Virus record (IMG/VR): IMGVR_UViG_3300027026_000014
Location: 1,586-65,585 of that record
Reading direction: 5' to 3' (one strand)
Origin: a virus
DNA length: 64,000 nucleotides
Position numbers and translations under genes: made by a program. Position 1 is the stretch's first letter, and every line of letters starts with the position of its first letter. The notes beneath the pieces are model-generated. The model saw nothing but the letters and a program-made list of their open reading frames with translations. It searched no databases and was not told the origin of the DNA. Positions 1-64,000 of this stretch are shown here, one piece after another.

Positions 1-66
1 GTCCCCCGAGAGCGAGGCGCATCTTACCGGACTGTAGTTTTGTGTCAACAAAAATGACGCCAAAAA

Positions 67-2478
67 TTACAAATTATTTTCGGCCGCTTCCGGATCTTCG
101 ACAGACACCGGTGTTGGCTGAATTTCATCCGATTCACCCTCGTCTTCCCGGGCGATATTATCGGGGAGCTGGCGATAATCTGTACTCACCATGTGCCCGG
201 CAATAATGACATCACCACCAGGCTGAAAGAGCCTGTCTTTTGGTCGGCCGATGTCCGGCGCATTGTAGTTACAGACACCGTCTGGAAATATCCTGCGCAG
301 ATCGTCGATGCGCTCGACAATGCCCGCAGCGGCATCACCGTAGGTACCTTTGGCCAAAGCGCGCTCGACGGGCTGTAGCGCACACTTGAAAACGTCTCCG
401 GTAATCGGTGCGCCGGCCATTTGTCGGGGCGTGCTATGGATTGGATATTGCTGCATACAGGCACCGACCGGTTTGTGGTTCCAGCTGCCATTCCAGACGC
501 CCGGACCGGCGGCCAGTACATTACCGTTTTCATCGAAGCAGCGATCCGTGGCCTCCACCGGTTTATTGCCGGCCACACCCAACTCCGGGTGCTCGATAAT
601 TTTTTGCATCCAGTGGTCAATGATGTCCAGCGCTTCGTCGATGGGGTCGTAGCTCTTGTGGCTCATCCAGATCAGCTGGTTGTCCGCATGCCCTCTGGCC
701 CGACGAATGCGCTCCCTGCTGGAAAACGAGGCAAGGCTGTGATGCATGTCCAGCTCGCCTTCGAGGTAGTGACGTACGTCGACAATCGGTATTTCGACAT
801 CTCCCAGGAAAACGTGACCAGAACGATAGATGCCCTCGATGGCTTCAACGCTGGCAATACTTCTCGGTGCCGGATTGTCGAGGCTACCCAGGTTCATGTT
901 GTGCTCACTCCACACAGAGAGTTCCATGGGGAAGACGTCGCCATTCATAAACCACAACTTTTCTCCGCCCTGCTCCGTCGGATCTTTCCATCCGCCAATC
1001 GTTGCATTGAGACGCAGGAATTCATCCACGCTGATATGCCCTTGCTGTAAAGCCTTCAGGCCGTACTGGACCCCCTGGTTATCCCAGGCGCTATTGGCGT
1101 AGCCATTCTGGCCGGCACCATAAAAGTCCCGCAGGTCCTCCCAGTGCGACCAGTGCGTGTTTTTGGCAACAGGTTCGGCAAAGCTGTTGCTGAAGTGCAC
1201 GAAGTTCGGGTTATTGACCAGTGGCACCAGGCCTCGCCAGCCCTGAACGCACTCGGAAGCACCGTTGGCAGTAGCGCGATAGCGGCCATCGAACAAAGCC
1301 GCGGCGTTTTCGAGGATTTTGAAGCGGTGATCGAACTCCTGTTTTGTGGCCAGCCCGATGACGGCCTCGCGTTCGGATACATCGCGCCAACGCGGGTTTT
1401 CTGCCGCTACCACATCGAAGAAATATTCCAGCGGCTCGCAGTCAAACACGTAGATGGTCTGACTCACCATATCCGGGTAGGAATAGAGGGGAAGCGCCGC
1501 ATCCAGAACACCCGGGGCATTCTGCGCAAACAGGTACTGCTGAATCGCACCGCCGGACCCTCCGATGCCCACGGTGTACAGCGGCTCGGCATACAGGGCG
1601 GAAAACTGTTTTTTCAGGCGGCGCGCGGTGTCCTCGGCCAGCCAGATGTTGTAGTGGTTGCTTGTCTGATTGGCTGTGGAGTAAACCACCGCATAGCCAC
1701 GAGCGAGCTGATCCGCGCGGCGATCAATGATCGACTTCCGCGCCATATTTCCCTGTCGGCGCCCTACACCCACGCCACCGCGAAACTGGTAGATCAAGCG
1801 CTTGTTCCAGTTGCTGGTATTGGGATTTGCCGCTGTCTCTCCCTCTCCCCGCAATGCGGCGATGGAATAGAAGAAACGATTGATGGTTCCCGTTTCCAGA
1901 CGCACGACAAAGTCGGTGGTCTTGCCGTTGACGGTGACCCGATCAATATCGTTATTCGCCTCTTCAAGCGGATAGAACTGACCATCAAGGGTGCTGCGAT
2001 AGAAATAGGAAACTGCGGTGCTGTGACTGCAATCCCGGCTGTAGCCGATCACCTCGTCGGTCTTCTGCCCCTCTTCGTCCAGGGAAAATACCGGCACCCC
2101 TTCGCCATTGTGATTGTCCACCAGGGGTTGAGCGCCAGTGACCGAGTTTTCGCCGCATAAAAACGGATAGGTCGATGGACCCGCAAACAGGGTCTCCACG
2201 GGGCCGGTTTCGCCTATCGCGATGGGAAAAGGAAAATACTCCGCGGGGCGCCCGCTCTTGCGCGGGTGGTCTCCCGCGTAGGCTGGCTTGGGGGCGTGGT
2301 TTAGCGAGCCATCTGGTACACCAACCACCGGCGCTTTCGGTACGCCTGGCAACCTCGGCAGTTTTTCATAGACGAACCAGCCGCCGAGCCCAAACAGAAT
2401 GAAAAATGAAGCTACCACTCCCGTCACTATCCGCCGTGTGCTGAACCGGGCAAACAGTTTCCGTGCGCTCCAAGCCAT
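67..2478 (-). CDS. hypothetical membrane-anchored protein (803 aa), N-terminal signal-anchor, large extracytoplasmic domain
   Basis: Long ORF with N-terminal hydrophobic segment (IVTGVVASFFILFGLGGWFVY); no motif I can assign; antisense ORFs in same region are GC-skew artefacts. Confidence 0.5.
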   Translation of the reverse strand: MAWSARKLFARFSTRRIVTGVVASFFILFGLGGWFVYEKLPRLPGVPKAPVVGVPDGSLNHAPKPAYAGDHPRKSGRPAEYFPFPIAIGETGPVETLFAGPSTYPFLCGENSVTGAQPLVDNHNGEGVPVFSLDEEGQKTDEVIGYSRDCSHSTAVSYFYRSTLDGQFYPLEEANNDIDRVTVNGKTTDFVVRLETGTINRFFYSIAALRGEGETAANPNTSNWNKRLIYQFRGGVGVGRRQGNMARKSIIDRRADQLARGYAVVYSTANQTSNHYNIWLAEDTARRLKKQFSALYAEPLYTVGIGGSGGAIQQYLFAQNAPGVLDAALPLYSYPDMVSQTIYVFDCEPLEYFFDVVAAENPRWRDVSEREAVIGLATKQEFDHRFKILENAAALFDGRYRATANGASECVQGWRGLVPLVNNPNFVHFSNSFAEPVAKNTHWSHWEDLRDFYGAGQNGYANSAWDNQGVQYGLKALQQGHISVDEFLRLNATIGGWKDPTEQGGEKLWFMNGDVFPMELSVWSEHNMNLGSLDNPAPRSIASVEAIEGIYRSGHVFLGDVEIPIVDVRHYLEGELDMHHSLASFSSRERIRRARGHADNQLIWMSHKSYDPIDEALDIIDHWMQKIIEHPELGVAGNKPVEATDRCFDENGNVLAAGPGVWNGSWNHKPVGACMQQYPIHSTPRQMAGAPITGDVFKCALQPVERALAKGTYGDAAAGIVERIDDLRRIFPDGVCNYNAPDIGRPKDRLFQPGGDVIIAGHMVSTDYRQLPDNIAREDEGESDEIQPTPVSVEDPEAAENNL

Positions 2479-2845
2479 AGTCGCCTCCGTACGCCTCTTT
2501 ATTCCCTATGCCACGCACCGCTTCTCGCCAAGCGAGCCAAAAGCGCAGGCACAGCAACAGTATATGTGGCGCCGGGAAAAGCGTCGGGGAGTTGGCGGGG
2601 GAGTTAACTCGAAGAAAATTCGGGGGAAATGGGTGACGGGGATTTACGGGTTATACCCCTGAGAAACTGGAGAACGGGGGTGCCACCAAGGGACGCAAGC
2701 GGTGATAGTTTGCTACGAAATCCGGATGGGAGGTGACGTTGGGCTATGAGGTGTTGGGCACGCTGCACTTTGCCCAACATACGGCGGAGGTCTGGTGGAA
2801 CTGTGTGGGAGCCGGCGCTGCCGGCTCCCACAGGCGTATCGTCCG

Positions 2846-3472
2846 TTAGTCGATGATGCCGCGCTCCTGCAGCGATTTGATGACGGCTTCGACTTCATCT
2901 TCGAGGGTCATCTGGTCGGTGCGCAGGTGAAGCTCCGGCTTGGCCGGTGCTTCATAGGGATCGTCGATGCCGGTAAAGCCGCGGATCTCGCCGGCGCGCG
3001 CCTTTTTGTACAGGCCTTTGGGATCACGCGCTTCTGCGGCTTCCAGGGAGCAGTCGATGAACACTTCCATGAACGGAAGATCACCCTCTTCGTGCATTTT
3101 ACGCACCTGATCGCGGTCGGCCGCGTAGGGGCTGATAAAGCTGCTCAAAACCACGACACCGGTATCCGCAAACAGCTTGGAGATTTCACCGACACGGCGG
3201 ATGTTTTCCTGACGGTCTTCCGCAGAGAACCCCAGGTTGGAGTTGATACCCAGGCGGATATTGTCGCCGTCGAGGCGGTAGCTCAGTACACCGCGGGCAG
3301 CCAGCGCCTTTTCCACGGCAACCGCGACGGTGCTCTTGCCGGACCCGGAAAGACCGGTAAACCAGAGGGTCACACCCTTGTGGCCCAGCATTGCCGCACG
3401 GTCTGCGCGGTTTACATCACCGTCGTGCCAGTGAACATTGGTTGCCTTGCGCTCGACTACTTCTTCCGTCAT
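2846..3472 (-). CDS. cysC: adenylyl-sulfate (APS) kinase
   Basis: P-loop GLSGSGKST, characteristic APS-kinase order ([13 protein letters not shown]...[10 protein letters not shown]...[10 protein letters not shown]), 208 aa typical length. Confidence 0.9.
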
Positions 3473-3682
3473 TTTTTCCCCTGGATGCTTTTCAGCTACT
3501 TGCTAGTTAATTGATGGTTAAATTCGGCCAATCCTCTGCCGAAGCTGACACGAAAAGATAAAAACTGGCGGGCATTATCCTAGATCGCCCCGGGACAGGT
3601 AAAGGCAACCGATAGAACAATACAGTGCCAAAACCAAAAAACCCGGCATATAGCCGGGTTTTCGGGACCAACAGGTCAAATA

Positions 3683-3740
3683 TGGGGTGGCCGACGGGGA
3701 TCGAACCCGCGACCTCAGGAGCCACAATGCCTTGCCTTTT
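3683..3740 (-). tRNA. tRNA 3' portion (variable region, T-arm GCGGG-TTCGATC-CCCGT, acceptor 3' strand, discriminator, CCA); no canonical 5' half - probable prophage att core / displaced tRNA fragment
   Basis: Reverse complement reads ...GAGGTC GCGGG TTCGATC CCCGT CGGCCAC C CCA; upstream sequence lacks D-arm/anticodon arm and a matching 5' acceptor strand. Confidence 0.45.
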
Positions 3741-3877
3741 CCTTAGGAATCAAGGACTTAGACGATCTTCGGGGGTAATGCTGGCGGAAAAATCCACCCA
3801 AATAACCCTTTAAAATCAACCACTTAGGATTCATTACCCTGGCTAATTTTATACGCATTGCGCATCTGAGGTACCCA

Positions 3878-4132
3878 ATGCCCTGCCGAACACGAATCCT
3901 GCGGCTCACTATAGAGGATATGGCACTGGTTTTCGAGCTGAGAAATGGAGGCCTGTCATTAAAGGACATCACCAAGAGGCTAGAGATACAGCCGACCGAC
4001 CATCCCACAACATCGCGCTGGCGGAAAGTTCGGTTGCGATGCGTTCAACCACCGCATCTGCCCAATCGCCCGGCCTATCAGCAGAAGAGGAACCCGAGCC
4101 GGTTCCGCCGGCTGCGTTACCTGTCCGCCTAG
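3878..4132 (+). pseudogene. possible remnant of IS630/Tc1-like transposase N-terminal HTH (84 aa, truncated)
   Basis: LSLKDITKRLEIQPTDHPTTSRWRKV resembles HTH of IS630-type transposases (S.S.V.RW.KR pattern); ORF stops after 84 aa. Confidence 0.2.
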
Positions 4133-4534
4133 TAACACGGAGGATATACCGCATGGTCGGTTGTGGTAGGCCTGATAAGGGAGGTTGAGAGAGTCAGTCC
4201 ACCTTGGGACGCCATTTAGAGCAAAAAATAACCAGGGCGAACTACAACTCATTGCTTCCTTTATATGACCAGTCGGATGCATTTTCCCAGCCGATATTTT
4301 CTGTTTTTCTACTCGTACAGCCGCCTTTTCCCATGAGAGCACGAGTCTATTGACACCCCTTCCCACATATCTGACTCTTTCAAGTGTCAGTGATCGACTT
4401 GACTAAACCTTGTTCACTTTTTCTGCAGTGAGTATGGGAGCTTCCTTTCGTTTTTCCATTGCAGCCGCATCCCGGGCTTGCGGCATTACCGTGGGGCATA
4501 AGACGGCTGGGCAAATCCAATCTAAGGACAAATT

Positions 4535-6289
4535 TTGAGCGTTGTTATCGTAGAAGAACTTCAGGATGGACGATTCATCCAAACGGATGTTGACAAATTG
4601 TTAAGCGATGATGTGCTGACAAGGCGACTAAGGATGGAGATCAGCAGGTGTCGAAAGAGAAAGGAAACCAGCCCGGTTCGCTGCGGTCTGTGTAAAGAGC
4701 CAATCTATTTGAGACGCAATCATTTTGGGGAGGAAGGGTATCATTTTTGTCATTTCCGTACTGACGACCCAGCATTAAGAAAGTGTCCCCAGAGGACAGA
4801 GAACCACGCAAGTATTGAACTTATGCGGTGTCTCAAATACATGGGCGCACAAGAAAGCCAACTGCACTATCGTCTCAAGCACCTAATAGCAGAGCTTCTG
4901 AAGCTCGATACCTCAGTGGAAAGTGCTACCGTCAAGATAGAAAAGGTCTTATCTCAGGAAAAAGAGTGGAGAAGACCTGATGTGCAGGCAGTCGTCAACC
5001 AACGGCTAACAGCATTTGAAGTTCAAGTATCAACTGAAATGGTGGCGATGATCGTTGCTAGAGAGCACTTTTACGAGAACTTCGGGAGCATCATCTGGAT
5101 TCTTCCTGCCTTCGATCCCGACTCTATGAACCAGAGTCAGAGGGATATTCAAACCACAAACAATGAGCACCTTTTTGTGCTTAATGACGAGATGCAATTA
5201 AAAAGCCGGAAAAACGGAACTTTAACGCTTGAGGTTTGGGTAAACTGGCCAACCTTAGACGATAAAAAGATTCGTTGGGAATGGCAGCGCCATGAGGCTT
5301 TTCTAAATGACATATCGTTCCGTGACGGTCATGCCTATTTGCTGGACGTTCAAGCCGAAGAAGCGAGGGTAAGAAGTCAACTTCAAAAGGAATTGGAGGA
5401 AGAAGCCGCGAAGCAACAACTTGCGAGAGAACGAGAGTCTTCCCAGCTCCAGCATGAGCGAGATAAGAAGTTTGTCGTCACTGAGTGGGGATACTGGTGG
5501 CCAAACTTCCTGGAATTCTGTGAAGAGCTGGTCGAACCGAGTCGTCGGACTCAGCTCAGAGAGAGGTTGGTCAAAGATAACTTTTGGTATACATCCTCAG
5601 TATCAGGGTTATGGCTCGCTCTACACGGGATATATGCTCGGAATTGCGAATGCAATGAGTTTGTTGTAAAAGCGCTTTTGTGCGCAGCAAAAGGGAGATT
5701 AGACTATGGATACAGCAGCTGGAAATACATTGCTAAGAGCTTGATTCGAGATCACCTTATTTGGTTTTGGCCATTTTATAATGTTCTCAAACTAAACATA
5801 GGTGTCAGTGTCCTAACAGAATTAAGGCATGATCACCATATAGACAAAACCATTAGCGACTTGAGAAGAAACCCGCAAATTCTGAGTGATGAACAACGAA
5901 AATTTCTTGGCTTGATCGAGCCCAACATAGGCTTCGATGTCACCCCCTACAACCTGATTCTTCCTGATTCGAGTGGACCAAGTTTTTATTATTCCATTCA
6001 GCATAATACACCCGGAGTCGGCAGCGAAGTGCATCCGCCAGACTTAAATATGGTTCACCACTACATGAAGAGGGGGATCTATGGAAAATTGATCATGGGG
6101 CGAAGATCAAACAACATAATCCACATATTGAAGTATTTTCAGAAAAGAAATGACTTTGTTCCTTTCCCGAATATCCCCATTGCAAAACCCGACAGCAAAT
6201 ATTACATAGAATATTCTGAGTGCAATGAAATCTTACCTTCATGGAGAAAACAATTATCAACCCTTGAAAATGATTTTTATAGCAATTAG
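4535..6289 (+). CDS. CoiA-like nuclease family protein with long C-terminal extension (584 aa), low-GC cargo gene
   Basis: N-terminal Zn-finger-like motif VRCGLCKEPIYLRRNHF...YHFCHF matching CoiA_N pattern, followed by RPDVQAV...AFEVQVS (D...E.Q nuclease motif of CoiA family); markedly lower GC than surroundings; TTG start with AAGGA RBS. Confidence 0.5.
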   Translation: MSVVIVEELQDGRFIQTDVDKLLSDDVLTRRLRMEISRCRKRKETSPVRCGLCKEPIYLRRNHFGEEGYHFCHFRTDDPALRKCPQRTENHASIELMRCLKYMGAQESQLHYRLKHLIAELLKLDTSVESATVKIEKVLSQEKEWRRPDVQAVVNQRLTAFEVQVSTEMVAMIVAREHFYENFGSIIWILPAFDPDSMNQSQRDIQTTNNEHLFVLNDEMQLKSRKNGTLTLEVWVNWPTLDDKKIRWEWQRHEAFLNDISFRDGHAYLLDVQAEEARVRSQLQKELEEEAAKQQLARERESSQLQHERDKKFVVTEWGYWWPNFLEFCEELVEPSRRTQLRERLVKDNFWYTSSVSGLWLALHGIYARNCECNEFVVKALLCAAKGRLDYGYSSWKYIAKSLIRDHLIWFWPFYNVLKLNIGVSVLTELRHDHHIDKTISDLRRNPQILSDEQRKFLGLIEPNIGFDVTPYNLILPDSSGPSFYYSIQHNTPGVGSEVHPPDLNMVHHYMKRGIYGKLIMGRRSNNIIHILKYFQKRNDFVPFPNIPIAKPDSKYYIEYSECNEILPSWRKQLSTLENDFYSN

Positions 6290-6509
6290 TCGATCCTACC
6301 CGTGGACCGGCACTTAGCTAATGCGCGACCTGGTAATTCTCCGAAAAATTAAACACGTAAATTTAGCGCCTACAGCCTTTATTGTTCGTTTTTACTCAGC
6401 GAGTTTCCAACCGGGGCAATTAGGTCAACCGTACCAGTTTGAGCAGCTAGAAGGATTCCAGTAAAGTACCGCAGCAACTGTATCCACCGTCAGCAGAAGG
6501 AACTCAACG

Positions 6510-7238
6510 ATGGGTGTTTATGAGCAACCCCCTGCCCCCAATGCGCCCCCGAAGGCACCCTCTCCACTAGAGCTGGCCATCTACCAGTTCGAGCAGAAAT
6601 GCCAGGATTACCATCTAGGAATAGCCAAGGCTGCCCCCGCGGACGAGACCCCAGCACAGGCACAAGCCCGCAATGCTGCGTTTCACCGGGACTGGAACCA
6701 CCTCCAGGGGCAGCGGGCGCAGATCATCGCCCTGACACAGATACAGGCCCAACTAGACAAGTACCGCGCAGACAACCAAAAGAAGTCAGCCATGGACATG
6801 GCCGCAGAGCCCCACCATCCCACTGACGATCTCGCAGACTTCATGACTGCCGTAGCGGAACCGAAGCCCAGCCCACACCATGCGGCTCACCACATTGTGC
6901 CAGGCAAAGGACAATATCAGCAGGATCGGGTGATGGCCTCTCGCCTCAACATGCACCTCCACGGCATCGGTATCAATGACCCAAAAAACGGGGCCTGGCT
7001 TCCGAAGTACAAGAGGTACAAGTACCACTGGGCCACACCAAAAGCACCAGCGCACACAGAGATCCACCGGTACAACTACGAGACATGGATCGCCTCCAAG
7101 CTCGAGCGCGGAGGACTCCCAAAGGCTGCGTTTGAAGCACAGCTGCGAGATATCAAGACACAACTGAAGTTCGGCGGCTACCCGGAACAGATCCTCGCGC
7201 CGAAAGACCCCAGCTGGCAAGGTGAAGAAGCAGAATGA
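6510..7238 (+). CDS. AHH-family (HNH/EndoVII-fold) nuclease toxin
   Basis: Motif PHHAAHHIVPGKG...NMHLHGIGINDPKNGAWLP typical of AHH nuclease toxin domains of polymorphic toxin systems. Confidence 0.65.
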   Translation: MGVYEQPPAPNAPPKAPSPLELAIYQFEQKCQDYHLGIAKAAPADETPAQAQARNAAFHRDWNHLQGQRAQIIALTQIQAQLDKYRADNQKKSAMDMAAEPHHPTDDLADFMTAVAEPKPSPHHAAHHIVPGKGQYQQDRVMASRLNMHLHGIGINDPKNGAWLPKYKRYKYHWATPKAPAHTEIHRYNYETWIASKLERGGLPKAAFEAQLRDIKTQLKFGGYPEQILAPKDPSWQGEEAE

Positions 7239-7810
7239 AGGTCTATCAGCTCAAAAATCTCCCAGAGCGCTTCAAGGCGTTTCAGTTAGACCCCATGAAA
7301 CTGTGCCAACAGTTGGGGAATAACGATCTACTGCCGCTACTGCTGGGCCACTCCGGCGGCGATACACCCCTGCTCCCACACTGGGTAGATGGGGTATCAA
7401 GCTCCTTCGTTGCGCTAACCAAGCAGGGCAACGAAATACCAGACCTTTCCCTATGGGGAAGCAACCGCCTTATTCTGAACGCAAGAGCCTACGACGGATT
7501 AAAGCGATACCTGGAATCTGAAGGTGAGTTTCTTCCTGTATTAGCGGACGGCGAGCCAATGCACGTTTTCAACTGCCTGTCCTTCGGCAAAGAAGATGAC
7601 AAGCTGTGCGTGAAGCAATACGTAGACGGAGAGCGAGTCGGACTGGAAACCCTTGTCTTTGAGGATGAGGACGTTGCCAAACGATTCCTGTTCAAGTCAG
7701 AGCTGCAATTTGGTGGTGCGCTCTACTGTTCAACTTCCTTCAAGGCACTTTGCAACGAGTTGGGGCTACAAGGTCTCCGCTTCGACGAAGACCTCCTCAA
7801 CCCCTTCTAA
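7235..7810 (+). CDS. putative cognate immunity protein of AHH toxin
   Basis: Start overlaps toxin stop (ATGA), 191 aa, no signal peptide; position immediately 3' of toxin. Confidence 0.5.
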   Translation: MKVYQLKNLPERFKAFQLDPMKLCQQLGNNDLLPLLLGHSGGDTPLLPHWVDGVSSSFVALTKQGNEIPDLSLWGSNRLILNARAYDGLKRYLESEGEFLPVLADGEPMHVFNCLSFGKEDDKLCVKQYVDGERVGLETLVFEDEDVAKRFLFKSELQFGGALYCSTSFKALCNELGLQGLRFDEDLLNPF

Positions 7811-7826
7811 GTCAAGGCGGCGCTTT

Positions 7827-8195
7827 TTACGCCGCCTCCCCTTCTTCAGGCTTACCGGTCTCCGGACCCGGGGCCTCGGTCCCAGATTCGGGGTCCGGCT
7901 TCTGGGCCAGCTCGGTCACGATCGCGACCAATCTATCGAGGTCCGCATGGGGCGCCCCGATACCCACTAACTGCTGCAGGCGCATAATTGTCTCGCCAAG
8001 CAAGTTCCTTTCCCGCAACAGCTGCTGCACTTGATCCTCCAACCCGGCCTGTTTGTCATAGGCGCGCAGTTTCGTCTGCGCCAGTTCCGCTTGGAGTTGT
8101 TCAATCTGTTTCTGAGACATGGGGCTCCTAGTTAGGATACTTTCAGGGTGAAGGTGAATGGGGGCAACCGGGTCAGAACACCGATGACCAGACAA
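7827..8195 (-). CDS. hypothetical coiled-coil protein (122 aa)
   Basis: ORF only; partially overlaps next ORF in another frame. Confidence 0.3.
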   Translation of the reverse strand: MSGHRCSDPVAPIHLHPESILTRSPMSQKQIEQLQAELAQTKLRAYDKQAGLEDQVQQLLRERNLLGETIMRLQQLVGIGAPHADLDRLVAIVTELAQKPDPESGTEAPGPETGKPEEGEAA

Positions 8196-8485
8196 CAGGG
8201 AATCACCACCAGGGACAGGGCTGCCCGTGCCAGGTCATTGCCCGGGCGGTGGGTCAGCTTCAAGCGTTCCAGGTCTGCGGTCTTGGCACAGTGGTTTGGC
8301 CCATCGACTGGGAGAAACGCCCAGTCGATCACCTGTTCGAGGAGACGCCAGAACAGGCGTTGTGAACCTTTGGCACGTTCAGCGTGAAAGCCGACGCGGC
8401 CACTAATAGTGGCATCGGGGTCGCCCGCAGTAAGGGCATTCCCCAGTTGATCGATTGCGATCAGGACGTTACGGATGTAAGACAA
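8132..8485 (-). CDS. hypothetical protein (117 aa), TTG start directly after tail-fibre assembly gene
   Basis: ORF only. Confidence 0.3.
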   Translation of the reverse strand: MSYIRNVLIAIDQLGNALTAGDPDATISGRVGFHAERAKGSQRLFWRLLEQVIDWAFLPVDGPNHCAKTADLERLKLTHRPGNDLARAALSLVVIPCCLVIGVLTRLPPFTFTLKVS

Positions 8486-8944
8486 TCACGGATTCTCGGG
8501 GAGTCCTTGCATGATTTCGGCGTAACGCTCCTGCGTCAGCAGTTCGAGGGAGACGAGATACTGCATACCTTGTACCGTCTCGGGGTCTTCGAGGTCAACA
8601 TAATCGGCCACGTTGAGCGCGTTCCAGAGCTGGAACAGCTCATCGTTGGCCTGCGCCGTATTTACAATCTGGCGGTATTCCGCCGGTGTGAAACTCAAGT
8701 GGAACTCCTTGCGTGTGAGCTGCTTCCGGCGCGCGTTAAATTCCCGCCACGCCTGCGTATCTTCATCCCAGCGCGGTACCATGTCTGCGGTCAACTGCGG
8801 CAAATCCTGCTCGCCGGTGTACACCGCCTGCAAGGTACCGGTCTGCGAATCCAGATGGATAGACGAGAACAGGTTGACATCGTCCGGCAGCTCCAGGGTG
8901 GAGCCGCTCAGTGGCGTAGGTAGCGTAAAGGTTACAATTTTCAT
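8486..8944 (-). CDS. tail fibre assembly protein / chaperone
   Basis: Located 3' of tail fibre gene; C-terminal region (HLSFTPAEYRQI...LWNALN...DLEDPETVQGMQYL) resembles phage tail-fibre assembly chaperones; start trimmed to internal Met (MKIVTF) to avoid 68-nt overlap. Confidence 0.55.
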   Translation of the reverse strand: MKIVTFTLPTPLSGSTLELPDDVNLFSSIHLDSQTGTLQAVYTGEQDLPQLTADMVPRWDEDTQAWREFNARRKQLTRKEFHLSFTPAEYRQIVNTAQANDELFQLWNALNVADYVDLEDPETVQGMQYLVSLELLTQERYAEIMQGLPENP

Positions 8945-8963
8945 AGCGAACCTATCGGTTGGG

Positions 8964-10079
8964 TTACGGGTATCCGGTATCCGTTCCGAAGAATTCAAAT
9001 TGGTTGGTGTATTCAGGGATATCGTGGTCAAGGAATGTTCCTGTACCTACCTTGAACTTAACTATCAATTTCGTATTTGTACTAATCCCTCCATAATAAT
9101 TTCCATTGGCGTAAGTGGGATACTCAAGCGCTTGGAAGTAGCCTTCCTCCGCATAGTCGTAGACATCGTGCCAAACGCCCGTCCCACTGGGCTCCATAGT
9201 GTCCGGTAAATAATATTGGGCGTCTGGATCGCCGGGCGGCTCGGGCACCGCCTGGAACATAATCTTGTAGGAGCAATAGTCATTCGCCTGATTACGCGTT
9301 ACCCCGTAATCCCAGTGGGAGGGGTCATTCGCGCTCTTAATATCTTTGTCGTAGAAGATCGGGGTGTAGTACTGACCTACCGCATTCGTTGTCGCCGGGT
9401 GGGCATTCGCCGCGCTCGGGTGCTGCATCAGACCTCGGCTTGTCATAATTCCCGCGTCATTGATCCTGAAACCGGCCCATTGGCCAGAAGAATTGCTACC
9501 GTCGTAGTAAAATCCATTACCGGTTTCGAGCAACAGGCGCCCGTAGGCGGACATCGCCCAGATGTAAAGTTCGATCGAGTTAAAACTGACAACCAACTGA
9601 GTGCCACTAGCATCTGTCACCGTACATTTAGGATTCGACAATCGCGCGAACCCTGGATAACCGCTCGTGTAAAAGCGGAAATTTAACGTACTGCTACTTG
9701 CCCCAGTAACTTGTACGAACGGGTTTTCAGAGGTATTGGTTGTTGTGGCGGACGTCCACGACCAGCTGTAGGTGTAAGGCGTACTGCCACCCGTTACTAT
9801 CACCTGAAGTGGAATCGTCACATCCCACTTTTCTAATCGGATAATCGTGCCACCGCCCCAGGACCTACCCACAACTTTACGATCCACGAGGCGGAGCCCA
9901 CTGGTGCCGTAGAAGTCTGTGATCTTTATCTGGCCGCTAGTAGGTACACCTGTGTTGAATGAATTATCCGGTGTATACGGGCCTCCCCGATACAAATCCT
10001 GCAAGCCAACGCCTGCAGGTGCAGCCATTTCGCTACGAATTTCCGCGATCGTTAGTTGCCCACTCGATTTAAGCGCCAC
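8964..10079 (-). CDS. tail fibre protein (distal / receptor-binding, 371 aa)
   Basis: Follows large tail fibre gene, Gly/Thr/Ser/Tyr-rich beta-rich composition typical of receptor-binding fibres. Confidence 0.55.
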   Translation of the reverse strand: MALKSSGQLTIAEIRSEMAAPAGVGLQDLYRGGPYTPDNSFNTGVPTSGQIKITDFYGTSGLRLVDRKVVGRSWGGGTIIRLEKWDVTIPLQVIVTGGSTPYTYSWSWTSATTTNTSENPFVQVTGASSSTLNFRFYTSGYPGFARLSNPKCTVTDASGTQLVVSFNSIELYIWAMSAYGRLLLETGNGFYYDGSNSSGQWAGFRINDAGIMTSRGLMQHPSAANAHPATTNAVGQYYTPIFYDKDIKSANDPSHWDYGVTRNQANDYCSYKIMFQAVPEPPGDPDAQYYLPDTMEPSGTGVWHDVYDYAEEGYFQALEYPTYANGNYYGGISTNTKLIVKFKVGTGTFLDHDIPEYTNQFEFFGTDTGYP

Positions 10080-13000
10080 GCACGCCCTCCAACTCCTTCA
10101 CTCTCGCGTGTAAGTTCCGGCATACAGCAACTAATAACCCGACGACTGCGTTGTAATCAACATGATCGTATTCGATGAAGCCGCCAGGCTTCGCATACCG
10201 GGAAACACCGCCGATCCCTGCTCTGCGCACCTCAGTCGAAAGCACGCCGCCTGTGGCCAGACCGTTGTGAATCCATTCGTACAGGTAGCCGTTTAACAGC
10301 TCCAACTTCCCGATTGGGTCGTCAATCTTACGGATATTTTTCTTCAGGCGCGGGTCCGACGCGGTTGACGTGGAGGCCGCAATAACATCCGCATCCGCGT
10401 GAATATTACCCGCAGACACATCGAGCCAAATCCGCATGTTCGAACCGGAATACATACGGATATCATCGTAAGTGCGCACACCATCAGTAAAAACGCGGAG
10501 CTTTTCCGAGCCATTGCAATACAGGCGCGGGTACACGTTGCTGTCCGACTGAATCAGCATGGCCGTATAGTTCGTACCCGCATCATTCTCGGACTGGAAG
10601 GATATCTCGCCGCCGTGTGACAGATTGCGGATCTCCAATGTACCGGTGTAGTTGCGGATATAACTGTTACTGCCGTTATGGAAGAACCGGAGGTCCGCAC
10701 TGGTCCCTAGACGTATCTCGTAGTTGTCCTGCCATTCGGTGTGGCCGCTAACCGTGTCGTCGGCATCAGAACGGATGAACTGAGAGGAATCGAGACCATC
10801 CAATTTGTCAGCGTCCGACGCTTTGGCGCTGATACCCAAATACTTCGCAGACAGATCCGTCCCCGCCTCCTGCAACCCTACGGCAGCATTCACTTTGCGA
10901 GTCCCACCTTCGAGGGTGAGTACGGTCTGGAGTGAAATGGTTTCGCCCGCGGCGGATACGCTCGGGTCGACAGAAAAACTCAGGTTACCGTTGCTGGAAT
11001 CGTTGCTGATATCCAGTTCCCACACACACCCATCTTCACCCGACTGCGTGTGGTCCCAGCTTCCGCCCCAACGGATACCCTGGTTTCCCCCGCCATCATT
11101 GGTGAAAATTTTCATGGAGTCGCCAAACATGACGTTGGCGCCCACTTGTGTAATCGCGGTACTACCACCGAGCGGGGCATAGTCGCTGTTGTGGTTGTGG
11201 TTACCCACCGCCACGGTGGAGCTAGAGGTACCCGTCGGCAGTCGGGCGAAAGGGACCGTTCCGCTATTCAGGTTACTCGCGTTGCGGTATCGAGAGTCCG
11301 TATCCTGCCCCGAATAGAACAGCTTACCCGCGTTATCCGCGATCTTGGTGGCAAAGTCATTGACGTACAGGTTGCCAGTCACCACCGATGCACCAGCCCC
11401 TACCCCACCATCGTTAACGGTGAAATACGGGTTGCCCGCGTACGCCAGGGTTTCCACCAGCACGCCGCCGGTAGACCCCACGGTTTCACGCACGCTCGCG
11501 GTCATCTGGCCGCCCCATTGCGAGCCCGGAGCCGGAGGCCCCCAAGTGCCGCTAGTACCCGAGAGCACCACCCAGTACTCGTATTCCGTAGATGGTGCGC
11601 CGGGCGCCACGACGAGGGTCACGGTTTCGTCCATGTTGGTCCATGTACGCCAATATTCGTCGATCCACTCGGAGAAATACTCGCCGTAGGCATCGCCGGT
11701 CACGCGGCCAGATCCCAATAGCTCATCACCACCACCGACCGCTCGTCGATAGATGGCGTAATCGGTCGCGGGGGGTGATGCGGTTGATCCGTAGGCCGGG
11801 TCGCCTTCCTCGTATACCTCGGCACTTCCCTTCGGAAGACCACCAGTGAAGCGCAGTTCCACAGTCGTGGTCGCACCACCGGAAAACAGCGGCGCGTTGT
11901 CACCCAGCAGCCCTACTTTCGCCACCCACGCGGTCTTGGTTCCAGGACCGCGGACCCCGTTGTAAACCACGGTCCGGGTACCACCGGTGGTCTCGGCGTC
12001 AGGGTCGATCTGTACAAGTTTGTCACGGAATGAAGGACTCAGGTCCTCCCACCGGATCTGCCCGGGGATACCCAAAGACAGGTTACCAACGATATAGGTA
12101 TCGCCCAGTGTCGCCACACCGCCGGCGCCGGTGACGGTCTCGTCGTTAGTGATAAACCCGGCCTGAATCTTCTCGACGATAACGTCTTTCATCCAAACTT
12201 TGTTATCGCGCACGGCGAACGGGAGCACATCCGTGGCGCCCGGGTTACGGATTCCGATCTGGTCGGCGGAGAACATAATCGCGGTGGTGGTATCGGTGGC
12301 GGACATACCAATGCCTGCCACATTGCCATTGGCTTCCACCTTAATCATGTACTGCGCGTTGTTGGCATACGCAGTAGCTGCCGACTCGACAGCCGCATAG
12401 TTAGCATCATCAAGGACGTAGGCAGTCAGCGCTGAGTTTGTCGCATAGTCAGCATTGGCCAGCTGCGTCTGTGTCACGTAGCTATTCAACGTGGTGTTGA
12501 GGTCGGTGGTTTTCACATACGACGTCAACTCTGTTTTGAGTGCATAGTCGGGAGTGGCGACCTCCAACGTCGAGACGCGGGCACTGAGGGAAGCCGCATC
12601 GAGCGCAGCTTGCGGGTCACCGATACCACCGTAGTTGCATACCATTGCGGACACATGGCCACCATCCGTGTTTCCGGCCCAGATGGCAATTTCATTTTCG
12701 CCATGAACCCAGTTGACCGGGAAGGAGTGCCAGAAAGTACCGCCATCGTCGCCGCCCTGATCGTTCAGGTGCATGCGCCCGACCTGCACGCCATTGACTG
12801 CGACGTAGATCCCCTCGGCGTCGCTGGCCTTCAGGTGTAGATAACCATCGGCATCCTGACCGGCCCCTATGGAAATGGTGACCGTGCGTTTGGCACTGGT
12901 GGTGTAGTCCACGTTAGTCGGCCAGTTCCACTGTGTCACATCGGTGTGGAACACATTCGGTGGCACCAGCGCAAAACGCACTTCACTTAACGCAGCTGCC

Positions 13001-14409
13001 TGATCCGCGCTTGCCGTTTCCAGTGTACCGACACGAGTGTCGACCGCACCCAGCGCCGTAGTGGTTGCGTAATTCGCCAGCGTCGAATTCTGGACGTAAT
13101 TTTCTGTAAGCGTCGTGTTGGTGGCGTAATTACTGAGCGTATTGGTCAGCTCAGTGTTCGTCACGTAACTCGCCAGCGTCGAATTCTGAACGTAGTTTTG
13201 TGTCAGTGTCGTAGTGGTGACGTAATCAGCCAGCGTAGTATTCAGGCCATCACTGGTGACATAGCTCGCCAGGTCTGCCATCACCACATACTCGTTAGCG
13301 GTGAGGTAGCTCGAGGTAATGTAGCCGTACGCCTCCACATCCTGTGCCGTCATGTAGGCGCCTTCGATCGTGGAAATACGACCGGCGTAATCCGCGCTGG
13401 CGGCTTCCAGCGTCTCTACCCGGCTGGTGCCGTTGCCATCGTCGAAGTACGCCTCCACGCCGGAGATTCGCAGCGCGTGGTCCGCGGTCACCTGTTCGGC
13501 GTCGTACACGCGCACCTCTAGTCCGTCGGCCTGATCCCGCACCTCATTTACAAAGTCAGACAGCGCGGAGAAATCTGTCTCGGTGGTGTAGTCGCCCAAT
13601 GTGTTATTCAGGGCGCTCGACGTAACGTAGTCCGCCAGCGTCGTGGTCAAACCAGTGCTGGTGATGTAATCGTTCAGGGTCGAACTCAATCCGCTGCTGG
13701 TCACGTAGTCAGCCAGCGTGGTATTGAGGCCACCAGTCGTCACATAACCGTCAAGCGCGGACGCGGTCAGGTAATCCCCCTCGATCGCACCCAAGCGGTC
13801 CATCAGGCCCGTACCGTCCGCATCGATCAGATTGATCCGCTCCGCGAGCGCCGCTTCCAGCGCATCTTGGCTGATCCATCCCTGCTGCAAGTCAATCGGT
13901 AGCGGCGTGTCCGCACTGTGCCCCAACGGGTCCGATACTGCGCTCTCCTGCCCTTCCAGATTTACGTGCCTGAACCAGTACAGATAACGAGTGTCCGGCT
14001 GCACGGTGGCGTCGAGGAAATTACCGCTGGCGTTGGTCAGATAAAACGCCTCATCAAACGCCGGGCGATTGCTGCCGTCCCAGGTGGTGCGGTACACCTT
14101 GGTATGCCAATAGCCGATAAACAGCGGGGCATCCCAGCGCGCCAACACCGTGTGGGAGGTCACGCCGAATTCGATATTGGTCGGCACCGTGGGCGGGTCC
14201 ACAATAACCCCCAACCCCGGACCCGGAGCCTGGGACCCGGTTCCGGTGCCCCCGGACCCGATACGGCCGACATTGGAGCCGCTAGCCCCGGCTAGGCCAC
14301 CGTTTTCCACGGCAAACTGCAACTGCCCGAGGAACTGCAGCAGCTCCGGGTTTTCAAGGTTACTCGGGACGTTGGGGATACCACCGAAGGGATTACTCGG
14401 CTTCGCCAT
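10069..14409 (-). CDS. large tail fibre/tail spike protein (1446 aa) with C-terminal intramolecular-chaperone (peptidase S74-like) domain
   Basis: C-terminus DPRLKKNIRKIDDPIGKLELLNGYLYEW...KELEG matches auto-cleaving chaperone domain of phage fibres/endosialidases; internal tandem 11-residue repeats (LADYVTSSGL.TTL). Confidence 0.8.
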   Translation of the reverse strand: MAKPSNPFGGIPNVPSNLENPELLQFLGQLQFAVENGGLAGASGSNVGRIGSGGTGTGSQAPGPGLGVIVDPPTVPTNIEFGVTSHTVLARWDAPLFIGYWHTKVYRTTWDGSNRPAFDEAFYLTNASGNFLDATVQPDTRYLYWFRHVNLEGQESAVSDPLGHSADTPLPIDLQQGWISQDALEAALAERINLIDADGTGLMDRLGAIEGDYLTASALDGYVTTGGLNTTLADYVTSSGLSSTLNDYITSTGLTTTLADYVTSSALNNTLGDYTTETDFSALSDFVNEVRDQADGLEVRVYDAEQVTADHALRISGVEAYFDDGNGTSRVETLEAASADYAGRISTIEGAYMTAQDVEAYGYITSSYLTANEYVVMADLASYVTSDGLNTTLADYVTTTTLTQNYVQNSTLASYVTNTELTNTLSNYATNTTLTENYVQNSTLANYATTTALGAVDTRVGTLETASADQAAALSEVRFALVPPNVFHTDVTQWNWPTNVDYTTSAKRTVTISIGAGQDADGYLHLKASDAEGIYVAVNGVQVGRMHLNDQGGDDGGTFWHSFPVNWVHGENEIAIWAGNTDGGHVSAMVCNYGGIGDPQAALDAASLSARVSTLEVATPDYALKTELTSYVKTTDLNTTLNSYVTQTQLANADYATNSALTAYVLDDANYAAVESAATAYANNAQYMIKVEANGNVAGIGMSATDTTTAIMFSADQIGIRNPGATDVLPFAVRDNKVWMKDVIVEKIQAGFITNDETVTGAGGVATLGDTYIVGNLSLGIPGQIRWEDLSPSFRDKLVQIDPDAETTGGTRTVVYNGVRGPGTKTAWVAKVGLLGDNAPLFSGGATTTVELRFTGGLPKGSAEVYEEGDPAYGSTASPPATDYAIYRRAVGGGDELLGSGRVTGDAYGEYFSEWIDEYWRTWTNMDETVTLVVAPGAPSTEYEYWVVLSGTSGTWGPPAPGSQWGGQMTASVRETVGSTGGVLVETLAYAGNPYFTVNDGGVGAGASVVTGNLYVNDFATKIADNAGKLFYSGQDTDSRYRNASNLNSGTVPFARLPTGTSSSTVAVGNHNHNSDYAPLGGSTAITQVGANVMFGDSMKIFTNDGGGNQGIRWGGSWDHTQSGEDGCVWELDISNDSSNGNLSFSVDPSVSAAGETISLQTVLTLEGGTRKVNAAVGLQEAGTDLSAKYLGISAKASDADKLDGLDSSQFIRSDADDTVSGHTEWQDNYEIRLGTSADLRFFHNGSNSYIRNYTGTLEIRNLSHGGEISFQSENDAGTNYTAMLIQSDSNVYPRLYCNGSEKLRVFTDGVRTYDDIRMYSGSNMRIWLDVSAGNIHADADVIAASTSTASDPRLKKNIRKIDDPIGKLELLNGYLYEWIHNGLATGGVLSTEVRRAGIGGVSRYAKPGGFIEYDHVDYNAVVGLLVAVCRNLHARVKELEGVRGA

Positions 14410-16025
14410 TACACGATCTCCGCCATGCTGTCGGCCAAAAAGACCCCGGACACCGATTCGGTGCCCTCGATTTGTACCTGCCAGACCTTGGCCTTAAACC
14501 CCCGGGCCAGGCGCAGGGGCCGATTGTCCGGGACATCGATCACCTGCCGGGTGATACCGTCGGCTATCAACGTAATCCGCACCGGGTAACCACGGGCCTC
14601 CACCCGCAGGCAGGAATAGGAAACCGGGTCCGGGTGCAGGAATTCTTTCGAGCGCCAGGTGTACGCGAGTGCAGGCCCCCGGCCGAAGACCCCGCGTCGC
14701 CACTGGTTACTGGCGTTGCGGTAACTCACATAGTGGTAGTCCTCCACCGGGTCATAGAAGTGCCCGTCAACGGCCAGACCATCCAGATCAGTCAGAGCGT
14801 TCTGACCGCCAGATGCGTCAAAAATAAAGCCCTTGCGTTCCGCCGGGTCACCGTAAAACGCCACGTACTTGCCCTCGTACTCGAAGGCCCGGATCGTCTC
14901 CGGCTGATACACCGTCTCCCAGGTTTCTTTGTCAATGAACTCACTGGCGATCAGGTTGACCTGGTTACCGGATGCCACGCAGAGCCCGTCCGGGCTGGCA
15001 AACACAGCGAAATCCCCCATGTCGACAATGCTGCGCTGGGAGGAACAGGGGTAATTGGCCTCAAGCTGCACCGGTGCCATGGCACTGGGATGAGAACCCA
15101 CAAACAGCACCGGGCGCTTGGTGGTCAGGCACAGCAGGCCCGCCTGCACTACCACCAGCCCGACAATCGGGGCCGACACCGCGTGGTAGTACGGCCAAGC
15201 CGTCGGCACATAGGGCTCGGAGAAAAACACTGTGTTGCCGGTGTGGCCCGCCAGTACACCGCCAGGCAGTTCTACCAGACTCTGCAGCGGGCCATCCGGA
15301 AACAGGCTTGCATTGTCGTCCGGAGCGGCATCCCACTCCTGTGTGATCAACGCCTCCTGCAATTCATTAGGGTTCAGGTCATCCACAAAGGTGGTAGCCG
15401 GGTACGCCGTCTCGCCCACGTACTGGAACAGGGTGCCGTTGTTACCGGTGTTAGTGCGGTAGATACGGATCAGCGAACCCGCGCCCATGTTGTACTGGCC
15501 GGAAATGGTCACGCCGGACAGATCCAATTCGATCACCGCATCTTTGCCCACCTCGACCACATCGGTCGGCGCCGACGGCGGCCCCTCGGTACCCCAGGCA
15601 TCCACAAAGGTCACCACGTAGCGCTGCGAGCGCACATTCAGGATGCTCGCCCCGTCACCGTAGTCGGTCACGTTCAGAACAGGCTTCGCCGGGCGCGGCA
15701 GGCCAAGGCGGAAGAAAGTCCCGCTGGACTTCACCTGCGGGTACGACTGCGCCGTGAGAAAATAACGCCGATGCTGATCCGTCGGGATCAGACCACCAAC
15801 CGCCTGATGGTAGCTGGACTCCGTGGTCCAGATCATCGATGCGCGGTCGCGGTAAAGAAATGCCGACTGGGACAGGGCCGCCCCATCATCAAGAACATCA
15901 TTCAGTGGGCGCAGCACACCGGCATCGAAGCGGCAGTTGCGCGCAATGCTGGCCATATTGTCAGCGAGTTTTTTGTCGTCGATCGCCGGCGCCCGGCCGG
16001 CAAAATTCTCAAGGCTCAGGAGCAT
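14409..16025 (-). CDS. putative tail/virion structural protein (538 aa)
   Basis: Start overlaps (ATGA-type) with tail fibre gene; position between lysis cassette and fibres. Confidence 0.45.
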   Translation of the reverse strand: MLLSLENFAGRAPAIDDKKLADNMASIARNCRFDAGVLRPLNDVLDDGAALSQSAFLYRDRASMIWTTESSYHQAVGGLIPTDQHRRYFLTAQSYPQVKSSGTFFRLGLPRPAKPVLNVTDYGDGASILNVRSQRYVVTFVDAWGTEGPPSAPTDVVEVGKDAVIELDLSGVTISGQYNMGAGSLIRIYRTNTGNNGTLFQYVGETAYPATTFVDDLNPNELQEALITQEWDAAPDDNASLFPDGPLQSLVELPGGVLAGHTGNTVFFSEPYVPTAWPYYHAVSAPIVGLVVVQAGLLCLTTKRPVLFVGSHPSAMAPVQLEANYPCSSQRSIVDMGDFAVFASPDGLCVASGNQVNLIASEFIDKETWETVYQPETIRAFEYEGKYVAFYGDPAERKGFIFDASGGQNALTDLDGLAVDGHFYDPVEDYHYVSYRNASNQWRRGVFGRGPALAYTWRSKEFLHPDPVSYSCLRVEARGYPVRITLIADGITRQVIDVPDNRPLRLARGFKAKVWQVQIEGTESVSGVFLADSMAEIV

Positions 16026-16031
16026 TTGGAC

Positions 16032-16385
16032 TTACCAGCGCGCCGGTCCACCGGAACGCGTATCGATATGGATAAAGGTGGCGTATGCCTTGAAGCCATA
16101 GCGGTCGGCGTAGTGCTCCTGCAAAAACTCCGCGACCGCTTCAGGTTTGACACCCTTGAACTTGCAATCGAGCGCGCGGCCACGTACATGCTGGGAACGG
16201 GCCGCGCCACCGATTTTCTTGTTGTATGTCGCACAACGGCAGCCACTGGTTATGGTCACGGTCGTTTTAAAATGGTCGCAGACTTCCTGCACCACGCGGG
16301 CCGTTTCAATATCCAGCGTGTCAAAGCCGCAGCCGCAATTGCAGGCCACCTCGTGGCGGGAAAGGTTCTTGGTCAAATCACCCAT
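16032..16385 (-). CDS. endolysin, peptidase M15 (zinc D-Ala-D-Ala carboxypeptidase-like) family
   Basis: SQHVRGRALD...HIDTR motif arrangement (H..D / H.D zinc ligands) of M15/YcbK-type L-alanyl-D-glutamate peptidases; 117 aa. Confidence 0.75.
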   Translation of the reverse strand: MGDLTKNLSRHEVACNCGCGFDTLDIETARVVQEVCDHFKTTVTITSGCRCATYNKKIGGAARSQHVRGRALDCKFKGVKPEAVAEFLQEHYADRYGFKAYATFIHIDTRSGGPARW

Positions 16386-16789
16386 TACTTGCTCCCCTTT
16401 TTAACCAGCCCCACCGCACGCTCGGCGATCATCGGGCCGAAGTAATAACTGCCCACCGCAAACACCAGCCAGAACACTTCCAGCACCACATTCCACGCGT
16501 AAGTGGCAAACGCCGTTTTGCCCAGTGCCGAGGCGACCATAGCGGCGTCGATCCACAGGAAGTAATGGGAGAAGGTCAGGATGGCGATCCAGCGACGCGT
16601 CACCGAGCGGATGTTGCTGGCATTGCGGTCCAGCTCGATCCCCTGAAGCCACAGCTTCTGGATTTCTTTGCGGTTCTCCGCCTGTTCTTCCTCAGTGAAG
16701 AAGGCGGCATCGATGCCGCGGATAGCACCGTCGATCACGGCGTCCGCAGACTTGGAAGTGGTGAATAAATTCTTGACGAAGCTGAACAT
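16385..16789 (-). CDS. holin-like membrane protein
   Basis: 134 aa with 2-3 predicted TM helices (WIAILTFSHYFLWIDAAMVASALG..., WNVVLEVFWLVFAVGSYYF) directly upstream of endolysin with overlapping start. Confidence 0.5.
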   Translation of the reverse strand: MFSFVKNLFTTSKSADAVIDGAIRGIDAAFFTEEEQAENRKEIQKLWLQGIELDRNASNIRSVTRRWIAILTFSHYFLWIDAAMVASALGKTAFATYAWNVVLEVFWLVFAVGSYYFGPMIAERAVGLVKKGSK

Positions 16790-17076
16790 TACAGCAGCCC
16801 CCCCAGATGGCGGGCACCCACCACAATGGCAGCACCTGCGGCGGAAGAACTGACGAATGTGATGACTCCCACTACCCAGCGGTTGCGGTCGATCAGCCGG
16901 ATCAGTCCCTCGCGGCCGTAAATATCCTTGTACAGCGCGTCCAGGCGTTCGCGCTCGCGGCCCTGTGTTTCCACCAGTGCAGCGATCTTCTGCTCCTGCG
17001 TAGCCACCTGCTTAACGACATCCGTCAGGCCGTCGAGCTTTTGTTCAATACGGGCGAGGTGTTGTCTGTCGTCCAT
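16789..17076 (-). CDS. lysis-associated small protein (coiled-coil + C-terminal TM)
   Basis: 95 aa, C-terminal hydrophobic segment, first gene of lysis cassette. Confidence 0.35.
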   Translation of the reverse strand: MDDRQHLARIEQKLDGLTDVVKQVATQEQKIAALVETQGRERERLDALYKDIYGREGLIRLIDRNRWVVGVITFVSSSAAGAAIVVGARHLGGLL

Positions 17077-17141
17077 CAGCAGCCCCCGTCGAACGGGGGC
17101 CGTGAGCAGGAGGTCACTTTCATCGGCAAGGCCCTAAGTAG

Positions 17142-17160
17142 ATATGCGCAATGCATATAT
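17142..17160 (-). promoter_or_regulatory. palindromic operator/promoter motif copy 1 (ATATGCGCAATGCATATAT)
   Basis: Member of 14-copy motif family; lies in 90-bp gap upstream of lysis cassette. Confidence 0.55.
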
Positions 17161-17165
17161 TTTAC

Positions 17166-20100
17166 TTAGAGAGCCAATTCATTTTCGAGCCAATCACTCA
17201 GCCACGGTACCTGGTTGAATACCGGGAGTGACCGTTTAATTTTTGGGTAGGTCTCCTCGCCAGTCAGCAGCTGGTGCACATGCTGAATCGCCGGTCCGGC
17301 CACCGACGCCGCCGCACTGTCCGCAGAGTCAAAGCGAGTAGTGCCCAGTGCCAGTTCCAGCGGGCCGTAGATGCCCGCGCGGGAGACCAGCTGCTTGGTG
17401 TACTGCCAGCCGTCGAGGCGGTTGGTCGGCTCGTCCTCCTCCTCGTACTGGATCTCCTCGCGCAGTTCCAGCCCAAGGGCCGCCAGTGGCAGCAGCAACG
17501 TCCCCGCCGCCAGCGCCGGCAATGCGGCGTCGGTCAGCTTTGCCGCGGTGGAGCCGCCGCGCTCGCCGTAGCGGTTGCCAACCTCACGCGCAATACCGCC
17601 CAGCACCACCTTGCCATAGGAGTAGAAAAACGACTTCAACTGCCAGAACAGCATGTACCACGGGTTGCTGGCCCACACCGGACGCTGCGCCGCGTTCGGG
17701 CGCACGATGGACTCGTCCGTGTACTTGATAATCGCCGACTGCATCGCATTGGTGAGCGCCTGCATGTCCTGGTTCTGGTCCGGACTCCACGCCGGTGAGC
17801 CCAGTGCCTCCCAGTTCAGCACCTGTTCCGCAGTAATCCCCAGCTCATCCAGATAACGCTGCGCCCTTACATCACCGCGGTTGGCCTTGCGCGCGCTCGA
17901 GACAATGAAGCGCTCGCCCATCGCCGCCGCCAGGGTGCGGGTGAAGTTGGTCAGCATTTCCTGCCCGTTCAATTTGAACAGGGTCTCGGTCACCTTCTGC
18001 GCTCCAGCACTGGCATACGCCTGGCCGTACATTTCCTTCAGGGCGTGGTGCGTCATGCGCTGGTTCACCACGCCCATATCGCGGGCAAACTCGCGGGCGT
18101 CACCGTAGTTGCGGATCACCCTTACCGCCGTCTTCATGTTGGCCCACATTTCGTCGAGATCCCTGGCGCGGAAAATCGGCCCGGCCAGATCCGGCAATGA
18201 GGCCACGGCACTGAACAGCAGCGTCAGGGTCGATTCAAACACCTGCGCGTAGCTGAACGCCTTGCGTGCAACCGGCGGCATATCGGCGCCCAAACGGCCC
18301 ATGTAACCGTCCAGGATCACGCGGGCGCGGGTCTGGTTCGCATGGCTGTCCAGCTCACCGATCATGCGCTCGATCTTGGCGCTGGGGCTGTACCAGAACG
18401 CGAAGTCGCCGTCCGGACGCAGGTAACCGTACTCTATCGCCCGCTGCGCCATGGTGTTGAAGTCATCGCTGGTCAGGTCACCGCGCCCGGCCTGGATCAG
18501 CTTGGCCCGCAGGATATCCTTGTTGTTCGGGCTCTCGCGCAGGCCGCCGTCACTCTCCGGGTTCGGGTCCCAGCCAGTAATCGGCAGATAGTCGTGGAAC
18601 ATACCCTCGAACTCCGCCCGGGCAGTGGCCGAGTAGATGTAGTGCTCCAGCACCTGCTCCGGGTCACTGAACAGGAAGCCGCCATCGCGCAGTGCTGCCG
18701 CCACTTCCGGCTGGGTCAACTGGCGCTGGCTGCGGCTGTCCATACCTGGGCCGGTGGCGTGGGTGAATTCCGGCAGCGCAAATTCGTACCCCCCGGCACC
18801 ATTCAGGATGGCCTGGCGGATACTCTGCGCTTCATCGCGGCGGAAGGCACCGGTGGATTCCAGGGCGTCATAGAACGCCTCGGGATCAGATTCCAAGCGC
18901 TCGATGTTGTACATACGCGGGAAATACACCGGCAGGCGGCCGATGGTGCGCATCCGGGGTTTCAGATACTCGTCGCGGAAATGGTGCATCCACTCGTTGA
19001 TCAAGCGGGCATCGTCCGAGAGGTTGTTGGCTGCCTCCTCGGTGGTGTCGCTACCCTGCAGTTCCTCCAGCGCCGCCATATAGCGCTCGGTATCACCCCC
19101 GAACACGTCTTCTTTCAAGCGGCGCACCTGTTCCAGCCACTGGGCGCGGGCCACTTCGCGGCGGTGGAAGAAAGCGGGGCTGCGCACCCGGTCACCTGCC
19201 TGATGGAAAAAGGCGTTGGCCAAGCGCTTGCCGGCCGCTCCCATAACCCGCAGCTGGCGGTCGGCGGTGAACAACACCGGTACCGCCTTGATGGTGCCGT
19301 TATAAAAATTCTTGGTGCGCTCCCACATGCGGTTGGCAATACCCGGGCGCAGCTCATTGCGGATCGCCTCCGCCAGTGCATTGGGGGCAAAGGGCAATGG
19401 CGCCCTCCCCTCACCGTTCCCTTGCGGCCGATACTTGCCTTCCGCCATATCACGCGCAAAACGTTCCACCATGTAGCGCAGATCATTGCGGGTCAGGTTA
19501 ATACTGAAACCCAACTTGCGCAGTTGCGCGCGCAGCCACGACAGCACGCGCTGACTGAACGGCATAGGGCTATCGCTCTCGGCCACCCGCGCCAGTACTT
19601 CTTCAAGGTTGGCGTCGGTCAGTTCGGTACCGTAGGCCGGGGCCACGTGGTCCCGGTGGTAGGTCTGTAGTTCGGGATCGCTGGCGAGCGCCTTGCGTAG
19701 GTCGCGGAAGAATCGCGCGCGGGCTTCCGGCGCCATGGTGTCCAGTTGGAAGTGCGCAAACGCCTCGTGTTTCAGCGCCGATTCAATCTCTGCCGCTGGC
19801 ATCCGCTCGGCGAAGACCTGAATACGATTCTCGCCCGGCACATAATGCGCGGCACGACCGTCATCGAAGTTCAACCCGGCTTCCTGGTAGTCGGAATACA
19901 CCTCGATATCCAAATGCGCCAGGCCGGGGTACTGCTGTTGGAAACGCGCCACCGCCCGCTGCGCCTGCGCCAGCGTCATGCTGCCGGCACGCTTGGGGAT
20001 ATTTGGGCGCGTCATGGGGTCCGCCACTTCACGGTCGAGCTTGCGCTCCCTGTCCGGGTTGTAATTTTCAACACCGGATTCTCCGGAGATCTCCGCAACA

Positions 20101-23100
20101 TCGGTTTTGTCGTCGAAATAGGTTACGTCCCGTGAGGGGCGTCCAGTACGCTCGCTCACATAGTCATAACCTGCCTCCAGGCGCTGGTCGATCGCTTCCA
20201 GTTGCCGTTCGAGGTTGCTGATCTGTTCGGTGTAGCGTGCCTTGGCTTTTTCACTGGGCGCCTGCGAGCGCCAGCCGTACAGCTTGTTCAATTGCGCCGA
20301 TAATTTCGCGCGCTGACGCTCCAATCGGGTCAACCCCTGCTGGCCGTGCTGGGCCTCCTTGCGGGTTTTCAGTACATCCTTCACCCGGATTGGTTTTTCC
20401 GTATTGGAGATAACCAGCTCAGGGTTCAGGTTGGCCAGATTGAACGCGTCCTGGGTCAGCGGCTCTGCGGTAACCGGGTCAATGGTGGTACGGCCCATAT
20501 TCACCGGCTCCAAACCACGTACATAAAGCTCGGCCATGCCCGCCAGAAAATATTGGGAGTAGCTCTCCGGGCTGGACGTCTGGTCGTTGTCCATGGCCAA
20601 CCGCATACCGTATTCCGCGATGGTCGGGGTGTGCATCCATATGGTCTCACCGGACCCCGAATCGCGGAATTGCAGAACCTTGTTTGATTCGTCCTTGCGC
20701 CCCTTACGCGCCGCATTCCGTGCCTTGGTGGCGTTGTCCATCATTTTCGGCAGCATCGCATTCAGGCCTGACTCGGTGCCGAACACATCCGGATTGACCT
20801 GCTCGGGACGCTGGAAGCGGCGCACGACGAATTGACCGTCATCGTCGGCCTCAGCGAAGAACTCACTGTCCGGGTACTGCGCACTCAATGTGTCGATCTG
20901 TGCCTGTGCTTCCCGCAGTGACGGGTAGGTCAGCGGGCGCGCTTCAAGGCGGAAGGTAGGTTTGCCACGCTCGGAGCGTTGGCCTGTGGCTACCGGCACA
21001 AATTCGCGGGTTGGGAATTGGGCCTGTAGGGAGGCAATGGCATCGGCAAGGCGCTTGCCAAAAAGCGGCGGCTGCCGGCGTGCAGCATCGTCGGCTTTCT
21101 CGTCCGGGTCGTTCTGCTCGATGTCGACCAGACTGAATCCTGCGGCGTATTCGAACTCCTGCGCCTGCTCGTCGGTAATGGTTTCATCCGGAGAACGCAC
21201 GCGGGCGTCCGCTACGCCCAGCGGATTGAATTTGGCAGTGACCGAAGCGTAGTCTTCGCCGTCATCGAACAGCTCGCGCTGTTGGGAATCTTTTGCGGCA
21301 GTGGGCGCACTCTGCGGCTCCTCGGCGGGATTCAGGGTGCGCCAGTCCACCCGCTCACCAAACAGGTCGTGCGACGGGGGGATGATCGGGCGGTTTACTC
21401 CTTGAGCTGTTCCCGCTGACGCCGGGCGCCTTCCATCAATAGCTTCCGGCTGTGATCCAGATGCGCCCGGAACTCCTGTGGCGTCGGCGGCTTGATCCCC
21501 TCCCTCTCGGCCATCGCCACGTGACGCTTGTAGCTCTCCAGTTCCAGCCCGTTCAATTCCAGATAGTCTTCGCTCATCCTCTACCCTCTGCTGCCGCTCC
21601 GCCTGGGCAGACAGGGGGTCAGTGACCTCCACTACCTCGCCCGGCTGGGTCGCGGCTTCTTGTTGTTCCGCAACGGCGGCCGCCCGGTCGGCGTCCACCA
21701 CTTCAGCGGTGATAATATTACCCTCGTCATCCCGGGTCTGCACCACCGCGGTATTGGCCGGGTCGGCCAATTCAGACTTCGACTGCGCGTAGCCCAGCAC
21801 CCTCGCGCGCATATCGTCCCGCTGCGATGGGGGCGCATCCCGGTATGTCTGCCCATCGAACTCGCCCCGCACCAGCAGTACCCCTTCCGCAGTTTCCAAC
21901 AACTGCACATCCTCGGGGTGCGCCACGGCCTGCACCCGTGCCAGTACGTCAGGGTTTGCCCGGGATACAAAGAACGCATTTTTGCGGCCGCGGTTAAACT
22001 CCCGGTATTGGGCACGCAGATCCCCCACCGGCTCTGCGGTGGTGATTGCATTGATTTCCTCGACCTCGCTGGCCACCGGGGCGGGTGCCGGTGGCACGTC
22101 GATGGCTTCAACCTGTTCAGGTACCAGTTCGGTCGCCGTCGGCGCAGTCGGTAGTGGCGCTTCCAGAGACAGTACCTCCTCCGCCTGCGGCGCCGGCGCA
22201 TTGACCGGCTCATCCAGGTTCAGCCCCAATTGGTTGCCGCCACTCTGTACGGCCGCTGCCTTGCGAGCTTCCTCGACGAACAGATCGCCCTGCGCCAGAT
22301 TCACTTCCAGCGCCGTAGCAGTCGGCTCCGCGGGTGCGTCCTGCGGTACGGCCGGGGCGAAAGTGTTGTTGACCGAGTGCTCGAACATATCCAGCTGGCC
22401 TTCGGGCAACGCGCGCAGATCCAGTTCGCCCTGTTCCGGTATCTCACGGGGCGTGAAGCTGTTTCGGGCCTCGACAACCTCCGGTTGCTCCTCGAATCGC
22501 CCGTCTTCCTCCGCGCGGCGGAAGTACCGATTGCGCACCGCCTGATAGCCTGTGGGCAGGTTCGCCGCCGTAGACAGTCCGCCACCCACGGCCGCCCCTT
22601 TGGCGATTGCGGTTTTAAGTTCGCTGATACGTTCAGGATCAAATAGGTCCTGGCCGGTATGCGCCGAGACCGTAATAAAGTCCATGATGGTCTGCAGCCC
22701 CTCGGTGCCGCCCTCAACCACCGTCTGCATGCCTACGCGCTGGGCAACATCGGTAAAAGCACTGCGGATATCCTCCGGGGTTCGGCGCAGGCTGCGCGCC
22801 GCACCGCGCACCAGCATGTCCATCGGGGCGTATTCCAGCGCGGTTTTCGGGACACCTGTCAGCAGTGCAGCAGAAGTATCCTCCACACCGGCCTGTTGCA
22901 ATTCGGTAGCCGTCTCACCGGCAGACTGCGCATAGATATTCGCCAATGCCCCCGCTTTGGCTGTAGCCATCGGCAGTTCACGGATGCGTTTTTTCAGCAG
23001 CTCGCGCTGCTCCACCGGCATACGACGTAGCAGGGATTTGGTGAACTGCCGTTGGGCCGTGCGGCGGGCGGCCACTGCGCCGACACCGGCACCTGTGGCC

Positions 23101-23822
23101 GCCATGGCCAGGTCGCCCATCAGCTGCGGAGCCTGTTCCCCCAGTGCTTCCACAAAAAAGGTGAAAGCGGAATCCAGGTCATCGACGTCGTCCCATGACT
23201 GGATCTCCGCCGGGTTCAGCGCCGCCTCTTTGAAGTTGCGACGGATACCCTCCTCACCCCATTCCGACAGCATGTCAAAACCGGTCAGGTCGGCCACCGA
23301 CTTGGCCATGCCGTAATACATGCCCTGCATCTGGTTACCGCCGCGGGCGAACGCTTTTTCGAAGGTGCCGTGCCGGTTCTGGTTGTAGTTGGACTCGTCG
23401 TGGATACCCGCCTCGATAATTGCCGCATTACGCGCACGCTCCGCCGCGGTACCGGGGAGAATACCCTGCTCGGCATCGCGGCCACCGGCGAACTGTTCGA
23501 ACGCCAGATTCTCATCCTGCCCGAACTGCGCGGTAGCCAGGCCCTCGCGCACCAGGGCGGATTCCAGATCGCGTTGGTCAGGGTCACTGACCTCGGCCAG
23601 GGTGCGGCCGTAGCCGTCGGTCCCGGTGGGGTCGACGGTGGCGCCGCCGCGTACGAACTGCTCGGTGAACTGCCGGGCTTCTTCGCCTAGCAATTGGCCG
23701 TCGCCGCGACCGTGGTCAATCTCCGGGGTATTGATGCGGTTTAAGCGAATCCGTTCGCCCGAGTTCAGGTCCTCGATGGTATCGCCATCGAGGACGCGGA
23801 AACTGGGGGTATATCCGGCCAT
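17166..23822 (-). CDS. giant virion-associated protein (2218 aa), N-terminal SNase/thermonuclease-like domain; probable internal/ejection protein
   Basis: N-terminus VLDGDTI...IRLNRINTPEIDHG...GEEA matches staphylococcal-nuclease fold motif; size/position analogous to giant internal proteins of podoviruses; not a tape measure (no sheath/tube genes). Confidence 0.65.
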   Translation of the reverse strand: MAGYTPSFRVLDGDTIEDLNSGERIRLNRINTPEIDHGRGDGQLLGEEARQFTEQFVRGGATVDPTGTDGYGRTLAEVSDPDQRDLESALVREGLATAQFGQDENLAFEQFAGGRDAEQGILPGTAAERARNAAIIEAGIHDESNYNQNRHGTFEKAFARGGNQMQGMYYGMAKSVADLTGFDMLSEWGEEGIRRNFKEAALNPAEIQSWDDVDDLDSAFTFFVEALGEQAPQLMGDLAMAATGAGVGAVAARRTAQRQFTKSLLRRMPVEQRELLKKRIRELPMATAKAGALANIYAQSAGETATELQQAGVEDTSAALLTGVPKTALEYAPMDMLVRGAARSLRRTPEDIRSAFTDVAQRVGMQTVVEGGTEGLQTIMDFITVSAHTGQDLFDPERISELKTAIAKGAAVGGGLSTAANLPTGYQAVRNRYFRRAEEDGRFEEQPEVVEARNSFTPREIPEQGELDLRALPEGQLDMFEHSVNNTFAPAVPQDAPAEPTATALEVNLAQGDLFVEEARKAAAVQSGGNQLGLNLDEPVNAPAPQAEEVLSLEAPLPTAPTATELVPEQVEAIDVPPAPAPVASEVEEINAITTAEPVGDLRAQYREFNRGRKNAFFVSRANPDVLARVQAVAHPEDVQLLETAEGVLLVRGEFDGQTYRDAPPSQRDDMRARVLGYAQSKSELADPANTAVVQTRDDEGNIITAEVVDADRAAAVAEQQEAATQPGEVVEVTDPLSAQAERQQRVEDERRLSGIERAGTGELQASRGDGREGGDQAADATGVPGASGSQPEAIDGRRPASAGTAQGVNRPIIPPSHDLFGERVDWRTLNPAEEPQSAPTAAKDSQQRELFDDGEDYASVTAKFNPLGVADARVRSPDETITDEQAQEFEYAAGFSLVDIEQNDPDEKADDAARRQPPLFGKRLADAIASLQAQFPTREFVPVATGQRSERGKPTFRLEARPLTYPSLREAQAQIDTLSAQYPDSEFFAEADDDGQFVVRRFQRPEQVNPDVFGTESGLNAMLPKMMDNATKARNAARKGRKDESNKVLQFRDSGSGETIWMHTPTIAEYGMRLAMDNDQTSSPESYSQYFLAGMAELYVRGLEPVNMGRTTIDPVTAEPLTQDAFNLANLNPELVISNTEKPIRVKDVLKTRKEAQHGQQGLTRLERQRAKLSAQLNKLYGWRSQAPSEKAKARYTEQISNLERQLEAIDQRLEAGYDYVSERTGRPSRDVTYFDDKTDVAEISGESGVENYNPDRERKLDREVADPMTRPNIPKRAGSMTLAQAQRAVARFQQQYPGLAHLDIEVYSDYQEAGLNFDDGRAAHYVPGENRIQVFAERMPAAEIESALKHEAFAHFQLDTMAPEARARFFRDLRKALASDPELQTYHRDHVAPAYGTELTDANLEEVLARVAESDSPMPFSQRVLSWLRAQLRKLGFSINLTRNDLRYMVERFARDMAEGKYRPQGNGEGRAPLPFAPNALAEAIRNELRPGIANRMWERTKNFYNGTIKAVPVLFTADRQLRVMGAAGKRLANAFFHQAGDRVRSPAFFHRREVARAQWLEQVRRLKEDVFGGDTERYMAALEELQGSDTTEEAANNLSDDARLINEWMHHFRDEYLKPRMRTIGRLPVYFPRMYNIERLESDPEAFYDALESTGAFRRDEAQSIRQAILNGAGGYEFALPEFTHATGPGMDSRSQRQLTQPEVAAALRDGGFLFSDPEQVLEHYIYSATARAEFEGMFHDYLPITGWDPNPESDGGLRESPNNKDILRAKLIQAGRGDLTSDDFNTMAQRAIEYGYLRPDGDFAFWYSPSAKIERMIGELDSHANQTRARVILDGYMGRLGADMPPVARKAFSYAQVFESTLTLLFSAVASLPDLAGPIFRARDLDEMWANMKTAVRVIRNYGDAREFARDMGVVNQRMTHHALKEMYGQAYASAGAQKVTETLFKLNGQEMLTNFTRTLAAAMGERFIVSSARKANRGDVRAQRYLDELGITAEQVLNWEALGSPAWSPDQNQDMQALTNAMQSAIIKYTDESIVRPNAAQRPVWASNPWYMLFWQLKSFFYSYGKVVLGGIAREVGNRYGERGGSTAAKLTDAALPALAAGTLLLPLAALGLELREEIQYEEEDEPTNRLDGWQYTKQLVSRAGIYGPLELALGTTRFDSADSAAASVAGPAIQHVHQLLTGEETYPKIKRSLPVFNQVPWLSDWLENELAL

Positions 23823-25888
23823 TATTTTTCGCCTGAATCAGTGAGCACGCCTTTGCTCTGTAGAACAACCTTGCCGATTTCTTCGTAGATTTTGTCCGGG
23901 GCATCAAAGCCCTGGCGCTGTGCATCGTGGTAGTACGCCTCGAACAGCTGCGGGTTGGTCTCCGCCAGCATCGAGGCCGCATACAACGGCGGAAAAATTT
24001 CCTGGCTGACCTTGTTGCGCCCGTCAATGGTGGTGCCGCCAAACCCGAGGAAATCCCCCACCACCTTGCCGTTGACCTGCATCGCCCGGCGCAGCGCATT
24101 ACCGAAGTGCGCACGCTCCGATTGCGTCATGTCGCGCCAGTCGCTGGGATACCCAAGGCGGGACAACACCGTCTTGCTGGCCGCGTAAGCGCCGTCGAAG
24201 TTAACCGCCGCATCGTCGGCATTACTGAATCCCATCTGCCGGTACTGGTCCTCGGTAAAAGACTTCGCAAATTCCTTGCGGTACTCCTCATTGTGCTTCC
24301 AGATTTCCATACGCATTTTCTGGTCGGTGGCGCTCTCACGTGCGAGTGACGCCGCATGTTTGGCGGTGGCCTTGGCATAGGCCAGCGCCGAACCGCGCAT
24401 GTCATCGCCCGCCATCAGGTTCGCGATGATCGCGTTATCGTGCGGCAGCTTGTTGACCGCCCATAAATTGGTAAGCGCGGCAGCGCGGTCGGAATTACTG
24501 TACTTGTACTCGTCTTTTTTGGTGTCAGTAAACGCCGTCTGTAACTTGGCTACCACCGCGCGGCGCTGGCCCGGGCGCAGGTTATCCGCCCTGACCTTGG
24601 TGAAGTCCGGTACCGACAGCGCCGGTTTCGATGTTTCCCCGGTCGGCGCCTCCGTCGGCGTGGCCTCCTCGTCACGCCCGGCGATAAAGTCCTTGGTACC
24701 CTGCCCCCAGCGCTGCGCCCGCTCCTTGCCGCCGGTCAGGTAGCCCAGGCTGTAGGCGAGGTCCCCGCCCACCTGAGACGCGGCCGCGGTAGTGGCCTGG
24801 TGCACCGGTACCATGCCCGAAGCCAGCACGCGGGGGATGCCCCCCTGTTGATAGTCGTTGACCATCTGCTCCAACATGCCGGGGGTGTTCTCTGGTACCG
24901 GCGCGGGCTCGCGCAGGCTGGGTTTGGTCGGCGCCTGCATGGAGCGTCCGCCACCCACAGTGCGGGCCCCACCGCGCAACGGCGAGGTGTTCGCGGCAAG
25001 CTGCTGTTCTTCCACCGGCGGCTGCCGGTTTGCCAGCGCGGCGACAAAATCCGTCACGTCCTGACCGGCATTCGCTGCCAGCGCCTGCTCCGCCCGCGCA
25101 CGCTGTTGCGGTGACAGGCGGCGTAGATCGATCTGGCTTTCGGTACCGGTCTGGCCCGACGCCGCAATCTGCGCATCGATCTCGGCATTCTCGTCCGCAG
25201 AGATTTCCCCGAACAGGTTGCTCACCACCCGCTCCGGCAACTCCTCGTCGGTCACGTCGTAGCCTCGCCGTGCCGCCTCCTGTACCAGCTGCTGGTACGC
25301 CGGGCCAAACTGCTGCGACACCCACGCCTCGAATTCCTGCGGGTCGGCCTCGCCGGATTTCACTTTTTGCTCGGCAATACGGTAGGCGCGGCGCGCGCTC
25401 ATGCGGCCGAAGCGGGCATTCTCCATATCGAGGTATTCGGCAAACTGCTGCGGGGTGAACGCCACATCGCCCTGCCCGTCCTTCCGCTGTAGGAATTTCA
25501 CCGCGCCGTTGCGATCGCGCTCGGCCAGCCGGAAGCGGCCATCCTCGCCACGCACCAGCTGCACATCTTTGCCCTGGGTAAGGTCGGCAAAACGCTTGTT
25601 GTTCTGGCGGGCGGTGTGGAACAGCCCCTCGGCCACATCGTGGTTCTGAGCCAGAAAGGTGCCCATATCCTGCTGTGCCTCGATCGCGCGCTGCTCCGCC
25701 TGCAACGTCATATTGCCCAGCTCCTGGCCGCGCTGCAGCCGTTGCGCCTCCGCCCACTTGTCTTCTTCCAGCTGGGTCTGGCGCTCGGCAATACGGATGC
25801 GGTCCTGATCTGCAAGATAATTCAGTGCATTGCCCGTCATCGCCTGGGCACCGCGCAGGCCGGCATTGATCTGTGCGTAGTTCGGCAT
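23822..25888 (-). CDS. virion/internal protein (688 aa)
   Basis: Start codon overlaps giant gene; synteny in structural operon. Confidence 0.45.
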   Translation of the reverse strand: MPNYAQINAGLRGAQAMTGNALNYLADQDRIRIAERQTQLEEDKWAEAQRLQRGQELGNMTLQAEQRAIEAQQDMGTFLAQNHDVAEGLFHTARQNNKRFADLTQGKDVQLVRGEDGRFRLAERDRNGAVKFLQRKDGQGDVAFTPQQFAEYLDMENARFGRMSARRAYRIAEQKVKSGEADPQEFEAWVSQQFGPAYQQLVQEAARRGYDVTDEELPERVVSNLFGEISADENAEIDAQIAASGQTGTESQIDLRRLSPQQRARAEQALAANAGQDVTDFVAALANRQPPVEEQQLAANTSPLRGGARTVGGGRSMQAPTKPSLREPAPVPENTPGMLEQMVNDYQQGGIPRVLASGMVPVHQATTAAASQVGGDLAYSLGYLTGGKERAQRWGQGTKDFIAGRDEEATPTEAPTGETSKPALSVPDFTKVRADNLRPGQRRAVVAKLQTAFTDTKKDEYKYSNSDRAAALTNLWAVNKLPHDNAIIANLMAGDDMRGSALAYAKATAKHAASLARESATDQKMRMEIWKHNEEYRKEFAKSFTEDQYRQMGFSNADDAAVNFDGAYAASKTVLSRLGYPSDWRDMTQSERAHFGNALRRAMQVNGKVVGDFLGFGGTTIDGRNKVSQEIFPPLYAASMLAETNPQLFEAYYHDAQRQGFDAPDKIYEEIGKVVLQSKGVLTDSGEK

Positions 25889-25895
25889 AGGGGTC

Positions 25896-26525
25896 TCACA
25901 TAAAGATTGCAGCAGCCATCAGCGCCATGCTGGCCACCGAGGCTGCGGTCTGGGTTCGCTGTGCGGAATTCTGAGCCTTGATCGCCGCGTTGTTGTTCTG
26001 GCGCGCGTTTGAAAGGTCTGCGGCGGTGTTCAGGGAATCGGTACTACTGGTGGCGATACCCCGGCCAATAGCCGCCAGCTCCTCGCGCAGTCCCTTATTG
26101 CGCTCGTACTGGGACACCCGCGCGTTGTTCACGAGGTCATCATTGTCCAGCGCCTGGGTAAGTTCCGAGGACACCTTCGAACGGCGCAAGTCCAACGTAT
26201 TACCGCCGATACCAAATCGGGAGGCCATACGCTGGGAGCGCTGCTGTGTTTCCTCCGGCGTGGTGCCCGTCTCGATCTGGTCCTTGGCAGCCTCAATCAT
26301 TGCGCGGGAGTCGATCTCCCCCATCAGCTCGCGGTTCAGCGGACGGTAGAGCTGGTTGTACAGCGCCAGGTTCTGTTTGGTTACACTCGCCAGCGCGGAA
26401 TCCGGGTTGTTGACCAGCGTGGTCGACAGGCGCCGCACACCGCGGGGGGTACCCTCTGGCGTCGCTGTATTAGCGTTCCGGATCTCGTCGAGTCGAGAAA
26501 TAATGTCGCGCAGATCGTTAATCAT
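25896..26525 (-). CDS. structural-module hypothetical protein (209 aa)
   Basis: ORF in operon, tight spacing. Confidence 0.4.
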   Translation of the reverse strand: MINDLRDIISRLDEIRNANTATPEGTPRGVRRLSTTLVNNPDSALASVTKQNLALYNQLYRPLNRELMGEIDSRAMIEAAKDQIETGTTPEETQQRSQRMASRFGIGGNTLDLRRSKVSSELTQALDNDDLVNNARVSQYERNKGLREELAAIGRGIATSSTDSLNTAADLSNARQNNNAAIKAQNSAQRTQTAASVASMALMAAAIFM

Positions 26526-26531
26526 CCGCGG

Positions 26532-27197
26532 TTACCCTCCGGAAGAAAGAATGAGCCCGGCAGTGCGGAGCGGCGAAAGTTTTGTGCTGTTGGGGTCCGC
26601 CGTCCATACGCCATCCTTGCCGACCGTGCCTTTTTGCAGGCCGCCTTTACTGAAGCGGTAACCGTCGGCACGCAGCGTCGCACCCTGCAGTGCGCCGTTG
26701 GCCACAGTCAGTACCGCCTGGGTACGGGCGTTGGATTTCAGGATATCGTTCTGGACTTTCTGCGCGGCCGTATCACTGCCGCGGCGCGCGGCGGATTTGA
26801 GCGAGGCAGCCGTCAATTCACTGACATCCTGCCCCACCTTGGCCGCACCGAGGCGGTTGGTATCGCGAAGGGATTCATTACTGACCACCGCATCCACTTC
26901 CGACTGGCGTACACCGGAAGCCACCGCATCGCCGGTCGAAGAAAAGTCCCGTAACGACATCGCGCCGGGCGTCGCGGTCTTGGCCTGGTAGGCGTCTTTT
27001 TCGGTGGCAGCTACATCGGCCGAGGAGCGGCCGCCGAGAAAATTACTGAAATCTTCCGAGCGCGCTTCATCCACCATGCGCGCCTCGAGCGCTGCAAAGC
27101 CGTCATCGATCCGCTCATTATGTTTAGCGATCGCCTGCTGCGCCTGCGCGATTTCACTCTGGCTGGTTTTCTGTTTCGGGGTGCTGCTGCCGCCCAT
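26532..27197 (-). CDS. structural-module hypothetical protein (222 aa, start trimmed to MGGSST with GGGAGA RBS)
   Basis: ORF; upstream portion of track ORF overlaps neighbouring gene. Confidence 0.4.
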   Translation of the reverse strand: MGGSSTPKQKTSQSEIAQAQQAIAKHNERIDDGFAALEARMVDEARSEDFSNFLGGRSSADVAATEKDAYQAKTATPGAMSLRDFSSTGDAVASGVRQSEVDAVVSNESLRDTNRLGAAKVGQDVSELTAASLKSAARRGSDTAAQKVQNDILKSNARTQAVLTVANGALQGATLRADGYRFSKGGLQKGTVGKDGVWTADPNSTKLSPLRTAGLILSSGG

Positions 27198-27633
27198 ACT
27201 GTTTCTCCCAAACGATCGCTTTTTCTCGCCATGTATCGGGCCGTTTGCGGCGTTGCATGGCTCGCCACTCGCGTCGGGAGGAAGAAAAACGGACGTAGCG
27301 CCAGTTGTAGCGTTCCGCCATTTCGTCAAGCACGTCCTCGAAAAAATCGAGCGCGCCGGGGACAGGGTCAAGTGCCGTCGCCCAGACAAACAGACCCTTC
27401 TCGCGGGTCAGTCGGTCGACCATTTCTTCCACCACTGCAACACCGATAATTTTACCGCTGCACTCGATGGTGATCGACGAAAACGCCCCGTCGAGCAGAT
27501 CCGGGTAGAAGTCCTCCGGATGTGCCCCACAGGGTGCGCGGGTAATGGTTTTTTCAAGGCGGGGGCGGATCTCTACCGGGTAGAGATCGCGCATTTCCGT
27601 CGTTGAGAGAACCTGGTAATTAAATTCCGCCAT
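27154..27633 (-). CDS. hypothetical protein (159 aa)
   Basis: ORF with ATGG start overlapping upstream gene end. Confidence 0.35.
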   Translation of the reverse strand: MAEFNYQVLSTTEMRDLYPVEIRPRLEKTITRAPCGAHPEDFYPDLLDGAFSSITIECSGKIIGVAVVEEMVDRLTREKGLFVWATALDPVPGALDFFEDVLDEMAERYNWRYVRFSSSRREWRAMQRRKRPDTWREKAIVWEKQYGRQQHPETENQPE

Positions 27634-28249
27634 AGGTCATCGGGCGTGCCTTCGCGTTGTTGTCCTGGCGGGCGGCGGCAGCAGCCGAGAGCTTGTCATT
27701 TTCGAACAGGCTCCGATAAACCGTGCTGGTGTCCGGCGCATACCACTCCTGCCCTACCTGATTGGTGAGCATGGCAATCGCGCCATTGATGATGTACTCC
27801 GCGTGCTGCTCCATAAACTCATCGTCAATGGAGGTTGCCGCACGCACCGGTTGCAAGGCGAGAATCAGGCCCAACGGCCCGGTACTACCGGCATTTGGTG
27901 CCGGCGCCAGGATCACGGTCTGCCCGTCCTTCAACGTCAGGAACCGGGTCAGGCCCGGCGTAACCCGCCAATCGGGCATGGTCAGGTCCAGGTCTTCCTG
28001 ACTGCGTACAGACAGCCGGGTTGGGTAATCCCAAGCCAGAATTTTTACGATACGGGTTTCCGCTGGCAGCAGCGGCTGGTACTCGTTTTGTCCCGCGGTG
28101 GTATTCACCCGCGGCACCGTTAGGCGGTAACAGAACGCATCGCGGCACAACTCGCGCGCCGCCATCACGATCGCATTTTTAATCACCGGGATCGGTGCCT
28201 TCTGCACCAGCGGGCGGATCTCCGGCACCAGATCGCTAAACAGTGCCAT
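27620..28249 (-). CDS. putative head-tail adaptor/virion protein (209 aa)
   Basis: Synteny downstream of capsid gene. Confidence 0.4.
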   Translation of the reverse strand: MALFSDLVPEIRPLVQKAPIPVIKNAIVMAARELCRDAFCYRLTVPRVNTTAGQNEYQPLLPAETRIVKILAWDYPTRLSVRSQEDLDLTMPDWRVTPGLTRFLTLKDGQTVILAPAPNAGSTGPLGLILALQPVRAATSIDDEFMEQHAEYIINGAIAMLTNQVGQEWYAPDTSTVYRSLFENDKLSAAAAARQDNNAKARPMTYGGI

Positions 28250-28899
28250 TACTGTCTCCCGTTAGGGTCTACCTGATCCTCGGCCTGAATCTTGCCGGTG
28301 ACCAATCCCACAAACTGGTTAAAAAATTCCTTGGCCAGAGTCATGTTGGCTACCGCATCCATGTCGGAACTGAGCGCGGAATAGCAGATGTATTGCACCA
28401 GCGCGGCATCGTAGATATCCGCCACCGAAATCGGCGAGGTCTGGGTAGTGACCTGGTCTGGCACCTTCGAGTATTTAATCTCGATATGCCCGCCAGCCAC
28501 GCGTGGATACACGTAAAAACCGGTGTTGTCCTCAGCGTCGACCATGTAATGCAGCACTTCGGAACCACTGGCGTTATGCCAGTCCGGTTCGAAGTCATCG
28601 AGGTCGTGGATCGGTGTCAGGGTGATGGCACGGCCGGGGGTCGCCCCGTCGCCGCCCATATTGCGGATCACCCGGATCAACGACACCGCATCCGTGGGCA
28701 ACTCCTGGCGGGAGTCATCCGCCAGCGCCACGGAACTGACTGCGGTGAACGCATCCGGTTTCAGCGTTACGAGCACCCGCTGACCTTCATTCAGACCGTC
28801 GAGCAGGTCCGCATCTGTCCAACGCTGGGACGCATTGCTGACGTCTTGCAGAATGCGGCGTGCCCGATCGAGAAGTCGGTCAGCGGTAATTGTGCCCAT
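28249..28899 (-). CDS. putative head-tail connector/virion protein (216 aa)
   Basis: Synteny; start overlaps. Confidence 0.4.
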   Translation of the reverse strand: MGTITADRLLDRARRILQDVSNASQRWTDADLLDGLNEGQRVLVTLKPDAFTAVSSVALADDSRQELPTDAVSLIRVIRNMGGDGATPGRAITLTPIHDLDDFEPDWHNASGSEVLHYMVDAEDNTGFYVYPRVAGGHIEIKYSKVPDQVTTQTSPISVADIYDAALVQYICYSALSSDMDAVANMTLAKEFFNQFVGLVTGKIQAEDQVDPNGRQ

Positions 28900-28901
28900 A
28901 A

Positions 28902-29270
28902 TCAGCCTTCAACAATGGCCCACGCTTCGTCGCGTTGCTCTTTGGTGGTGTTAAAACCGCAGCGCTCCTCAACCACATTCGCCCGGGGAATACCGGCGCT
29001 GGTCAGGAGTTCGGGTTTATCCTCCGCGAGAATCGCGGCCATCACGTCGGCGATCAGCTCCACGGCAGCATCCGCTTCGGTGGTCACTACCGCATCGTCT
29101 TCAGCGGCCGCAACGGTGGCCTGACCTTCCGCCACCGGGCGGGCACCGCCTACGACCGCTGCAGCAATCAGGTGCTCAGGAAGTTCGACAGGCTCACCGG
29201 CGGGGAGGAAAAAACTGTGCATACCGTCAGTGGTATTCACTTTCAGGTCTTTGGGGGAAACGTATTTCAC
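28902..29270 (-). CDS. hypothetical protein (122 aa), possibly head decoration/completion
   Basis: Immediately follows capsid gene terminator. Confidence 0.4.
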   Translation of the reverse strand: MKYVSPKDLKVNTTDGMHSFFLPAGEPVELPEHLIAAAVVGGARPVAEGQATVAAAEDDAVVTTEADAAVELIADVMAAILAEDKPELLTSAGIPRANVVEERCGFNTTKEQRDEAWAIVEG

Positions 29271-29294
29271 GCTCTGGTCCTATTGTTGTGGTTG

Positions 29295-29322
29295 CAGGAA
29301 AAGGCCGGGGTTACCCCCGGCC
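29295..29322 (-). terminator. rho-independent terminator after capsid gene (GGCCGGGG-TTAC-CCCCGGCC + T-tract on minus strand)
   Basis: 8-bp GC stem, 4-nt loop, followed by TTTTCC in transcript orientation. Confidence 0.5.
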
Positions 29323-29328
29323 GAAACC

Positions 29329-30450
29329 TTAGATGGCGACGTCGAGCGACAGTACGCCGAAGTCTTCCTCGGTACCGTCCACATTGCTGTGGAACACCGG
29401 CTTGAGGATGCCAAGAATTTTGCCGATCGAGATACCCGGCTTATTCTTGTAGTCGAAGGTTTCTTCATCCCAGTACGGGTTGCCGATGTCGGCCAGCGCC
29501 AGGGACTGGGCACCGCAGATCGCCACACGGCAACCGTCCACATCGCCCGCGCCACCCCACTTGCTACCCCCCGCCAGGCCGGTGGTGTTGAACACATGGC
29601 GGTGCTCGTGGATCACCATGCCGTCCACCATCACAGAGTTGGAACCGGCAAACAGCAGGTTGGAGTTACCGCGAACGCCGGCGTTACGGATGTTCGCCAG
29701 GAAATCCGGGTCCAGCTTCAGGGTGGCCATAGCACGTGGGGTCACGAACACATGAAACATTTCCTCGCCGCCCTTGCCGCGTACGCCGCGCATGTACTTC
29801 TCTTTGGCAAATGCCTTAGCCTCCACCAGCGCCTTGTAGGACAGGCGGTCGGTCGGGGTCACGGAAGCAGTGTTACCCACTTCCAGGCGGCCGTTGGTGC
29901 CATCCCAGCGCAGGTGGCGGTTGGCAGACGGCGCGCTTACGTCTCCTGCAAACGCCAGATCGGCCAGGTTGTAGCCGGTGCTGTTGACCGGGCGGGCGCC
30001 ACCGTTGTTCTTCTGGGTAAAAGCCACACCCGCCATGGCCAGGAAGGCCATCTGGTCGATGCGGTCACCCAGCCAGTAGCCCAGCACGTCGCGGGACTGC
30101 TCGCGGAAACGGATCACCGAACGCTGTTCCGCCATACGACCGGCGGAGCGGTTCGCGTGACGCAGCTGGTCAATGGTGATGACTTTATCGTGGGCGGTAA
30201 TCGCTTCTTCGTTACCTTCCAGATCGTAGTCACCCACGGTACCGTCACCGGTCAGATCCGGGACGAGGTGAATAACGGCGCGGTCACCTTTTTCTGACTT
30301 GGTCAGTTCGGTAACGCGTTCAATCAGGGCGTTCGGGCCCTTACCGGTAAACTGAGCCAGGAAGCTCGAGTTGCGTGCTGCTTTCCAGACCTCGCGGGAC
30401 CAAACCGTCTTTTGCTCAGTCGTCAGTGCAGCAAAATTTGTATCAGCCAT
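29329..30450 (-). CDS. major capsid protein
   Basis: 373 aa, between scaffold and downstream virion genes, own promoter and flanked by terminators (high expression architecture). Confidence 0.7.
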   Translation of the reverse strand: MADTNFAALTTEQKTVWSREVWKAARNSSFLAQFTGKGPNALIERVTELTKSEKGDRAVIHLVPDLTGDGTVGDYDLEGNEEAITAHDKVITIDQLRHANRSAGRMAEQRSVIRFREQSRDVLGYWLGDRIDQMAFLAMAGVAFTQKNNGGARPVNSTGYNLADLAFAGDVSAPSANRHLRWDGTNGRLEVGNTASVTPTDRLSYKALVEAKAFAKEKYMRGVRGKGGEEMFHVFVTPRAMATLKLDPDFLANIRNAGVRGNSNLLFAGSNSVMVDGMVIHEHRHVFNTTGLAGGSKWGGAGDVDGCRVAICGAQSLALADIGNPYWDEETFDYKNKPGISIGKILGILKPVFHSNVDGTEEDFGVLSLDVAI

Positions 30451-30602
30451 TACGTGGCCTCCAAATTTTGAATCGATGGAATTTCACTGCGGAACCGTTC
30501 GGTGGTTGCCTTCCGTCCTGCGTATCGCCGCGGGATGAGCGAGGTCGGGAATCAGGGCTCCCTGGGCCCGGTTCGTCTCGTGAACCACACGCGATACCCG
30601 CA

Positions 30603-30621
30603 ATATATGCAATGCATATAT
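30603..30621 (-). promoter_or_regulatory. palindromic operator/promoter motif copy 2 (ATATATGCAATGCATATAT) within TTGAAT-N17-ATATAT promoter for capsid gene
   Basis: Reverse complement gives TTGAAT, 17-nt spacer containing palindrome, ATATAT. Confidence 0.6.
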
Positions 30622-30635
30622 TCGTATTCAACAAA

Positions 30636-30665
30636 AAAGACCCGGGAGTTTTCTCCCGGGCCAAG
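30636..30665 (-). terminator. rho-independent terminator after scaffold gene (CCCGGGAG-AAAA-CTCCCGGG + T6)
   Basis: Perfect 8-bp stem followed by TCTTTTTT in minus-strand transcript. Confidence 0.55.
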
Positions 30666-30698
30666 CCCCCGGTAACAAACCGGCCCTAAGGTGTCGGG

Positions 30699-31730
30699 TT
30701 AGTTAAAATCACCGCGCAGACGGCGCAGTTCCGTTTCGGTCAGATTGTCGAATTCCGCTTCCGTCAGCTCCATCACATTGACACTCGTCTCCTGCGCCGC
30801 ACGTGTAGTGCGCTCCCCACCCATCGCCGGTGGCTGTGCCGCGGCCGCCTGCACATTGCGCTCCACTGGGGTCGTGCGGGGTGCCGGTGTAGGTACCGGT
30901 GGCTGCGGGGTCGGCGGTTCCAGCAGTTCCGGGCGATGTAGTTTCACTACGTCTTCCGCCGCCTGTAGGACCGCATTCGCCGGGGAGTAGCCCTGGTTGA
31001 TATACGCATCGCGGAACACCTGGACCTTGCCCACCAGCTCTGCGTCAAAGCTGTCCGAGGTCGCGTCAAAGAATTCGAACTTCGCCTCGAGTTCATCCAC
31101 TGCCGCGTCATAGGCTTGCTGCTCGGTGCGCTTAGTTACGGTCTGGTCCGCTTCCTGCTGCGCCACACTGCGGCCGTATTCGATCAGTTTCTGATTCAGC
31201 TCCAACTGCTTGGCAGCTGCCTCGGCACTCTTGCCGTCCAGGATCAGTTCGTTGATCTCGGTCTGCAGCTGCACCATCTGATCATTCAGGTCGGCCTGCT
31301 GCTGGGTTCCCGGCGCCTGGCCCTGCTCCGGGTTGGCCGACTGCATCCGGGCTTCCAGCTCCGCGATCCGGCGCTTGGCCGCATCCAGTTGGCGGCGGCT
31401 TTGGTCGAAGCGCGCCTTCGGAATCATGATGTCCTTTTCGCGCTCGAGCTTGGCCGGGTCCACCTGATCCGCTGGTGGGTCTTCCGCGGGGGGATCTTCG
31501 GCAGGCGGATTCTCCGCGGGCGGATCTTCAGTAGGAGGGTCCTCTGCGGGGGGATCTTCCACAGGGGGATTTTCTGCCGACGGGTCCTGCGGGTCAGGTT
31601 CTTCTACCGGGGTTGCCGGTTCCAGGTTGTCGCCGCGGTCGGCCTCGCCGCCGCCGTGGTCCCAATCATCGTCAGCGCCAGGGAGGATGTCGGAAAAATT
31701 CATTGGCTGAAGGTCAGTTTCAGTGCCCAT
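30699..31730 (-). CDS. scaffolding protein
   Basis: 343 aa, highly acidic N-terminus with PAEDPP repeats, long coiled-coil, located between portal and capsid. Confidence 0.6.
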   Translation of the reverse strand: MGTETDLQPMNFSDILPGADDDWDHGGGEADRGDNLEPATPVEEPDPQDPSAENPPVEDPPAEDPPTEDPPAENPPAEDPPAEDPPADQVDPAKLEREKDIMIPKARFDQSRRQLDAAKRRIAELEARMQSANPEQGQAPGTQQQADLNDQMVQLQTEINELILDGKSAEAAAKQLELNQKLIEYGRSVAQQEADQTVTKRTEQQAYDAAVDELEAKFEFFDATSDSFDAELVGKVQVFRDAYINQGYSPANAVLQAAEDVVKLHRPELLEPPTPQPPVPTPAPRTTPVERNVQAAAAQPPAMGGERTTRAAQETSVNVMELTEAEFDNLTETELRRLRGDFN

Positions 31731-33792
31731 TGTTTGCTCCGGGTTGGGGTCGGGTTTGTGCTTGGAGAGAAATGGTGTCCAGCTTGTTCACAGCGGACAG
31801 CGTGGCCAGGTTCTGGCGCAACGTATTGTTCTCGCGGCTCATGGCCGTCTTGTGTTCCAGCTCGCGCAGCTGGCGTTCGTCATCGCGCTCCATGTCGACG
31901 ATCTTCGCCACATTAAGCTGCGACTGGCTCTGTAGGTTTTCGACCTTCGCGCGCTTCTCAGCCACTTCGGCCTCGGCTTTCTCGAGTTCAGCCATGGCAG
32001 CGCGCATGGCCATTTCCTGCTGCTCCGGCGACTGCTCGCCCAAGCCGGTCAGGCTGCGGACCTCCTCGGCAATCTCGTCCTTGTGCACGAGCTGGCTGTA
32101 CTGGATCACGCGGTAATCCGGGATCATCACACCGGCGTTGCGCAGGTTCAGCGCCTGGGCAAACTGCACCTCGTCGAAACTGTCGCGGGTCGGCATGGTG
32201 CCAATCACAATGTCGTATTTGCCGGTGGTCACATCGTTCAAGACGCTACCGTCCGGCATGACCTTGTTAATCGGCATCGCCACGCGCGGCGCGCCAGGCT
32301 CTGCTTCGTTGGTCACGAAGACGGTGCGCTCCTCGGTAATGAAATCCTGGATCAGCTCGAGCACCTTGCGCGCCAACAGGTGGCGGGTGCGCGCGAGAGA
32401 ATCCAACACCGGCTGCATCTGCACCAGGCCACGGGTCTCTTTCGATTCCAGCGCCACACCGGACACTTCCGGCGATTCGTCTCCCAGCAGGGCCGCATTC
32501 ACGCCGGAAATCTCGCGGATATTCAGCGCGGATTTCTGGGTAATACGGTCAATACCACTGGGGATCTGGTTCGGCTTGATCTTCTGGACTGCCCCCGCCA
32601 TGCCACGGCCAACCTCGAGGACCACGCCGGTCTTCGAGCCGTACTCTTTCAGCTCGTCCACCGACATATTGAGCAACGCACCGCGCTCCACCACCCAGCC
32701 GGAGTTGGCCGTGGTGTTCACGATGTGCAGCTCCTGGGAGCTGAGTTTGTTGAGCTGTTCCTGCGGGCTGATCAGATTGCGCACCACACCAAACGGCTTG
32801 CCGCGGCGGAAGTACGGGAAGTACGGCACCACGGTAAAGGTCTGGTACGGGCTCCACTCGTCGTGCAGCACGAAATGGTCGGCCGTCACGCGCCAGCGCA
32901 CTTTGCGCTTGGTCTTGCCGTAGACAAACACCCCGAACTTCCTGGCGATGGCCTCCGCCTCACTCTTGGTGGTGCCCGCCGGAAGTTCCCGTTGCAGTCC
33001 ATCGGCGTTGATCAGGGAGAAAATACGGGTGTTCTTGTAATACTGGCGCTCCACCACGCGCACACGCTTGATCCAGCGTTTGTCGCCCGCCGATGTCTCG
33101 ACGTAGGTGCGCGCGGTATCGCCAAAGGTATTGGTGGCCAGCTCGATCGAATCCCGGCCGAAGTAGTCATTGGTCGCCACGGCGTTCTGTAGCTTGGTCG
33201 CTACCTTGGTACCGTAGGTCTCCTCGATCTCCTCCACCGACATCCAGCGGGTGATGAAAACCTCGTTCCATTTGCGCGGGTCATAGTCCTTCGCATCCGG
33301 GTCCGGCACCACATCGCCGGGGTCGAGGTCCGTGATCCGCACCTCGCCGCGCAGGTTGTCGTCGAAGTCCATGCGCACGTCGAAGTAGCCGCGGTCCTGG
33401 ATCAGGCCATCGGCAAATACGGTGCTCTCCACCCAGGGCAGATCGTTGGCGTCGCCGATCGCCATCGCCATCTTGGTCAGGGCGAACGCATTTTCCGGGG
33501 TCGCACCGTCGGCCGGCTTGAACTGCATTTCCACCCGGCGGCCGGACTGTTCGCCCAGTACCACATTGATGGTCGGCAGCACCATATTGATGGTCAGTGC
33601 CGGGCGCCCTTCCGCCACCAGTTTCGCCAGATCCTCCGCGTCCCACTGTTCGCCGCGATAAAACCGCTCGAACTTGGCAGCGTCTTCCAGGTATTCCCGG
33701 TGTCCCGCATCCAGGGCGCGGGTGAACATCCGCCACTGCTCATCGGCAATGGCGGTCTCGTCTCTGGTCTGGTCGATGGCGGCTGGGGTCAT
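31720..33792 (-). CDS. portal protein
   Basis: 690 aa, downstream of terminase, C-terminal long helical/coiled-coil barrel-like region; size typical of P22-like/podoviral portals. Confidence 0.75.
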   Translation of the reverse strand: MTPAAIDQTRDETAIADEQWRMFTRALDAGHREYLEDAAKFERFYRGEQWDAEDLAKLVAEGRPALTINMVLPTINVVLGEQSGRRVEMQFKPADGATPENAFALTKMAMAIGDANDLPWVESTVFADGLIQDRGYFDVRMDFDDNLRGEVRITDLDPGDVVPDPDAKDYDPRKWNEVFITRWMSVEEIEETYGTKVATKLQNAVATNDYFGRDSIELATNTFGDTARTYVETSAGDKRWIKRVRVVERQYYKNTRIFSLINADGLQRELPAGTTKSEAEAIARKFGVFVYGKTKRKVRWRVTADHFVLHDEWSPYQTFTVVPYFPYFRRGKPFGVVRNLISPQEQLNKLSSQELHIVNTTANSGWVVERGALLNMSVDELKEYGSKTGVVLEVGRGMAGAVQKIKPNQIPSGIDRITQKSALNIREISGVNAALLGDESPEVSGVALESKETRGLVQMQPVLDSLARTRHLLARKVLELIQDFITEERTVFVTNEAEPGAPRVAMPINKVMPDGSVLNDVTTGKYDIVIGTMPTRDSFDEVQFAQALNLRNAGVMIPDYRVIQYSQLVHKDEIAEEVRSLTGLGEQSPEQQEMAMRAAMAELEKAEAEVAEKRAKVENLQSQSQLNVAKIVDMERDDERQLRELEHKTAMSRENNTLRQNLATLSAVNKLDTISLQAQTRPQPGANNGH

Positions 33793-33817
33793 AGAACAGG
33801 GGTTCGGCTTCGGCTTC

Positions 33818-33836
33818 GTATGCGCATTGCGTATAT
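33818..33836 (-). promoter_or_regulatory. palindromic operator/promoter motif copy 3 (GTATGCGCATTGCGTATAT)
   Basis: Upstream of portal gene start. Confidence 0.5.
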
Positions 33837-33864
33837 TCTAGGTATGCAGGTAGCCGTGATCTAC

Positions 33865-34290
33865 TTAAACACCCGTGGAACCGTAGCCGCCGTCACCGCG
33901 CACCGTATCGTCAAGGAACGCGATCTCCGCCGTCTCCCCCATCACACAGGGGGTCACGACCATCTGCGCAATGCGGTCGCCAGCATTCACCTGGTACGGG
34001 CGCGGACTGAAGTTGCGCAGCAGCACCTTTACCTCGCCGCGAAAGTCCGCATCGATCACCCCGGCGCCCACGTCCAGGAAATACTTCGCCGACAAGCCGG
34101 AGCGCGGCCGCACAAGCCCCACGTGCCCCTCCGGGATTTCCCAGGCGAAACCGGTCGGTAGCAGTACCTGGTCATGCGGGCGGATCAGGCAGTCCTCAAC
34201 CGAGACCAGATCATATCCGGCGGCCTGCTCGGTCGCGCGTAGCGGGTTCGGGAACAGGTGTTCACCCACACGGGTAATGTAGATTTTCAA
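33865..34290 (-). CDS. dut: dUTP diphosphatase
   Basis: AGYDL, RSGL, GVIDADYRGE-like (GVIDADFRGEV) and C-terminal glycine-rich motif typical of dUTPase. Confidence 0.85.
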   Translation of the reverse strand: MKIYITRVGEHLFPNPLRATEQAAGYDLVSVEDCLIRPHDQVLLPTGFAWEIPEGHVGLVRPRSGLSAKYFLDVGAGVIDADFRGEVKVLLRNFSPRPYQVNAGDRIAQMVVTPCVMGETAEIAFLDDTVRGDGGYGSTGV

Positions 34291-34598
34291 TGTCGGGTCT
34301 CCGGGTTCTGGGTTACGTTGTTGGTTTCATTCAGTTCGCCTTCCACAAAGCGGTCATGGAACTGGTCGGGGGTGAAAATATCCACCTCGCCGTGCGGGAA
34401 CAGTACCAGCCAGCAACCGGGGACCGGCGGGTGGAAGTTGTCGCAGCTGTAGCGGCTATCTGCGGCGATCAGGAACGGGGGACGGCTGCCGCATTCCAGC
34501 ACCACCCGGCTCGGGTCCATGGGGTGGGCGAACAAATTACTGATGCGAAACGCCTGCACCTGCTGCGGTAACAAAACGAATTGGTTGCTCTCGGGCAT
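34287..34598 (-). CDS. hypothetical protein (103 aa)
   Basis: ATGA overlap with dut. Confidence 0.3.
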   Translation of the reverse strand: MPESNQFVLLPQQVQAFRISNLFAHPMDPSRVVLECGSRPPFLIAADSRYSCDNFHPPVPGCWLVLFPHGEVDIFTPDQFHDRFVEGELNETNNVTQNPETRH

Positions 34599-34815
34599 CG
34601 GGGGACTTCCTCTGCTTGTGAAAGGTGCGGTAGAACCACTTCAGGGTCGGGTGCCGGAACCGCTTGTCGAGGCGACCCTTGTTGTTCACGTAGATGTGGA
34701 AACTCTTGCAGCTGATCTCGAACCGCGCGCACGTCTTCTGGTGTTTGCAGTCCTCGCAGGGGTAAGGCTCATCCAGAACCGTGGGAGAAACATCACCTTC
34801 TTGCATATCAGGCAC
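34537..34815 (-). CDS. hypothetical Cys-containing basic protein (92 aa)
   Basis: Start overlaps terL stop; CEDCKHQKTC motif. Confidence 0.3.
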   Translation of the reverse strand: MPDMQEGDVSPTVLDEPYPCEDCKHQKTCARFEISCKSFHIYVNNKGRLDKRFRHPTLKWFYRTFHKQRKSPDAREQPIRFVTAAGAGVSHQ

Positions 34816-36253
34816 CCATGTGTGTGGCCCCGGTCGATTGCCGACGGGTCAGTTCGTTGAGCTTGTCCCGCCAGGACGGTTTCTTCTCAACCTGCTCGGG
34901 GGTAATGGTGAACTCCTGCATCATCTGGCCGATCCACGCCAGGCCATCGACCTGGTCGTCGTGGACCCCGCTCGGGAATGCCAGCAATTCCTGTATCAGG
35001 CTGTCGATCCAGCCATTGCTGCCCGGGCGCGGGAACATCACCATGCCCTGGCGCATGCGCCCCTGGATCGGCCGCGCACGCAGCTGCTTGTCGCGCTTGC
35101 CGGGCTTCAACCCTTTCTCGTCATAGGGGAAGTCCCACAGCTTTCGCTCGGCCATACGCCGCTGCAGCAGCGGCCCTATCGCCATCGATATCTGGCCCCG
35201 TTCCAACCCCACTGCGGTTTCCCGCCAGAGTTCGAAGTTGTCCAGTATCTGGTCGCAGATACCAAGGGAATCCCATCGTCCGCGGCGCACGTCCAGTACC
35301 CAGATCCGCTCAGAGCGATCAACACCCACAGTAACGCCCACGGTCCAGTCGTTGCTTTCCCTCTCGCCGATGGCAAGGTCCCACGCCGAATAGCGCGTAA
35401 GCTCACCGAGTGGCGGGAGGTCTTCCGGTTCGTAAAACCTAAAAAATTCGCGGCGGAAATAGTCACCCTCGTCTCCCGTGGGCTGCTGTTGGTAGAGGGC
35501 CTGCCAGTCGCGCGGACCGACGGCACGGCGGATACGGTGGAGCGCTTCCAGCGGATAGCGCGCCGGGTGCAGGGCTTCGCCCTTCTTGCGGTGTGTCTCA
35601 TCTTGCTCCGCGATCGCCGGGTACATGACCACTTCCCACTGATCGCCACCGTCTTCCGCCTCGCGCAGAAGCCAACCGGCGAGGTCGTCGTGGTGCCAGC
35701 GGGTCAAAATCACCAGGATGCCGGCACCGGGCGCCAGGCGGGTGTAGAACGTCGAGGTGTACCAATCCTTCTGGCTGTCGCGCACCGTCTGGGATTCGGC
35801 CTCCTCGCGGTTTTTCACCGGGTCATCAATAATGCCCACGTGCATCCCGTTACCGGTCAACGGGCCCGATACACCCGCGGCCATGTAACTGCCACCCTTG
35901 GTGGTCATCCAGTTTTCGAGGCTCTGGGTATCGGGATCGAGAACACAGTTCGGGAACAGTTCGCCGAAACCGGGCTCACGCAGCATCGAGCGCACCTTGC
36001 GCGAGAATTTCAATGCGAGGGAAGACGAATACGAAACCGCGATAATCTCGTGTTCCGGGTGCTTGCCCAGGTGCCAGGCGGGGAAGTTACGGGAGGCAAT
36101 CTCGCTCTTACCGTGCCGTGGCGGCATAAAGAGCATGAGTCGCGGGGATTTTTTGTCGGCGACGTCCTGTGAGAACTTTTCCAGTCGCGCGCAGATATCG
36201 TGGTGCACCCACCCTGCTTCATAGGACGGCAGGAAACGGGTGATAAACGGCAT
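34808..36253 (-). CDS. terL: terminase large subunit
   Basis: 481 aa; N-terminal ATPase region with Walker A-like PPRHGKSE, downstream nuclease domain; typical phage TerL layout and position. Confidence 0.85.
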   Translation of the reverse strand: MPFITRFLPSYEAGWVHHDICARLEKFSQDVADKKSPRLMLFMPPRHGKSEIASRNFPAWHLGKHPEHEIIAVSYSSSLALKFSRKVRSMLREPGFGELFPNCVLDPDTQSLENWMTTKGGSYMAAGVSGPLTGNGMHVGIIDDPVKNREEAESQTVRDSQKDWYTSTFYTRLAPGAGILVILTRWHHDDLAGWLLREAEDGGDQWEVVMYPAIAEQDETHRKKGEALHPARYPLEALHRIRRAVGPRDWQALYQQQPTGDEGDYFRREFFRFYEPEDLPPLGELTRYSAWDLAIGERESNDWTVGVTVGVDRSERIWVLDVRRGRWDSLGICDQILDNFELWRETAVGLERGQISMAIGPLLQRRMAERKLWDFPYDEKGLKPGKRDKQLRARPIQGRMRQGMVMFPRPGSNGWIDSLIQELLAFPSGVHDDQVDGLAWIGQMMQEFTITPEQVEKKPSWRDKLNELTRRQSTGATHMGA

Positions 36254-36500
36254 GAGTTTGCGGCGGGCCAGCTCACGGCGAGCCAGCTCCTCAATGGCGG
36301 CCTGCTGGGGTTCAACAACTCTGTTGCCGGTCTCCCGGGCCAGCTCGGCAAACGCCTCGCGCTGCCCGCGGTCTTTATCGAGCAGCGCCGCGCGCCGGGA
36401 CTTGCGATCCGGGTACTGTGAATGGCAGGTACTGCACAGCCCCTCAATACGCAGGGTCGTGAACGTCTCCTGCTCGCACAGTGGGCATTGGAAAGTGGAC

Positions 36501-37025
36501 TCAGTCTCCAGAGTCGGGTTGCTCTGCCTGTCCCTCGATTAAGACACCGTCAAAGGCCGGCCCGGCAAGTTCCAAGAGCTTCGCATCTGGAAGCCGTTCC
36601 AGCTGCTTGATGCTCTCCACATTGCCGATATTGATTTCCACCGCCGCTTTCTTGCTGTCCGGATAGAGCCCGTGCAGCTTGGCCAGTTCCCGGGTTGCCA
36701 TCACCATTTCGGTCGCGGTACCAGCGCGGTGGTAGGCCTCAAGAAACATGGACGTGATCGAATCCAGCGTGATCCGTACATCATCGAACTCGCGCTTGCG
36801 CAGGTGCTCCATGATGGCGACCGCGTTCTCCGAGCGCAGGAAGTTCTGCGCAGAGGAAACGCTTTTATAACCGGCGCCCTGAGCGGCCGCCTTGATCGCC
36901 TGCCCCCGCATATACAGCAGGATCAGCTGTTCCTGTTGGCTCGTCAGCGGTTTGAGCTTCAACATAGGGTACAGCGATTGTAGGTAGGCAATCTCGCTGT
37001 CTTGGATCAGTGCACCCATAATCAA
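36501..37025 (-). CDS. terS: terminase small subunit
   Basis: 174 aa immediately upstream of terL; helix-rich DNA-binding-type N-terminus. Confidence 0.6.
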   Translation of the reverse strand: MIMGALIQDSEIAYLQSLYPMLKLKPLTSQQEQLILLYMRGQAIKAAAQGAGYKSVSSAQNFLRSENAVAIMEHLRKREFDDVRITLDSITSMFLEAYHRAGTATEMVMATRELAKLHGLYPDSKKAAVEINIGNVESIKQLERLPDAKLLELAGPAFDGVLIEGQAEQPDSGD

Positions 37026-37026
37026 A

Positions 37027-37045
37027 GTATATGCATTGCGTATAT
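37027..37045 (-). promoter_or_regulatory. palindromic operator/promoter motif copy 4 within TTGACA-N16/17-TATACT promoter for terS
   Basis: Reverse complement: TTGACA GAATATACGCAATGCA TATACT. Confidence 0.6.
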
Positions 37046-37049
37046 TCTG

Positions 37050-37463
37050 TCAACGCCGAAATGCGTTTTCAGCACCGACGGTTTCAGGCCGGTTCTTCAC
37101 CCGCTCGATAAAATCAAACACCACCTGATCGGTGAAGATGGATTTGGCCTGATTGAAGATGTAACAGACCACCTGCACATTGCCGCGCTCGTAGCCTTTC
37201 GCGTTATCGATGCGATCGAGCGACGGACTGTACGGGTTCTGGGTGGCCCCGGTCACCGGGTCCCGGAGCTGTAACGGAATCCCCGTCTGCGCGCAGCGGT
37301 AATCGTTTTCCGCCAGCAGCTCCATCACATACGCCAGGTCGATCTCGAACCCCAGACCCTTGCCCTGGGCCCGGGATCGGGCCTGGTGCAGGATCTTGCG
37401 TATACGGGTGGGCCAGTCGGTCGCGGTTCGCTGCCGCTGGCGCGTGTTGGCGTCTACCGCCAT
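37050..37463 (-). CDS. HNH homing-type endonuclease (terminase-associated)
   Basis: SLDRIDNAKGYERGNVQVVC...N.AK HNH motif; position adjacent to terminase genes. Confidence 0.7.
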   Translation of the reverse strand: MAVDANTRQRQRTATDWPTRIRKILHQARSRAQGKGLGFEIDLAYVMELLAENDYRCAQTGIPLQLRDPVTGATQNPYSPSLDRIDNAKGYERGNVQVVCYIFNQAKSIFTDQVVFDFIERVKNRPETVGAENAFRR

Positions 37464-37469
37464 CGAGTC

Positions 37470-37997
37470 TTAGGCCACTTCTTCCATAAACAGCAGTCCG
37501 TAGCCTTCGTCGAACTGCTTCTTCGGACTCCAACTCTCGTGGTGGTCTTCGGTGTCCTTGCCGTAGATCACCAGATAGCCCTCATCCTCGGGGTTCTCGT
37601 CGGCCGGGATCTGCCAGCCGCGGTACCGGTTGTACTCGCCGCGTTTCATCGGTCGGGCGTGCACGACCTTGTGGCATAGATACACGCCCAGGTCATCGGG
37701 GCAGTCCGCCAGCATCTGGTCGATCTCGCGATTGGCTTCCGCACACAGGAATGTCTCCTCTTTGAGCAGGTAGCCTTCCAGCGGCCAGATCTTGTCGAAG
37801 GCATTCTGGTAGGCAATGCGCTCGCCAATCTCCTGGTCGTAGTTCTCCGGGCTCACGCAGGCGCTCTCACCGGTCACGGTAAAACCGTTCTGCAGCGTCA
37901 GCACGCACACCGTCAAAACATCGGTCAGGCGATGGAAAGTTTTATCTACGATTTTGGCTTCGATCTGCTCGGGGGTTACGCGCGGGGCATCGGTCAT
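37470..37997 (-). CDS. hypothetical protein (175 aa), first gene of leftward late operon
   Basis: ORF; short overlap-free spacing to HNH gene. Confidence 0.4.
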   Translation of the reverse strand: MTDAPRVTPEQIEAKIVDKTFHRLTDVLTVCVLTLQNGFTVTGESACVSPENYDQEIGERIAYQNAFDKIWPLEGYLLKEETFLCAEANREIDQMLADCPDDLGVYLCHKVVHARPMKRGEYNRYRGWQIPADENPEDEGYLVIYGKDTEDHHESWSPKKQFDEGYGLLFMEEVA

Positions 37998-38425
37998 AGC
38001 GGGATCTCGTTACTTGGGGGAGCCCCCAGAATACGGATTAACCAGTGCGTGATCGACAAAACTGGCCGCAAGGTTCCCGGCCCGGGACCTAGAGCCCGGA
38101 ATCGCTATTTATGTACAGATTTCGGGATTTTCTATACACGTCCCAGGTTCGGGGTTCGCGGAAAAATTCGCGGAAAAATTTTCAAAAAATTTTTTTGACC
38201 CCATGCCTGTGGCTCATCTTCCCCTACCCGAAAAGACACTGTCACCCTTCCCCGATTTCGATTCCCGAACCCTGAACCTACTTTTCCGGCCAGGGACCCC
38301 TATTCCAAGTCCGGGGTTCCAGGCCCGGGGATCGAGGTCCTAGGCCCGCGCATCAATAACCGCTGGTCCTGCGCCGAATAGGAGAGGGTTGGCTGCGACG
38401 TATTCAATCAACAGGAGATCCGAAT

Positions 38426-38647
38426 ATGTCCCAGTTCACCACTGTCCGTTCCTACATGCGCGCCTGCGGTGGCGTGCAGCTGATCGTCCGCTGTGCCGAA
38501 GGCAGCACCCCGCGCCAGCTGAAGAAGTGGCTCGACGGCGATGCCGAGATCGTCGATGTCCGCCGCAACGACGCCGGCCACATCTACGCCGCGGTCAACA
38601 CCAGCATCGATACCGCGCTCCACGTCGGCCTGCCGATGCGCGCCTAA
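38426..38647 (+). CDS. small early protein (73 aa)
   Basis: AGGAGA RBS, followed by terminator hairpin. Confidence 0.5.
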   Translation: MSQFTTVRSYMRACGGVQLIVRCAEGSTPRQLKKWLDGDAEIVDVRRNDAGHIYAAVNTSIDTALHVGLPMRA

Positions 38648-38664
38648 GCCCCGAGAGGGGCTTT
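38648..38664 (+). terminator. terminator-like hairpin GCCCC-GAGA-GGGGC + TTT
   Basis: Sequence. Confidence 0.35.
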
Positions 38665-38699
38665 CCCCCGTGCAATCCATAACCACGGGAGATACCCCA

Positions 38700-38828
38700 A
38701 TGCGCTTACTCACGATTCTCGGTTTCACCATCGCGATCGCGGTCCTCGGTTCCAAGGCCCTGTCCGCGGGCCTCGGCTCGATCGGCCAGTACAAGGCCGC
38801 CCAGCAGGAGGCACTGGCCCATGTTTAA
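38700..38828 (+). CDS. small hydrophobic peptide (42 aa)
   Basis: GGGAGA RBS 7 nt upstream; TM-like sequence LLTILGFTIAIAVLG. Confidence 0.3.
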   Translation: MRLLTILGFTIAIAVLGSKALSAGLGSIGQYKAAQQEALAHV

Positions 38829-38909
38829 GATCATCGGATACTGCTGCCTCGCCTATACCCTGTTTGGTCTGCTCGTCGGCGGCTGCCTGCTGCTTGCGGG
38901 CCTCTGACC

Positions 38910-39480
38910 CCGGACCCAGGCCCTCTGCCCCCGGCAGAGGGCCTTTTTTCGTTCCCATGGCATTTTGGCCAAAATACCCGGTTCGAGGACCGGGGTTCGT
39001 GGCCAGAATACCCATCCCCGCAAGCCTTTGGCCAAAATACCCCGGCCTAAGGCCCAATACAGGTTTTTCGGGCCCTTTTTGGGTGTTTTTTAACCATTTG
39101 TGGGACATCAACGGGACATATGGGACGTTTGTGGCGCCAAAATCATTGGTTGCAGGTTCTGGGTTCGGGGTTCTGGTGTGCCACAACCACGGCATTCTGG
39201 CCAACCACCCGACCGCGTGGCCAAAATGCCTATGATCTTGGGACATATGGGACATCAGCAGGACATCAGAAATGCGGTTGATGTCCCGCCCGGAGGCAGC
39301 GCCGTTGGTGGGTTTGAGGCCCTATGGGACATATGGGACATTTGAAAGTTGGATTCACCCCAGATTTTGAAAAATGCTCTCACCAAATTTCATTTCCCAT
39401 AGTAATAGCAACCGCAAATAAACGTCCCATATGTCCCATAGCCCTCAACCCCCCTCCTCGCTCACGCTGAAATAGGTCAT
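38910..39480. repeat. non-coding repeat block: 3-4 copies of TTGGCCAAAATACCC-like and 4 copies of GGGACATATGGGACA (last inverted)
   Basis: Repeats at ~38953, 38998, 39026, 39203 (TGGCCAAAAT) and ~39101-39130, 39238-39262, 39323-39345, 39421-39445 (GGGACATATGGGAC); track ORFs here are likely spurious. Confidence 0.6.
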
Positions 39481-39483
39481 TAC

Positions 39484-39732
39484 ATGCGCACTCTTATCCG
39501 AATTTCCGCCACCATCGCCCTCGCCTGCCTTGCCATTGTGGCCACCGGTCGGACCCCGGTCCCAGAACCCGAACCCAGGCCCCAATCCTCAGCCTGTAAC
39601 CTCGAACCCCGGATCTCAGACCTCGAATCGCGAACCGAGAAACTGGAAGGCTGGATCGAGGCTCTGCGCTTCAACGACCAGGTCATGCACCAAGATATCG
39701 AAGCGCTTACCGGGTATTCACATCGCCATTAG
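39484..39732 (+). CDS. small secreted/membrane protein (82 aa) with signal peptide
   Basis: N-terminal hydrophobic h-region ISATIALACLAIVATG. Confidence 0.4.
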   Translation: MRTLIRISATIALACLAIVATGRTPVPEPEPRPQSSACNLEPRISDLESRTEKLEGWIEALRFNDQVMHQDIEALTGYSHRH

Positions 39733-39742
39733 TCAACGCTAA

Positions 39743-39762
39743 TATATACTCATTGCATATAT
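39743..39762 (+). promoter_or_regulatory. palindromic operator/promoter motif copy 5 (TATATACTCATTGCATATAT)
   Basis: Upstream of gene at 39879. Confidence 0.5.
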
Positions 39763-39878
39763 CTGGAGAGAAAAACTTAACCCCGAGCCCTGGTCCTAGG
39801 ACCGAGGTTCCCGCACCCTCAAACCAAAATGGGAGAGGGTTTTTATCAGTGTCATCAACACATAAGGAGAAATGACAC

Positions 39879-40217
39879 ATGACTCACGTAATCATTCTGA
39901 CTGCTGTTGAAACTCCGATTCTCGAGTGTGAAATCACTGGTCAGGAAACCCCACTAACCATTGAGGAGTACAACAAAGTCAGTCATGAACTGACGGTGAT
40001 GCAACAGCGCTACCAGCACCTGCAACGCGCGCATGAGGAAGCGATGGAGCAGCATGAGAATGCCTACAAAGCACTGCGGGAAAAGCACGAAGACCTCAAG
40101 CACCAGTTGGAAGCCGTGAAGACCTTATTTGTCCTGCAAGGCCATGTCCTCGAACAGCGCGAGAACCTGATAAAGGTGCTCAAGCAACAACTCACCCTCG
40201 CCAAAGAAGCGGCCTAA
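39879..40217 (+). CDS. small coiled-coil early protein (112 aa)
   Basis: AAGGAGA RBS inside inverted repeat GTGTCAT...ATGACAC. Confidence 0.5.
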   Translation: MTHVIILTAVETPILECEITGQETPLTIEEYNKVSHELTVMQQRYQHLQRAHEEAMEQHENAYKALREKHEDLKHQLEAVKTLFVLQGHVLEQRENLIKVLKQQLTLAKEAA

Positions 40218-40226
40218 GTGCCGCGC

Positions 40227-40253
40227 CCCTCTCCGCAATGGAGAGGGTTTTTT
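40227..40253 (+). terminator. rho-independent terminator CCCTCTCC-GCAAT-GGAGAGGG + T6
   Basis: Sequence. Confidence 0.6.
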
Positions 40254-40282
40254 GCCATGTCATTAACCACAGGAGATATGAC

Positions 40283-40552
40283 ATGGCTTTGCAAACTGAA
40301 ATCGACTTCCATCCGCAGAATGCGCCCCGTGAAGAACCGCACCTCGACAACTACTACCACAGCATCCAGCGCGCCCATGCACGCAGCACACCGGAAAAAA
40401 CCATGGCCCGCACCGATCAGGCGATCTGGGATATGTGGCAGGGACGCCGAGCACTACCGGCAGGTTACGAGGACTTGATCTGGGAGCAAAACTTCCGCGA
40501 GTTCAAACGTCAGGCGATCGCCCGCATGTTCGCGCGCGGCGACGAATTTTGA
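40283..40552 (+). CDS. small early protein (89 aa)
   Basis: AGGAGA RBS enclosed by 8-bp inverted repeat CATGTCAT...ATGACATG. Confidence 0.5.
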   Translation: MALQTEIDFHPQNAPREEPHLDNYYHSIQRAHARSTPEKTMARTDQAIWDMWQGRRALPAGYEDLIWEQNFREFKRQAIARMFARGDEF

Positions 40553-40562
40553 CCACGACAGC

Positions 40563-40587
40563 CCTCTCCCCCGCGGAGAGGGTTTTC
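40563..40587 (+). terminator. rho-independent terminator CCCTCTCC-CCCGC-GGAGAGGG + T4
   Basis: Sequence. Confidence 0.55.
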
Positions 40588-40640
40588 GCCACGTGAGGCA
40601 ATTCCGCCTTATATCCAAACATTTTTCGAGGACCGAAACC

Positions 40641-41348
40641 ATGGAAGCACTGAACGATTTCATCATTTTCACCGCCGAACGCGCAATCCAAACCCTGAAA
40701 GAACGTGCCGTCGTTGGTAGCCGCGCTGCCCAGGCCAACCCCAACGTCGAGCGCACCGAAGCCGTCCGCCTCGCTGCAATCAAATTCCTGCGCGGGCTGG
40801 TCGACAACGTACCCACCGAGCACGTGTTCGAAGCGCTCAAGAGCGAGATCCCCGTTCTTGACCCCAACACCGCCATGCGCGTCATGAATTCGCTGGTCGG
40901 CGAAGGCGCCAAGGCTGCATACGGCCGCTATCGCTTCGAACAGCAGCTGGAAGCCGAGAAAGCCCGCATGGGTATCGACGACGAACGGGGCGAACAGATG
41001 CGCACCCAGGCCTTCGGCGAGTACGCCGGCAGCGTCGAGAACCCGATCCCGGCACAGGTGCTGATCGAGTGCACCGAAATGCTCCATGCGCACCTGCACG
41101 GACTTTACGCTGCTGCCGAGCGCGAGCGCTTCGGTCGACCGACCATGTTCAACCAGCACCTGTATCGCGGGCTGATGGTTGGCTACGTCGTTAACCCCGA
41201 GAACAACCAGTTCGTTGGAGCCGAAACCATCGACGAGTACATCGCCCAGCGCGACCGTGCCGCCGACCTTCAGCGCGAGGCCGAGATCCGCGCCGCCCAG
41301 GAGCGCTCCAACGCCGTCGATTTCACCAAGTACAGCAAGTCAGCTTGA
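40641..41348 (+). CDS. hypothetical early protein (235 aa)
   Basis: ORF with GAGGA RBS. Confidence 0.5.
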   Translation: MEALNDFIIFTAERAIQTLKERAVVGSRAAQANPNVERTEAVRLAAIKFLRGLVDNVPTEHVFEALKSEIPVLDPNTAMRVMNSLVGEGAKAAYGRYRFEQQLEAEKARMGIDDERGEQMRTQAFGEYAGSVENPIPAQVLIECTEMLHAHLHGLYAAAERERFGRPTMFNQHLYRGLMVGYVVNPENNQFVGAETIDEYIAQRDRAADLQREAEIRAAQERSNAVDFTKYSKSA

Positions 41349-41355
41349 TCGTTCT

Positions 41356-41379
41356 GCCCCTCGCAAGAGGGGCTTTTTT
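41356..41379 (+). terminator. rho-independent terminator GCCCCTC-GCAA-GAGGGGC + T6
   Basis: Sequence. Confidence 0.6.
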
Positions 41380-41506
41380 CGTTTTCACCCGCGAGGGTGC
41401 CAGGCCGAACCCGGCACCCCGATCCCAGGACCTCGCACCAGTGCCAGCAACGCCCGGTGGGGGTCCGTGGGCCCGAATAAACCCAACCACAGGATGAGCC
41501 AAGACC

Positions 41507-41788
41507 ATGAAATACATCACTCTCTTGATCGTTGCACTGGCGCTCGCCGCCTGTAGCAGTACCCGCGTCGAACATCAGAGCGACACCGTCTATTACGCCG
41601 AAACCATGAGTTTTCTCGGCGTCCACCGTGCCGCCTCATTGAACTCGCCATGGGATGCCGAGCGTAAGGCACAACGGATGTGCCGCCATGCACTGCGCAT
41701 CACGCAACACCCCGGCGGTGACGAAGAAACCTGCGAAGTGATCCTGAGCAGTTGGAGCGTACCGCGCACGCCCGGTGGGGGCATCTGA
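41507..41788 (+). CDS. small lipoprotein (93 aa)
   Basis: Lipobox LAAC after signal peptide MKYITLLIVALA. Confidence 0.55.
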   Translation: MKYITLLIVALALAACSSTRVEHQSDTVYYAETMSFLGVHRAASLNSPWDAERKAQRMCRHALRITQHPGGDEETCEVILSSWSVPRTPGGGI

Positions 41789-41901
41789 CCCCACCAAACA
41801 CTCAACCGACTAGGAGATCGAAGTCGTGAAAAGACATCATCTGCTGATACTGGCCTTCACCGTCGCCGTCGTCGGCCACGCGTTCTGCTGTTGAGGTAGC
41901 T

Positions 41902-42153
41902 ATGCCGAAGAAAATGATTCAGCAGGACGGTGAAATCGAGATCGAAGTACTCGAACACATCATCCTGCGCAACTTCTGGGAATACTACGTCTACGAGGAA
42001 CCCGACGAGAATGGCATTACCTACGCGCTGGTGGTAGGGGCCGACATCGAAATGGGCGCTGTCTCGCTTTACGAGATTCGCCCCTACATCATCACCCGCA
42101 CCACTGACCTCGACGAGGTGATGCCTGCCCCCGGTTGGCGCTGGGACGAATAG
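41902..42153 (+). CDS. hypothetical protein (83 aa)
   Basis: ORF. Confidence 0.4.
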   Translation: MPKKMIQQDGEIEIEVLEHIILRNFWEYYVYEEPDENGITYALVVGADIEMGAVSLYEIRPYIITRTTDLDEVMPAPGWRWDE

Positions 42154-42167
42154 GGTCTGGCGCGCAA

Positions 42168-42186
42168 TATATACATTGCATATACT
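42168..42186 (+). promoter_or_regulatory. palindromic operator/promoter motif copy 6 (ATATATACATTGCATATAC)
   Basis: 30 bp upstream of SPFH gene. Confidence 0.55.
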
Positions 42187-42216
42187 CCACCAAGAACCAC
42201 AACACGAGGACATCGC

Positions 42217-43077
42217 GTGAATTTCACTCCAAAACAAATCGGCTTCGGCTTGCTGGGATTCTTTATCTTTTGCGTCATTATGGGCGGCTGGTACACGGTA
42301 CCAGAAGGCCACGTCGGTATTGTGAAGCGCTTTAGCCAGGCGCAGTACCAGGTTGACCCCGGCCTGCACTTCAAAATTCCGTTTATCGAAAGCGTAGAAG
42401 AAATCGAAGTGCGTACCCGCAAGAATGAGGAGCAGATGCCCTCCTCTACGGCCGAGCAGATGCCGCTGAATGTCCATGTCAGCGTCAACTGGACCGTACA
42501 GAAAGATGCGGCGTTCGAGCTGTTCAAAAAGTATGGCGGCCTGGCCCAGTTCGAGAGCCGGGTCCTCGATCCCCGATTCCGCTCCGCGACCAAGGCAGCC
42601 CTGCCTAAATTCGAAGCAGTGCAGCTCATTCAGGATCGCAATACAGCCATCAACCTGATTGAGTCCAACCTGCTCGGGGAGCTGGAAGGCTTCCCGGTAA
42701 CCATCGACAACGTGCAGATCGAGAACATTGTTCTGCCCCCGAAATATGTGCAGTCGATCGAAACCAAGCAAACCGAAAAGAACCTGGCGGATGCCGAAAA
42801 ACACAAACTGGAACGCCAGCGCCTCGAAGCCCTGCGTGAGGTAAATACCGCAGACGCAAAAGCCCAGGGCATCCTGAAAATCGCCAAGGCGGAAGCTGAA
42901 GGCATCGCCATGAAAGGTGAGGCGGAAGCCAAAGCCATCGCCGCCAAAGGCACAGCCCTGCGCAACAACCCGCTACTGGTCGAACTGACCCAGGCCGAAA
43001 GCTGGGATGGCAAGTTGCCACAGACCGTACTGGGCAACGGCGCCATGCCGATCATGGACCTACGTGCAAGCCGGTAA
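42217..43077 (+). CDS. SPFH/band-7 (prohibitin/HflC-like) membrane protein
   Basis: N-terminal TM then GWYTVPEGHVGIVKRFSQ...DPGLHFKIPFIESVEEIEVR typical SPFH domain, coiled-coil C-terminus. Confidence 0.75.
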   Translation: MNFTPKQIGFGLLGFFIFCVIMGGWYTVPEGHVGIVKRFSQAQYQVDPGLHFKIPFIESVEEIEVRTRKNEEQMPSSTAEQMPLNVHVSVNWTVQKDAAFELFKKYGGLAQFESRVLDPRFRSATKAALPKFEAVQLIQDRNTAINLIESNLLGELEGFPVTIDNVQIENIVLPPKYVQSIETKQTEKNLADAEKHKLERQRLEALREVNTADAKAQGILKIAKAEAEGIAMKGEAEAKAIAAKGTALRNNPLLVELTQAESWDGKLPQTVLGNGAMPIMDLRASR

Positions 43078-43083
43078 CAATGC

Positions 43084-43260
43084 TCACCGCGAGTACAGCG
43101 CGGCTGGGAACGGCCTACCCCGCCGAACCCAGTTCCTTCACCCTTGGCCCGAGGGTCTGTACAGGGCGTTTCTCCTCCGTGAGTACAGCACGGCCGCGCA
43201 GGTCCGTTCACTCCTTGCGCGGGTAGGTTGATCCCTTGGCCCGAGGGTCTGTGCGAGGGC
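43084..43260. repeat. two ~80-bp imperfect direct repeat units each ending CCCTTGGCCCGAGGGTCTGT(A/G)C
   Basis: 43140-43166 and 43233-43259 nearly identical; GAGTACAGC(G/A)CGGC also duplicated. Confidence 0.5.
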
Positions 43261-43470
43261 ATCACTTCATCTGAAAGCTGCCTTGGCGGGGCTGCACCCC
43301 CGCTTCCGTGCAGGGACGCCCGGCAAGTCCAGTCCGGGCGAAGGCGGCTTCCAGATGCAGTGACTTGTGCTGCGTACTCGCGGTGCGAAAGCTAGGTCGG
43401 GAGAGCCCGGCAATTCCCGGGAGATTAGCCCCTGGGCACTGCATTCCATACATAACGAGAGGAAACGATC

Positions 43471-43791
43471 ATGCCGCTTTTCTGGACGCTTGTGTTTATG
43501 TACCTGGCCATCGGGATTCTTTTCCATTTTGAAACCCGACGTCGGCTTATCCGCCGAAATCAATACACCACTAACCCTAACCAGCGCGCCGCCGAAGTTA
43601 TCCTCGTTTTCCTGTGGCCCATTCTTCTCCACGCACTGATCTCCGGCACGATTCTCCGGTATCGCGCCCGCCGCGAACAAAAACGCATTCTCCGAAAAAT
43701 ACAGCGAGAACTAGGGGCCACCGTAGCGCGCATCCGACAGGAAGCAAAGAGCAATGAGACCGCTCGACAAAGTGAGGAGGAACCCGCATGA
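43471..43791 (+). CDS. small membrane protein (106 aa)
   Basis: GAGAGGAAA RBS; two TM helices. Confidence 0.5.
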   Translation: MPLFWTLVFMYLAIGILFHFETRRRLIRRNQYTTNPNQRAAEVILVFLWPILLHALISGTILRYRARREQKRILRKIQRELGATVARIRQEAKSNETARQSEEEPA

Positions 43792-43997
43792 GTCGTCTGA
43801 TTCTGATCTACGCCGCCATGGTTATGCTCATCTTCGCGTTGATCGCGGGGTTTATGGCTGGCCATGCCGCCAGCGAGTTCGGACACAAACGCCATATCCA
43901 CCTGGATACCCAGCGCTGGGTCTGCGGCGTAACTCGTAATACCAACGATCAGAGCAACTGTCTTTACTACAAGCCCTATCGCCAATCTAAGTCTTGA
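43788..43997 (+). CDS. small membrane protein (69 aa)
   Basis: ATGA overlap; TM helix LILIYAAMVMLIFALIAGFMAG. Confidence 0.45.
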   Translation: MSRLILIYAAMVMLIFALIAGFMAGHAASEFGHKRHIHLDTQRWVCGVTRNTNDQSNCLYYKPYRQSKS

Positions 43998-44004
43998 CGC
44001 TAAA

Positions 44005-44023
44005 TATATACATTGCATATATT
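44005..44023 (+). promoter_or_regulatory. palindromic operator/promoter motif copy 7 inside TTGACG-N17-ATATAT/TATATT promoter; extended 31-bp palindrome CGCTAAATATATACATTGCATATATTTAGCG
   Basis: -35 TTGACG at 43995-44000. Confidence 0.65.
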
Positions 44024-44054
44024 TAGCGCTCACCGCTTTTGAGGATCAAAGCAC

Positions 44055-45320
44055 ATGAATCTAACCCGCCCTGGCATACTGCACCTGCGTATAGTTCGCA
44101 ATGCCGCAGGTACCGATGCAGACCGTCAATATTTGCGACAGGTCTTCAATGCCACCCCGGAAGTAACCCAAATAATAAACGTCGCCAGCGAAGACCTCCC
44201 GGAGTTCTTCCGTGTTGACGGGTGGTCACACTACGTTGGATTTTCTTATTGTGGCGGAAATTCCTGGTCTCGATATCTACCGGAACCGACCCGGCTGCAA
44301 GATTTCCTGAAATGGCTACTCCCCCTGGTCCAGGTCGAGCCTGGTCAGGTTCTCGGTTATTACTGGGAAGATGACACCCCTGCCCCGGTGATCCTCCGTG
44401 CACGTGAGGCCGTCGAACTCCCCCAGCATGTACCCGGTGCCAACCCGCCGATTCCGGATATGGCTGTTATTGACGATATCCCCTCACTCACCCAGCCAAA
44501 CCGGGTCGACGTTGCAGGCGATAACGGCTGGGGCATGCTGTTCCCCGGCATCTACACCGAACGTAGCGACCTCAACGACGAAGATTGGCGCAGGGTCTGC
44601 GAGTACTACTATCAATCCCCCTACGGAGACATTACCAACCTGCGCGGATTCGAGGATTTCAATTACATCTACGTCTCGCAGATCAATGAGAAGGTCGACC
44701 AAGCCAACGCAGTCAACAACGAAATGGATATGAGCCGTGTCCCGCTGACCGGCGAACATATCCTGGAAGTTCTGCGCCACACCCAGGCTGCAGCAAGCTA
44801 CCTGACCCTGCGCCCCGGCGACTACGTAGATGCGCGCTATCTCGAGGCCGATGTTTACGAAAAAGTGGCACAGCGATTCGCCCTTGCGAGCCAGCCCGGA
44901 TCGGCTGCCGGCACCAATTGTGATGCCGACCTTAGTGTCCTGTACCTGGATCAAAATGGCATTTATCAGCGTGCCGTTACAGTCCCTACCGGCGAACTGC
45001 GCGAACTGGTTGCCGCAGAGGTACTACAAGCACGAGTACCACTGCGCAAAGGCGACTGGATCGTGACCGAACACCTGCCCCAGGCCGTACAAGTCGCGAT
45101 CTCAACTGTGTTCGAAACTGCGGGGTGCCCTTACGTCGGTTCCCGAACCGAGGGCGGCCCCTGCAACCCGGGCTACAAAGCGCTCTACTGGGATGCCAAC
45201 GACAAACAGTCCTGGACCGCCACTGAGGACGCGCCAGTATTGGCCGGTCGCCAGCTAACCCCAGACCTCGTTCTCGGGGGTTGGTACTCAGTCAGTGATT
45301 GCGAGACTGCCGCTGCTTAA
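44055..45320 (+). CDS. hypothetical protein (421 aa), first gene of Ubl/E1/JAB-containing block
   Basis: GAGGA RBS; no recognisable motif. Confidence 0.55.
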   Translation: MNLTRPGILHLRIVRNAAGTDADRQYLRQVFNATPEVTQIINVASEDLPEFFRVDGWSHYVGFSYCGGNSWSRYLPEPTRLQDFLKWLLPLVQVEPGQVLGYYWEDDTPAPVILRAREAVELPQHVPGANPPIPDMAVIDDIPSLTQPNRVDVAGDNGWGMLFPGIYTERSDLNDEDWRRVCEYYYQSPYGDITNLRGFEDFNYIYVSQINEKVDQANAVNNEMDMSRVPLTGEHILEVLRHTQAAASYLTLRPGDYVDARYLEADVYEKVAQRFALASQPGSAAGTNCDADLSVLYLDQNGIYQRAVTVPTGELRELVAAEVLQARVPLRKGDWIVTEHLPQAVQVAISTVFETAGCPYVGSRTEGGPCNPGYKALYWDANDKQSWTATEDAPVLAGRQLTPDLVLGGWYSVSDCETAAA

Positions 45321-45330
45321 TCGGCCCCAC

Positions 45331-45350
45331 TATATACGCAATGCGAATAC
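45331..45350 (+). promoter_or_regulatory. palindromic operator/promoter motif copy 8 (TATATACGCAATGCGAATAC)
   Basis: Between 421-aa gene and Ubl gene. Confidence 0.45.
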
Positions 45351-45423
45351 ACACCGGAGACCGCTGGCCACGGTCCCCGGGTATCAAACCTAAGGCCAAA
45401 GATCACAACAGAGGATTACATCC

Positions 45424-45636
45424 ATGATCGACGTAAAAGTAGTGAAAGTACCTGGCGCCCAAGTTGAAGTAGCACTGGAAGACGGCGCCACCGTTCGTGA
45501 AGCCCTCGAGTACGCCGGCAAGACCGTCGACGAAGGCCAGACCGTACAGGTGAACGGCACCCAGGCCGACCTGGACACCCCGCTGACCGATGGCGCCCGC
45601 GTGGTAATTGCGAAAGGCGCCAAGGGTAACCGCTAA
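45424..45636 (+). CDS. ThiS/MoaD-family ubiquitin-like beta-grasp protein with C-terminal extension (…VVIAKGAKGNR)
   Basis: VQVNG....LDTPLTDGARVVI matches ThiS/MoaD signature (V.VNG....L.DGD.V.I) but lacks terminal GG. Confidence 0.7.
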   Translation: MIDVKVVKVPGAQVEVALEDGATVREALEYAGKTVDEGQTVQVNGTQADLDTPLTDGARVVIAKGAKGNR

Positions 45637-45667
45637 CCCTACCGGCCAGGGCCGCTGCTACCGGCCC

Positions 45668-45759
45668 CCAATACTCGCTCCGTGCGGGTATTGGAAACCC
45701 CCCAAAACCTGAGCCCGAGTTGGCGACCGGGAATTCGCCCTCAGCGGCGGGGGGTTTCC
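45668..45759 (+). promoter_or_regulatory. structured intergenic element between Ubl and E1 genes: 7-bp hairpin CCAATAC/GTATTGG nested next to perfect 11-bp inverted repeat GGAAACCCCCC ... GGGGGGTTTCC (44-nt loop)
   Basis: Sequence; only long gap in an otherwise overlapping operon. Confidence 0.4.
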
Positions 45760-45788
45760 AATATCCGCACCACAATTGGAAGGAAACC

Positions 45789-46469
45789 ATGTCGATTTCA
45801 TTGATCCGCCACCAGGAGATTTTTAACCCGGTACACCACCAGTTACCGGTCTCCATCATCGGCGCCGGCGCTACCGGCAGCCGTGTCTTCGAAGCCCTGA
45901 TCAAACTGGGCGTCGATGACCTCACCGTCTATGACTTCGACACGGTTGAGCCCCACAACCTGGCCAACCAGCTCTACGGTCAGCATCACGTCGGTATCCC
46001 GAAAGTACAGGCACTGGCCGAGTGGTACACCAGCTACATCGAGGAGCAGATCCCAGACAGCATCCGGTTCATCAACCGCCGTGTGCCTGATGCTCAGGCA
46101 CCACTCAAAGGCGTAGTGTTCCTGCTCACCGACACCATGGAAAGCCGCCGCGAGATTTTCAATGCCGAACTGGATATGAACCCGGAGATCATGTACGTCA
46201 TCGAAACCCGCATGGCGTCCAGCTACGGCAACATCCTGAGTTTCAACCCCAACAACCCCCTCGAAGGCGAGCGCTGGCTTGCCACCCTGATCGACGATGA
46301 CGAAGCCGAAGTCAGCGCCTGCGGCGCCTCCATTTCGGTGGGGCCCACCGCCAGTGTCATCGCCAACTGGGCGGTATGGCAGTACATCCTGCTCTGCCGC
46401 GGCGAACCCCTCGACGCCCGCTTGAACCTCAACCTGCAAGTCGCCGTTCTCGGCGCGGAGAAACTGTGA
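45789..46469 (+). CDS. E1-like (ThiF/MoeB-family) adenylyltransferase
   Basis: IIGAGATGSRVFEALIKLGVDDLTVYDFDTVEPHNLANQ = nucleotide-binding GxGxxG plus D.D.VE.SNL.RQ motif of E1/ThiF/MoeB; GGAAGGAAA RBS. Confidence 0.8.
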   Translation: MSISLIRHQEIFNPVHHQLPVSIIGAGATGSRVFEALIKLGVDDLTVYDFDTVEPHNLANQLYGQHHVGIPKVQALAEWYTSYIEEQIPDSIRFINRRVPDAQAPLKGVVFLLTDTMESRREIFNAELDMNPEIMYVIETRMASSYGNILSFNPNNPLEGERWLATLIDDDEAEVSACGASISVGPTASVIANWAVWQYILLCRGEPLDARLNLNLQVAVLGAEKL

Positions 46470-47539
46470 TGACCGCTCTGACCAAATTGCCGGCAAAGAC
46501 ATCGGCCAAAAAACCGACCAACAAAACACCGGCCAAACCAAAACGCCAGTTCAAGTACCCAGTGAAGTCCAGCGATACTCTGCGCAAATCCACACCGCTG
46601 GTAGTACCTGCACCGCCGACGGCGCCGACCGTGTTCTACACACCACGCGCCTGGGAAATCATCCGTTTTCTGATCGATTACAACGAGGAAGAAGTCGGTT
46701 GGCTGGGCACCGTTGACCAGCTGGACGATGGCAATCTGTTGATCGATGAGATATTTGTCCCCAAGCAACGCGTGCACGGCACCGAGACCGAAATCGACAC
46801 CGACGACTACCACCGCCTGTGCAACGAGTTGCTGGACACCGACCGTTACGCTGACAGCAAGGGGCGCCCGCGCCTCATCTACTGGGGCCACTCCCACGTG
46901 GACATGGGGGTCTCCCCCTCCGCACAAGATGAAGAACAGGTGGCCGAGTACCTGGAAGAAGTTCCCCTTTTCATCCGTGGCATTTACAACAAAAAAGGGG
47001 CCTCTAAAGTCGATGTGTACGACGTTAACGCCAACCTGATCCATCAATGTGTGGATGAGCGCATCCAGCACAATGCCCTGAGCCCGGAGGACCGCGCCGA
47101 ACTCAAGGCACTGGTCGATCGCAACGTGCTGCCCGCCCGCGACAACTGGTCAGATCTGCGCAACTGGAACGACCAGTGGCAAGGCTACAGAAGCCTCTTT
47201 GACGAGGATGATGATTTCCTCCCGGGCAATGGCAGTCAGACCATTCGCGACTGCTTCGCTGTCGGATACCCACCGGCCTACGTAGTCAATTACACCCCGG
47301 CCATCAGCGCGTTCGACGAAGAACGCCTGCGCGAAGAATTGGAAGGTCTCGGCGTAGCCCCGGATGTAGAGGAATGGAGTCTCTATACCGCCGACCCGGA
47401 AGACCCGCGTCTTACTGATCTGAGCGACCTGGAAATCATTTACTACGGCACCGTGCTCGGCGATGACTGGCTCGACGCCATTATGCCGTGGCACCAGCGC
47501 GAGGAAGCAGACAACGACGCCCCCAAACTTGCGAGCTAA
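46469..47539 (+). CDS. JAB/JAMM (MPN+) metallopeptidase domain protein with ~170-aa C-terminal extension
   Basis: E(EEVGWLG)...WGHSHVDMGVSPSAQD = E...HxH...S..D JAMM zinc motif; start overlaps E1 stop (TGATG). Confidence 0.75.
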   Translation: MTALTKLPAKTSAKKPTNKTPAKPKRQFKYPVKSSDTLRKSTPLVVPAPPTAPTVFYTPRAWEIIRFLIDYNEEEVGWLGTVDQLDDGNLLIDEIFVPKQRVHGTETEIDTDDYHRLCNELLDTDRYADSKGRPRLIYWGHSHVDMGVSPSAQDEEQVAEYLEEVPLFIRGIYNKKGASKVDVYDVNANLIHQCVDERIQHNALSPEDRAELKALVDRNVLPARDNWSDLRNWNDQWQGYRSLFDEDDDFLPGNGSQTIRDCFAVGYPPAYVVNYTPAISAFDEERLREELEGLGVAPDVEEWSLYTADPEDPRLTDLSDLEIIYYGTVLGDDWLDAIMPWHQREEADNDAPKLAS

Positions 47540-47554
47540 TCGAGGATTCCACCC

Positions 47555-49318
47555 ATGCCGGGATTAACCGCCGAACTGATCGCGATCGATGAATACGATC
47601 GCATCGAAGACTGCGCCATCGTCGCCACAACTGCCGACCCACTGGCCCCAGGCGACTATGTCCTCACCGCTAACCTGAGCCAGGCTCAGTATGAATATGT
47701 GGCGAGTGCCTTTATGCAATTGCGCGGGCACGGACCTACCGCCTTCGACGAAGGCCCCGAATATAACCACTGGCGCAACTACCGCGCTTATGCCTGGGTC
47801 GCCACCAACGATTCCCTGTTGAACCTGCAGATCGATGAAGATGTCCACCGACGTGAGCGCACCCTGCGTGATCTGGAAATCCTCACCGGTCGGCCCGCCC
47901 CCCAACAGGACGAAGCCCAGCCCCGCGAACCCGAACCTGTAACCCGCAACCCGGAACCCCCGGTTATCCACTTCGATCCGACACAGCTGCGGAAGGAAGA
48001 ACTGATCACCGCCCGTGATCAGCAACACCGCACCATCCGAAATTACCGGCGCGACCTCGCCTACCTGCGGGAGACCATAAAAGAACACGAGCAGTGGATC
48101 GCCATGAATGAAGAATGGCAAAACCTGCCGGAAACCGCTCTGTCAGAGGCACTCCGGAACTATATCCGCGATAAAGCATTTAGCCCGGGTGATGTTCTCT
48201 ACCGCACCAATGAACATCATCGCCTGGTCACCCAACTTGCGGATACCGAGCGGAACATCCGCCACGCCGCCAATTTACTACTGAATCACAGCCGCGAACA
48301 CGCGCGGCTGCGGGGCAACCCACTCACCTTCACCGTCGAAGGTATGGATGTGGAACTACAGAACATCCCACAATATGTCCCGGGCAGCGTGCGGATCGAT
48401 GCCGCCGAACACACAATCAGCTGGGTTCTGACCGGTGTCCTGATGCAGCCGGATAACAACCCGTACCGCTGGCTGAACGGCGGGACCATACCCACCATCC
48501 GGCTACCAGATACCCGTGTGATATTGCGTTTTCAGGATAATGGGGCCGTAAACGTCTATCTCAAGTTCCCCACAGACGAATCGCCAAGATGTGCCCCTAC
48601 AGGCTATGCCGGCCACGGCACACCGCATCCGCACGTACTGAACCGCTACGCCCCCTGCCTGGGCGATTTCGAGGGCGCCGTCACCAATGCCGCGCAATCC
48701 GGAGATCTGCGTACTGCGAACGATATCCTGCTGGCCTTCCTGGGCCAGGCGTACAACGCCGACTCCGCTGGCATGGAATGGTGGCGCTGGGCCCTGACGG
48801 ACTGGGATTCCCCGGAGGAGTACCCCTGGTTTGAAGTTGGGGATCACCGCGGCAACGAAGACTATTTCTGGGACAGCAGCAGCGGCAAGAACCTGAATGC
48901 CCGACTCGATGCCGAAGGTAACCTGACCCTGAATTGGGTCGAACATACCGGAGGCAACCGCGGTTTCGATCAGCTGTGTGGGAGCGAACGGTGCGATCAC
49001 TCAGAAGACGAGTATCAGGATGACGACGGTGATATTCGCTGCAACCACTGCGACGCTCTGACTTGGGGCGAAGGCCGCTATCACGGGGATTGCGACTGCT
49101 GCGAAGACTGTCAGAACGAGCATTGCACCTGCTGCGGTATCTGTGATGGTACGGATCGCGACGAGTGTGGATGCTGCACCAACTGCGAGAACGTCGAGGG
49201 CGAGTGCACATGCTGCCCTATCTGCGATACCTCCGACCGCGACGAATGCGGTTGCTGCCAGGAGTGCGGTGACACGGATGCTGACACCTGCGGATGCCAC
49301 ACATCAGAAAACGAATAA
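47555..49318 (+). CDS. large hypothetical protein (587 aa) with C-terminal tandem Cys-rich repeats (C.CC.ICD..DRDECGCC)
   Basis: 15-nt spacing after JAB gene; C-terminus CTCCGICDGTDRDECGCCTNCENVEGECTCCPICDTSDRDECGCCQECGDTDADTCGCH. Confidence 0.6.
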   Translation: MPGLTAELIAIDEYDRIEDCAIVATTADPLAPGDYVLTANLSQAQYEYVASAFMQLRGHGPTAFDEGPEYNHWRNYRAYAWVATNDSLLNLQIDEDVHRRERTLRDLEILTGRPAPQQDEAQPREPEPVTRNPEPPVIHFDPTQLRKEELITARDQQHRTIRNYRRDLAYLRETIKEHEQWIAMNEEWQNLPETALSEALRNYIRDKAFSPGDVLYRTNEHHRLVTQLADTERNIRHAANLLLNHSREHARLRGNPLTFTVEGMDVELQNIPQYVPGSVRIDAAEHTISWVLTGVLMQPDNNPYRWLNGGTIPTIRLPDTRVILRFQDNGAVNVYLKFPTDESPRCAPTGYAGHGTPHPHVLNRYAPCLGDFEGAVTNAAQSGDLRTANDILLAFLGQAYNADSAGMEWWRWALTDWDSPEEYPWFEVGDHRGNEDYFWDSSSGKNLNARLDAEGNLTLNWVEHTGGNRGFDQLCGSERCDHSEDEYQDDDGDIRCNHCDALTWGEGRYHGDCDCCEDCQNEHCTCCGICDGTDRDECGCCTNCENVEGECTCCPICDTSDRDECGCCQECGDTDADTCGCHTSENE

Positions 49319-49419
49319 AACGGTAGCACTTTGCTACAACCGATGAGTAATGCGCGAGAACCTAATGTATTTCACACTTTCGTCGCATTACTCGTCCGCG
49401 ATTAACTGGTAAAACGCAA

Positions 49420-49710
49420 TTGTCACATTGGTCAGACTACTCCTATAATCCAAAACCGGCCATCCACAGGCCGATGTCTTACCTAAGGATTACAGGAACA
49501 ATAACCGTGGAAAACAAAGCGATCTTAAAAGCCAATCATTACAACCGTATGCAAGCCTTCCAGTGGATCTACGAACATCCGACCACCGCCGTCGGCATCC
49601 TCTGTCAGATGCTCGAGAATGACCAGCTGGACGAACGCACCATCGGCGAGTTACAGCAACTCCACCTGCGCCTCGGCTCGTTCATGCAGCGCTCGCTACG
49701 CGGTTATTAG
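49420..49710 (+). CDS. hypothetical protein (≤96 aa; true start uncertain)
   Basis: ORF only. Confidence 0.3.
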   Translation: MSHWSDYSYNPKPAIHRPMSYLRITGTITVENKAILKANHYNRMQAFQWIYEHPTTAVGILCQMLENDQLDERTIGELQQLHLRLGSFMQRSLRGY

Positions 49711-49731
49711 GAAGAAAAATTTTTCCCACAG

Positions 49732-49752
49732 GATATACACAATGCACATATC
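49732..49752 (+). promoter_or_regulatory. palindromic operator/promoter motif copy 9 (GATATACACAATGCACATATC; arms extend CAGGATAT/ATATCCTG)
   Basis: 25 bp upstream of 49779 start. Confidence 0.5.
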
Positions 49753-49778
49753 CTGTTTTGAAATACCATGGAGGTCCT

Positions 49779-50108
49779 ATGAATCTGGAAGTGCTCCTCA
49801 AGACCCAGCAGTATGAGTGCACCAAACAACCCGGCCTGTACCTGACCATGACGCACGGTCGCACAGACCCAGAACAACAGATGGATGACTGGGGTACCGA
49901 AGGCCCGTCCATCGGCCCACTGAAGTGGTGCCATATCACCTATAACGCATCGATCAACCTCGCCTTCGCCAGTGGCGAAATCACCGAGCCGATGCTGCAG
50001 CGTGACCCCCTGCACTTTCACGATGACATGCTCTACTACGACGGCGTCTACTACGGCGACTGGTCGCTCGAGCTTCTTGAGGGGGAATCGGAATGCGCTA
50101 CTACCTGA
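49779..50108 (+). CDS. hypothetical protein (109 aa)
   Basis: GGAGG RBS before ATGAAT. Confidence 0.4.
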   Translation: MNLEVLLKTQQYECTKQPGLYLTMTHGRTDPEQQMDDWGTEGPSIGPLKWCHITYNASINLAFASGEITEPMLQRDPLHFHDDMLYYDGVYYGDWSLELLEGESECATT

Positions 50109-50395
50109 TCACAGGGCGCAACTACGGTGACTGGGAAGACCTGGCCATGGTCTTCCATGCCGATAACCCCGAACAAGCTCAGGAACAGTTCATCACGACG
50201 TTAGCAGAAAATTGGGATATTGATGCCGTGGATTGCAGCCCGACACACGCCCAAATTCTTGCCGATGTCCAGCGGGGAGTGCTCTCCCCATCTGACCCCG
50301 ATGTCGAACATCTGCTCGATCATCATGAAAGCCTTCAGATATACATAAACACTGTCGCGGATTGTGGTACCCACCGGCCCACTATCCTGACGTAA
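50093..50395 (+). CDS. hypothetical protein (100 aa)
   Basis: ORF overlapping upstream gene end. Confidence 0.35.
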   Translation: MRYYLITGRNYGDWEDLAMVFHADNPEQAQEQFITTLAENWDIDAVDCSPTHAQILADVQRGVLSPSDPDVEHLLDHHESLQIYINTVADCGTHRPTILT

Positions 50396-50479
50396 CGATT
50401 TGTTCGGGGAGCGAAAGGATCGCTTTGGTTGGAGGACCCGACCCCCCGAACATCTATCCCCCTCTGTTAGCCCCGCACT

Positions 50480-50764
50480 ATGTACCAAAGCCTCTACGAC
50501 TCTACCCCTGACTTCCTCCAGGAGGATCTTGATGCGTTCATCAAGGAACTCGAGCACCATCTGTCCCGGGATGTCATCGCACAACTCCACCACAAAGGGC
50601 TGACCATACTGTTCCTACACTACACAAACGGGCACTCAATACCCGAAATTCTCGCCACGCTAATCAATGGACACGGCGATCCCTCCGCCGCAACCCAGCG
50701 CGCCTATGCTGGGCTTGTGCAGGAAGCACGCTCAATACTCGAACGCAGCTGCCCTACCGCTTGA
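50480..50764 (+). CDS. hypothetical protein (94 aa)
   Basis: ORF. Confidence 0.35.
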   Translation: MYQSLYDSTPDFLQEDLDAFIKELEHHLSRDVIAQLHHKGLTILFLHYTNGHSIPEILATLINGHGDPSAATQRAYAGLVQEARSILERSCPTA

Positions 50765-50772
50765 CCTCAATT

Positions 50773-50789
50773 ATATACATTGCGTATAT
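50773..50789 (+). promoter_or_regulatory. palindromic operator/promoter motif copy 10 inside TTGACC(50761-50766)-N17/18-TATATT promoter for DNA polymerase gene
   Basis: Sequence. Confidence 0.65.
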
Positions 50790-50816
50790 TCGGCAGCCTG
50801 ACTGGAAGGATTACGC

Positions 50817-52805
50817 ATGTCTTTTATCACACTCGACTTCGAAACCTACTACAACAGCCGTAATCGCGATGCGGACGGCAAACCCGTCACCAATAGCAAA
50901 AAGCAGGAAATCGTCCAGCCGACGTTTTCACTGAAATTCCTCACCTATGAGGAATACATTTTCGATCCCCGGTTCTATGTCCAGGGTGTGGGTATCAAGA
51001 TCGACCGCGAGCCCACCGTATGGCTGACGGACGACCTCCCCTACCACCTGAGATCCATCTTCACACCCGGCAACGATCACGCCCTGCTGGCCCACAATGT
51101 ACCGTTCGATGGCGCCATTCTGTCGTGGTACTACGGCCTGGCCGCAGGAAAATATTACTGCACTCAGGGAATGAGCAACGCCCTGTGGGCGCAGGAATCC
51201 GCCAGCCTTGACGCCCTGTGTGAACGGCTATTCCCTAACGACCCCACCAAACGGAAAGGCAAAGAACTGGAAACCGTCGACGGTATCCGGGAACCCGCCC
51301 ACGAACAGCTGGAAACGCTCGGTGGTTACTGCATTAATGACGTCGACCTGACCTTCGACGCCTTTGCGGAAATGATCCAGTACTTCCCCCGTAAGGAACT
51401 GGAAGTGATGGACATGACCCACCGCATGTTCATCCACCCACAGATCGTCCTTGACCGGAAACTCACTGAACAGCACATGCAAGCCGAGGTGGAGAAAAAC
51501 CGTCAGTTGATCATTGCCTCCGGCTGGCCGGAATCCACGCTCGCTTCCAACGATAAATTTGCCCAACGCTTGGAGCGCGACCATGGCATCGCAATACCTA
51601 CAATCGCCAGCCCCACGCCCAAGAATCCCGACAATACCAAGCTCGCCCTTGGCAAAGACGATCTCGAGTTTCTGCAGATCCGCGCCGCGCATCCCGAACT
51701 GCAACACATTTGGGATGCCCGGCTCAGTGTTAAGGGTTCCGGGGAACGTAACCGCGGCGCGCGACTGCTCAAGCACGCTGAACCAAATCCCCACAATCCG
51801 GAAGGCCGTCTCGCACTACTCCTTAAATACTGCGGTGCGCATACAAAGCGCTGGTCCGGTACGAACAAAATCAACCCACAAAATTTTAAACGGGGTTCCC
51901 CTTACCGTCTGAGCCTGTGCGCTCCCCCCGGCCACAAGGTGCTGGTCCGCGACCTGTCGAACATCGAAGGTCGTATGAATGCCTGGTTTAACGAGGAAGC
52001 GTGGAAATGTGAAGCCTTTGCCCAGGGCCGCGACCTCTATAGCGAACTTGCCACCGACATTTACGGCCGCCCGATTGACCGCAAACGGAAGGCGATGGAT
52101 GACGCCGGCAACTACCTGGATGCCGAAGGCAACATCACCGACAAAGACAATGCGCATGAGCCCGACTGGCTTGAAGGCTTCGTCGGCAAGACCGCAGAAC
52201 TCGGCCTCGGCTACAACATGGGGGCCAACAAATTCTGGGTGCAGTGCGCCATGAAAGGCGTTGTGCTGCCCAAAGATATTGCCACCCTGACCGTAAACAC
52301 CTGGCGCCGCAAGAATGCCGCCATCGTCCGCGGGTGGAAGCGCAACGAGCAGGTCATCTTCGATATGGCCTCCCGCTCACAGAAACCGTACACCTACAAA
52401 TGCCTGCAGGTTGAACGCGGGCGCCTTATCTTGCCGTCCGGTCTGCCCATGACCTACCCGAAGTTAGAGTACTTCGAGGAAGGCGACCGGCGGGGATTCC
52501 ACTACTGGGAAGGCAAGTTCTTCAAGTCGCTGTATGGCGGCCTGTTGATGGAAAACATCATCCAGGCGCTGGCTCGTATCGTCATGAGCGACATGATGGT
52601 GGAAATCCAGCAACACCTTCTCCCGATGGGGGGTGCGATCGCCCTCACCGTACACGATGAGATCGTGGCCGTGGCCCCCGACCAGCACGCAGAAGAAGCC
52701 TACGCCATGATGGGGGAGATCATGGCAACCCCACCCGCCTGGTGCAATGACGGAACTTTGTCCCTGGCAAGTGAGGGCGGCATCGCTGAAAACTACTCGA
52801 AATAA
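50817..52805 (+). CDS. family A DNA polymerase (with 3'-5' exonuclease domain)
   Basis: N-terminal ITLDFETY (Exo I DxE), C-terminal LTVHDEIVAVAP (motif C HDE) and upstream K...YG motif B-like region; 662 aa compact phage PolA. Confidence 0.8.
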   Translation: MSFITLDFETYYNSRNRDADGKPVTNSKKQEIVQPTFSLKFLTYEEYIFDPRFYVQGVGIKIDREPTVWLTDDLPYHLRSIFTPGNDHALLAHNVPFDGAILSWYYGLAAGKYYCTQGMSNALWAQESASLDALCERLFPNDPTKRKGKELETVDGIREPAHEQLETLGGYCINDVDLTFDAFAEMIQYFPRKELEVMDMTHRMFIHPQIVLDRKLTEQHMQAEVEKNRQLIIASGWPESTLASNDKFAQRLERDHGIAIPTIASPTPKNPDNTKLALGKDDLEFLQIRAAHPELQHIWDARLSVKGSGERNRGARLLKHAEPNPHNPEGRLALLLKYCGAHTKRWSGTNKINPQNFKRGSPYRLSLCAPPGHKVLVRDLSNIEGRMNAWFNEEAWKCEAFAQGRDLYSELATDIYGRPIDRKRKAMDDAGNYLDAEGNITDKDNAHEPDWLEGFVGKTAELGLGYNMGANKFWVQCAMKGVVLPKDIATLTVNTWRRKNAAIVRGWKRNEQVIFDMASRSQKPYTYKCLQVERGRLILPSGLPMTYPKLEYFEEGDRRGFHYWEGKFFKSLYGGLLMENIIQALARIVMSDMMVEIQQHLLPMGGAIALTVHDEIVAVAPDQHAEEAYAMMGEIMATPPAWCNDGTLSLASEGGIAENYSK

Positions 52806-52834
52806 CCACTATGAAGGAGAGCGGAAATGCACGA

Positions 52835-53023
52835 ATGCTGAAAGAAAAAAATGGACGTCTACTCATCGGCCGTAAACGTGATCAACGCGTTCGCGTGAAG
52901 CTGGATGACCAGGAACTGTGGATTCGCGTTGTCGAGACCCGCGGTTCTCATGGTGTCTGCCTGGAATTTGAAGGCCCCACAAGCATTGAGATTTTGCGTG
53001 AGGAGCTGATCAATGGCAGATGA
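52835..53023 (+). CDS. small basic protein (62 aa), possible regulator
   Basis: ORF; AAGGAGAG upstream. Confidence 0.3.
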   Translation: MLKEKNGRLLIGRKRDQRVRVKLDDQELWIRVVETRGSHGVCLEFEGPTSIEILREELINGR

Positions 53024-53201
53024 AGCGGAACGCGCCGCCGAACTCGAGGAGCTGCACCGCCAGAATGCCCTGCGTCATCGAAAGCCGGAGTTGAAGCCTA
53101 AAGGCCGCTGCCATTACTGCGATGAGACACTGCCAGAAGGGCTGAAATTCTGTGATGCAGAGTGCCGCGATGAGTATGAAATCTATGGGGGTATGCCATG
53201 A
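53013..53201 (+). CDS. small zinc-ribbon protein (62 aa)
   Basis: CHYCDETLPEGLKFCDAEC four-Cys motif. Confidence 0.35.
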   Translation: MADEAERAAELEELHRQNALRHRKPELKPKGRCHYCDETLPEGLKFCDAECRDEYEIYGGMP

Positions 53202-55693
53202 AAGTGACCTTTCTCAGTGGCTATAAACCGATGGTAAAGGCTTTTCACGCAGATCGCGTCGAGTCTTACCCTCGGATTAAACGAGTCACGAGTCATGTTT
53301 TTGAAGTACCCAAAACCGCAGAAGGCATGCGGCAGAAGACCGAACTTCTAAAAGAGCATGCAGAGAAGGGCCATTGTCTCCTGAAGGGGTCTCTGACCAA
53401 GGACCTCAAACACGAGACCCGGGCCGGCTACACCGACAACGAAGCCCTGACCGAGACCATCGTTCTGGACATCGACGGTGTGCGTTTCCCGGACATGGAG
53501 CCCAAGACACCGATTGACGCCGCCCAGCTGCGTGAACTCGCAGCTGCCGCGGTCAAAATTCTGCCGTCGGCTTTCCACGAAGCCAGCTATATCGTGCACG
53601 CGTCATCAAGCCTCGGTATGAAACCGGGGCTGGTGTCCCTGCACCTGGAATTTTGGCTCGACAAACCTGTGACACCGATCCTGCTCAAGCAATACCTGAC
53701 CAAGCTCAATTTCGATGTGGACCTGTTCCGAGCCAGCCTCGAATTGACTGCTACCGGGAGCGCGCTCCGCCTCAAACTGGACCGCACGCTGGCAGATAAC
53801 TCGCGCCTGATTTATATCGGTAAACCACAGTTCCATGACGGGCTGGAAGATCCGGTTGCCGAGCGTATCCTGCTCGTACAGAAACACAATGTAACCGTGC
53901 CGCTCTACGCCGAACTGATGCAAATCAAGCCGCAAGCGTTGAACGGCACCATCAGTAAAACCGTAACCGCCCTGCGGGAGCAGAACGGCTGGGGGCCATT
54001 AACCCAGAAAGGCACCAACGTCTTTATCGATGGGCGCTCTGTGTTTGTTGTCACCAACCCGCAGCAGATGAACATCCAGTACGCCTACCACAAAGACAAG
54101 TGGGTGTACTACAACGTCAACGGTGGGGACTCGAACGCCTACTATGTGCACCGCGATAACCCCGCGATCATGCACAACTTCAAAGGTGAACCCGCGTTCA
54201 TGTTCGAGCAGGCCAACCCCGATGCCTACCAGTGGCATCTGGAAAACTTTGGCCTGGGTTCTGCCGAGTACGACGAGGATGATGGCGAGGATTATGACTC
54301 CGCCAAATTAGTCCCGGTCGTACTGGATGAAAAGCGTTCTGACAGTTCCTATCGGGGGTATTACGACCCCGTAAAAAAGATTTTCACCCAGCTCGACGCA
54401 ACACGTTCACAGGAGAAACTGCGCGCGTGGATGGAACAGCACAACGCGCTGATGCCTGACCAGCTGCCGGTCTGGGAGTTCTATTTCGACCCGACATCGG
54501 ACGACACCACCGACTTCAAACGCCGCCGCGCCAATACCTTCGAGCGCACCGACCTGTTGGCCTCCAACATCGGTGTCCCGGGTGACTTCCTTGGCCTGCG
54601 CTACGGTCAGGGTGGCCGGTTGTCGGAATTATGCCCGACCATCTGGAAGATTATCTGGTCCATGACCGGCGCAAGTACCCTCGAGTTCGAACACTTCATC
54701 AACTGGTTTGCTGCCATCGTATGCGGGCGCCAGAAGACGATGACTGCCTGGGCCATGAGTGGTACCCCCGGTACCGGCAAGGGTCTGTTCACCAACCAGA
54801 TCGCAGCCCCGATCCTCGGCCCCATGCACGCCTTCCCTCTCACCGAACGGGATCTCAGTGACGAATTCAACGCATGGATGGAGCGCGCCATCTTGGTCAC
54901 CGTAGATGAATTCAGCCTGCGCAAATCGAAAATGGCCGACCGCCTGATGCTGCGCCTCAAGAACGCGATCACCGAACCCGTGGCCGCGATCCGGGCCATG
55001 CGCCAGGACATCCGCACCGTACCCAGTTATGTGAACTTCCTGTTCTTCAGTAACGACTACGGCATGTTGAAGATCGAACCGGGTGACCGCCGTTTCAATG
55101 TGTGCCCTCGTCAGGAGCGCAAGCTGATCGAGCGTTTCCCCGAGCTGGATAGCGCCGACCTACTCGAGATGATCAAAGCCGAACTACCGCAGTTCGTGGC
55201 CTTCCTGAAAGCCTTTGACTTCGACGCCCGCGCCGCGCAGAAGACGCTGGAAAACGAAGCCAAGAAGCAACTGCACCGCAGTGCCGCCACCATCGAGGAA
55301 GAATTCTTCGAGTCTTTGCACACCGGCGATCTGGATTTCTTCACCATCCTGTTCGAAGAAACCCTGAACCGGGGTAATGAACTGTTTCTGGCCGCAGCAC
55401 AAAACTATGTGCGCAGCTGGATTCGCGAACGCCACCACGCACGCGATCTGGAACGCTACCCCATCACCACCCAGGAACTGGGCGTCGTGTACTCGGCCAT
55501 GATGGCCCGTAGCGAAAATGCCCGCTCCTTCGGCAAGCGATTGGGGCGCAACGGCCTCGAGCCGCAGCGCATCTACATGCTGAACGGGGAGCGAAAACGC
55601 GGGCTGTATGTTGGCTGGCAAGTATCCGAAGACGATATCAACGATATGTACCAAGCCTACGTGGAGGACTCCGATGCAGTACGTACCGCCTAA
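53198..55693 (+). CDS. primase-helicase (D5/P4-like SF3 helicase C-terminal domain)
   Basis: Walker A SGTPGTGKG, Walker B ILVTVDEF; 831 aa with N-terminal extension typical of primase-polymerase fusions. Confidence 0.7.
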   Translation: MKVTFLSGYKPMVKAFHADRVESYPRIKRVTSHVFEVPKTAEGMRQKTELLKEHAEKGHCLLKGSLTKDLKHETRAGYTDNEALTETIVLDIDGVRFPDMEPKTPIDAAQLRELAAAAVKILPSAFHEASYIVHASSSLGMKPGLVSLHLEFWLDKPVTPILLKQYLTKLNFDVDLFRASLELTATGSALRLKLDRTLADNSRLIYIGKPQFHDGLEDPVAERILLVQKHNVTVPLYAELMQIKPQALNGTISKTVTALREQNGWGPLTQKGTNVFIDGRSVFVVTNPQQMNIQYAYHKDKWVYYNVNGGDSNAYYVHRDNPAIMHNFKGEPAFMFEQANPDAYQWHLENFGLGSAEYDEDDGEDYDSAKLVPVVLDEKRSDSSYRGYYDPVKKIFTQLDATRSQEKLRAWMEQHNALMPDQLPVWEFYFDPTSDDTTDFKRRRANTFERTDLLASNIGVPGDFLGLRYGQGGRLSELCPTIWKIIWSMTGASTLEFEHFINWFAAIVCGRQKTMTAWAMSGTPGTGKGLFTNQIAAPILGPMHAFPLTERDLSDEFNAWMERAILVTVDEFSLRKSKMADRLMLRLKNAITEPVAAIRAMRQDIRTVPSYVNFLFFSNDYGMLKIEPGDRRFNVCPRQERKLIERFPELDSADLLEMIKAELPQFVAFLKAFDFDARAAQKTLENEAKKQLHRSAATIEEEFFESLHTGDLDFFTILFEETLNRGNELFLAAAQNYVRSWIRERHHARDLERYPITTQELGVVYSAMMARSENARSFGKRLGRNGLEPQRIYMLNGERKRGLYVGWQVSEDDINDMYQAYVEDSDAVRTA

Positions 55694-56528
55694 AGAAGGA
55701 CTGTTCAATCCGGCAGCCCTCAAGAAAGACAAGCCTGAACCACAGCAGGAATACGTGCCGCCCTCCGACGGCACCCTGTTCCAGCCCGGCAAGAAACCGG
55801 CACCGGCCATGATCGCCACCGATAAAGGCCAAAGCGATGACCCCCGCGGTGGCCCGGTCAAAGCCTGGTCTGCATCCAGCCTCAAGCTGTTCGAAAGCTG
55901 CGCCTATCGCGTATTCCTGAAGCAGGTCAAGCGCGTCCCCGAACCCCAGTCCGAGGCCGCCAACCGTGGTGAATTGATCCACAAGCTCGCGGAAGACTAT
56001 GTCCAGGGGTTGCTTGAGAAGCTGCCGCCGGAGCTGATCCGGTTCAAGACCCGTTTTGAAGGGCTGCGCGAAGCCTATGCCAACGCCGAGGTATCCATCG
56101 AAGGCGAATGGGGCTTCGACATCAATTGGCGGCCAACCGGTTGGCGCGACAAAGACACTTGGGCGCGTATGAAACTGGACGCATTCCACCAGCAGGACGA
56201 AACCAGCGCGCTCGTGATCGACCACAAGACCGGTAAGAAATTTGGCAACGAAATCGTGCATCAGGGCCAGGCCATGATCTACGCGATCGGTGCCTTCCAG
56301 CGCTATCCGGAGCTGGAATTCGTCAAGACTGAGTTCTGGTATCTGGACAAGGGCCTGACACTCGACGGCAGCTACACCCGTGCACAGGCCATGGCCCTGC
56401 TGCCGCGGCTGCAGCAACGCGCCGAGAAGATGACCCGAGCACTGGAATTCCCACCAAAACCATCGATCGACAACTGCCGCTTCTGTCATTACGCCAAGAG
56501 CGGTGACTGTGAATGGGGTTACGTATGA
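55674..56528 (+). CDS. Cas4/RecB-like PD-(D/E)xK exonuclease with 4-Cys Fe-S cluster motif
   Basis: N-terminal Cys (FESCAYRVF), C-terminal CRFCHYAKSGDC; ELIHKL...D..E.K-like core. Confidence 0.65.
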   Translation: MQYVPPKEGLFNPAALKKDKPEPQQEYVPPSDGTLFQPGKKPAPAMIATDKGQSDDPRGGPVKAWSASSLKLFESCAYRVFLKQVKRVPEPQSEAANRGELIHKLAEDYVQGLLEKLPPELIRFKTRFEGLREAYANAEVSIEGEWGFDINWRPTGWRDKDTWARMKLDAFHQQDETSALVIDHKTGKKFGNEIVHQGQAMIYAIGAFQRYPELEFVKTEFWYLDKGLTLDGSYTRAQAMALLPRLQQRAEKMTRALEFPPKPSIDNCRFCHYAKSGDCEWGYV

Positions 56529-56725
56529 GCAGACTACTCGTTGAATACCAGGGCGGTGCCGCATCGCGTTTACTTGTACGCGGGCGCACCTACGAAATCA
56601 AAGGCATAAAACGGGTAAACGGGGTAATGACCTACCACATATACCTGCCGGAATATGAATGTGAAGTCATCGAACCGGCATCCGTATTCGGGACCATGGA
56701 GTTTGAGCCAGATGAAGTTGCTTGA
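56513..56725 (+). CDS. hypothetical protein (70 aa)
   Basis: ORF. Confidence 0.3.
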   Translation: MGLRMSRLLVEYQGGAASRLLVRGRTYEIKGIKRVNGVMTYHIYLPEYECEVIEPASVFGTMEFEPDEVA

Positions 56726-56930
56726 ACCCCAGGAACAACGGATCGCAGAACGGGCGTTACAACGCTACCTCGAGTCCGCCTATGCGTGGGCGGAAATAGT
56801 CAGCCAGAAAGATGCCCGCATGCCCTACTCCGGACGTCCGGTAACCCGCGAGGACATCGACAAAGCCTTCGCAACGATCCACGACATTGAATCCACCCTT
56901 GGCAAAATCAGAGCACAAAATGAGAACTGA
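56712..56930 (+). CDS. hypothetical protein (72 aa)
   Basis: ORF. Confidence 0.3.
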   Translation: MKLLEPQEQRIAERALQRYLESAYAWAEIVSQKDARMPYSGRPVTREDIDKAFATIHDIESTLGKIRAQNEN

Positions 56931-57192
56931 CACTTTCGACATCGTCTCCCAGCGTATTTTCAACGTGCACAACGCGCTGGTGCGCGACGGTCATAACAGC
57001 AGCGACGTCGCCGATGCGATGTTCTTCAATATCCTGCGCGCCTATGTGGCCGGCGGTACCGGGCGCGGCGAACTGCACACCATGCTCGACAAGGTATACG
57101 ACGCCACCGCGCATCTGAAACCTGAAGAAACCACACTCGATGAAGTATCCCGGGAAGCATCCAACGATGGCGCGCAACAGGAAACCGCGTAA
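56920..57192 (+). CDS. hypothetical protein (90 aa)
   Basis: ORF. Confidence 0.3.
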   Translation: MRTDTFDIVSQRIFNVHNALVRDGHNSSDVADAMFFNILRAYVAGGTGRGELHTMLDKVYDATAHLKPEETTLDEVSREASNDGAQQETA

Positions 57193-57595
57193 GAAGTATC
57201 AGCCTAAACAGAAGGCACTCGATCTACTGATGGGAAACCTGCGTATTACTGCGCTGGAATCCTATGGCAAAGACGAAAATGGAGACGGTATCTACCGCTC
57301 CAACATGCCCTTTGCCGTTGTTGAACAGGCGGTGGACACTCCCCGCCGCTGGTTCATCGAGGCTGTTGTGGTCTGTGATCCCGGGTCGGGTCAGGACCTC
57401 TACGAGGAAGTGGAGTCCTTCCTCACTGACCCGGTTCGCATCAACGATATCGCCGACGAAATACTCGCTGCTATCGAGCGGATAAAACGGAATGATGTCA
57501 ACCACAAACAAATCATCGACTGGGGCTGGCGAGCACGACTCGTAACACCGCAGTTACTGAAGGAATTGGAGAGGGAAGAACGTGAAGCCGCATAG
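57140..57595 (+). CDS. hypothetical protein (≤151 aa)
   Basis: ORF. Confidence 0.3.
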   Translation: MKYPGKHPTMARNRKPRKKYQPKQKALDLLMGNLRITALESYGKDENGDGIYRSNMPFAVVEQAVDTPRRWFIEAVVVCDPGSGQDLYEEVESFLTDPVRINDIADEILAAIERIKRNDVNHKQIIDWGWRARLVTPQLLKELEREEREAA

Positions 57596-57902
57596 CCCAA
57601 CACCTAACACCTTAGCCAGTGCCGAGACCTATCAAACCCTGTGCCTTAGCAGTGCACATTTGAAATTAGAAGATGCCCAGGTGCTGCAGTGCCATCGGGA
57701 CACCATTGCACAGGATAATTACGGTTTTCATGTCTGGCTGTGCGAGGACAAAGACGAAGCACCCGTTTTCGAACGGCTCTGGCGGGATCTCAGTCCCGCC
57801 GCGAGAAAAATCCTGACGGATATCCGGGATGCAGGTTTCCGCTACGCGCACTTCGATTGTGACGCGGGCTACATCGACAATTATCCGATCTTCGAATGGT
57901 AA
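57582..57902 (+). CDS. hypothetical protein (106 aa)
   Basis: ORF. Confidence 0.3.
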   Translation: MKPHSPTPNTLASAETYQTLCLSSAHLKLEDAQVLQCHRDTIAQDNYGFHVWLCEDKDEAPVFERLWRDLSPAARKILTDIRDAGFRYAHFDCDAGYIDNYPIFEW

Positions 57903-57906
57903 AGCG

Positions 57907-59277
57907 ATGAAACTTGAACTCTACACCCACCAGAAACTCACCAGTGAATTCCTGCAGCGCACGCCGCGGGGGTTCATCACCAGCGACCCCGGTACCGGTA
58001 AAACGTCCAGCTGCCTCGATGCGGTGCTGGCGGCAATTGAAGAAGATCCGGAAACCCGGGTTCTGGTCCTGGCACCGCTGTCAATCCTGGAACCCGCCTG
58101 GGGTGGCGATATCCGCAAGTTCACCGACCTCAGCTACCGTATTGCCCACGGCACACCGAAGAAGCGCGAAGAAGCCATGCGCTCCGCCAGCCGCATCGTC
58201 ATCACCAACCATGATGCGGTGAACTGGATCGCCAAGGACCCGACCCTGTACAGTGGTTTCACCCACCTCATCATCGATGAGTTCACCGCGTACAAAAACC
58301 GCGCTACCCAACGCTCCAAGGCACTACAGAAAATCGCCTACAAGATCCCGCACCTATGGATGCTATCCGGTACCCCGACCAGTAACTCAGTGACCGATAT
58401 CTGGTTCCCGGGCCTGCTGGTGGATCAGGGCCAGCGACTGGGCCCAAATTTCTTCCGCTTCCGCGAGCAGGTTCAGAGCCCAATACAAACCGGCCCAGAT
58501 CCCATGCACCGCAAATGGGAAGATAAAGCCGGTGCCCAGGAAGCCGTAGCCGACCGGCTCAAGGACATCACCATCCGCTTCCGCTTCGAGGACTGCGTCG
58601 ATATCCCGCCGAACGTACACCACACGATCGAACTGGAAATGCCCGCCTGGCTGCGCAAAAAATACGTCGAGTTCGAAAAGACCGATTGGCTGGTGACCGA
58701 GAATGGAACCGTCAACACCGTGCACGCCAGCGCTCGTGTGCGCAAATTGCTACAGATGCTTTCCGGTGCGGTGTACGACACCGACGGCAAGCCGATCAAG
58801 GTACACAACGAGCGCTACGAACTGGTACTCGGGCTGATCGAGGAGCGCGAACAGTGTGTCGTCGCCTTCAACTGGAAACACGAGTTGGAAGCACTTAAAG
58901 CCGAAGCCGATAAACGCGGGCTCTCTTATGGCGTCATTAACGGAGACACCCCTTCCCGGGAACGGGTGCGCATCGTTGACGAATTCCAGGCCGGTCGCCT
59001 GCGCATCGTGTTCGCGCACCCACAGTCAGCCGGCCACGGCCTGACCCTGACACGCGGCACCACCACCATCTGGTGTAGCCCGACTTACAACGGTGAGCAC
59101 TTCGAACAGTTCAACGCGCGCATCTATCGTACCGGGCAAACTCGAAAGACCGAAACTATACGCATTGCATATAGCGATTCGAAAGAAATCGAGGTATATT
59201 CAGCGCTCGACAAGAAATTGACGGGCATGAACGACCTCCTGGATCTGTTCCAACAACTCAGCACTCAGGCTGCATAG
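57907..59277 (+). CDS. SNF2-family DNA helicase/translocase
   Basis: Walker A DPGTGKTS, DExx box LIIDEF, LSGTP motif, motif VI QSAGHGLTLTRGTT...GQTR. Confidence 0.8.
   Translation: MKLELYTHQKLTSEFLQRTPRGFITSDPGTGKTSSCLDAVLAAIEEDPETRVLVLAPLSILEPAWGGDIRKFTDLSYRIAHGTPKKREEAMRSASRIVITNHDAVNWIAKDPTLYSGFTHLIIDEFTAYKNRATQRSKALQKIAYKIPHLWMLSGTPTSNSVTDIWFPGLLVDQGQRLGPNFFRFREQVQSPIQTGPDPMHRKWEDKAGAQEAVADRLKDITIRFRFEDCVDIPPNVHHTIELEMPAWLRKKYVEFEKTDWLVTENGTVNTVHASARVRKLLQMLSGAVYDTDGKPIKVHNERYELVLGLIEEREQCVVAFNWKHELEALKAEADKRGLSYGVINGDTPSRERVRIVDEFQAGRLRIVFAHPQSAGHGLTLTRGTTTIWCSPTYNGEHFEQFNARIYRTGQTRKTETIRIAYSDSKEIEVYSALDKKLTGMNDLLDLFQQLSTQAA
59166..59184 (+). promoter_or_regulatory. palindromic operator/promoter motif copy 11 (CTATACGCATTGCATATAG) embedded in 3' end of SNF2 coding sequence
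   Basis: Sequence. Confidence 0.45.
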
Positions 59278-59285
59278 GGAGACTC

Positions 59286-59699
59286 ATGGAAGCACTAGAC
59301 ACCACCAATATTCCGGTCGAGGAAATGTCGATTTCCGACCTGATCGATCGCTCACTGTATCTGCGCGACGAGGCTTCCGCGCTCGAGCGCCAGAAGAAAG
59401 CCCTCGATGAGGAACGCAAGGACATCGACCGCCAGATCAACGCGCTCATGGAAGCGCAGGGTCTGGACCGCACCGGCAACGCCAATGCCAACGTCACCCG
59501 TTCGAAGAAACGCCTGGCCACTGCCTGTGACTGGGACGCCTTCAACGAATATGTGTTGGAGAAAGGCGCCACCTACTTGTTCCAGCGCCGTCTGAGCCAG
59601 AAGGCCCTGGAAGAAGAAATGTCCCTCCTGCCCGAGGGCGAAACCCTGCCCGGCATCAGCATTTACGAAGAAAGCAGCATTTCCCTTCGTCGCCGGTAA
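59286..59699 (+). CDS. hypothetical coiled-coil protein (137 aa)
   Basis: ORF, GGGAGA RBS. Confidence 0.4.
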   Translation: MEALDTTNIPVEEMSISDLIDRSLYLRDEASALERQKKALDEERKDIDRQINALMEAQGLDRTGNANANVTRSKKRLATACDWDAFNEYVLEKGATYLFQRRLSQKALEEEMSLLPEGETLPGISIYEESSISLRRR

Positions 59700-59718
59700 C
59701 TATACACATTGCATATAG
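59700..59718 (+). promoter_or_regulatory. palindromic operator/promoter motif copy 12 (CTATACACATTGCATATAG)
   Basis: Immediately upstream of 59730 gene. Confidence 0.5.
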
Positions 59719-59729
59719 AGAAACTTCGA

Positions 59730-60404
59730 ATGACAGAAACAGCTCTCGCCATTTTCGGTTCCGACACTAATGCCCTGCCCGCCCACCTGCAGGAGGCCAT
59801 GGAGCGCGACCGCGCCCTGGGTAACGAAAACGTCTCTGCAGAAGATCAGGCAGTCCCCCGCATTTCCCTGCTGCAAGCCCTGAGCCCTCAGATCGACGAC
59901 GTCGAGGGCGCACGCCCAGGTCAATTCCATATCAGCACCACTAACGAACTGGTGGATAGCCTCATGGTGATCAACCTGGCCTTCCGCAAGGAATGGGCCG
60001 TGTTTAAAGACAAGGATCTGGGAGGCGGTTTTAACGGCTCCTACGAATCCGAAGCCGCAGCGCGTGCGCACGTGGATACCCTGCCCGGCAACGCCTCCGA
60101 CTACCAAATCATCGAGACCGCCAAGCACGCCCTGCTGGTGCTGGACGAAGAAGGTAATCCGGCCTACCCGGCGGAAATGTTTTTCAAATCCTCGGCCCTG
60201 AATCAGAGCCGCAAATGGAACAGCGAGATCAGCATCAAGAATGGTAATGCCCCGCGTTTTGCCACCGTCTGGAAGCTGTCCCCACTGAAGCGCAAAAACG
60301 ACCGTGGTACCTGGTACGTACCCCAGACCGAGTTCCTGGGTTACGCCCCCGAAGCCCTGTACAACGAAGCGAAGGCACTCTACACCGCCATCGCCCCCAA
60401 GTAA
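59730..60404 (+). CDS. hypothetical protein (224 aa)
   Basis: ORF. Confidence 0.45.
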   Translation: MTETALAIFGSDTNALPAHLQEAMERDRALGNENVSAEDQAVPRISLLQALSPQIDDVEGARPGQFHISTTNELVDSLMVINLAFRKEWAVFKDKDLGGGFNGSYESEAAARAHVDTLPGNASDYQIIETAKHALLVLDEEGNPAYPAEMFFKSSALNQSRKWNSEISIKNGNAPRFATVWKLSPLKRKNDRGTWYVPQTEFLGYAPEALYNEAKALYTAIAPK

Positions 60405-60619
60405 CAGCAAGCCGCGGGTAACCGCGGCTTAGTACCGACTATTGGGTGGGGGGTTACCTCCTGTACGGCGACGGCGGCCGTCGACAACGCCTCTTATCGC
60501 TAACCGATCGGTTCCCCACGTTTTCATGGCCGACGGCAGTGCGCAAACCGGACCCCCGTAATGGTATCACCGGAAATTCGAGGTGCCGCCGATATCAATC
60601 AGCTACGGAACTGAAATTT

Positions 60620-61291
60620 ATGCACTCTACTTGGACCAACAACCCCAATCCAGAGCCCCCGGTCATGGGTTCGGGGTTCCACAACGTCATGGTGGACATC
60701 GAGACACTGGGTACCGGCAAAGACGCCGCGGTGATTACCATAGGTGCCTGCGCCTTTAGCCTGGACGCACCGGTCGAAGATGACGCATTCATCGGCGAGA
60801 CTTTCCAGTGCAACATCCATCCAAAGCACTGCGAGGCCGCCGGTATGTCCATCGACATGAACACCGTACTCTGGTGGATGACCCAGCCGGACGAAGCCCG
60901 CCAGGCACTGGCCAGCAAAAATGCGCTTTCGGTGACAGAAGCCCTCGAGGGTTTTACCGAGTTCGTAAAACGCTGCCGCGCAACCAATCGCGCCGGACGC
61001 CTCAACTTTTGGGCCAACGACCCGGACTTCGACGGCGTCATTCTTGAGAGCGCCTACCGCGCGGTCAATATGACTCAGCCGTGGAACTATTACGAAACCC
61101 GAAGCCTGCGCACGATTAAAATGTTAGGCACTCGTTTTCTCGGTGAGAAAGAGAAATGGGACCTGACCCGCGAGGGGACCCACCACAACGCAATGGATGA
61201 CGCCATTCACCAGGCGCGCGTTGTTCGATACGTACTGGACAAGATTGGTCCGTACGGTGAACGAACACAGCTTCGTTCAGAGTGTGCATAG
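60620..61291 (+). CDS. DnaQ-like 3'-5' exonuclease (DEDDh)
   Basis: VDIETLG (Exo I), ...HNAMDDA (Exo III H-x4-D); start could alternatively be Met at 60665. Confidence 0.7.
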   Translation: MHSTWTNNPNPEPPVMGSGFHNVMVDIETLGTGKDAAVITIGACAFSLDAPVEDDAFIGETFQCNIHPKHCEAAGMSIDMNTVLWWMTQPDEARQALASKNALSVTEALEGFTEFVKRCRATNRAGRLNFWANDPDFDGVILESAYRAVNMTQPWNYYETRSLRTIKMLGTRFLGEKEKWDLTREGTHHNAMDDAIHQARVVRYVLDKIGPYGERTQLRSECA

Positions 61292-61667
61292 GCAACTCAA
61301 GAAGCACTCTGATATTTTCCTCTGGAAGATCAATGACCGCTTCGCCGGTGGGACCCCCGATGCCTTTATCGAGGGTCCCAAAGGTGACCTTTGGGTGGAA
61401 TACAAATTTTTGAAGCCCTTTCCAAAGCGGGATGACACTCTTATTGACCTGACGCAGGTCAAATATTTAAGTAAGAACCAGCAACACTGGCTGAAACGAC
61501 GCGAAAGAATTCGCAAAGATACGCTCGTGGTCGTTGGTTCGGATCACGGAAGTTGCGTCTTTTTTGAGAATGAGTGGGAATCTCCGTTAACTGCTGGCGA
61601 ATTTCGTCAAAAAAGCATGCAACTACGCGACTTAGTTAACACTATCCTACGTAGAATCAAGTGCTAG
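61284..61667 (+). CDS. PD-(D/E)xK nuclease-like protein (VRR-NUC/Hjc-type candidate), GTG start
   Basis: GGTPDAFIEG....LWVEYKF = PD...(E)xK core; lower-GC segment. Confidence 0.4.
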   Translation: MHRQLKKHSDIFLWKINDRFAGGTPDAFIEGPKGDLWVEYKFLKPFPKRDDTLIDLTQVKYLSKNQQHWLKRRERIRKDTLVVVGSDHGSCVFFENEWESPLTAGEFRQKSMQLRDLVNTILRRIKC

Positions 61668-61672
61668 GGGGC

Positions 61673-61698
61673 TATTTACATATACAATGTAAATATTT
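61673..61698 (+). promoter_or_regulatory. divergent copy 13 of palindromic motif (TATTTACATATACAATGTAAATATTT) upstream of repressor gene
   Basis: Palindrome ATTTACAT-ATACA-ATGTAAAT sharing the TATACAATG core. Confidence 0.4.
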
Positions 61699-61742
61699 AG
61701 ACTGGCCATCCCTAGCAAGACCAGCCTTTTTACGAGGATCGT

Positions 61743-62450
61743 ATGACGGCAGAAATTAGACGGATTGTTACTCCTCAAGACCGGGAAGCCGCCCGTCGAC
61801 TCAAGCAATTGTTTGAGCAGAAAAAATATACCGATGGATTGACCCAGGTAGAGTTGGCGCGGCGGACCGGAATCCCCCAACCCAACCTAAGCCAATACAT
61901 GAACGGGGTGATTGCCCTGAAAAATGCCGACACGGTTTTTAACCTGGCTAATGCCTTAGGCGTTAACCCCGCAGAAATCGACCCAAGATTTGAAGCACGT
62001 TACAAGTCGGTCGAGGTTAAAGAACAAAACAATCTACCCCTGAAATCCATGTCGAGCGGTGAGCCCTACGATGTGCAGAAACGCACACGGGTAAACACGG
62101 AGGCCCTACCCACGGCCTACGGTATCGTCGTCGACACAGCGACTTACGCACCTATCTATCAACGCGACGATATTCTGGTTGCAGACTCCAAAGCGCTATT
62201 ACGCATCGACCGTACAGTCGCGGTCCAGTACAACAACCGGGAACCAAGATTTTATCTCTACCGGTTACTGAATGTGACCAACCGTGGGATTGAAGTAACC
62301 AGCATCCCCGGTGGCCGCGAAATCATGGAGGATGCCACTGTCTCCCGTCGGGCAGCGCTTGAGGAGTTCTTCCCTTCCGAGAGCATTACGATCCTGCTCG
62401 CGGATCTGAAACATTGCCACCGCGTGCGCATGGTGGACGAAAAGAACTGA
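61743..62450 (+). CDS. HTH (XRE/CI-like) transcriptional repressor with C-terminal domain
   Basis: LTQVELARRTGIPQPNLSQYMNG helix-turn-helix; 235 aa CI-like two-domain size. Confidence 0.6.
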   Translation: MTAEIRRIVTPQDREAARRLKQLFEQKKYTDGLTQVELARRTGIPQPNLSQYMNGVIALKNADTVFNLANALGVNPAEIDPRFEARYKSVEVKEQNNLPLKSMSSGEPYDVQKRTRVNTEALPTAYGIVVDTATYAPIYQRDDILVADSKALLRIDRTVAVQYNNREPRFYLYRLLNVTNRGIEVTSIPGGREIMEDATVSRRAALEEFFPSESITILLADLKHCHRVRMVDEKN

Positions 62451-62467
62451 AAACGTAGGGCGAGCCC

Positions 62468-62497
62468 CTACCCCACCCTTGAGGTGGGGTATTTTTT
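62468..62497 (+). terminator. rho-independent terminator CCCCACCC-TTGA-GGTGGGG + TATTTTTT
   Basis: Sequence. Confidence 0.55.
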
Positions 62498-62505
62498 CCC
62501 GGAGA

Positions 62506-62524
62506 ATATATACAATGCATATAC
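62506..62524 (+). promoter_or_regulatory. palindromic operator/promoter motif copy 14 (ATATATACAATGCATATAC)
   Basis: 50 bp upstream of 62573 gene. Confidence 0.55.
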
Positions 62525-62572
62525 CCCACGTAGGAGCGCGGGAATAACCCTGAAGGACTGCCGGCAACTCAC

Positions 62573-63172
62573 ATGCACGCAGAACTTGACCCCACCGGTG
62601 CCAGCCCCCACGAGCCCGGAGCCAAACTCGATGGCGGTAAGCCCCCGGTTTTTCGCGGTGCCATTGAATACTTCCCCCGCGCCCTGCGCGAAATTGCCAT
62701 GGTGAGTCTGAAGGGTGCAGAGAAGTACACCTGGAAAGGCTGGAAAGACGTCCCGGAGGCCGAAACCCGGTACCTCGATGCGCTGATGCGCCACTTGATG
62801 TATGTCGCCGAAGGCAAATTCCTCGACGACGGCCCCGGCGGCACCAACATGCCCCACATCGCCCAGGTTGCGTGGAATGCTCTGGCCGTGCTGGAACTCA
62901 CATTGGAACGCATCCAGCTTCCCCAGCCGATCACTGCCATGTCCGACCTGAGCGACGAGGAGATCGACGAGCTATTCAAATCCTGGGGGCTGGAACCCGT
63001 AGCCTGGGACGACCACCCCAAACAACCACTGAATTCCACCGCCGCGCAGGAGATCGTCGAACGCCAGTTCGGAAACCAGACCCTGACCGGCGAACAGCTG
63101 GACCTCTTTCTGGAAAACAACCGTCTGATCGATGCCGCAGAGGAACGCGAACTTGGAAAGATTACAGAATAA
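62573..63172 (+). CDS. hypothetical protein, possibly dATP/dGTP pyrophosphohydrolase-like N-terminal domain family (199 aa)
   Basis: KLDGGKPP...PRAL.EIA.V...GAEKY...ETRYLDALMRH resembles a phage nucleotide-pyrophosphohydrolase-associated domain; assignment from memory only. Confidence 0.35.
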   Translation: MHAELDPTGASPHEPGAKLDGGKPPVFRGAIEYFPRALREIAMVSLKGAEKYTWKGWKDVPEAETRYLDALMRHLMYVAEGKFLDDGPGGTNMPHIAQVAWNALAVLELTLERIQLPQPITAMSDLSDEEIDELFKSWGLEPVAWDDHPKQPLNSTAAQEIVERQFGNQTLTGEQLDLFLENNRLIDAAEERELGKITE

Positions 63173-63182
63173 TGCCCCGTCA

Positions 63183-64000
63183 ATGCGGGGCATCGACCTG
63201 TTTGCCGGCATCGGTGGAAGTTCCACCGGTGCCAAGGCCGCCGGCTGCCACATCGTCTGGGCCGCCAACCACTGGCCCGAGGCAGTGAACTGGCATGCGC
63301 AGAACCACCCGGACACCCTCCACGCCTGCCAGGACCTGCACCAGGCCCGCTGGGAGGAACTGCCACCCCATGACCTGATGCTGGCCAGTCCCTGCTGTCA
63401 GGGACACAGCAACGCCCGCGGTAAGAACCGCCCCGAACATGACGCCAGCCGCTCCACCGCCTGGGCGCCTATCGCCGCAGCGGAGGTACATAAACAAGAC
63501 GTGGTCGTGATCGAGAACGTCCCCGAGTTCACCGACTGGGCGCTCTACGGCCCATGGGTGGACTGCTGGAATCGCCTCGGCTACAGCGTGTCACCGCACA
63601 TCATTGATGCCGCCGACCACGGTGTTGCCCAGCACCGAGTGCGCCTGTTCCTGGTCTGTACCCGGTCCCGGAACCCTGTACAGCTGTCCCTGCCCCGTCA
63701 GCCGCAGACCAGTGCCGCCGAGATCATCGACCTCGACACCGGTAACTGGTCCCGGATCGACAAACCTGGCCGGAGTCCGAAGACCCTGGCCCGGGCCCGT
63801 GCGGGTCGCGCGCGTTTCGGGGAACTGTTCGTAATGCCGTTCTACGGTTCGGGGTCCGGGCTCACGGGTCGGGATATCCGTCGGCCGCTGGGCACCCTCA
63901 CCACCCGTGACCGCTGGGCCGTGGTACATGGCGATCGGATGCGCATGCTTACTAAAGAGGAAGTGCGCCGCGGCATGGGGTTCCCGGACGGGACACTGCT
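63183..64000 (+). CDS. DNA (cytosine-5)-methyltransferase, 3' end beyond window
   Basis: Motif I IDLFAGIGG, motif IV ASPCCQGHS (PC motif), motif VI ENV; open to window end so absent from ORF track. Confidence 0.8.
   Translation, partial: MRGIDLFAGIGGSSTGAKAAGCHIVWAANHWPEAVNWHAQNHPDTLHACQDLHQARWEELPPHDLMLASPCCQGHSNARGKNRPEHDASRSTAWAPIAAAEVHKQDVVVIENVPEFTDWALYGPWVDCWNRLGYSVSPHIIDAADHGVAQHRVRLFLVCTRSRNPVQLSLPRQPQTSAAEIIDLDTGNWSRIDKPGRSPKTLARARAGRARFGELFVMPFYGSGSGLTGRDIRRPLGTLTTRDRWAVVHGDRMRMLTKEEVRRGMGFPDGTL

Follow-up and report, generated by a model that had tools for sequence, protein, structure and literature searches.

Fifteen dispersed copies of a 17-bp palindrome in a tRNA-His prophage as candidate operators of a lambda-CI-type repressor

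An AT-rich palindrome recurs upstream of genes on both arms of a prophage, which raises the question of what reads it: a repressor of the phage, another phage or host regulator, or an RNA polymerase. The window analyzed here is a stretch of viral DNA of 64,000 nt. A first-pass annotation of the letters listed 14 copies and assigned them to a single dimeric DNA-binding protein, possibly the repressor encoded at 61743 or one of the small early proteins. All 14 copies were found again, within 0 to 9 nt of where it had placed them. It had missed a 15th copy at 3850 and the limits of the prophage. The prophage is 61.8 kb long (3.7–65.5 kb), and its limits are set by a 51-bp att repeat in tRNA-His; the right-hand repeat (attR, 65449–65499) is the 3' part of tRNA-His and lies beyond the window (L039). 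The features are listed in Table 1.

Table 1. Attachment site, palindrome copies and candidate repressor gene in the window
Feature	Coordinates	Strand	Sequence	Remarks
attL, 51-bp direct repeat	3678–3728	.		identical to 65449–65499 (attR)
Palindrome copy 15	3850–3866	.	TATACGCATTGCGCATC	PWM 19.3 bits; just inside attL
Palindrome	17143–17159	.	TATGCGCAATGCATATA	66 nt upstream of leftward lysis cassette (16789–17076)
Perfect palindrome	30604–30620	.	TATATGCAATGCATATA	upstream of major capsid gene; spacer and -10 of TTGAAT-18-TATATT
Palindrome	33819–33835	.	TATGCGCATTGCGTATA	26 nt upstream of portal gene
Palindrome	37028–37044	.		spacer and -10 of TTGACA-16-TATACT (37053–37026, minus strand); directly upstream of terS
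Palindrome	39745–39761	.	TATACTCATTGCATATA	rightward arm start; overlaps -10 of two promoter-like matches (9/12)
Palindrome	42168–42184	.	TATATACATTGCATATA	32 nt upstream of SPFH-like gene (42217)
Palindrome	44005–44021	.		33 nt before 421-aa gene; within spacer and -10 of TTGACG-18-TATATT
Palindrome	45333–45349	.	TATACGCAATGCGAATA	74 nt upstream of ubiquitin-like (ThiS) gene
Palindrome	49734–49750	.	TATACACAATGCACATA	28 nt upstream of ATG at 49779
Palindrome	50772–50788	.		28 nt before polA (family A DNA polymerase); within spacer and -10 of TTGACC-18-TATATT
Palindrome	59157–59173	.	TATACGCATTGCATATA	within 3' end of SNF2 helicase ORF; 112 nt before next gene
Palindrome	59701–59717	.		12 nt upstream of Pam3_Gp34-like gene (ATG 59730)
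Palindrome	61679–61695	.	CATATACAATGTAAATA	21.3 bits, lowest of the 14 reported copies; 47 nt upstream of CI-like gene
Lambda-CI-type repressor, 235 aa	61743–62450	+		HTH_3 N-terminal domain, beta-rich C-terminal domain
Palindrome	62507–62523	.		directly after terminator of CI-like gene (62469–62491)

The palindrome is 17 bp long and has the consensus TATAYRCAWTGYRTATA. The literal pattern first proposed (TATATRCNNNGYATATA) captured a real palindrome, but it is matched exactly at only four places (0 expected by chance); allowing up to three mismatches raises the count to 20, where 1.55 are expected. A symmetrised PWM was scanned over 82.4 kb, consisting of the window and the contig flanks. The 14 copies reported earlier score 21.3 to 30.7 bits, and all 15 fall between 19 and 31 bits compared with 7.7 bits for the best other position. 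The sites are spread over 58.7 kb and both arms, always singly and never in tandem. All 15 lie within the prophage and none was found in about 20.5 kb of host flank. If the genes are taken from a crude automatic set, 12 of the 15 copies are located in non-coding DNA, which makes up 9.9% of the prophage (P = 3e-10). With curated gene starts this rises to 14 of 15, and the copy at 59157 (SNF2) is the only one clearly within an ORF, as was originally noted. An Rfam search of the window gave no matches.

Each copy has 5 to 8 of its 8 dyad base pairs complementary. The gene-proximal and distal TATA arms are equally conserved. Only the proximal arm could act as a -10 element. Positions 5 and 13 vary independently in seven of the 15 copies, the arm changes are not compensatory, and the hairpin energies are weak (-1.8 to -5.4 kcal/mol). 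The equal conservation of the arms, the absence of compensatory change and the weak hairpins together point to a dimer that reads double-stranded DNA.

Near-consensus sigma-70 promoters with the palindrome in the spacer and -10 element were found on both arms, at four of the 15 copies (terS, 44005, polA and the capsid gene). The same four promoters had been recognized before; the spacer is 18 bp, not 17 bp, at polA, 44005 and the capsid gene. A -35 hexamer matching at least five of six positions and located 16 to 18 bp from the proximal arm is present at four palindromes (chance about 1e-5), and the whole window contains five TATA positions with such a -35, four of which are palindromes. At the strong promoters the palindrome is centered near -17, which is a repressing position. 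Weaker promoter-like matches overlap three more copies. The palindrome at 61679 covers the -35 and spacer of TTTACA-17-TAGACT, and a weak match (TCGAAA-18-TAAAAT) abuts the one at 17143. The statement that essentially every phage promoter carries the palindrome was too strong. About seven of the 15 sites overlap a recognisable sigma-70-like promoter and about eight do not, a strong promoter-like match at 49420–49449 has no palindrome nearby, and neither the operon at 38426 nor the first genes of the leftward arm (37050–37997) are preceded by one. The distance to the start codon varies from about 8 to 153 nt (three copies are only 8–12 nt away), a wider range than the 20–65 bp given before. The capsid palindrome is preceded by a terminator (30639–30662). 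The copy at 62507 is located 49 nt upstream of an operon with a dGTP_diPhyd_N-domain gene, a DNA methylase, DUF4224 and the integrase. An 84-aa HTH-looking gene (3878), whose product has no match in Pfam, has its ATG 11 nt after the copy at 3850.

The best candidate for the binding protein is the CI-like repressor encoded at 61743. It matches Pfam HTH_3 (8e-10) and, by phmmer against the PDB, lambda CI (E 5e-7). BLASTP aligns it to lambda CI with 37% identity over 76 aa, and the identity of the N-terminal domain to lambda CI is 34–37%. Foldseek searches with the AF2 model (pLDDT 91.7) returned lambda CI, a lambda-186 hybrid repressor and LexA. The model superposes on the lambda CI N-terminal domain with an rmsd of 1.4 Å (TM 0.85), and at full length it can be aligned over some 240 columns with lambda CI (E 1e-7) and with LexA (E 1e-4). 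Q35, Q46 and N54 are the equivalents of lambda Gln33, Gln44 and Asn52, and Q35 and Q46 are nearly invariant in 33 homologues. The basic arm is conserved, with RR6-7 aligned to the lysines (KK) of the lambda arm. The C-terminal domain has no Pfam S24 match and no PDB sequence match, and by eye the catalytic Ser position is occupied by Ala. The gene points the same way as the rightward (lytic) arm, and no cro-like gene diverges from it. Pfam recognized no other DNA-binding regulator in the prophage.

In syntenic prophages the repressor shows 28–35% sequence identity to the 61743 protein. The motif search of related prophages proposed in the first-pass annotation turned up variant palindromes in five of them (L127, L128, L129, L130 and L133), each beside the repressor gene of that prophage. 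In each, the variant 17-bp palindrome is found directly after the terminator of the repressor gene, in synteny with the copy at 62507. A sixth syntenic prophage has the outer half-sites only. L127 (7930) and L128 (7643) carry a site before a Pam3_Gp34 homologue, syntenic with the copy at 59701, and L127 and L133 also have a palindrome upstream of the repressor gene. The half-site reads TATAYRCA here and TATAGGCA or TATWAGCA in the relatives. The variants share the outer TAT and the core GCAWTGC with the present palindrome. Positions 4–6 and the repressor recognition helix differ, and the divergence amounts to just two to three positions of the half-site. Two recognition helices of divergent repressors are QPNLSQY and QPTVAQY. 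The CI-like gene is the one constant neighbor of the palindromes in all short contigs of the relatives. From our reading of the sequences, the geometry of promoter and palindrome in the relatives differs from that here.

No palindrome or comparable motif was found in the lytic relative KPP25, and none of 81 loci of distant relatives has more than one palindrome. Recurrent 10-mers in distant loci were considered as dispersed promoter motifs and rejected as tandem coding repeats or iteron-like arrays. The exact 17-mer gave 37 single scattered matches in IMG/VR and no contig with multiple copies. A megablast search with the structural region found no match among 50,697 phage records. The primase has one distant match in GTDB genomes and 80 loci in IMG/VR, all with about 34% identity; polA matches two short contigs in JGI metagenomes (37% identity). 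A word-indexed protein search with the repressor returned the query alone, and a search of IMG/VR with the Pam3_Gp34 alignment found nothing. The clade has no cultured representative and is known solely from metagenome contigs and MAGs, so that the regulatory map offers a first functional access to it.

Could a different phage protein bind the palindromes? It might be a Cro-like or early regulator among the small ORFs, many of which have no family assignment, or the 84-aa protein at 3878, whose gene starts so close to a palindrome, and it might serve the lytic phase rather than immunity. The palindrome core changes little among the relatives although their CI-like proteins are only about 30% identical, so another, more conserved protein could be the reader. 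We consider this unlikely: no second protein has a detectable DNA-binding domain, the CI-like gene constantly adjoins the palindromes in the short contigs of the relatives, and a 17-bp dyad starting with TAT suits a lambda-type N-terminal domain. It is very unlikely that the palindrome is a phage-specific promoter element that marks transcription starts, whether its reader were a sigma-like factor encoded by the phage, an RNA polymerase or a host polymerase in modified form. The distal TATA arm is conserved as well as the proximal one, which would not be needed if the reader were a monomer (a sigma factor or an RNA polymerase). Near-consensus host -35 hexamers are already present at the strongest sites, the promoter geometry is not kept in the relatives, and the start-codon distance varies widely. 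The proximal arm does resemble a -10 hexamer, genes on both arms have a palindrome upstream, in several cases right after a terminator, and three large early proteins (421, 387 and 587 aa) have no clear function. However, no RNA polymerase or sigma domain was found among the prophage proteins, and the 387-aa protein is JAB-like with ThiS- and ThiF-like neighbors.

Less probable still is a recruited host transcription factor (as with LexA or Fur in some phages), in which case the palindrome would be its box. An AT-rich palindrome of such a length would be typical of a host regulator box, and the host DNA scanned is limited to about 20 kb, but about five sites would be expected there at the prophage density and none is present. 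The syntenic variant palindromes are found in prophages of hosts with a different GC content (48–53%, compared with about 58% here), and the exact 17-mer matches in IMG/VR are single and scattered. To our knowledge, no host regulator box has this consensus. The poorest candidate, to which we give hardly any weight, is a DNA structure or another DNA transaction, such as an N4-type cruciform or hairpin promoter, a nick or packaging signal, a replication site or a C5 methylase target. The prophage does encode a C5 DNA methylase and a 2218-aa virion protein, and a 7-bp stem with a 3-nt loop is formally possible. The hairpin or cruciform was rejected on energy and on the absent compensatory change. 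A virion RNA polymerase inside the 2218-aa protein was also rejected, as this protein matches staphylococcal nuclease and virion-protein families only. The tie of the palindromes to gene starts and promoters would be unexpected for nicking, packaging or replication signals.

We conclude that the 15 palindromes are probably the operators of one phage-encoded dimeric repressor, the lambda-CI-type protein at 61743–62450 being the most probable one. Dispersed operators, as the first-pass annotation had suggested, that are read by this repressor give the best account of the dyad symmetry, the confinement to the prophage, the promoter overlap, the CI fold and the variants in relatives; from these features we infer that the protein binds the palindromes and represses through binding. 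Each monomer would read one 8-bp half-site (TATAYRCA) via its helix-turn-helix and N-terminal arm. At terS, the capsid gene, polA and the 44055 operon, where the operator fills the spacer and -10, a bound dimer would exclude the host sigma-70 RNA polymerase. If each operon is driven by its own host-type promoter, an operator would be needed at each. Immunity would then be distributed over the early, replication, integration/excision, packaging, head and lysis units, and the palindrome at 61679, over the repressor's own promoter, may provide negative autoregulation. Palindromes with no recognisable promoter (59157, 59701, 45333, 33819 and 3850) may lie over weak promoters or serve as roadblocks. 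If the immunity repressor silenced late genes directly, the temporal order after induction would lack an explanation.

A more far-reaching proposal is possible but doubtful. In a temperate relative of KPP25-like podoviruses, a dimeric repressor of the lambda CI type might directly gate every temporal gene class through single operators in host-type promoters, without a transcriptional cascade. The affinity of the operators and the strength of the promoters would determine the timing after induction, the promoter-less copies would be elongation roadblocks, and a stoperator-like strategy would have evolved independently from a classical CI scaffold in a Gram-negative phage lineage. The gene classes gated in this way include capsid, packaging, lysis and integrase/excision. 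If one CI-type repressor does act on about 15 single operators, lysogenic silencing would take place without the usual early-to-late cascade. The 17-bp operator, its natural variants (each paired with a divergent recognition helix) and the graded promoters make up a parts list for experiments and synthetic circuits, and the variant operator-repressor pairs form a test bed for the evolution of CI-type immunity specificities.

In phage lambda the operators are 17-bp dyads, in which two half-sites beginning with TAT surround a central odd base pair. The operators proposed here are likewise 17 bp and two-fold symmetric around an odd base pair with TAT-starting half-sites, and the candidate repressor shares with lambda CI a homologous N-terminal domain, the conserved contact residues and the basic arm. 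Lambda has two clusters of three tandem operators, whereas 15 single sites are spread over 62 kb in this prophage. Unlike in lambda, sites are found at late structural, lysis and integrase operons and there is no divergent cro partner; unlike in lambda CI, no S24 catalytic dyad was detected.

P1 C1 is not related to the HTH_3 lambda-type repressors and binds in monomeric form, and the P1 late genes are controlled indirectly through Lpa. P1 has 22 dispersed 17-bp C1 operators, which are asymmetric (ATTGCTCTAATAAATTT) (PMC8546580). The earlier description of the present arrangement as P1 C1-like holds for many dispersed 17-bp operators under one repressor (a single binder being presumed here); it does not extend to the operators themselves, asymmetric in P1 (PMC8546580) and palindromic here. 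In this prophage the late promoters themselves bear the palindrome and the candidate binder is of the lambda type, unlike in P1.

Cluster A mycobacteriophages (L5, Bxb1) carry many repressor sites, placed genome-wide both at promoters and in the short gaps between genes (PMC9283540). The L5 sites are asymmetric 13-mers oriented with transcription, and a monomer binds them via an HTH and a "stoperator" domain (PMC9283540). About half of the palindromes described here are promoter-less and could likewise block elongation. They differ from the L5 sites in being symmetric 17-mers, and the candidate repressor is a lambda/LexA two-domain protein. In the Streptomyces phage phiC31, 17-bp conserved inverted repeats (CIRs) at many intergenic loci are bound by the phage repressor, and the early promoters form a class of their own that is specific to the phage. 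Its repressor belongs to another family, and its host to another phylum, than in the present prophage. The proposed system would thus resemble P1 C1, L5 and phiC31 in the way it works without belonging to any of these families. If the proposed regulation is true, it would be a Gram-negative, symmetric-operator addition to the few dispersed-operator systems (P1, cluster A mycobacteriophages and phiC31). The dispersed-operator layout is already known in other phages and is unusual for a lambda-CI-like repressor.

The first-pass annotation had described 14 copies of a palindrome on phage promoters, and the palindrome itself is confirmed. Its literal pattern, TATATRCNNNGYATATA, gives four exact matches where none is expected by chance, and 20 matches with up to three mismatches against 1.55 expected. 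Alignment of the copies with their flanks yielded the 17-bp dyad consensus TATAYRCAWTGYRTATA, in which variation is nearly absent from the core CAWTG and the two TATA arms, and the flanks are nearly information-free. A symmetrised position weight matrix (PWM) was scanned over 82.4 kb, comprising the window and adjoining parts of the source contig (ENA ERZ508520 NODE_91, 130 kb). All 14 copies were recovered with 21.3 to 30.7 bits, their starts 0 to 9 nt from the earlier figures, and one more was detected at 3850-3866 (19.3 bits). The best-scoring non-site position reaches 7.7 bits.

A 51-bp exact direct repeat is present at 3678-3728 (attL) and 65449-65499 (attR, beyond the window end; 13707-13757 of L039, the stretch to its right); the attR copy is the 3' portion of a tRNA-His gene. 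These limits give a prophage of 61.8 kb (~3.7 to 65.5 kb), which reaches well past the range first annotated. Right of the window lie its genes for a C5 DNA methylase, a DUF4224 protein and a tyrosine integrase; host tRNAs and folD come next. All 15 sites lie within the prophage; the PWM scan found none in the ~20.5 kb of available host flank, where the density within the prophage would predict ~5. On the circular phage genome the rightward arm, split by integration, runs from 39.7 kb through the integrase and attP to 3.9-7.8 kb and has 11 sites; four more are on the leftward arm of structural and lysis genes, which spans 38.0 kb down to 7.8 kb. Using a crude automatic gene set, 12 of the 15 sites fall in non-coding DNA, which makes up 9.9% of the prophage (P = 3e-10). 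With curated gene starts 14 are intergenic, and the copy at 59157, as noticed before, is in the SNF2 ORF, the sole site clearly within an ORF. The phage is a podovirus and distant kin of Pseudomonas phage KPP25, Acidovorax phage AP1 and Aeromonas phage phiA008 (37-43% identity in the portal, 29-31% in the primase).

Coordinates and sequences of the palindrome sites, promoters, related sites and other prophage features
Feature	Coordinates	Sequence or match	Remark
Palindrome sites (starts)	17143, 30604, 33819, 37028, 39745, 42168, 44005, 45333, 49734, 50772, 59157, 59701, 61679, 62507		symmetrised PWM scan
terS promoter		TTGACA-16-TATACT	palindrome in spacer
44005 promoter		TTGACG-18-TATATT	palindrome in spacer
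polA promoter		TTGACC-18-TATATT	palindrome in spacer
Capsid gene promoter		TTGAAT-18-TATATT	palindrome in spacer
Site after repressor gene, window	62507	TATATACAATGCATATA	recognition helix QPNLSQYMN
Site after repressor gene, L127		TATAAGCAATGCTAATA	recognition helix QTAVSQYLR
Site after repressor gene, L128		TATAGGCATTGCGAATG	recognition helix QPTVAQYLN
Site after repressor gene, L130		TATAGGCATTGCCGATA	recognition helix QPSVSQMLS
Site after repressor gene, L133		TATAGGCATTGCAATTA	recognition helix QATVSQYLN
Site after repressor gene, L129		TATCAGCATAGCCAATA	recognition helix QSTISSHMN
Repeat	39101-39131, 39240-39266, 39317-39344	TGGGACATATGGGACAT	inverted at 39420-39441
Repeat	near 38966, 39029, 39218	TGGCCAAAATACC	
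ThiS-like beta-grasp protein	45424-45636	Pfam 2.5e-5	
ThiF/E1-like protein	45720-46469	6e-19	
JAB/MPN protein	46376-47539	HSHVDMGVSPSAQD motif	weak Prok-JAB match
84-aa HTH-looking protein	within 3878-7810		left-end cargo
CoiA-like/DUF6035 nuclease	4535-6289		
AHH-family HNH nuclease toxin	6510-7238		
Probable immunity gene	7235-7810		
2218-aa virion protein	17166-23822, minus strand	staphylococcal-nuclease domain	residues 8-113

The phage's best sigma-70-like matches fall on palindrome sites. At terS, polA, 44005 and the capsid gene, where overlap with spacer and -10 had been recognised before, the spacer is taken up by the palindrome, whose gene-proximal TATA supplies the first bases of the -10 hexamer. 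With a -35 hexamer matching at 5/6 or more positions required 16-18 bp from the proximal arm, four of the 15 sites pass against 0.14 expected by chance (P ~1e-5); in the whole window only five TATA positions have such a -35, four of them at sites. Weaker promoter-like matches overlap 39745 and 17143, and at TTTACA-17-TAGACT the -35 and the spacer are covered by the 61679 site, 47 nt 5' of the repressor gene. No recognisable sigma-70-like promoter is present at eight of the 15 sites. The start codon is 8-12 nt from sites 37028, 59701 and 3850, and several sites lie directly 3' of terminators (62469-62491 and 30639-30662). The palindrome-to-start gaps are short at 37019-37031 (terS), 59714-59732 (Pam3_Gp34-like gene) and 3862-3880 (84-aa gene); should the proximal TATA arm serve as the -10, these three mRNAs would have no leader or almost none. 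The strongest sigma-70-like promoters on both arms carry the palindrome, but the claim that it sits on essentially every promoter was overstated. The top sigma-70-like match of the right arm (49420-49449, TTGTCA-18-TATAAT, 11/12), ~290 bp upstream of the 49734 site, is without a copy and may be a promoter still active in the lysogen. The first leftward genes and the 38426 operon are likewise not preceded by a copy.

Structure at the RNA or DNA level was rejected as an explanation of the element: predicted hairpins are weak (-1.8 to -5.4 kcal/mol), changes at positions 5 and 13 are independent and leave the two non-complementary at seven of the 15 sites, and an Rfam search of the window gave no match. 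A promoter read by a monomeric sigma factor or RNA polymerase was also rejected, because the distal TATA arm is conserved equally with the proximal one though it has no role in the -10 hexamer. Judged by its equal arms, independent variation, weak hairpins and the Rfam result, the palindrome is best read as a putative double-stranded, two-fold symmetric protein-binding site. Its centre at the strong promoters is near -17, a position at which RNA polymerase is excluded. Activators of the classical class I or II type are not known to act from there. MerR-type activators bind the spacer and act at over-long spacers of 19-20 bp, unlike the 16-18 bp found at the strong promoters here.

The candidate binder is the 235-aa product of 61743-62450 (plus strand), the sole prophage protein with a recognised DNA-binding domain. 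Over residues 8-84 it is similar to the N-terminal domain of lambda CI (phmmer 5e-7; BLASTP 37% identity over 76 aa). When 1.8 billion representatives were searched in full with HMMER, 45 homologues fell below 1e-10; those of full length are 28-36% identical. The AlphaFold2 model, built with the homologue alignment as input, is confident (pLDDT 91.7). Its closest structures are a lambda-186 hybrid repressor (E 1e-10), full-length lambda CI (E 1e-7), the lambda N-terminal domain (rmsd 1.4 Å, TM 0.85) and LexA (E 1e-4). Lambda operators are 17-bp dyads with the half-site TATCACCG; in the lambda complex A2 is read by Gln44 with Gln33 support and the inner base pairs by the arm. The half-site here, TATAYRCA, is alike in length, odd central base pair and outer TAT. 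Lambda Gln33, Gln44 and Asn52 have their counterparts in repressor Q35, Q46 and N54, of which Q35 and Q46 are nearly invariant across the repressor family; Arg6-Arg7 fall opposite the lysines in the N-terminal arm of lambda. For the C-terminal domain Pfam gave no S24 match, and a catalytic serine is not apparent in it, which makes RecA-dependent autocleavage doubtful.

Close relatives were not found in phage, IMG/VR, GTDB or JGI collections. The comparison set was a small sample of contigs encoding distant repressor homologues and syntenic with the window, with the common gene order polA, primase, PD-(D/E)XK nuclease, SNF2, DUF7307, Pam3_Gp34, Rv2179c-like exonuclease, repressor, and integrase or an integrase-sized gene. 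In L127, L128, L129, L130 and L133 a related 17-bp site lies directly behind the repressor-gene terminator, ahead of the next gene, and 62507 is its syntenic counterpart in the window. A site also precedes the Pam3_Gp34 homologue in L127 and L128 (position of 59701) and the repressor gene in L127 and L133 (position of 61679). L128 has three more copies with the exact left half TATAGGCA, and the more distant TARA contig L131 has outer half-sites only (ATAGG-N5-CCTAT). Lytic KPP25 has no site, and 81 distant primase-related loci (1.2 Mb) have at most one generic match each vs 13 in the window. Since variant sites occur in synteny beside repressor homologues, the site family goes with the repressor family across hosts that differ in GC content. 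The outer TAT and the core are kept together with the Gln residues and the arm, positions 4-6 and the recognition helix vary, and the operator changes less than the protein. In this small sample the pattern supports, short of proof, the repressor as the binder. The terminator hairpins after the repressor gene in L127 (10705-10721) and L128 (10700-10716), ACCCGGCAATGCCGGGT and TGCCGCATTGCGGCA, hold GCAATGC or GCATTGC, the same core as the operator ~30 bp downstream; this could be either coincidence or a second weak site.

We propose that each palindrome would be bound by one CI-type dimer, which on the spacer and -10 would block sigma-70 holoenzyme at those promoters. Each operon would need its own operator because each has its own host-type promoter. 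The 62573 operon (dGTP_diPhyd_N-domain gene, methylase, DUF4224, integrase) would be silent during lysogeny and freed by induction. The repressor's own promoter lies under the lowest-scoring of the 14 reported sites; this placement suggests that the repressor would hold down its own expression at a level that already saturates the stronger sites. The promoter-less copies may mark weak promoters or act as roadblocks.

The 1.9 kb between the divergent arms (38000-39880) is crowded with other repeat families, including many GGTTC-rich units (GGTTCGGGGTTC, GGTCCTAGGACCG), and also has small membrane-protein ORFs and a terminator (38918-38944); the repeats may be of an iteron or origin type, or may be bound by a second regulator. 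The operon at 44055-49318 resembles a ubiquitin-like conjugation system and is preceded by two palindrome copies (44005, 45333). Its ThiS, ThiF and JAB genes are flanked by those of an uncharacterised 421-aa protein and of a 587-aa protein whose C-terminus is repetitive and rich in Cys. The left-end cargo (3878-7810) is low in GC (0.47 over 4-6 kb) and may be a defence or toxin module. The C-terminal region of the 2218-aa virion protein matches solely 'virion structural protein' PHROGs, and no RNA polymerase signal was found in this protein. A 62-aa ORF directly 3' of the DNA polymerase gene (52835-53023) has a weak CsrA (PF02599) match in precomputed annotation and may encode a carbon-storage-regulator-like RNA-binding protein of the phage. 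In-frame coding repeats are found in two places: a 15-nt unit repeated seven times at 31459-31608 (PPAEDP-type acidic repeat, in the 343-aa gene that lies 5' of the capsid gene) and units of 39-96 nt at 13051-13746 within the 1446-aa tail-fibre gene.

We infer that an uncultured clade of temperate podoviruses uses a CI-type repressor with dispersed operators. This layout is open to experiment, with natural specificity variants at hand, and the dispersed-operator principle has precedent. Protein and operator type are lambda-like; the layout is unlike lambda in that sites are single and dispersed, a divergent cro is absent and late genes are included. Phage phiC31 has 17-bp conserved inverted repeats, to which the present sites may be likened in function. 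P1 C1 has 22 dispersed, asymmetric 17-bp operators (PMC8546580), and the monomeric Cluster A mycobacteriophage repressors have more than 20 asymmetric 13-mers serving as operators and stoperators (PMC9283540). The earlier interpretation, which likened the arrangement to P1 C1, is partly supported as a whole: the likeness to P1 is no more than an analogy, and the symmetric sites place the system outside the P1 family. The asymmetric sites and monomeric repressors that define the P1 and L5 families are not matched here, and the system therefore appears to work like them in its dispersed operators rather than to be a member of either.

What the first reader, a model, noticed from the sequence alone, without database searches (positions are those of the whole stretch)
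44055..49318. Phage-encoded ubiquitin-like / E1 / JAB cassette flanked by two large unknown proteins
Five co-oriented genes in the prophage early arm: a 421-aa unknown, a 70-aa ThiS/MoaD-fold Ubl, an E1-like adenylyltransferase, a JAB/JAMM peptidase (stop/start overlap with E1) and a 587-aa protein with an extraordinary CC-rich C-terminal repeat. This triad is the signature of prokaryotic Ubl conjugation (Bil/Bub-type antiphage systems, phage tail-modification modules) or of sulfur-carrier chemistry (CysO/Mec+, QbsCDE, TtuBCD). The Ubl ends KGAKGNR rather than GG, implying JAB-dependent trimming to expose a reactive Gly. I recognise no E2 or catalytic-Cys partner, so the chemistry (protein tagging of host or phage targets versus thiocarboxylate-based biosynthesis, for example a thio-modified nucleotide) is open. 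Inside a temperate phage replication/early module this is a candidate anti-defence or virion/DNA-modification system that I cannot match to a described one.
Basis: partly seen in the sequence, partly recalled or inferred. Interest (0 to 1): 0.85.

Follow-up and report, generated by a model that had tools for sequence, protein, structure and literature searches.

The report
Phage-encoded ubiquitin-like conjugation system
A phage carries its own four-part ubiquitin-style protein-tagging kit (small tag, activating enzyme, a previously unrecognised conjugating enzyme and a trimming protease), the same kit is conserved in at least 60 uncultured phage contigs, and so viruses of bacteria, not only their hosts, probably use ubiquitin-like tagging.

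Summary
The five co-oriented genes are real and lie at the stated coordinates. The Ubl (Pfam ThiS), the E1 (Pfam ThiF) and the JAB (intact JAMM motif) are confirmed.

Residues ~262-432 form a UBC-like domain with an invariant HPH-x7-C-L-G-D-F motif (H358, C368):
- Profile-profile comparison with eukaryotic E2s aligns HPH to HPN and Cys to the catalytic Cys (P 2.9e-5; shuffles never come close).

Ubl, E1, JAB and this E2-like protein co-occur in about 60 viral or metagenomic loci, in at least five gene orders, usually beside PolA and a primase-helicase. The 421-aa gene has only one relative and is a lineage-specific accessory.

Ubl homologues end K-G-N, sometimes with a tail, and some are head-to-tail di-Ubls. 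This fits JAB trimming after the Gly.

The E1 is a minimal 226-aa enzyme with an invariant crossover-loop Cys, unlike the Bil E1.

I read this as a complete phage-borne Ubl conjugation cascade: a new variant of the Bil/Bub/CBASS kind. Sulfur-carrier chemistry is unlikely. Targets and biological role are unknown.

The parts
44055..45320 (+). 421-aa lineage-specific accessory protein. It carries about three copies of a ~100-aa 'PGDY' module that is also found at the N-terminus of the E2-like protein.
   Evidence: No family hit above noise. Only one relative (P0124, 37% identity) among 1.84e9 representative proteins. That relative sits directly upstream of a 70-aa ThiS-like gene and an E1 (L053). 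An HMM built from the N-terminal module of g587/P0122 hits this ORF at E 3.1e-5, the best non-self hit among all window ORFs.
45424..45636 (+). 70-aa beta-grasp ubiquitin-like protein (pro-form). The predicted mature C-terminus is Gly68, followed by an Asn-Arg cap.
   Evidence: Pfam ThiS 25.2 bits, above the cut-off of 22.5. Of 40 distinct homologues, 31 end K-G-N, with or without a tail. Head-to-tail di-Ubl precursors occur in L009/L010 and L013/L016. A GAGGA Shine-Dalgarno sequence precedes the start.
45683..45771 (+). Long RNA hairpin (22-bp stem) in the Ubl-E1 intergenic spacer. It may be an mRNA stability or attenuation element that sets the Ubl:enzyme ratio (inference).
   Evidence: MFE -72.8 kcal/mol over 45634-45792, z -4.0 against 200 shuffles. 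The arms occur only here in the window.
45789..46469 (+). Minimal E1-like adenylyltransferase, 226 aa, a single ThiF-type domain. Features: GxGxxG at 45861-45881, invariant Cys178 at 46320-46322, no Zn CxxC pairs, and the NLxRQ arginine replaced (NLANQ, 45954-45971).
   Evidence: Pfam ThiF 68.5 bits. No NCBIfam equivalog cut-off is reached. The nearest solved relatives are UBA5, MoeB and Cap2, matching only over the Rossmann part. The family alignment shows the invariant Cys in E[VT]S[AP]CG. Coordinates.
46466..47539 (+). JAB/JAMM metallopeptidase, 357 aa: domain at residues ~45-225 plus a variable C-terminal tail. Translationally coupled to E1 (ATGA overlap).
   Evidence: E76, H142, H144, S152 and D155 are invariant in 37 homologues. 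hhalign against six JAMM proteins gives probability 91%, P 9.2e-7, score 47.1, versus shuffles at 12.7 +/- 3.1. 19 of 37 members hit PADLOC JAB models. Pfam Prok-JAB scores only 17.6 bits, below the cut-off of 25.
47555..49318 (+). 587-aa E2-like conjugating protein. It consists of an N-terminal PGDY module, a coiled-coil region, a UBC-like core and a Cys-rich tail.
   Evidence: The core is conserved next to Ubl/E1/JAB in essentially every complete locus. See the sub-parts below.
47636..47929 (+). N-terminal ~100-aa 'PGDY' module of the E2-like protein: one copy here, three in the relative P0122. Function unknown; it may bind partners or targets.
   Evidence: Alignment of the four copies, and an HMM hit to the 421-aa protein.
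48338..48850 (+). UBC-like (E2) core, residues 262-432. The predicted catalytic motif HPH358-360 ... C368-L-G-D-F lies at 48626-48670.
48977..49318 (+). Cys-rich C-terminal tail: 26 Cys in 113 aa, with two 21-aa repeats at 49124-49186 and 49205-49267. Presumed to bind metal, and possibly to act as a target-recognition or E3-like module (inference).
   Evidence: Read directly from the sequence. Comparable Cys-rich or CxxC tails recur on E2-like proteins of L005, L001, L012, L014 and L017. There is no DNA-level tandem repeat.

Best explanation
The region encodes a complete, phage-borne ubiquitin-like protein conjugation cascade.

Shown:
- Four co-evolving components are present: a 70-aa beta-grasp Ubl, a minimal ThiF-type E1, a JAMM peptidase with an intact metal site, and a protein whose core has the UBC (E2) fold signature with an invariant HPH-x7-Cys.
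- They stay together in many phage contigs through several gene rearrangements.

Inferred mechanism:
1. The JAB cuts the pro-Ubl after Gly68, removing Asn-Arg. In relatives it removes a lone Asn or separates tandem Ubl units, as in polyubiquitin processing.
2. The E1, probably a homodimer like UBA5 or MoeB, adenylates the exposed carboxylate. It probably takes the Ubl as a thioester on its invariant Cys178.
3. The Ubl passes to Cys368 of the 587-aa E2-like protein.
4. That protein delivers the Ubl to lysines of target proteins. Its coiled coil, N-terminal PGDY module and Cys-rich tail would serve as built-in target selectors, since no separate E3 is seen.
5. The JAB may also reverse conjugates.

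The 421-aa protein shares the PGDY module and is a lineage-specific adaptor or substrate.

The cassette is co-oriented and partly translationally coupled, and it sits within the early/replication gene block. I therefore think it acts during lytic growth, on host or phage proteins (takeover, counter-defence or control of replication). The target is unknown.
For: - Domain identities: ThiS and ThiF by Pfam. The JAMM motif is invariant, with hhalign P 9.2e-7 and PADLOC JAB hits in 19 of 37 members.
- Co-occurrence: Ubl-E1-JAB-E2L in 28 loci, plus at least four other gene orders. Seeding from the E2 motif instead recovers 35 loci, all inside E2-like ORFs, with E1, JAB and Ubl alongside wherever the flank allows.
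- The E1 family has an invariant crossover-loop Cys.
- Ubl C-termini: 31 of 40 end K-G-N with or without a tail. Di-Ubl precursors exist.
- Precedent: E. aridi BilA carries a one-residue cap (Ala98) that its JAB removes (PMC10557695).
- Operon structure: ATGA overlap of E1 and JAB, and a 15-nt gap between JAB and the E2-like gene.
- Context: a PolA homologue lies within the flank in 29 loci and a primase-helicase homologue in 28.
Against: - No biochemical step is shown here.
- Foldseek against the PDB found nothing significant.
- No Pfam, PADLOC or PDB sequence model recognises the E2-like domain.
- The E1 family lacks the arginine of the NLxRQ ATP-binding motif (NLANQ), so its adenylation activity is assumed rather than shown.
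- It also lacks the CYS domain and UFD that canonical E1s use to load E2s.
- The nearly invariant Asn after Gly is not explained by a simple cap model.
- The target and the biological role are pure inference.
Confidence: 0.68

Rival explanations
1. The chemistry is the same (Ubl conjugation), but the role is prophage-encoded anti-phage defence or superinfection exclusion. Like Bil, it would tag proteins of a competing phage to protect the lysogen.
For: The component list is the same as Bil: Ubl, E2, JAB, E1. All characterised bacterial Ubl conjugation systems are defence systems (PMC10557695, PMC11601596). The element lies next to bacterial genes and has an HTH repressor-like gene, so it may be temperate.
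Against: The cassette is embedded in the replication gene block, co-oriented with it and tightly spaced or overlapping within itself. It is not in a moron or defence hotspot. The same position next to PolA and primase-helicase holds in about 29 viral contigs. No PADLOC defence model matches beyond generic E1 and JAB hits. It was not found in bacterial chromosomes outside phage context: a single-protein scan of 185,579 genomes, which detects only close relatives, gave one MAG contig.
Confidence: 0.15
2. The system is E2-independent, as in archaeal SAMP/UbaA/JAMM sampylation. The HPH-Cys protein is not an E2 but a conserved substrate, scaffold or unrelated enzyme.
For: Foldseek found no E2 match. 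No E2 HMM hits the protein. The minimal E1 lacks E2-docking domains. SAMP systems conjugate without an E2 (established knowledge; PMC4443979 was listed).
Confidence: 0.12
3. The system is a sulfur carrier. The Ubl is thiocarboxylated by the E1, as with ThiS/ThiF, MoaD/MoeB, CysO or TtuB, to make a thio-modified nucleotide, cofactor or DNA/tRNA base for the phage.
For: The Ubl's best Pfam hit is ThiS. The E1's best NCBIfam hits are ThiF models. The E1 is a single-domain enzyme like ThiF and MoeB. The cassette is adjacent to DNA-metabolism genes.
Against: Every ThiF or MoeB equivalog score is far below its cut-off: 56.9 against 159, 51.5 against 275, 25.1 against 376. There is no Gly-Gly terminus. 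The E1 has no Zn CxxC pairs. No rhodanese, cysteine desulfurase, PP-loop thiolase, ThiG or MoaE appears in the annotated neighbourhoods examined. The obligatory E2-like partner has no role in sulfur transfer.
Confidence: 0.07
4. The chemistry is like MccB/microcin C. The conserved C-terminal Asn, not the Gly, is the reactive residue. The E1 would convert it via a succinimide into a protein-nucleotide (phosphoramidate) conjugate.
For: 31 of 40 Ubl homologues have Asn right after K-G, and 17-18 end exactly at that Asn. From established knowledge, MccB is a ThiF-family enzyme that acts on a C-terminal Asn.
Against: Asn is replaced by Ala, Ser or Gly in diverged members, and it is internal in di-Ubl fusions and in tailed forms. 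The E1 has no N-terminal peptide-clamp domain (226 aa). The model gives no role to the JAB or the E2-like protein.
Confidence: 0.04

Closest known systems
Bil (BilABCD, types I and II) bacterial ISG15-like anti-phage ubiquitination system
   Same: It has the same four parts: Ubl, E2, JAB/JAMM peptidase and E1. No E3 is present, and the E2 is thought to pick targets itself. In E. aridi the Ubl carries a one-residue cap that the JAB removes (PMC10557695, PMC11601596).
   Different: - The system here is encoded by phages, inside the replication gene block, not in bacterial defence islands.
- The E1 is a 226-aa single adenylation domain. It has no IAD, no mobile CYS domain and no Zn site.
- The E2-like domain keeps an HPN-like HPH upstream of the Cys, whereas the Bil-type (class 6d) E2 lacks that His (PMC1779556) and E. 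aridi BilB has its conserved His after the Cys (PMC10557695).
- The E2-like domain is embedded in a 300-750-aa protein with a coiled coil and variable extra domains.
- The Ubl is a single 69-70-aa beta-grasp ending K-G-N.
- No defence HMM matches.
Bub (6E/DUF6527) bacterial ubiquitination-like pathway
   Same: Both use a homodimer-type minimal E1 that resembles UBA5. Both have a JAB that processes a Ubl precursor. Both include multi-beta-grasp Ubl variants (PMC11601596).
   Different: Bub works through Tyr and Ser oxyesters, lacks catalytic Cys residues and always has a DUF6527 serine protease. Here both E1 and E2-like proteins have invariant Cys residues, and no DUF6527 was detected.
Type II CBASS Cap2/Cap3
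   Same: Both have E1 and E2 activities plus a JAB. The Cap3-type PADLOC JAB models are the ones that weakly hit this JAB family, and Cap2 models hit the E1's Rossmann part.
   Different: In Cap2 the E1 and E2 are fused, and the conjugated substrate is the CD-NTase itself. Here there is a free Ubl and separate E1 and E2, and no CD-NTase or effector was seen in the loci whose gene calls were inspected.
Eukaryotic/archaeal canonical E2 (UBC) enzymes and the minimal E1 UBA5
   Same: The E2-like core shares the HP[NH]-x7-Cys-Leu motif spacing, the alpha-2 helix and the overall fold. UBA5 is the nearest solved E1 by sequence.
   Different: The match is too weak for Pfam UQ_con or Foldseek. The third motif residue is His, not Asn. 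There are long N-terminal coiled-coil and C-terminal additions.
ThiS/ThiF and MoaD/MoeB sulfur-carrier pairs (including the JAB-processed CysO and QbsE types)
   Same: A small beta-grasp protein, a single-domain adenylyltransferase, and JAB trimming of a C-terminal cap.
   Different: There is no Gly-Gly terminus and no sulfur-transfer or biosynthetic partner. Scores are far below the equivalog cut-offs. An E2-like partner is obligatory.

Membership tests
Bil (BilABCD) | Operon encodes Ubl + E2 + JAB/JAMM peptidase + E1 | tested here: met
   All four components were identified and are syntenic.
Bil (BilABCD) | [quoted passage not shown] | tested here: not met
   The E1 is 226 aa with one ThiF domain and no CxxC pairs. 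Its Cys lies in a short crossover loop.
Bil (BilABCD) | E2 lacks the classical HPN His and has a conserved His after the Cys (PMC1779556 class 6d; PMC10557695) | tested here: not met
   HPH is invariant, seven or more residues before the Cys.
Bil (BilABCD) | Ubl ends in a reactive Gly, sometimes capped and pre-processed by the JAB | tested here: met
   K-G followed by N or a short tail occurs in 36 of 40 homologues. This is the sequence feature only; cleavage itself cannot be tested here.
Bil (BilABCD) | Recognised by defence-system HMMs (PADLOC) | tested here: not met
   There are no hits for the Ubl or the E2-like protein. The E1 and JAB match only generic E1-E2 and JAB models. I did not confirm which Bil-specific models PADLOC 2.0 contains.
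Bil (BilABCD) | Protects a bacterial host against phage | not testable with these tools
   The context is a phage replication gene block.
Bub (6E/DUF6527) | E1 and E2 lack catalytic Cys (Tyr/Ser oxyesters), and a DUF6527 serine protease is present | tested here: not met
   Cys is invariant in both E1 and E2-like proteins. None of the five proteins has a DUF6527 hit.
Type II CBASS Cap2/Cap3 | E1-E2 fusion acting on a CD-NTase, with an effector gene | tested here: not met
   The genes are separate. PADLOC E1-E2 models match only about 60 residues of the Rossmann fold. No CD-NTase appears among the called genes of the loci inspected.
ThiS/ThiF, MoaD/MoeB sulfur carriers | NCBIfam equivalog score, Gly-Gly terminus, Zn CxxC pairs in the E1, and sulfur-transfer or synthase partner genes | tested here: not met
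   Scores are 56.9 against 159, 51.5 against 275 and 25.1 against 376. The terminus is K-G-N-R. There are no CxxC pairs. No partner genes are present.
Canonical UBC/E2 fold | alpha/beta UBC fold | tested here: met
Canonical UBC/E2 fold | HPN motif about 7-8 residues before the catalytic Cys | tested here: met
   The variant HPH-x7(9)-C is invariant, and hhalign aligns it to HPN...C at P 2.9e-5.
Canonical UBC/E2 fold | Matches Pfam UQ_con or Prok-E2 models | tested here: not met
   None of 37 scanned members has such a hit.
JAMM/MPN+ metallopeptidases | E ... HxH-x7-S-x2-D metal and catalytic motif | tested here: met
   The motif is invariant in 37 sequences. hhalign gives probability 91%. Pfam Prok-JAB is below its cut-off: 17.6 against 25.
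MccB/MccA peptide-nucleotide synthetases | E1 with an N-terminal peptide clamp, and a substrate with an obligatory C-terminal Asn | tested here: not met
   The E1 has no N-terminal domain. Asn is frequent but is replaced or internal in 9 or more homologues.
PRTRC (ParB-related, ThiF-related cassette) | TIGR03736 PRTRC_ThiF and partner models | tested here: not met
   The score is 28.6 bits against a cut-off of 144.75. No other PRTRC model is hit.

The most novel reading that the evidence does not exclude
Bacteriophages run their own E1-E2-Ubl-DUB cascade during infection, covalently tagging host proteins (defence or replication factors) or their own. This would be the viral counterpart of Bil, Bub and CBASS, and the first ubiquitin-like conjugation system native to phages. 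Its E2 family keeps the classical HP[N/H]-x7-Cys signature that bacterial Bil E2s have lost. Paired with a UBA5-like minimal E1, this makes phages a possible reservoir or vehicle in the early evolution of ubiquitin signalling.
Probability: 0.45. Interest if true: 0.9.

Novelty: new variant of a known kind. Interest (0 to 1): 0.78.

Why it matters
Ubiquitin-like conjugation in bacteria has so far been described as a host weapon against phages (CBASS Cap2, Bil, Bub). This cassette suggests that phages carry a full tagging machine of their own. It is conserved across at least 60 uncultured phage contigs, and its conjugating enzyme is invisible to the Pfam, PADLOC, NCBIfam and PHROGs releases searched here.

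If it is active, it would:
- open a new class of phage takeover or counter-defence mechanisms;
- provide a very small, orthogonal E1/E2/Ubl/DUB set for protein-tagging tools;
- add a data point on how the E1-to-E2 relay can work with a minimal E1.

Possibly related JAB-E1 modules occur in cultured phages (Flavobacterium FpV4; crAss-like DAC17), and an E2-like-E1 pair occurs in Xanthomonas PhiXhv-12. These make the question experimentally approachable.

Tried and rejected
- **Homologue search with the full 587-aa protein** returned only itself and one relative. The Cys-rich tail saturated the word index. The core alone returned nothing. I collected homologues from neighbouring genes in loci seeded by the JAB instead.
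- **Sequence searches for the E2-like domain failed.** PDB searches with E2-like profiles gave only coiled-coil noise or nothing. Pfam scans of 37 E2-like members gave nothing. The PADLOC scan gave only SMC-like coiled-coil noise.
- **Foldseek against the PDB** with the good model found nothing significant. The afdb50 library was unavailable.
- **JAB profile against PDB sequences** gave nothing at E 0.01. A single-sequence search gave only weak BRCC36 hits.
- **GenBank phage collection:** DNA search for the region found no match. tblastn with the JAB found one unverified gut scaffold, and the E2-like core found none.
I replaced it with a degenerate DNA motif scan.
- **The look-up of encoding contigs** for the window's own 421-aa and 587-aa proteins found no record, so the source contig could not be inspected beyond the window.
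- **Tandem Repeats Finder** on the Cys-rich tail found no DNA repeat.
- **The two genes after the E1 in the Xanthomonas jumbo phage** are not recognisable as Ubl or JAB.
- **Literature:** eight successful searches found no description of a phage Ubl/E1/E2/JAB cassette.
- **Ideas considered and rejected:** PRTRC, MccB-like chemistry and sulfur-carrier chemistry. See the membership tests.

Full report
**1. Observation**

- 44055-45320: 421 aa.
- 45424-45636: 70 aa.
- An E1 ORF ending at 46469.
- 46466-47539: 357 aa when read from the ATG that overlaps the E1 stop as ATGA.
- 47555-49318: 587 aa.

Pfam recognises the 70-aa protein as ThiS (25.2 bits, cut-off 22.5) and the E1 as ThiF (68.5 bits). 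It gives the fourth protein a sub-threshold Prok-JAB hit (17.6 bits, cut-off 25).

The 421-aa and 587-aa proteins hit nothing above noise in Pfam, NCBIfam, PADLOC or PHROGs; the only match is a sub-threshold PHROGs hit for the 421-aa protein (E 0.078).

The E1 most probably starts at the ATG at 45789, giving 226 aa. That codon follows an AAGGA Shine-Dalgarno sequence, and all homologues begin to align there.

The Ubl ends KGAKGNR. The last 113 residues of the 587-aa protein hold 26 cysteines, including two 21-aa repeats of the form CTCCxICDxxDRDECGCCxxC.

**2. Setting**

- The left 8 kb of the window holds bacterial-type genes: a DUF6351 tannase-like protein, a CoiA-like nuclease and an AHH nuclease toxin.
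- Next comes a - strand structural block: a tail fibre with an S74 chaperone, a 2218-aa protein with an SNase domain, a P22-like portal and a large terminase.
- Then comes a + strand early/replication block: an SPFH protein, the cassette, PolA, a DUF5906 primase-helicase, a PD-(D/E)XK nuclease, an SNF2 helicase, an Rv2179c-like exonuclease and an HTH protein.

There are no tRNA genes and no DNA similarity to GenBank phages. PolA is about 30% identical to the polymerases of Pseudomonas KPP25-like and Rhizobium phages.

'Prophage early arm' is therefore a fair description, although no integrase was seen in the window.

**3. The cassette is conserved, but as four genes rather than five**

The JAB has 269 detectable relatives in the 5.8-billion-cluster collection. 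All are metagenomic, and none has a precomputed Pfam domain.

Their contigs show the order 70-aa gene, ThiF, JAB, large protein, followed by PolA and a primase-helicase.

Fetching viral contigs with the JAB and scanning every ORF with HMMs built here gave these gene orders:

| Gene order | Loci |
|---|---|
| Ubl-E1-JAB-E2L | 28 |
| Ubl-E2L-JAB-E1 | 6 |
| E2L-E2L-JAB-E1-Ubl | 3 |
| E2L-Ubl-JAB-E1 | 2 |
| Other permutations | several |

Nearly all exceptions were contigs cut at the cassette. Two were not: the gut scaffold L002, which shows only JAB-E1, and the jumbo phage locus L001, which shows only E2L-E1.

I also ran the reciprocal test. A degenerate DNA pattern for HPH-x7-CLGDF should match by chance roughly 0.1 times; that figure is my own estimate from base frequencies and an assumed collection size. 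It found 35 viral loci. All matches lie inside E2-like ORFs, and E1, JAB and Ubl lie alongside wherever the flank allows.

A PolA homologue lies within the fetched flank in 29 loci and a primase-helicase homologue in 28.

The 421-aa protein is different. It has a single relative (37% identity) among 1.84 billion representative proteins. That relative sits directly upstream of a ThiS-like gene and an E1, in the same sample that holds the closest JAB and 587-aa relatives. So the five-gene layout exists only in this narrow lineage.

The 421-aa protein does share a repeated ~100-aa 'PGDY' module with the N-terminus of the 587-aa protein. An HMM of that module hits it at E 3.1e-5, the best non-self hit among all window ORFs. 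I read it as a lineage-specific accessory.

**4. The 587-aa protein contains the missing E2**

Alignment of 22-27 homologues shows one conserved core, at residues ~262-432. Its invariant residues are H358, P359, H360, C368, G370, D371, F395, D403, A405 and G406. They form the motif HPH-x7-C-[LF]-G-D-[FY] ... F ... D-x-A-G.

This mirrors the HPN-x7-C-L-D signature of ubiquitin-conjugating enzymes. I tested the idea in three ways.

- **Profile-profile comparison.** The probability was 73.6%, P 2.9e-5, score 35.0. HPH aligned to HPN, the Cys aligned to the catalytic Cys, and the following helix aligned to alpha-2. The reversed E2 profile scored 8.8. 150 column shuffles averaged 11.6 (SD 2.1, maximum 18.8). 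100 block shuffles reached at most 19.9. The session's JAB and E1 alignments scored 13.6 and 16.5 against the same E2 profile.
- **Negative results.** Foldseek against the PDB found nothing significant. Neither Pfam nor PDB sequence searches recognise any member.

I conclude that the core is a highly diverged UBC-like domain. The fold-level evidence is moderate and the motif-level evidence is strong.

Around the core, most homologues carry an N-terminal coiled coil, which explains source names such as 'Lpp'. They also carry variable extensions. Cys-rich or CxxC tails recur in at least six lineages.

**5. The other three components**

*JAB.* E76, H142, H144, S152 and D155 are invariant in 37 homologues. 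19 of 37 members hit PADLOC JAB models.

*E1.* The family keeps the GxGxxG loop, the N-terminal Arg, the Lys and the Asp of the adenylation site. It also has an invariant Cys (Cys178 here) in E[VT]S[AP]CG, at the crossover-loop position of ThiF C184 and MoeB C187. That equivalence is my own reading of the alignment.

The E1 has no CxxC zinc pairs, no second adenylation domain and no inserted Cys domain. The Arg of the usual NLxRQ motif is replaced, giving NLANQ. Its nearest solved relatives by sequence are UBA5, MoeB and Cap2, and they match only over the Rossmann segment. Every NCBIfam ThiF, MoeB, SAMP-E1 or PRTRC model scores far below its cut-off.

*Ubl.* Among 40 distinct homologues:
- 31 have K-G-N. 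In 17-18 of these the Asn is the last residue; in the others, 1 to 24 more residues follow.
- A few have K-G-A, K-G-S, K-S-A-A or K-A-N instead.
- Two lineages encode head-to-tail di-Ubls, in which unit 1 ends KGN or KGS and runs straight into unit 2.

This is the pattern of a precursor cut after a small residue, as in polyubiquitin. It matches the one-residue Ala98 cap that the Bil JAB removes from E. aridi BilA (PMC10557695).

**6. Mechanism**

The parts and their linkage are shown. The rest is inferred:
- The JAB exposes Gly68.
- The E1 adenylates it and probably forms a Cys178 thioester.
- The Ubl moves to Cys368 of the E2-like protein.
- The accessory domains of that protein choose targets, since no E3 is present.
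- The JAB may also deconjugate.

E1, JAB and the E2-like gene overlap or are separated by only 15 nt (ATGA overlap; 15-nt gap). The Ubl gene is separated from them by a strong 22-bp hairpin (z -4.0), which might raise Ubl output relative to the enzymes.

The cassette's constant position in the replication block, and the fast-changing extensions of the E2-like protein, make me favour a role in lytic infection, acting on host or phage proteins. Nothing here identifies a target.

**7. Rivals**

- A Bil-like defence or superinfection-exclusion role for the lysogen cannot be excluded (0.15).
- E2-independent, SAMP-like conjugation, with the HPH-Cys protein as something else, is possible if the fold assignment is wrong (0.12).
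- Sulfur-carrier chemistry is unlikely (0.07). There is no Gly-Gly terminus and no zinc site. No sulfur-transfer or synthase partner appears in the annotated neighbourhoods examined. All scores are sub-threshold, and the E2-like partner is obligatory.
- MccB-like activation of the C-terminal Asn is an intriguing reading of the K-G-N terminus. However, the Asn is replaced or internal in several members, and the E1 has no peptide clamp (0.04).

**8. Comparison with known systems**

Functionally this is closest to Bil, which also has a Ubl, an E2, a JAB and an E1, has no E3, and pre-processes its Ubl with the JAB. It fails several defining features of Bil:
- the E1 architecture (IAD-AAD-CYS with Zn);
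- the E2 motif type;
- recognition by defence-system HMMs (PADLOC);
- a bacterial defence context.

It is not Bub, because Cys residues are present and DUF6527 is absent. It is not CBASS Cap2/Cap3, because E1 and E2 are not fused and there is no CD-NTase. It is not a ThiS or MoaD system, and it is not PRTRC.

The 2006 survey of prokaryotic Ubl systems lists phage TAPI/TAPK tail-assembly modules and bacterial E1/E2/JAB operons, but no cassette like this one (PMC1779556). A preprint on Asgard viruses notes viral ThiF/E1-like genes only. Eight literature searches found no description of a phage-encoded Ubl/E1/E2/JAB system.

No GenBank phage carries a close copy.

More distant relatives exist. 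A second subtype pairs the same E2-like motif with a different JAB (IHSHHTMGAFFSGTD). That JAB type sits directly upstream of the ThiF-like gene in cultured Flavobacterium phage FpV4 and in crAss-like Bacteroides phage DAC17. In both phages the preceding ORF carries an HSH ... Cys stretch (… PCLGEG in DAC17, … ECLIT in FpV4) that may be a diverged E2-like motif; the HMM match is not significant.

Xanthomonas jumbo phage PhiXhv-12 has a weak E2-like core plus an 'ECGCC' tail in the 892-aa protein upstream of its E1.

**9. Verdict**

It is corrected on the key point, because the E2 is there.

The system is a new variant of a known kind (ubiquitin-like conjugation). It is notable for being phage-borne and widespread in uncultured phages, and for being built from a minimal E1 and an unannotated E2 family.

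Confidence that it is a working four-part conjugation cascade is 0.68. Interest is 0.78.

Noticed in passing
window 45683-45771: A 22-bp-stem hairpin fills the spacer between the Ubl and E1 genes (MFE -72.8 kcal/mol over 45634-45792, z -4.0). It is not followed by a U-run and is unique in the window. It may be an mRNA processing or stability element that uncouples Ubl expression from enzyme expression.
   Followed up: partly
L054 (Flavobacterium phage FpV4) 2548-5618; L055 (Bacteroides crAss-like phage DAC17) 2335-5708: In both cultured phages a JAMM-motif protein (HSHxTMxxFFSGTD) sits directly upstream of the gene that FpV4 annotates as 'thiamine biosynthesis'/ThiF and DAC17 as hypothetical. 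The ORF before that carries 'YMHSH-x13-PCLGEG' (DAC17) or 'YMHSH-x13-ECLIT' (FpV4), which may be a diverged E2-like motif. My HMMs do not reach significance on it.
   Followed up: partly
L056, L058, L060, L066, L074, L085, L090: A second cassette subtype has the order 71-aa gene, E2-like protein (~450-590 aa, same HPH..CLGDF motif), a different JAB subfamily (IHSHHTMGAFFSGTD), a 145-aa gene, then E1.
   Followed up: partly
L001 (Xanthomonas phage PhiXhv-12) 2316-5690: In this jumbo phage the 892-aa hypothetical protein upstream of the ThiF-like gene has a weak E2-like core hit and a Cys-rich 'ECGCC' tail like the one in the window. The two genes after the E1 are not recognisable as Ubl or JAB.
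   Followed up: partly
L009/L010 (Ubl ORF at L009 2472-2990) and L013/L016 (9542-10006); L030 7697-10197, L010, L013, L021: Some relatives encode head-to-tail di-Ubl precursors. Several carry two tandem E2-like paralogues.
   Followed up: partly
JAB homologues P0004, P0007, P0012, P0025, P0080, P0081 and others (alignment A1, C-terminal columns): Many JAB homologues end with an acidic stretch followed by a short [DN]-P-F-[YFGI] motif a few residues from the C-terminus. It looks like a docking peptide. The window protein instead has MPWHQ.
   Followed up: no
window 45954-45971 and E1 family alignment: The whole E1 family has N-L-[AP]-N-Q where ThiF, MoeB and E1 enzymes have N-L-x-R-Q. The conserved ATP-contacting arginine is missing.
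   Followed up: no
window 17166-23822 (- strand): A 2218-aa protein in the structural block carries an N-terminal staphylococcal-nuclease (SNase) domain. It may be an ejected internal virion protein.
   Followed up: no
window 42217-43077: An SPFH/Band 7 membrane-scaffold protein (Pfam 115.7 bits) is encoded in the phage early region, just upstream of the cassette.
   Followed up: no
window 4001-7810: A low-GC island (0.47) next to the phage holds a CoiA/DUF6035 nuclease-like gene and an AHH-family HNH nuclease toxin, followed by a small ORF that may be its immunity gene. This may be a polymorphic-toxin or defence island at the prophage border.
   Followed up: no
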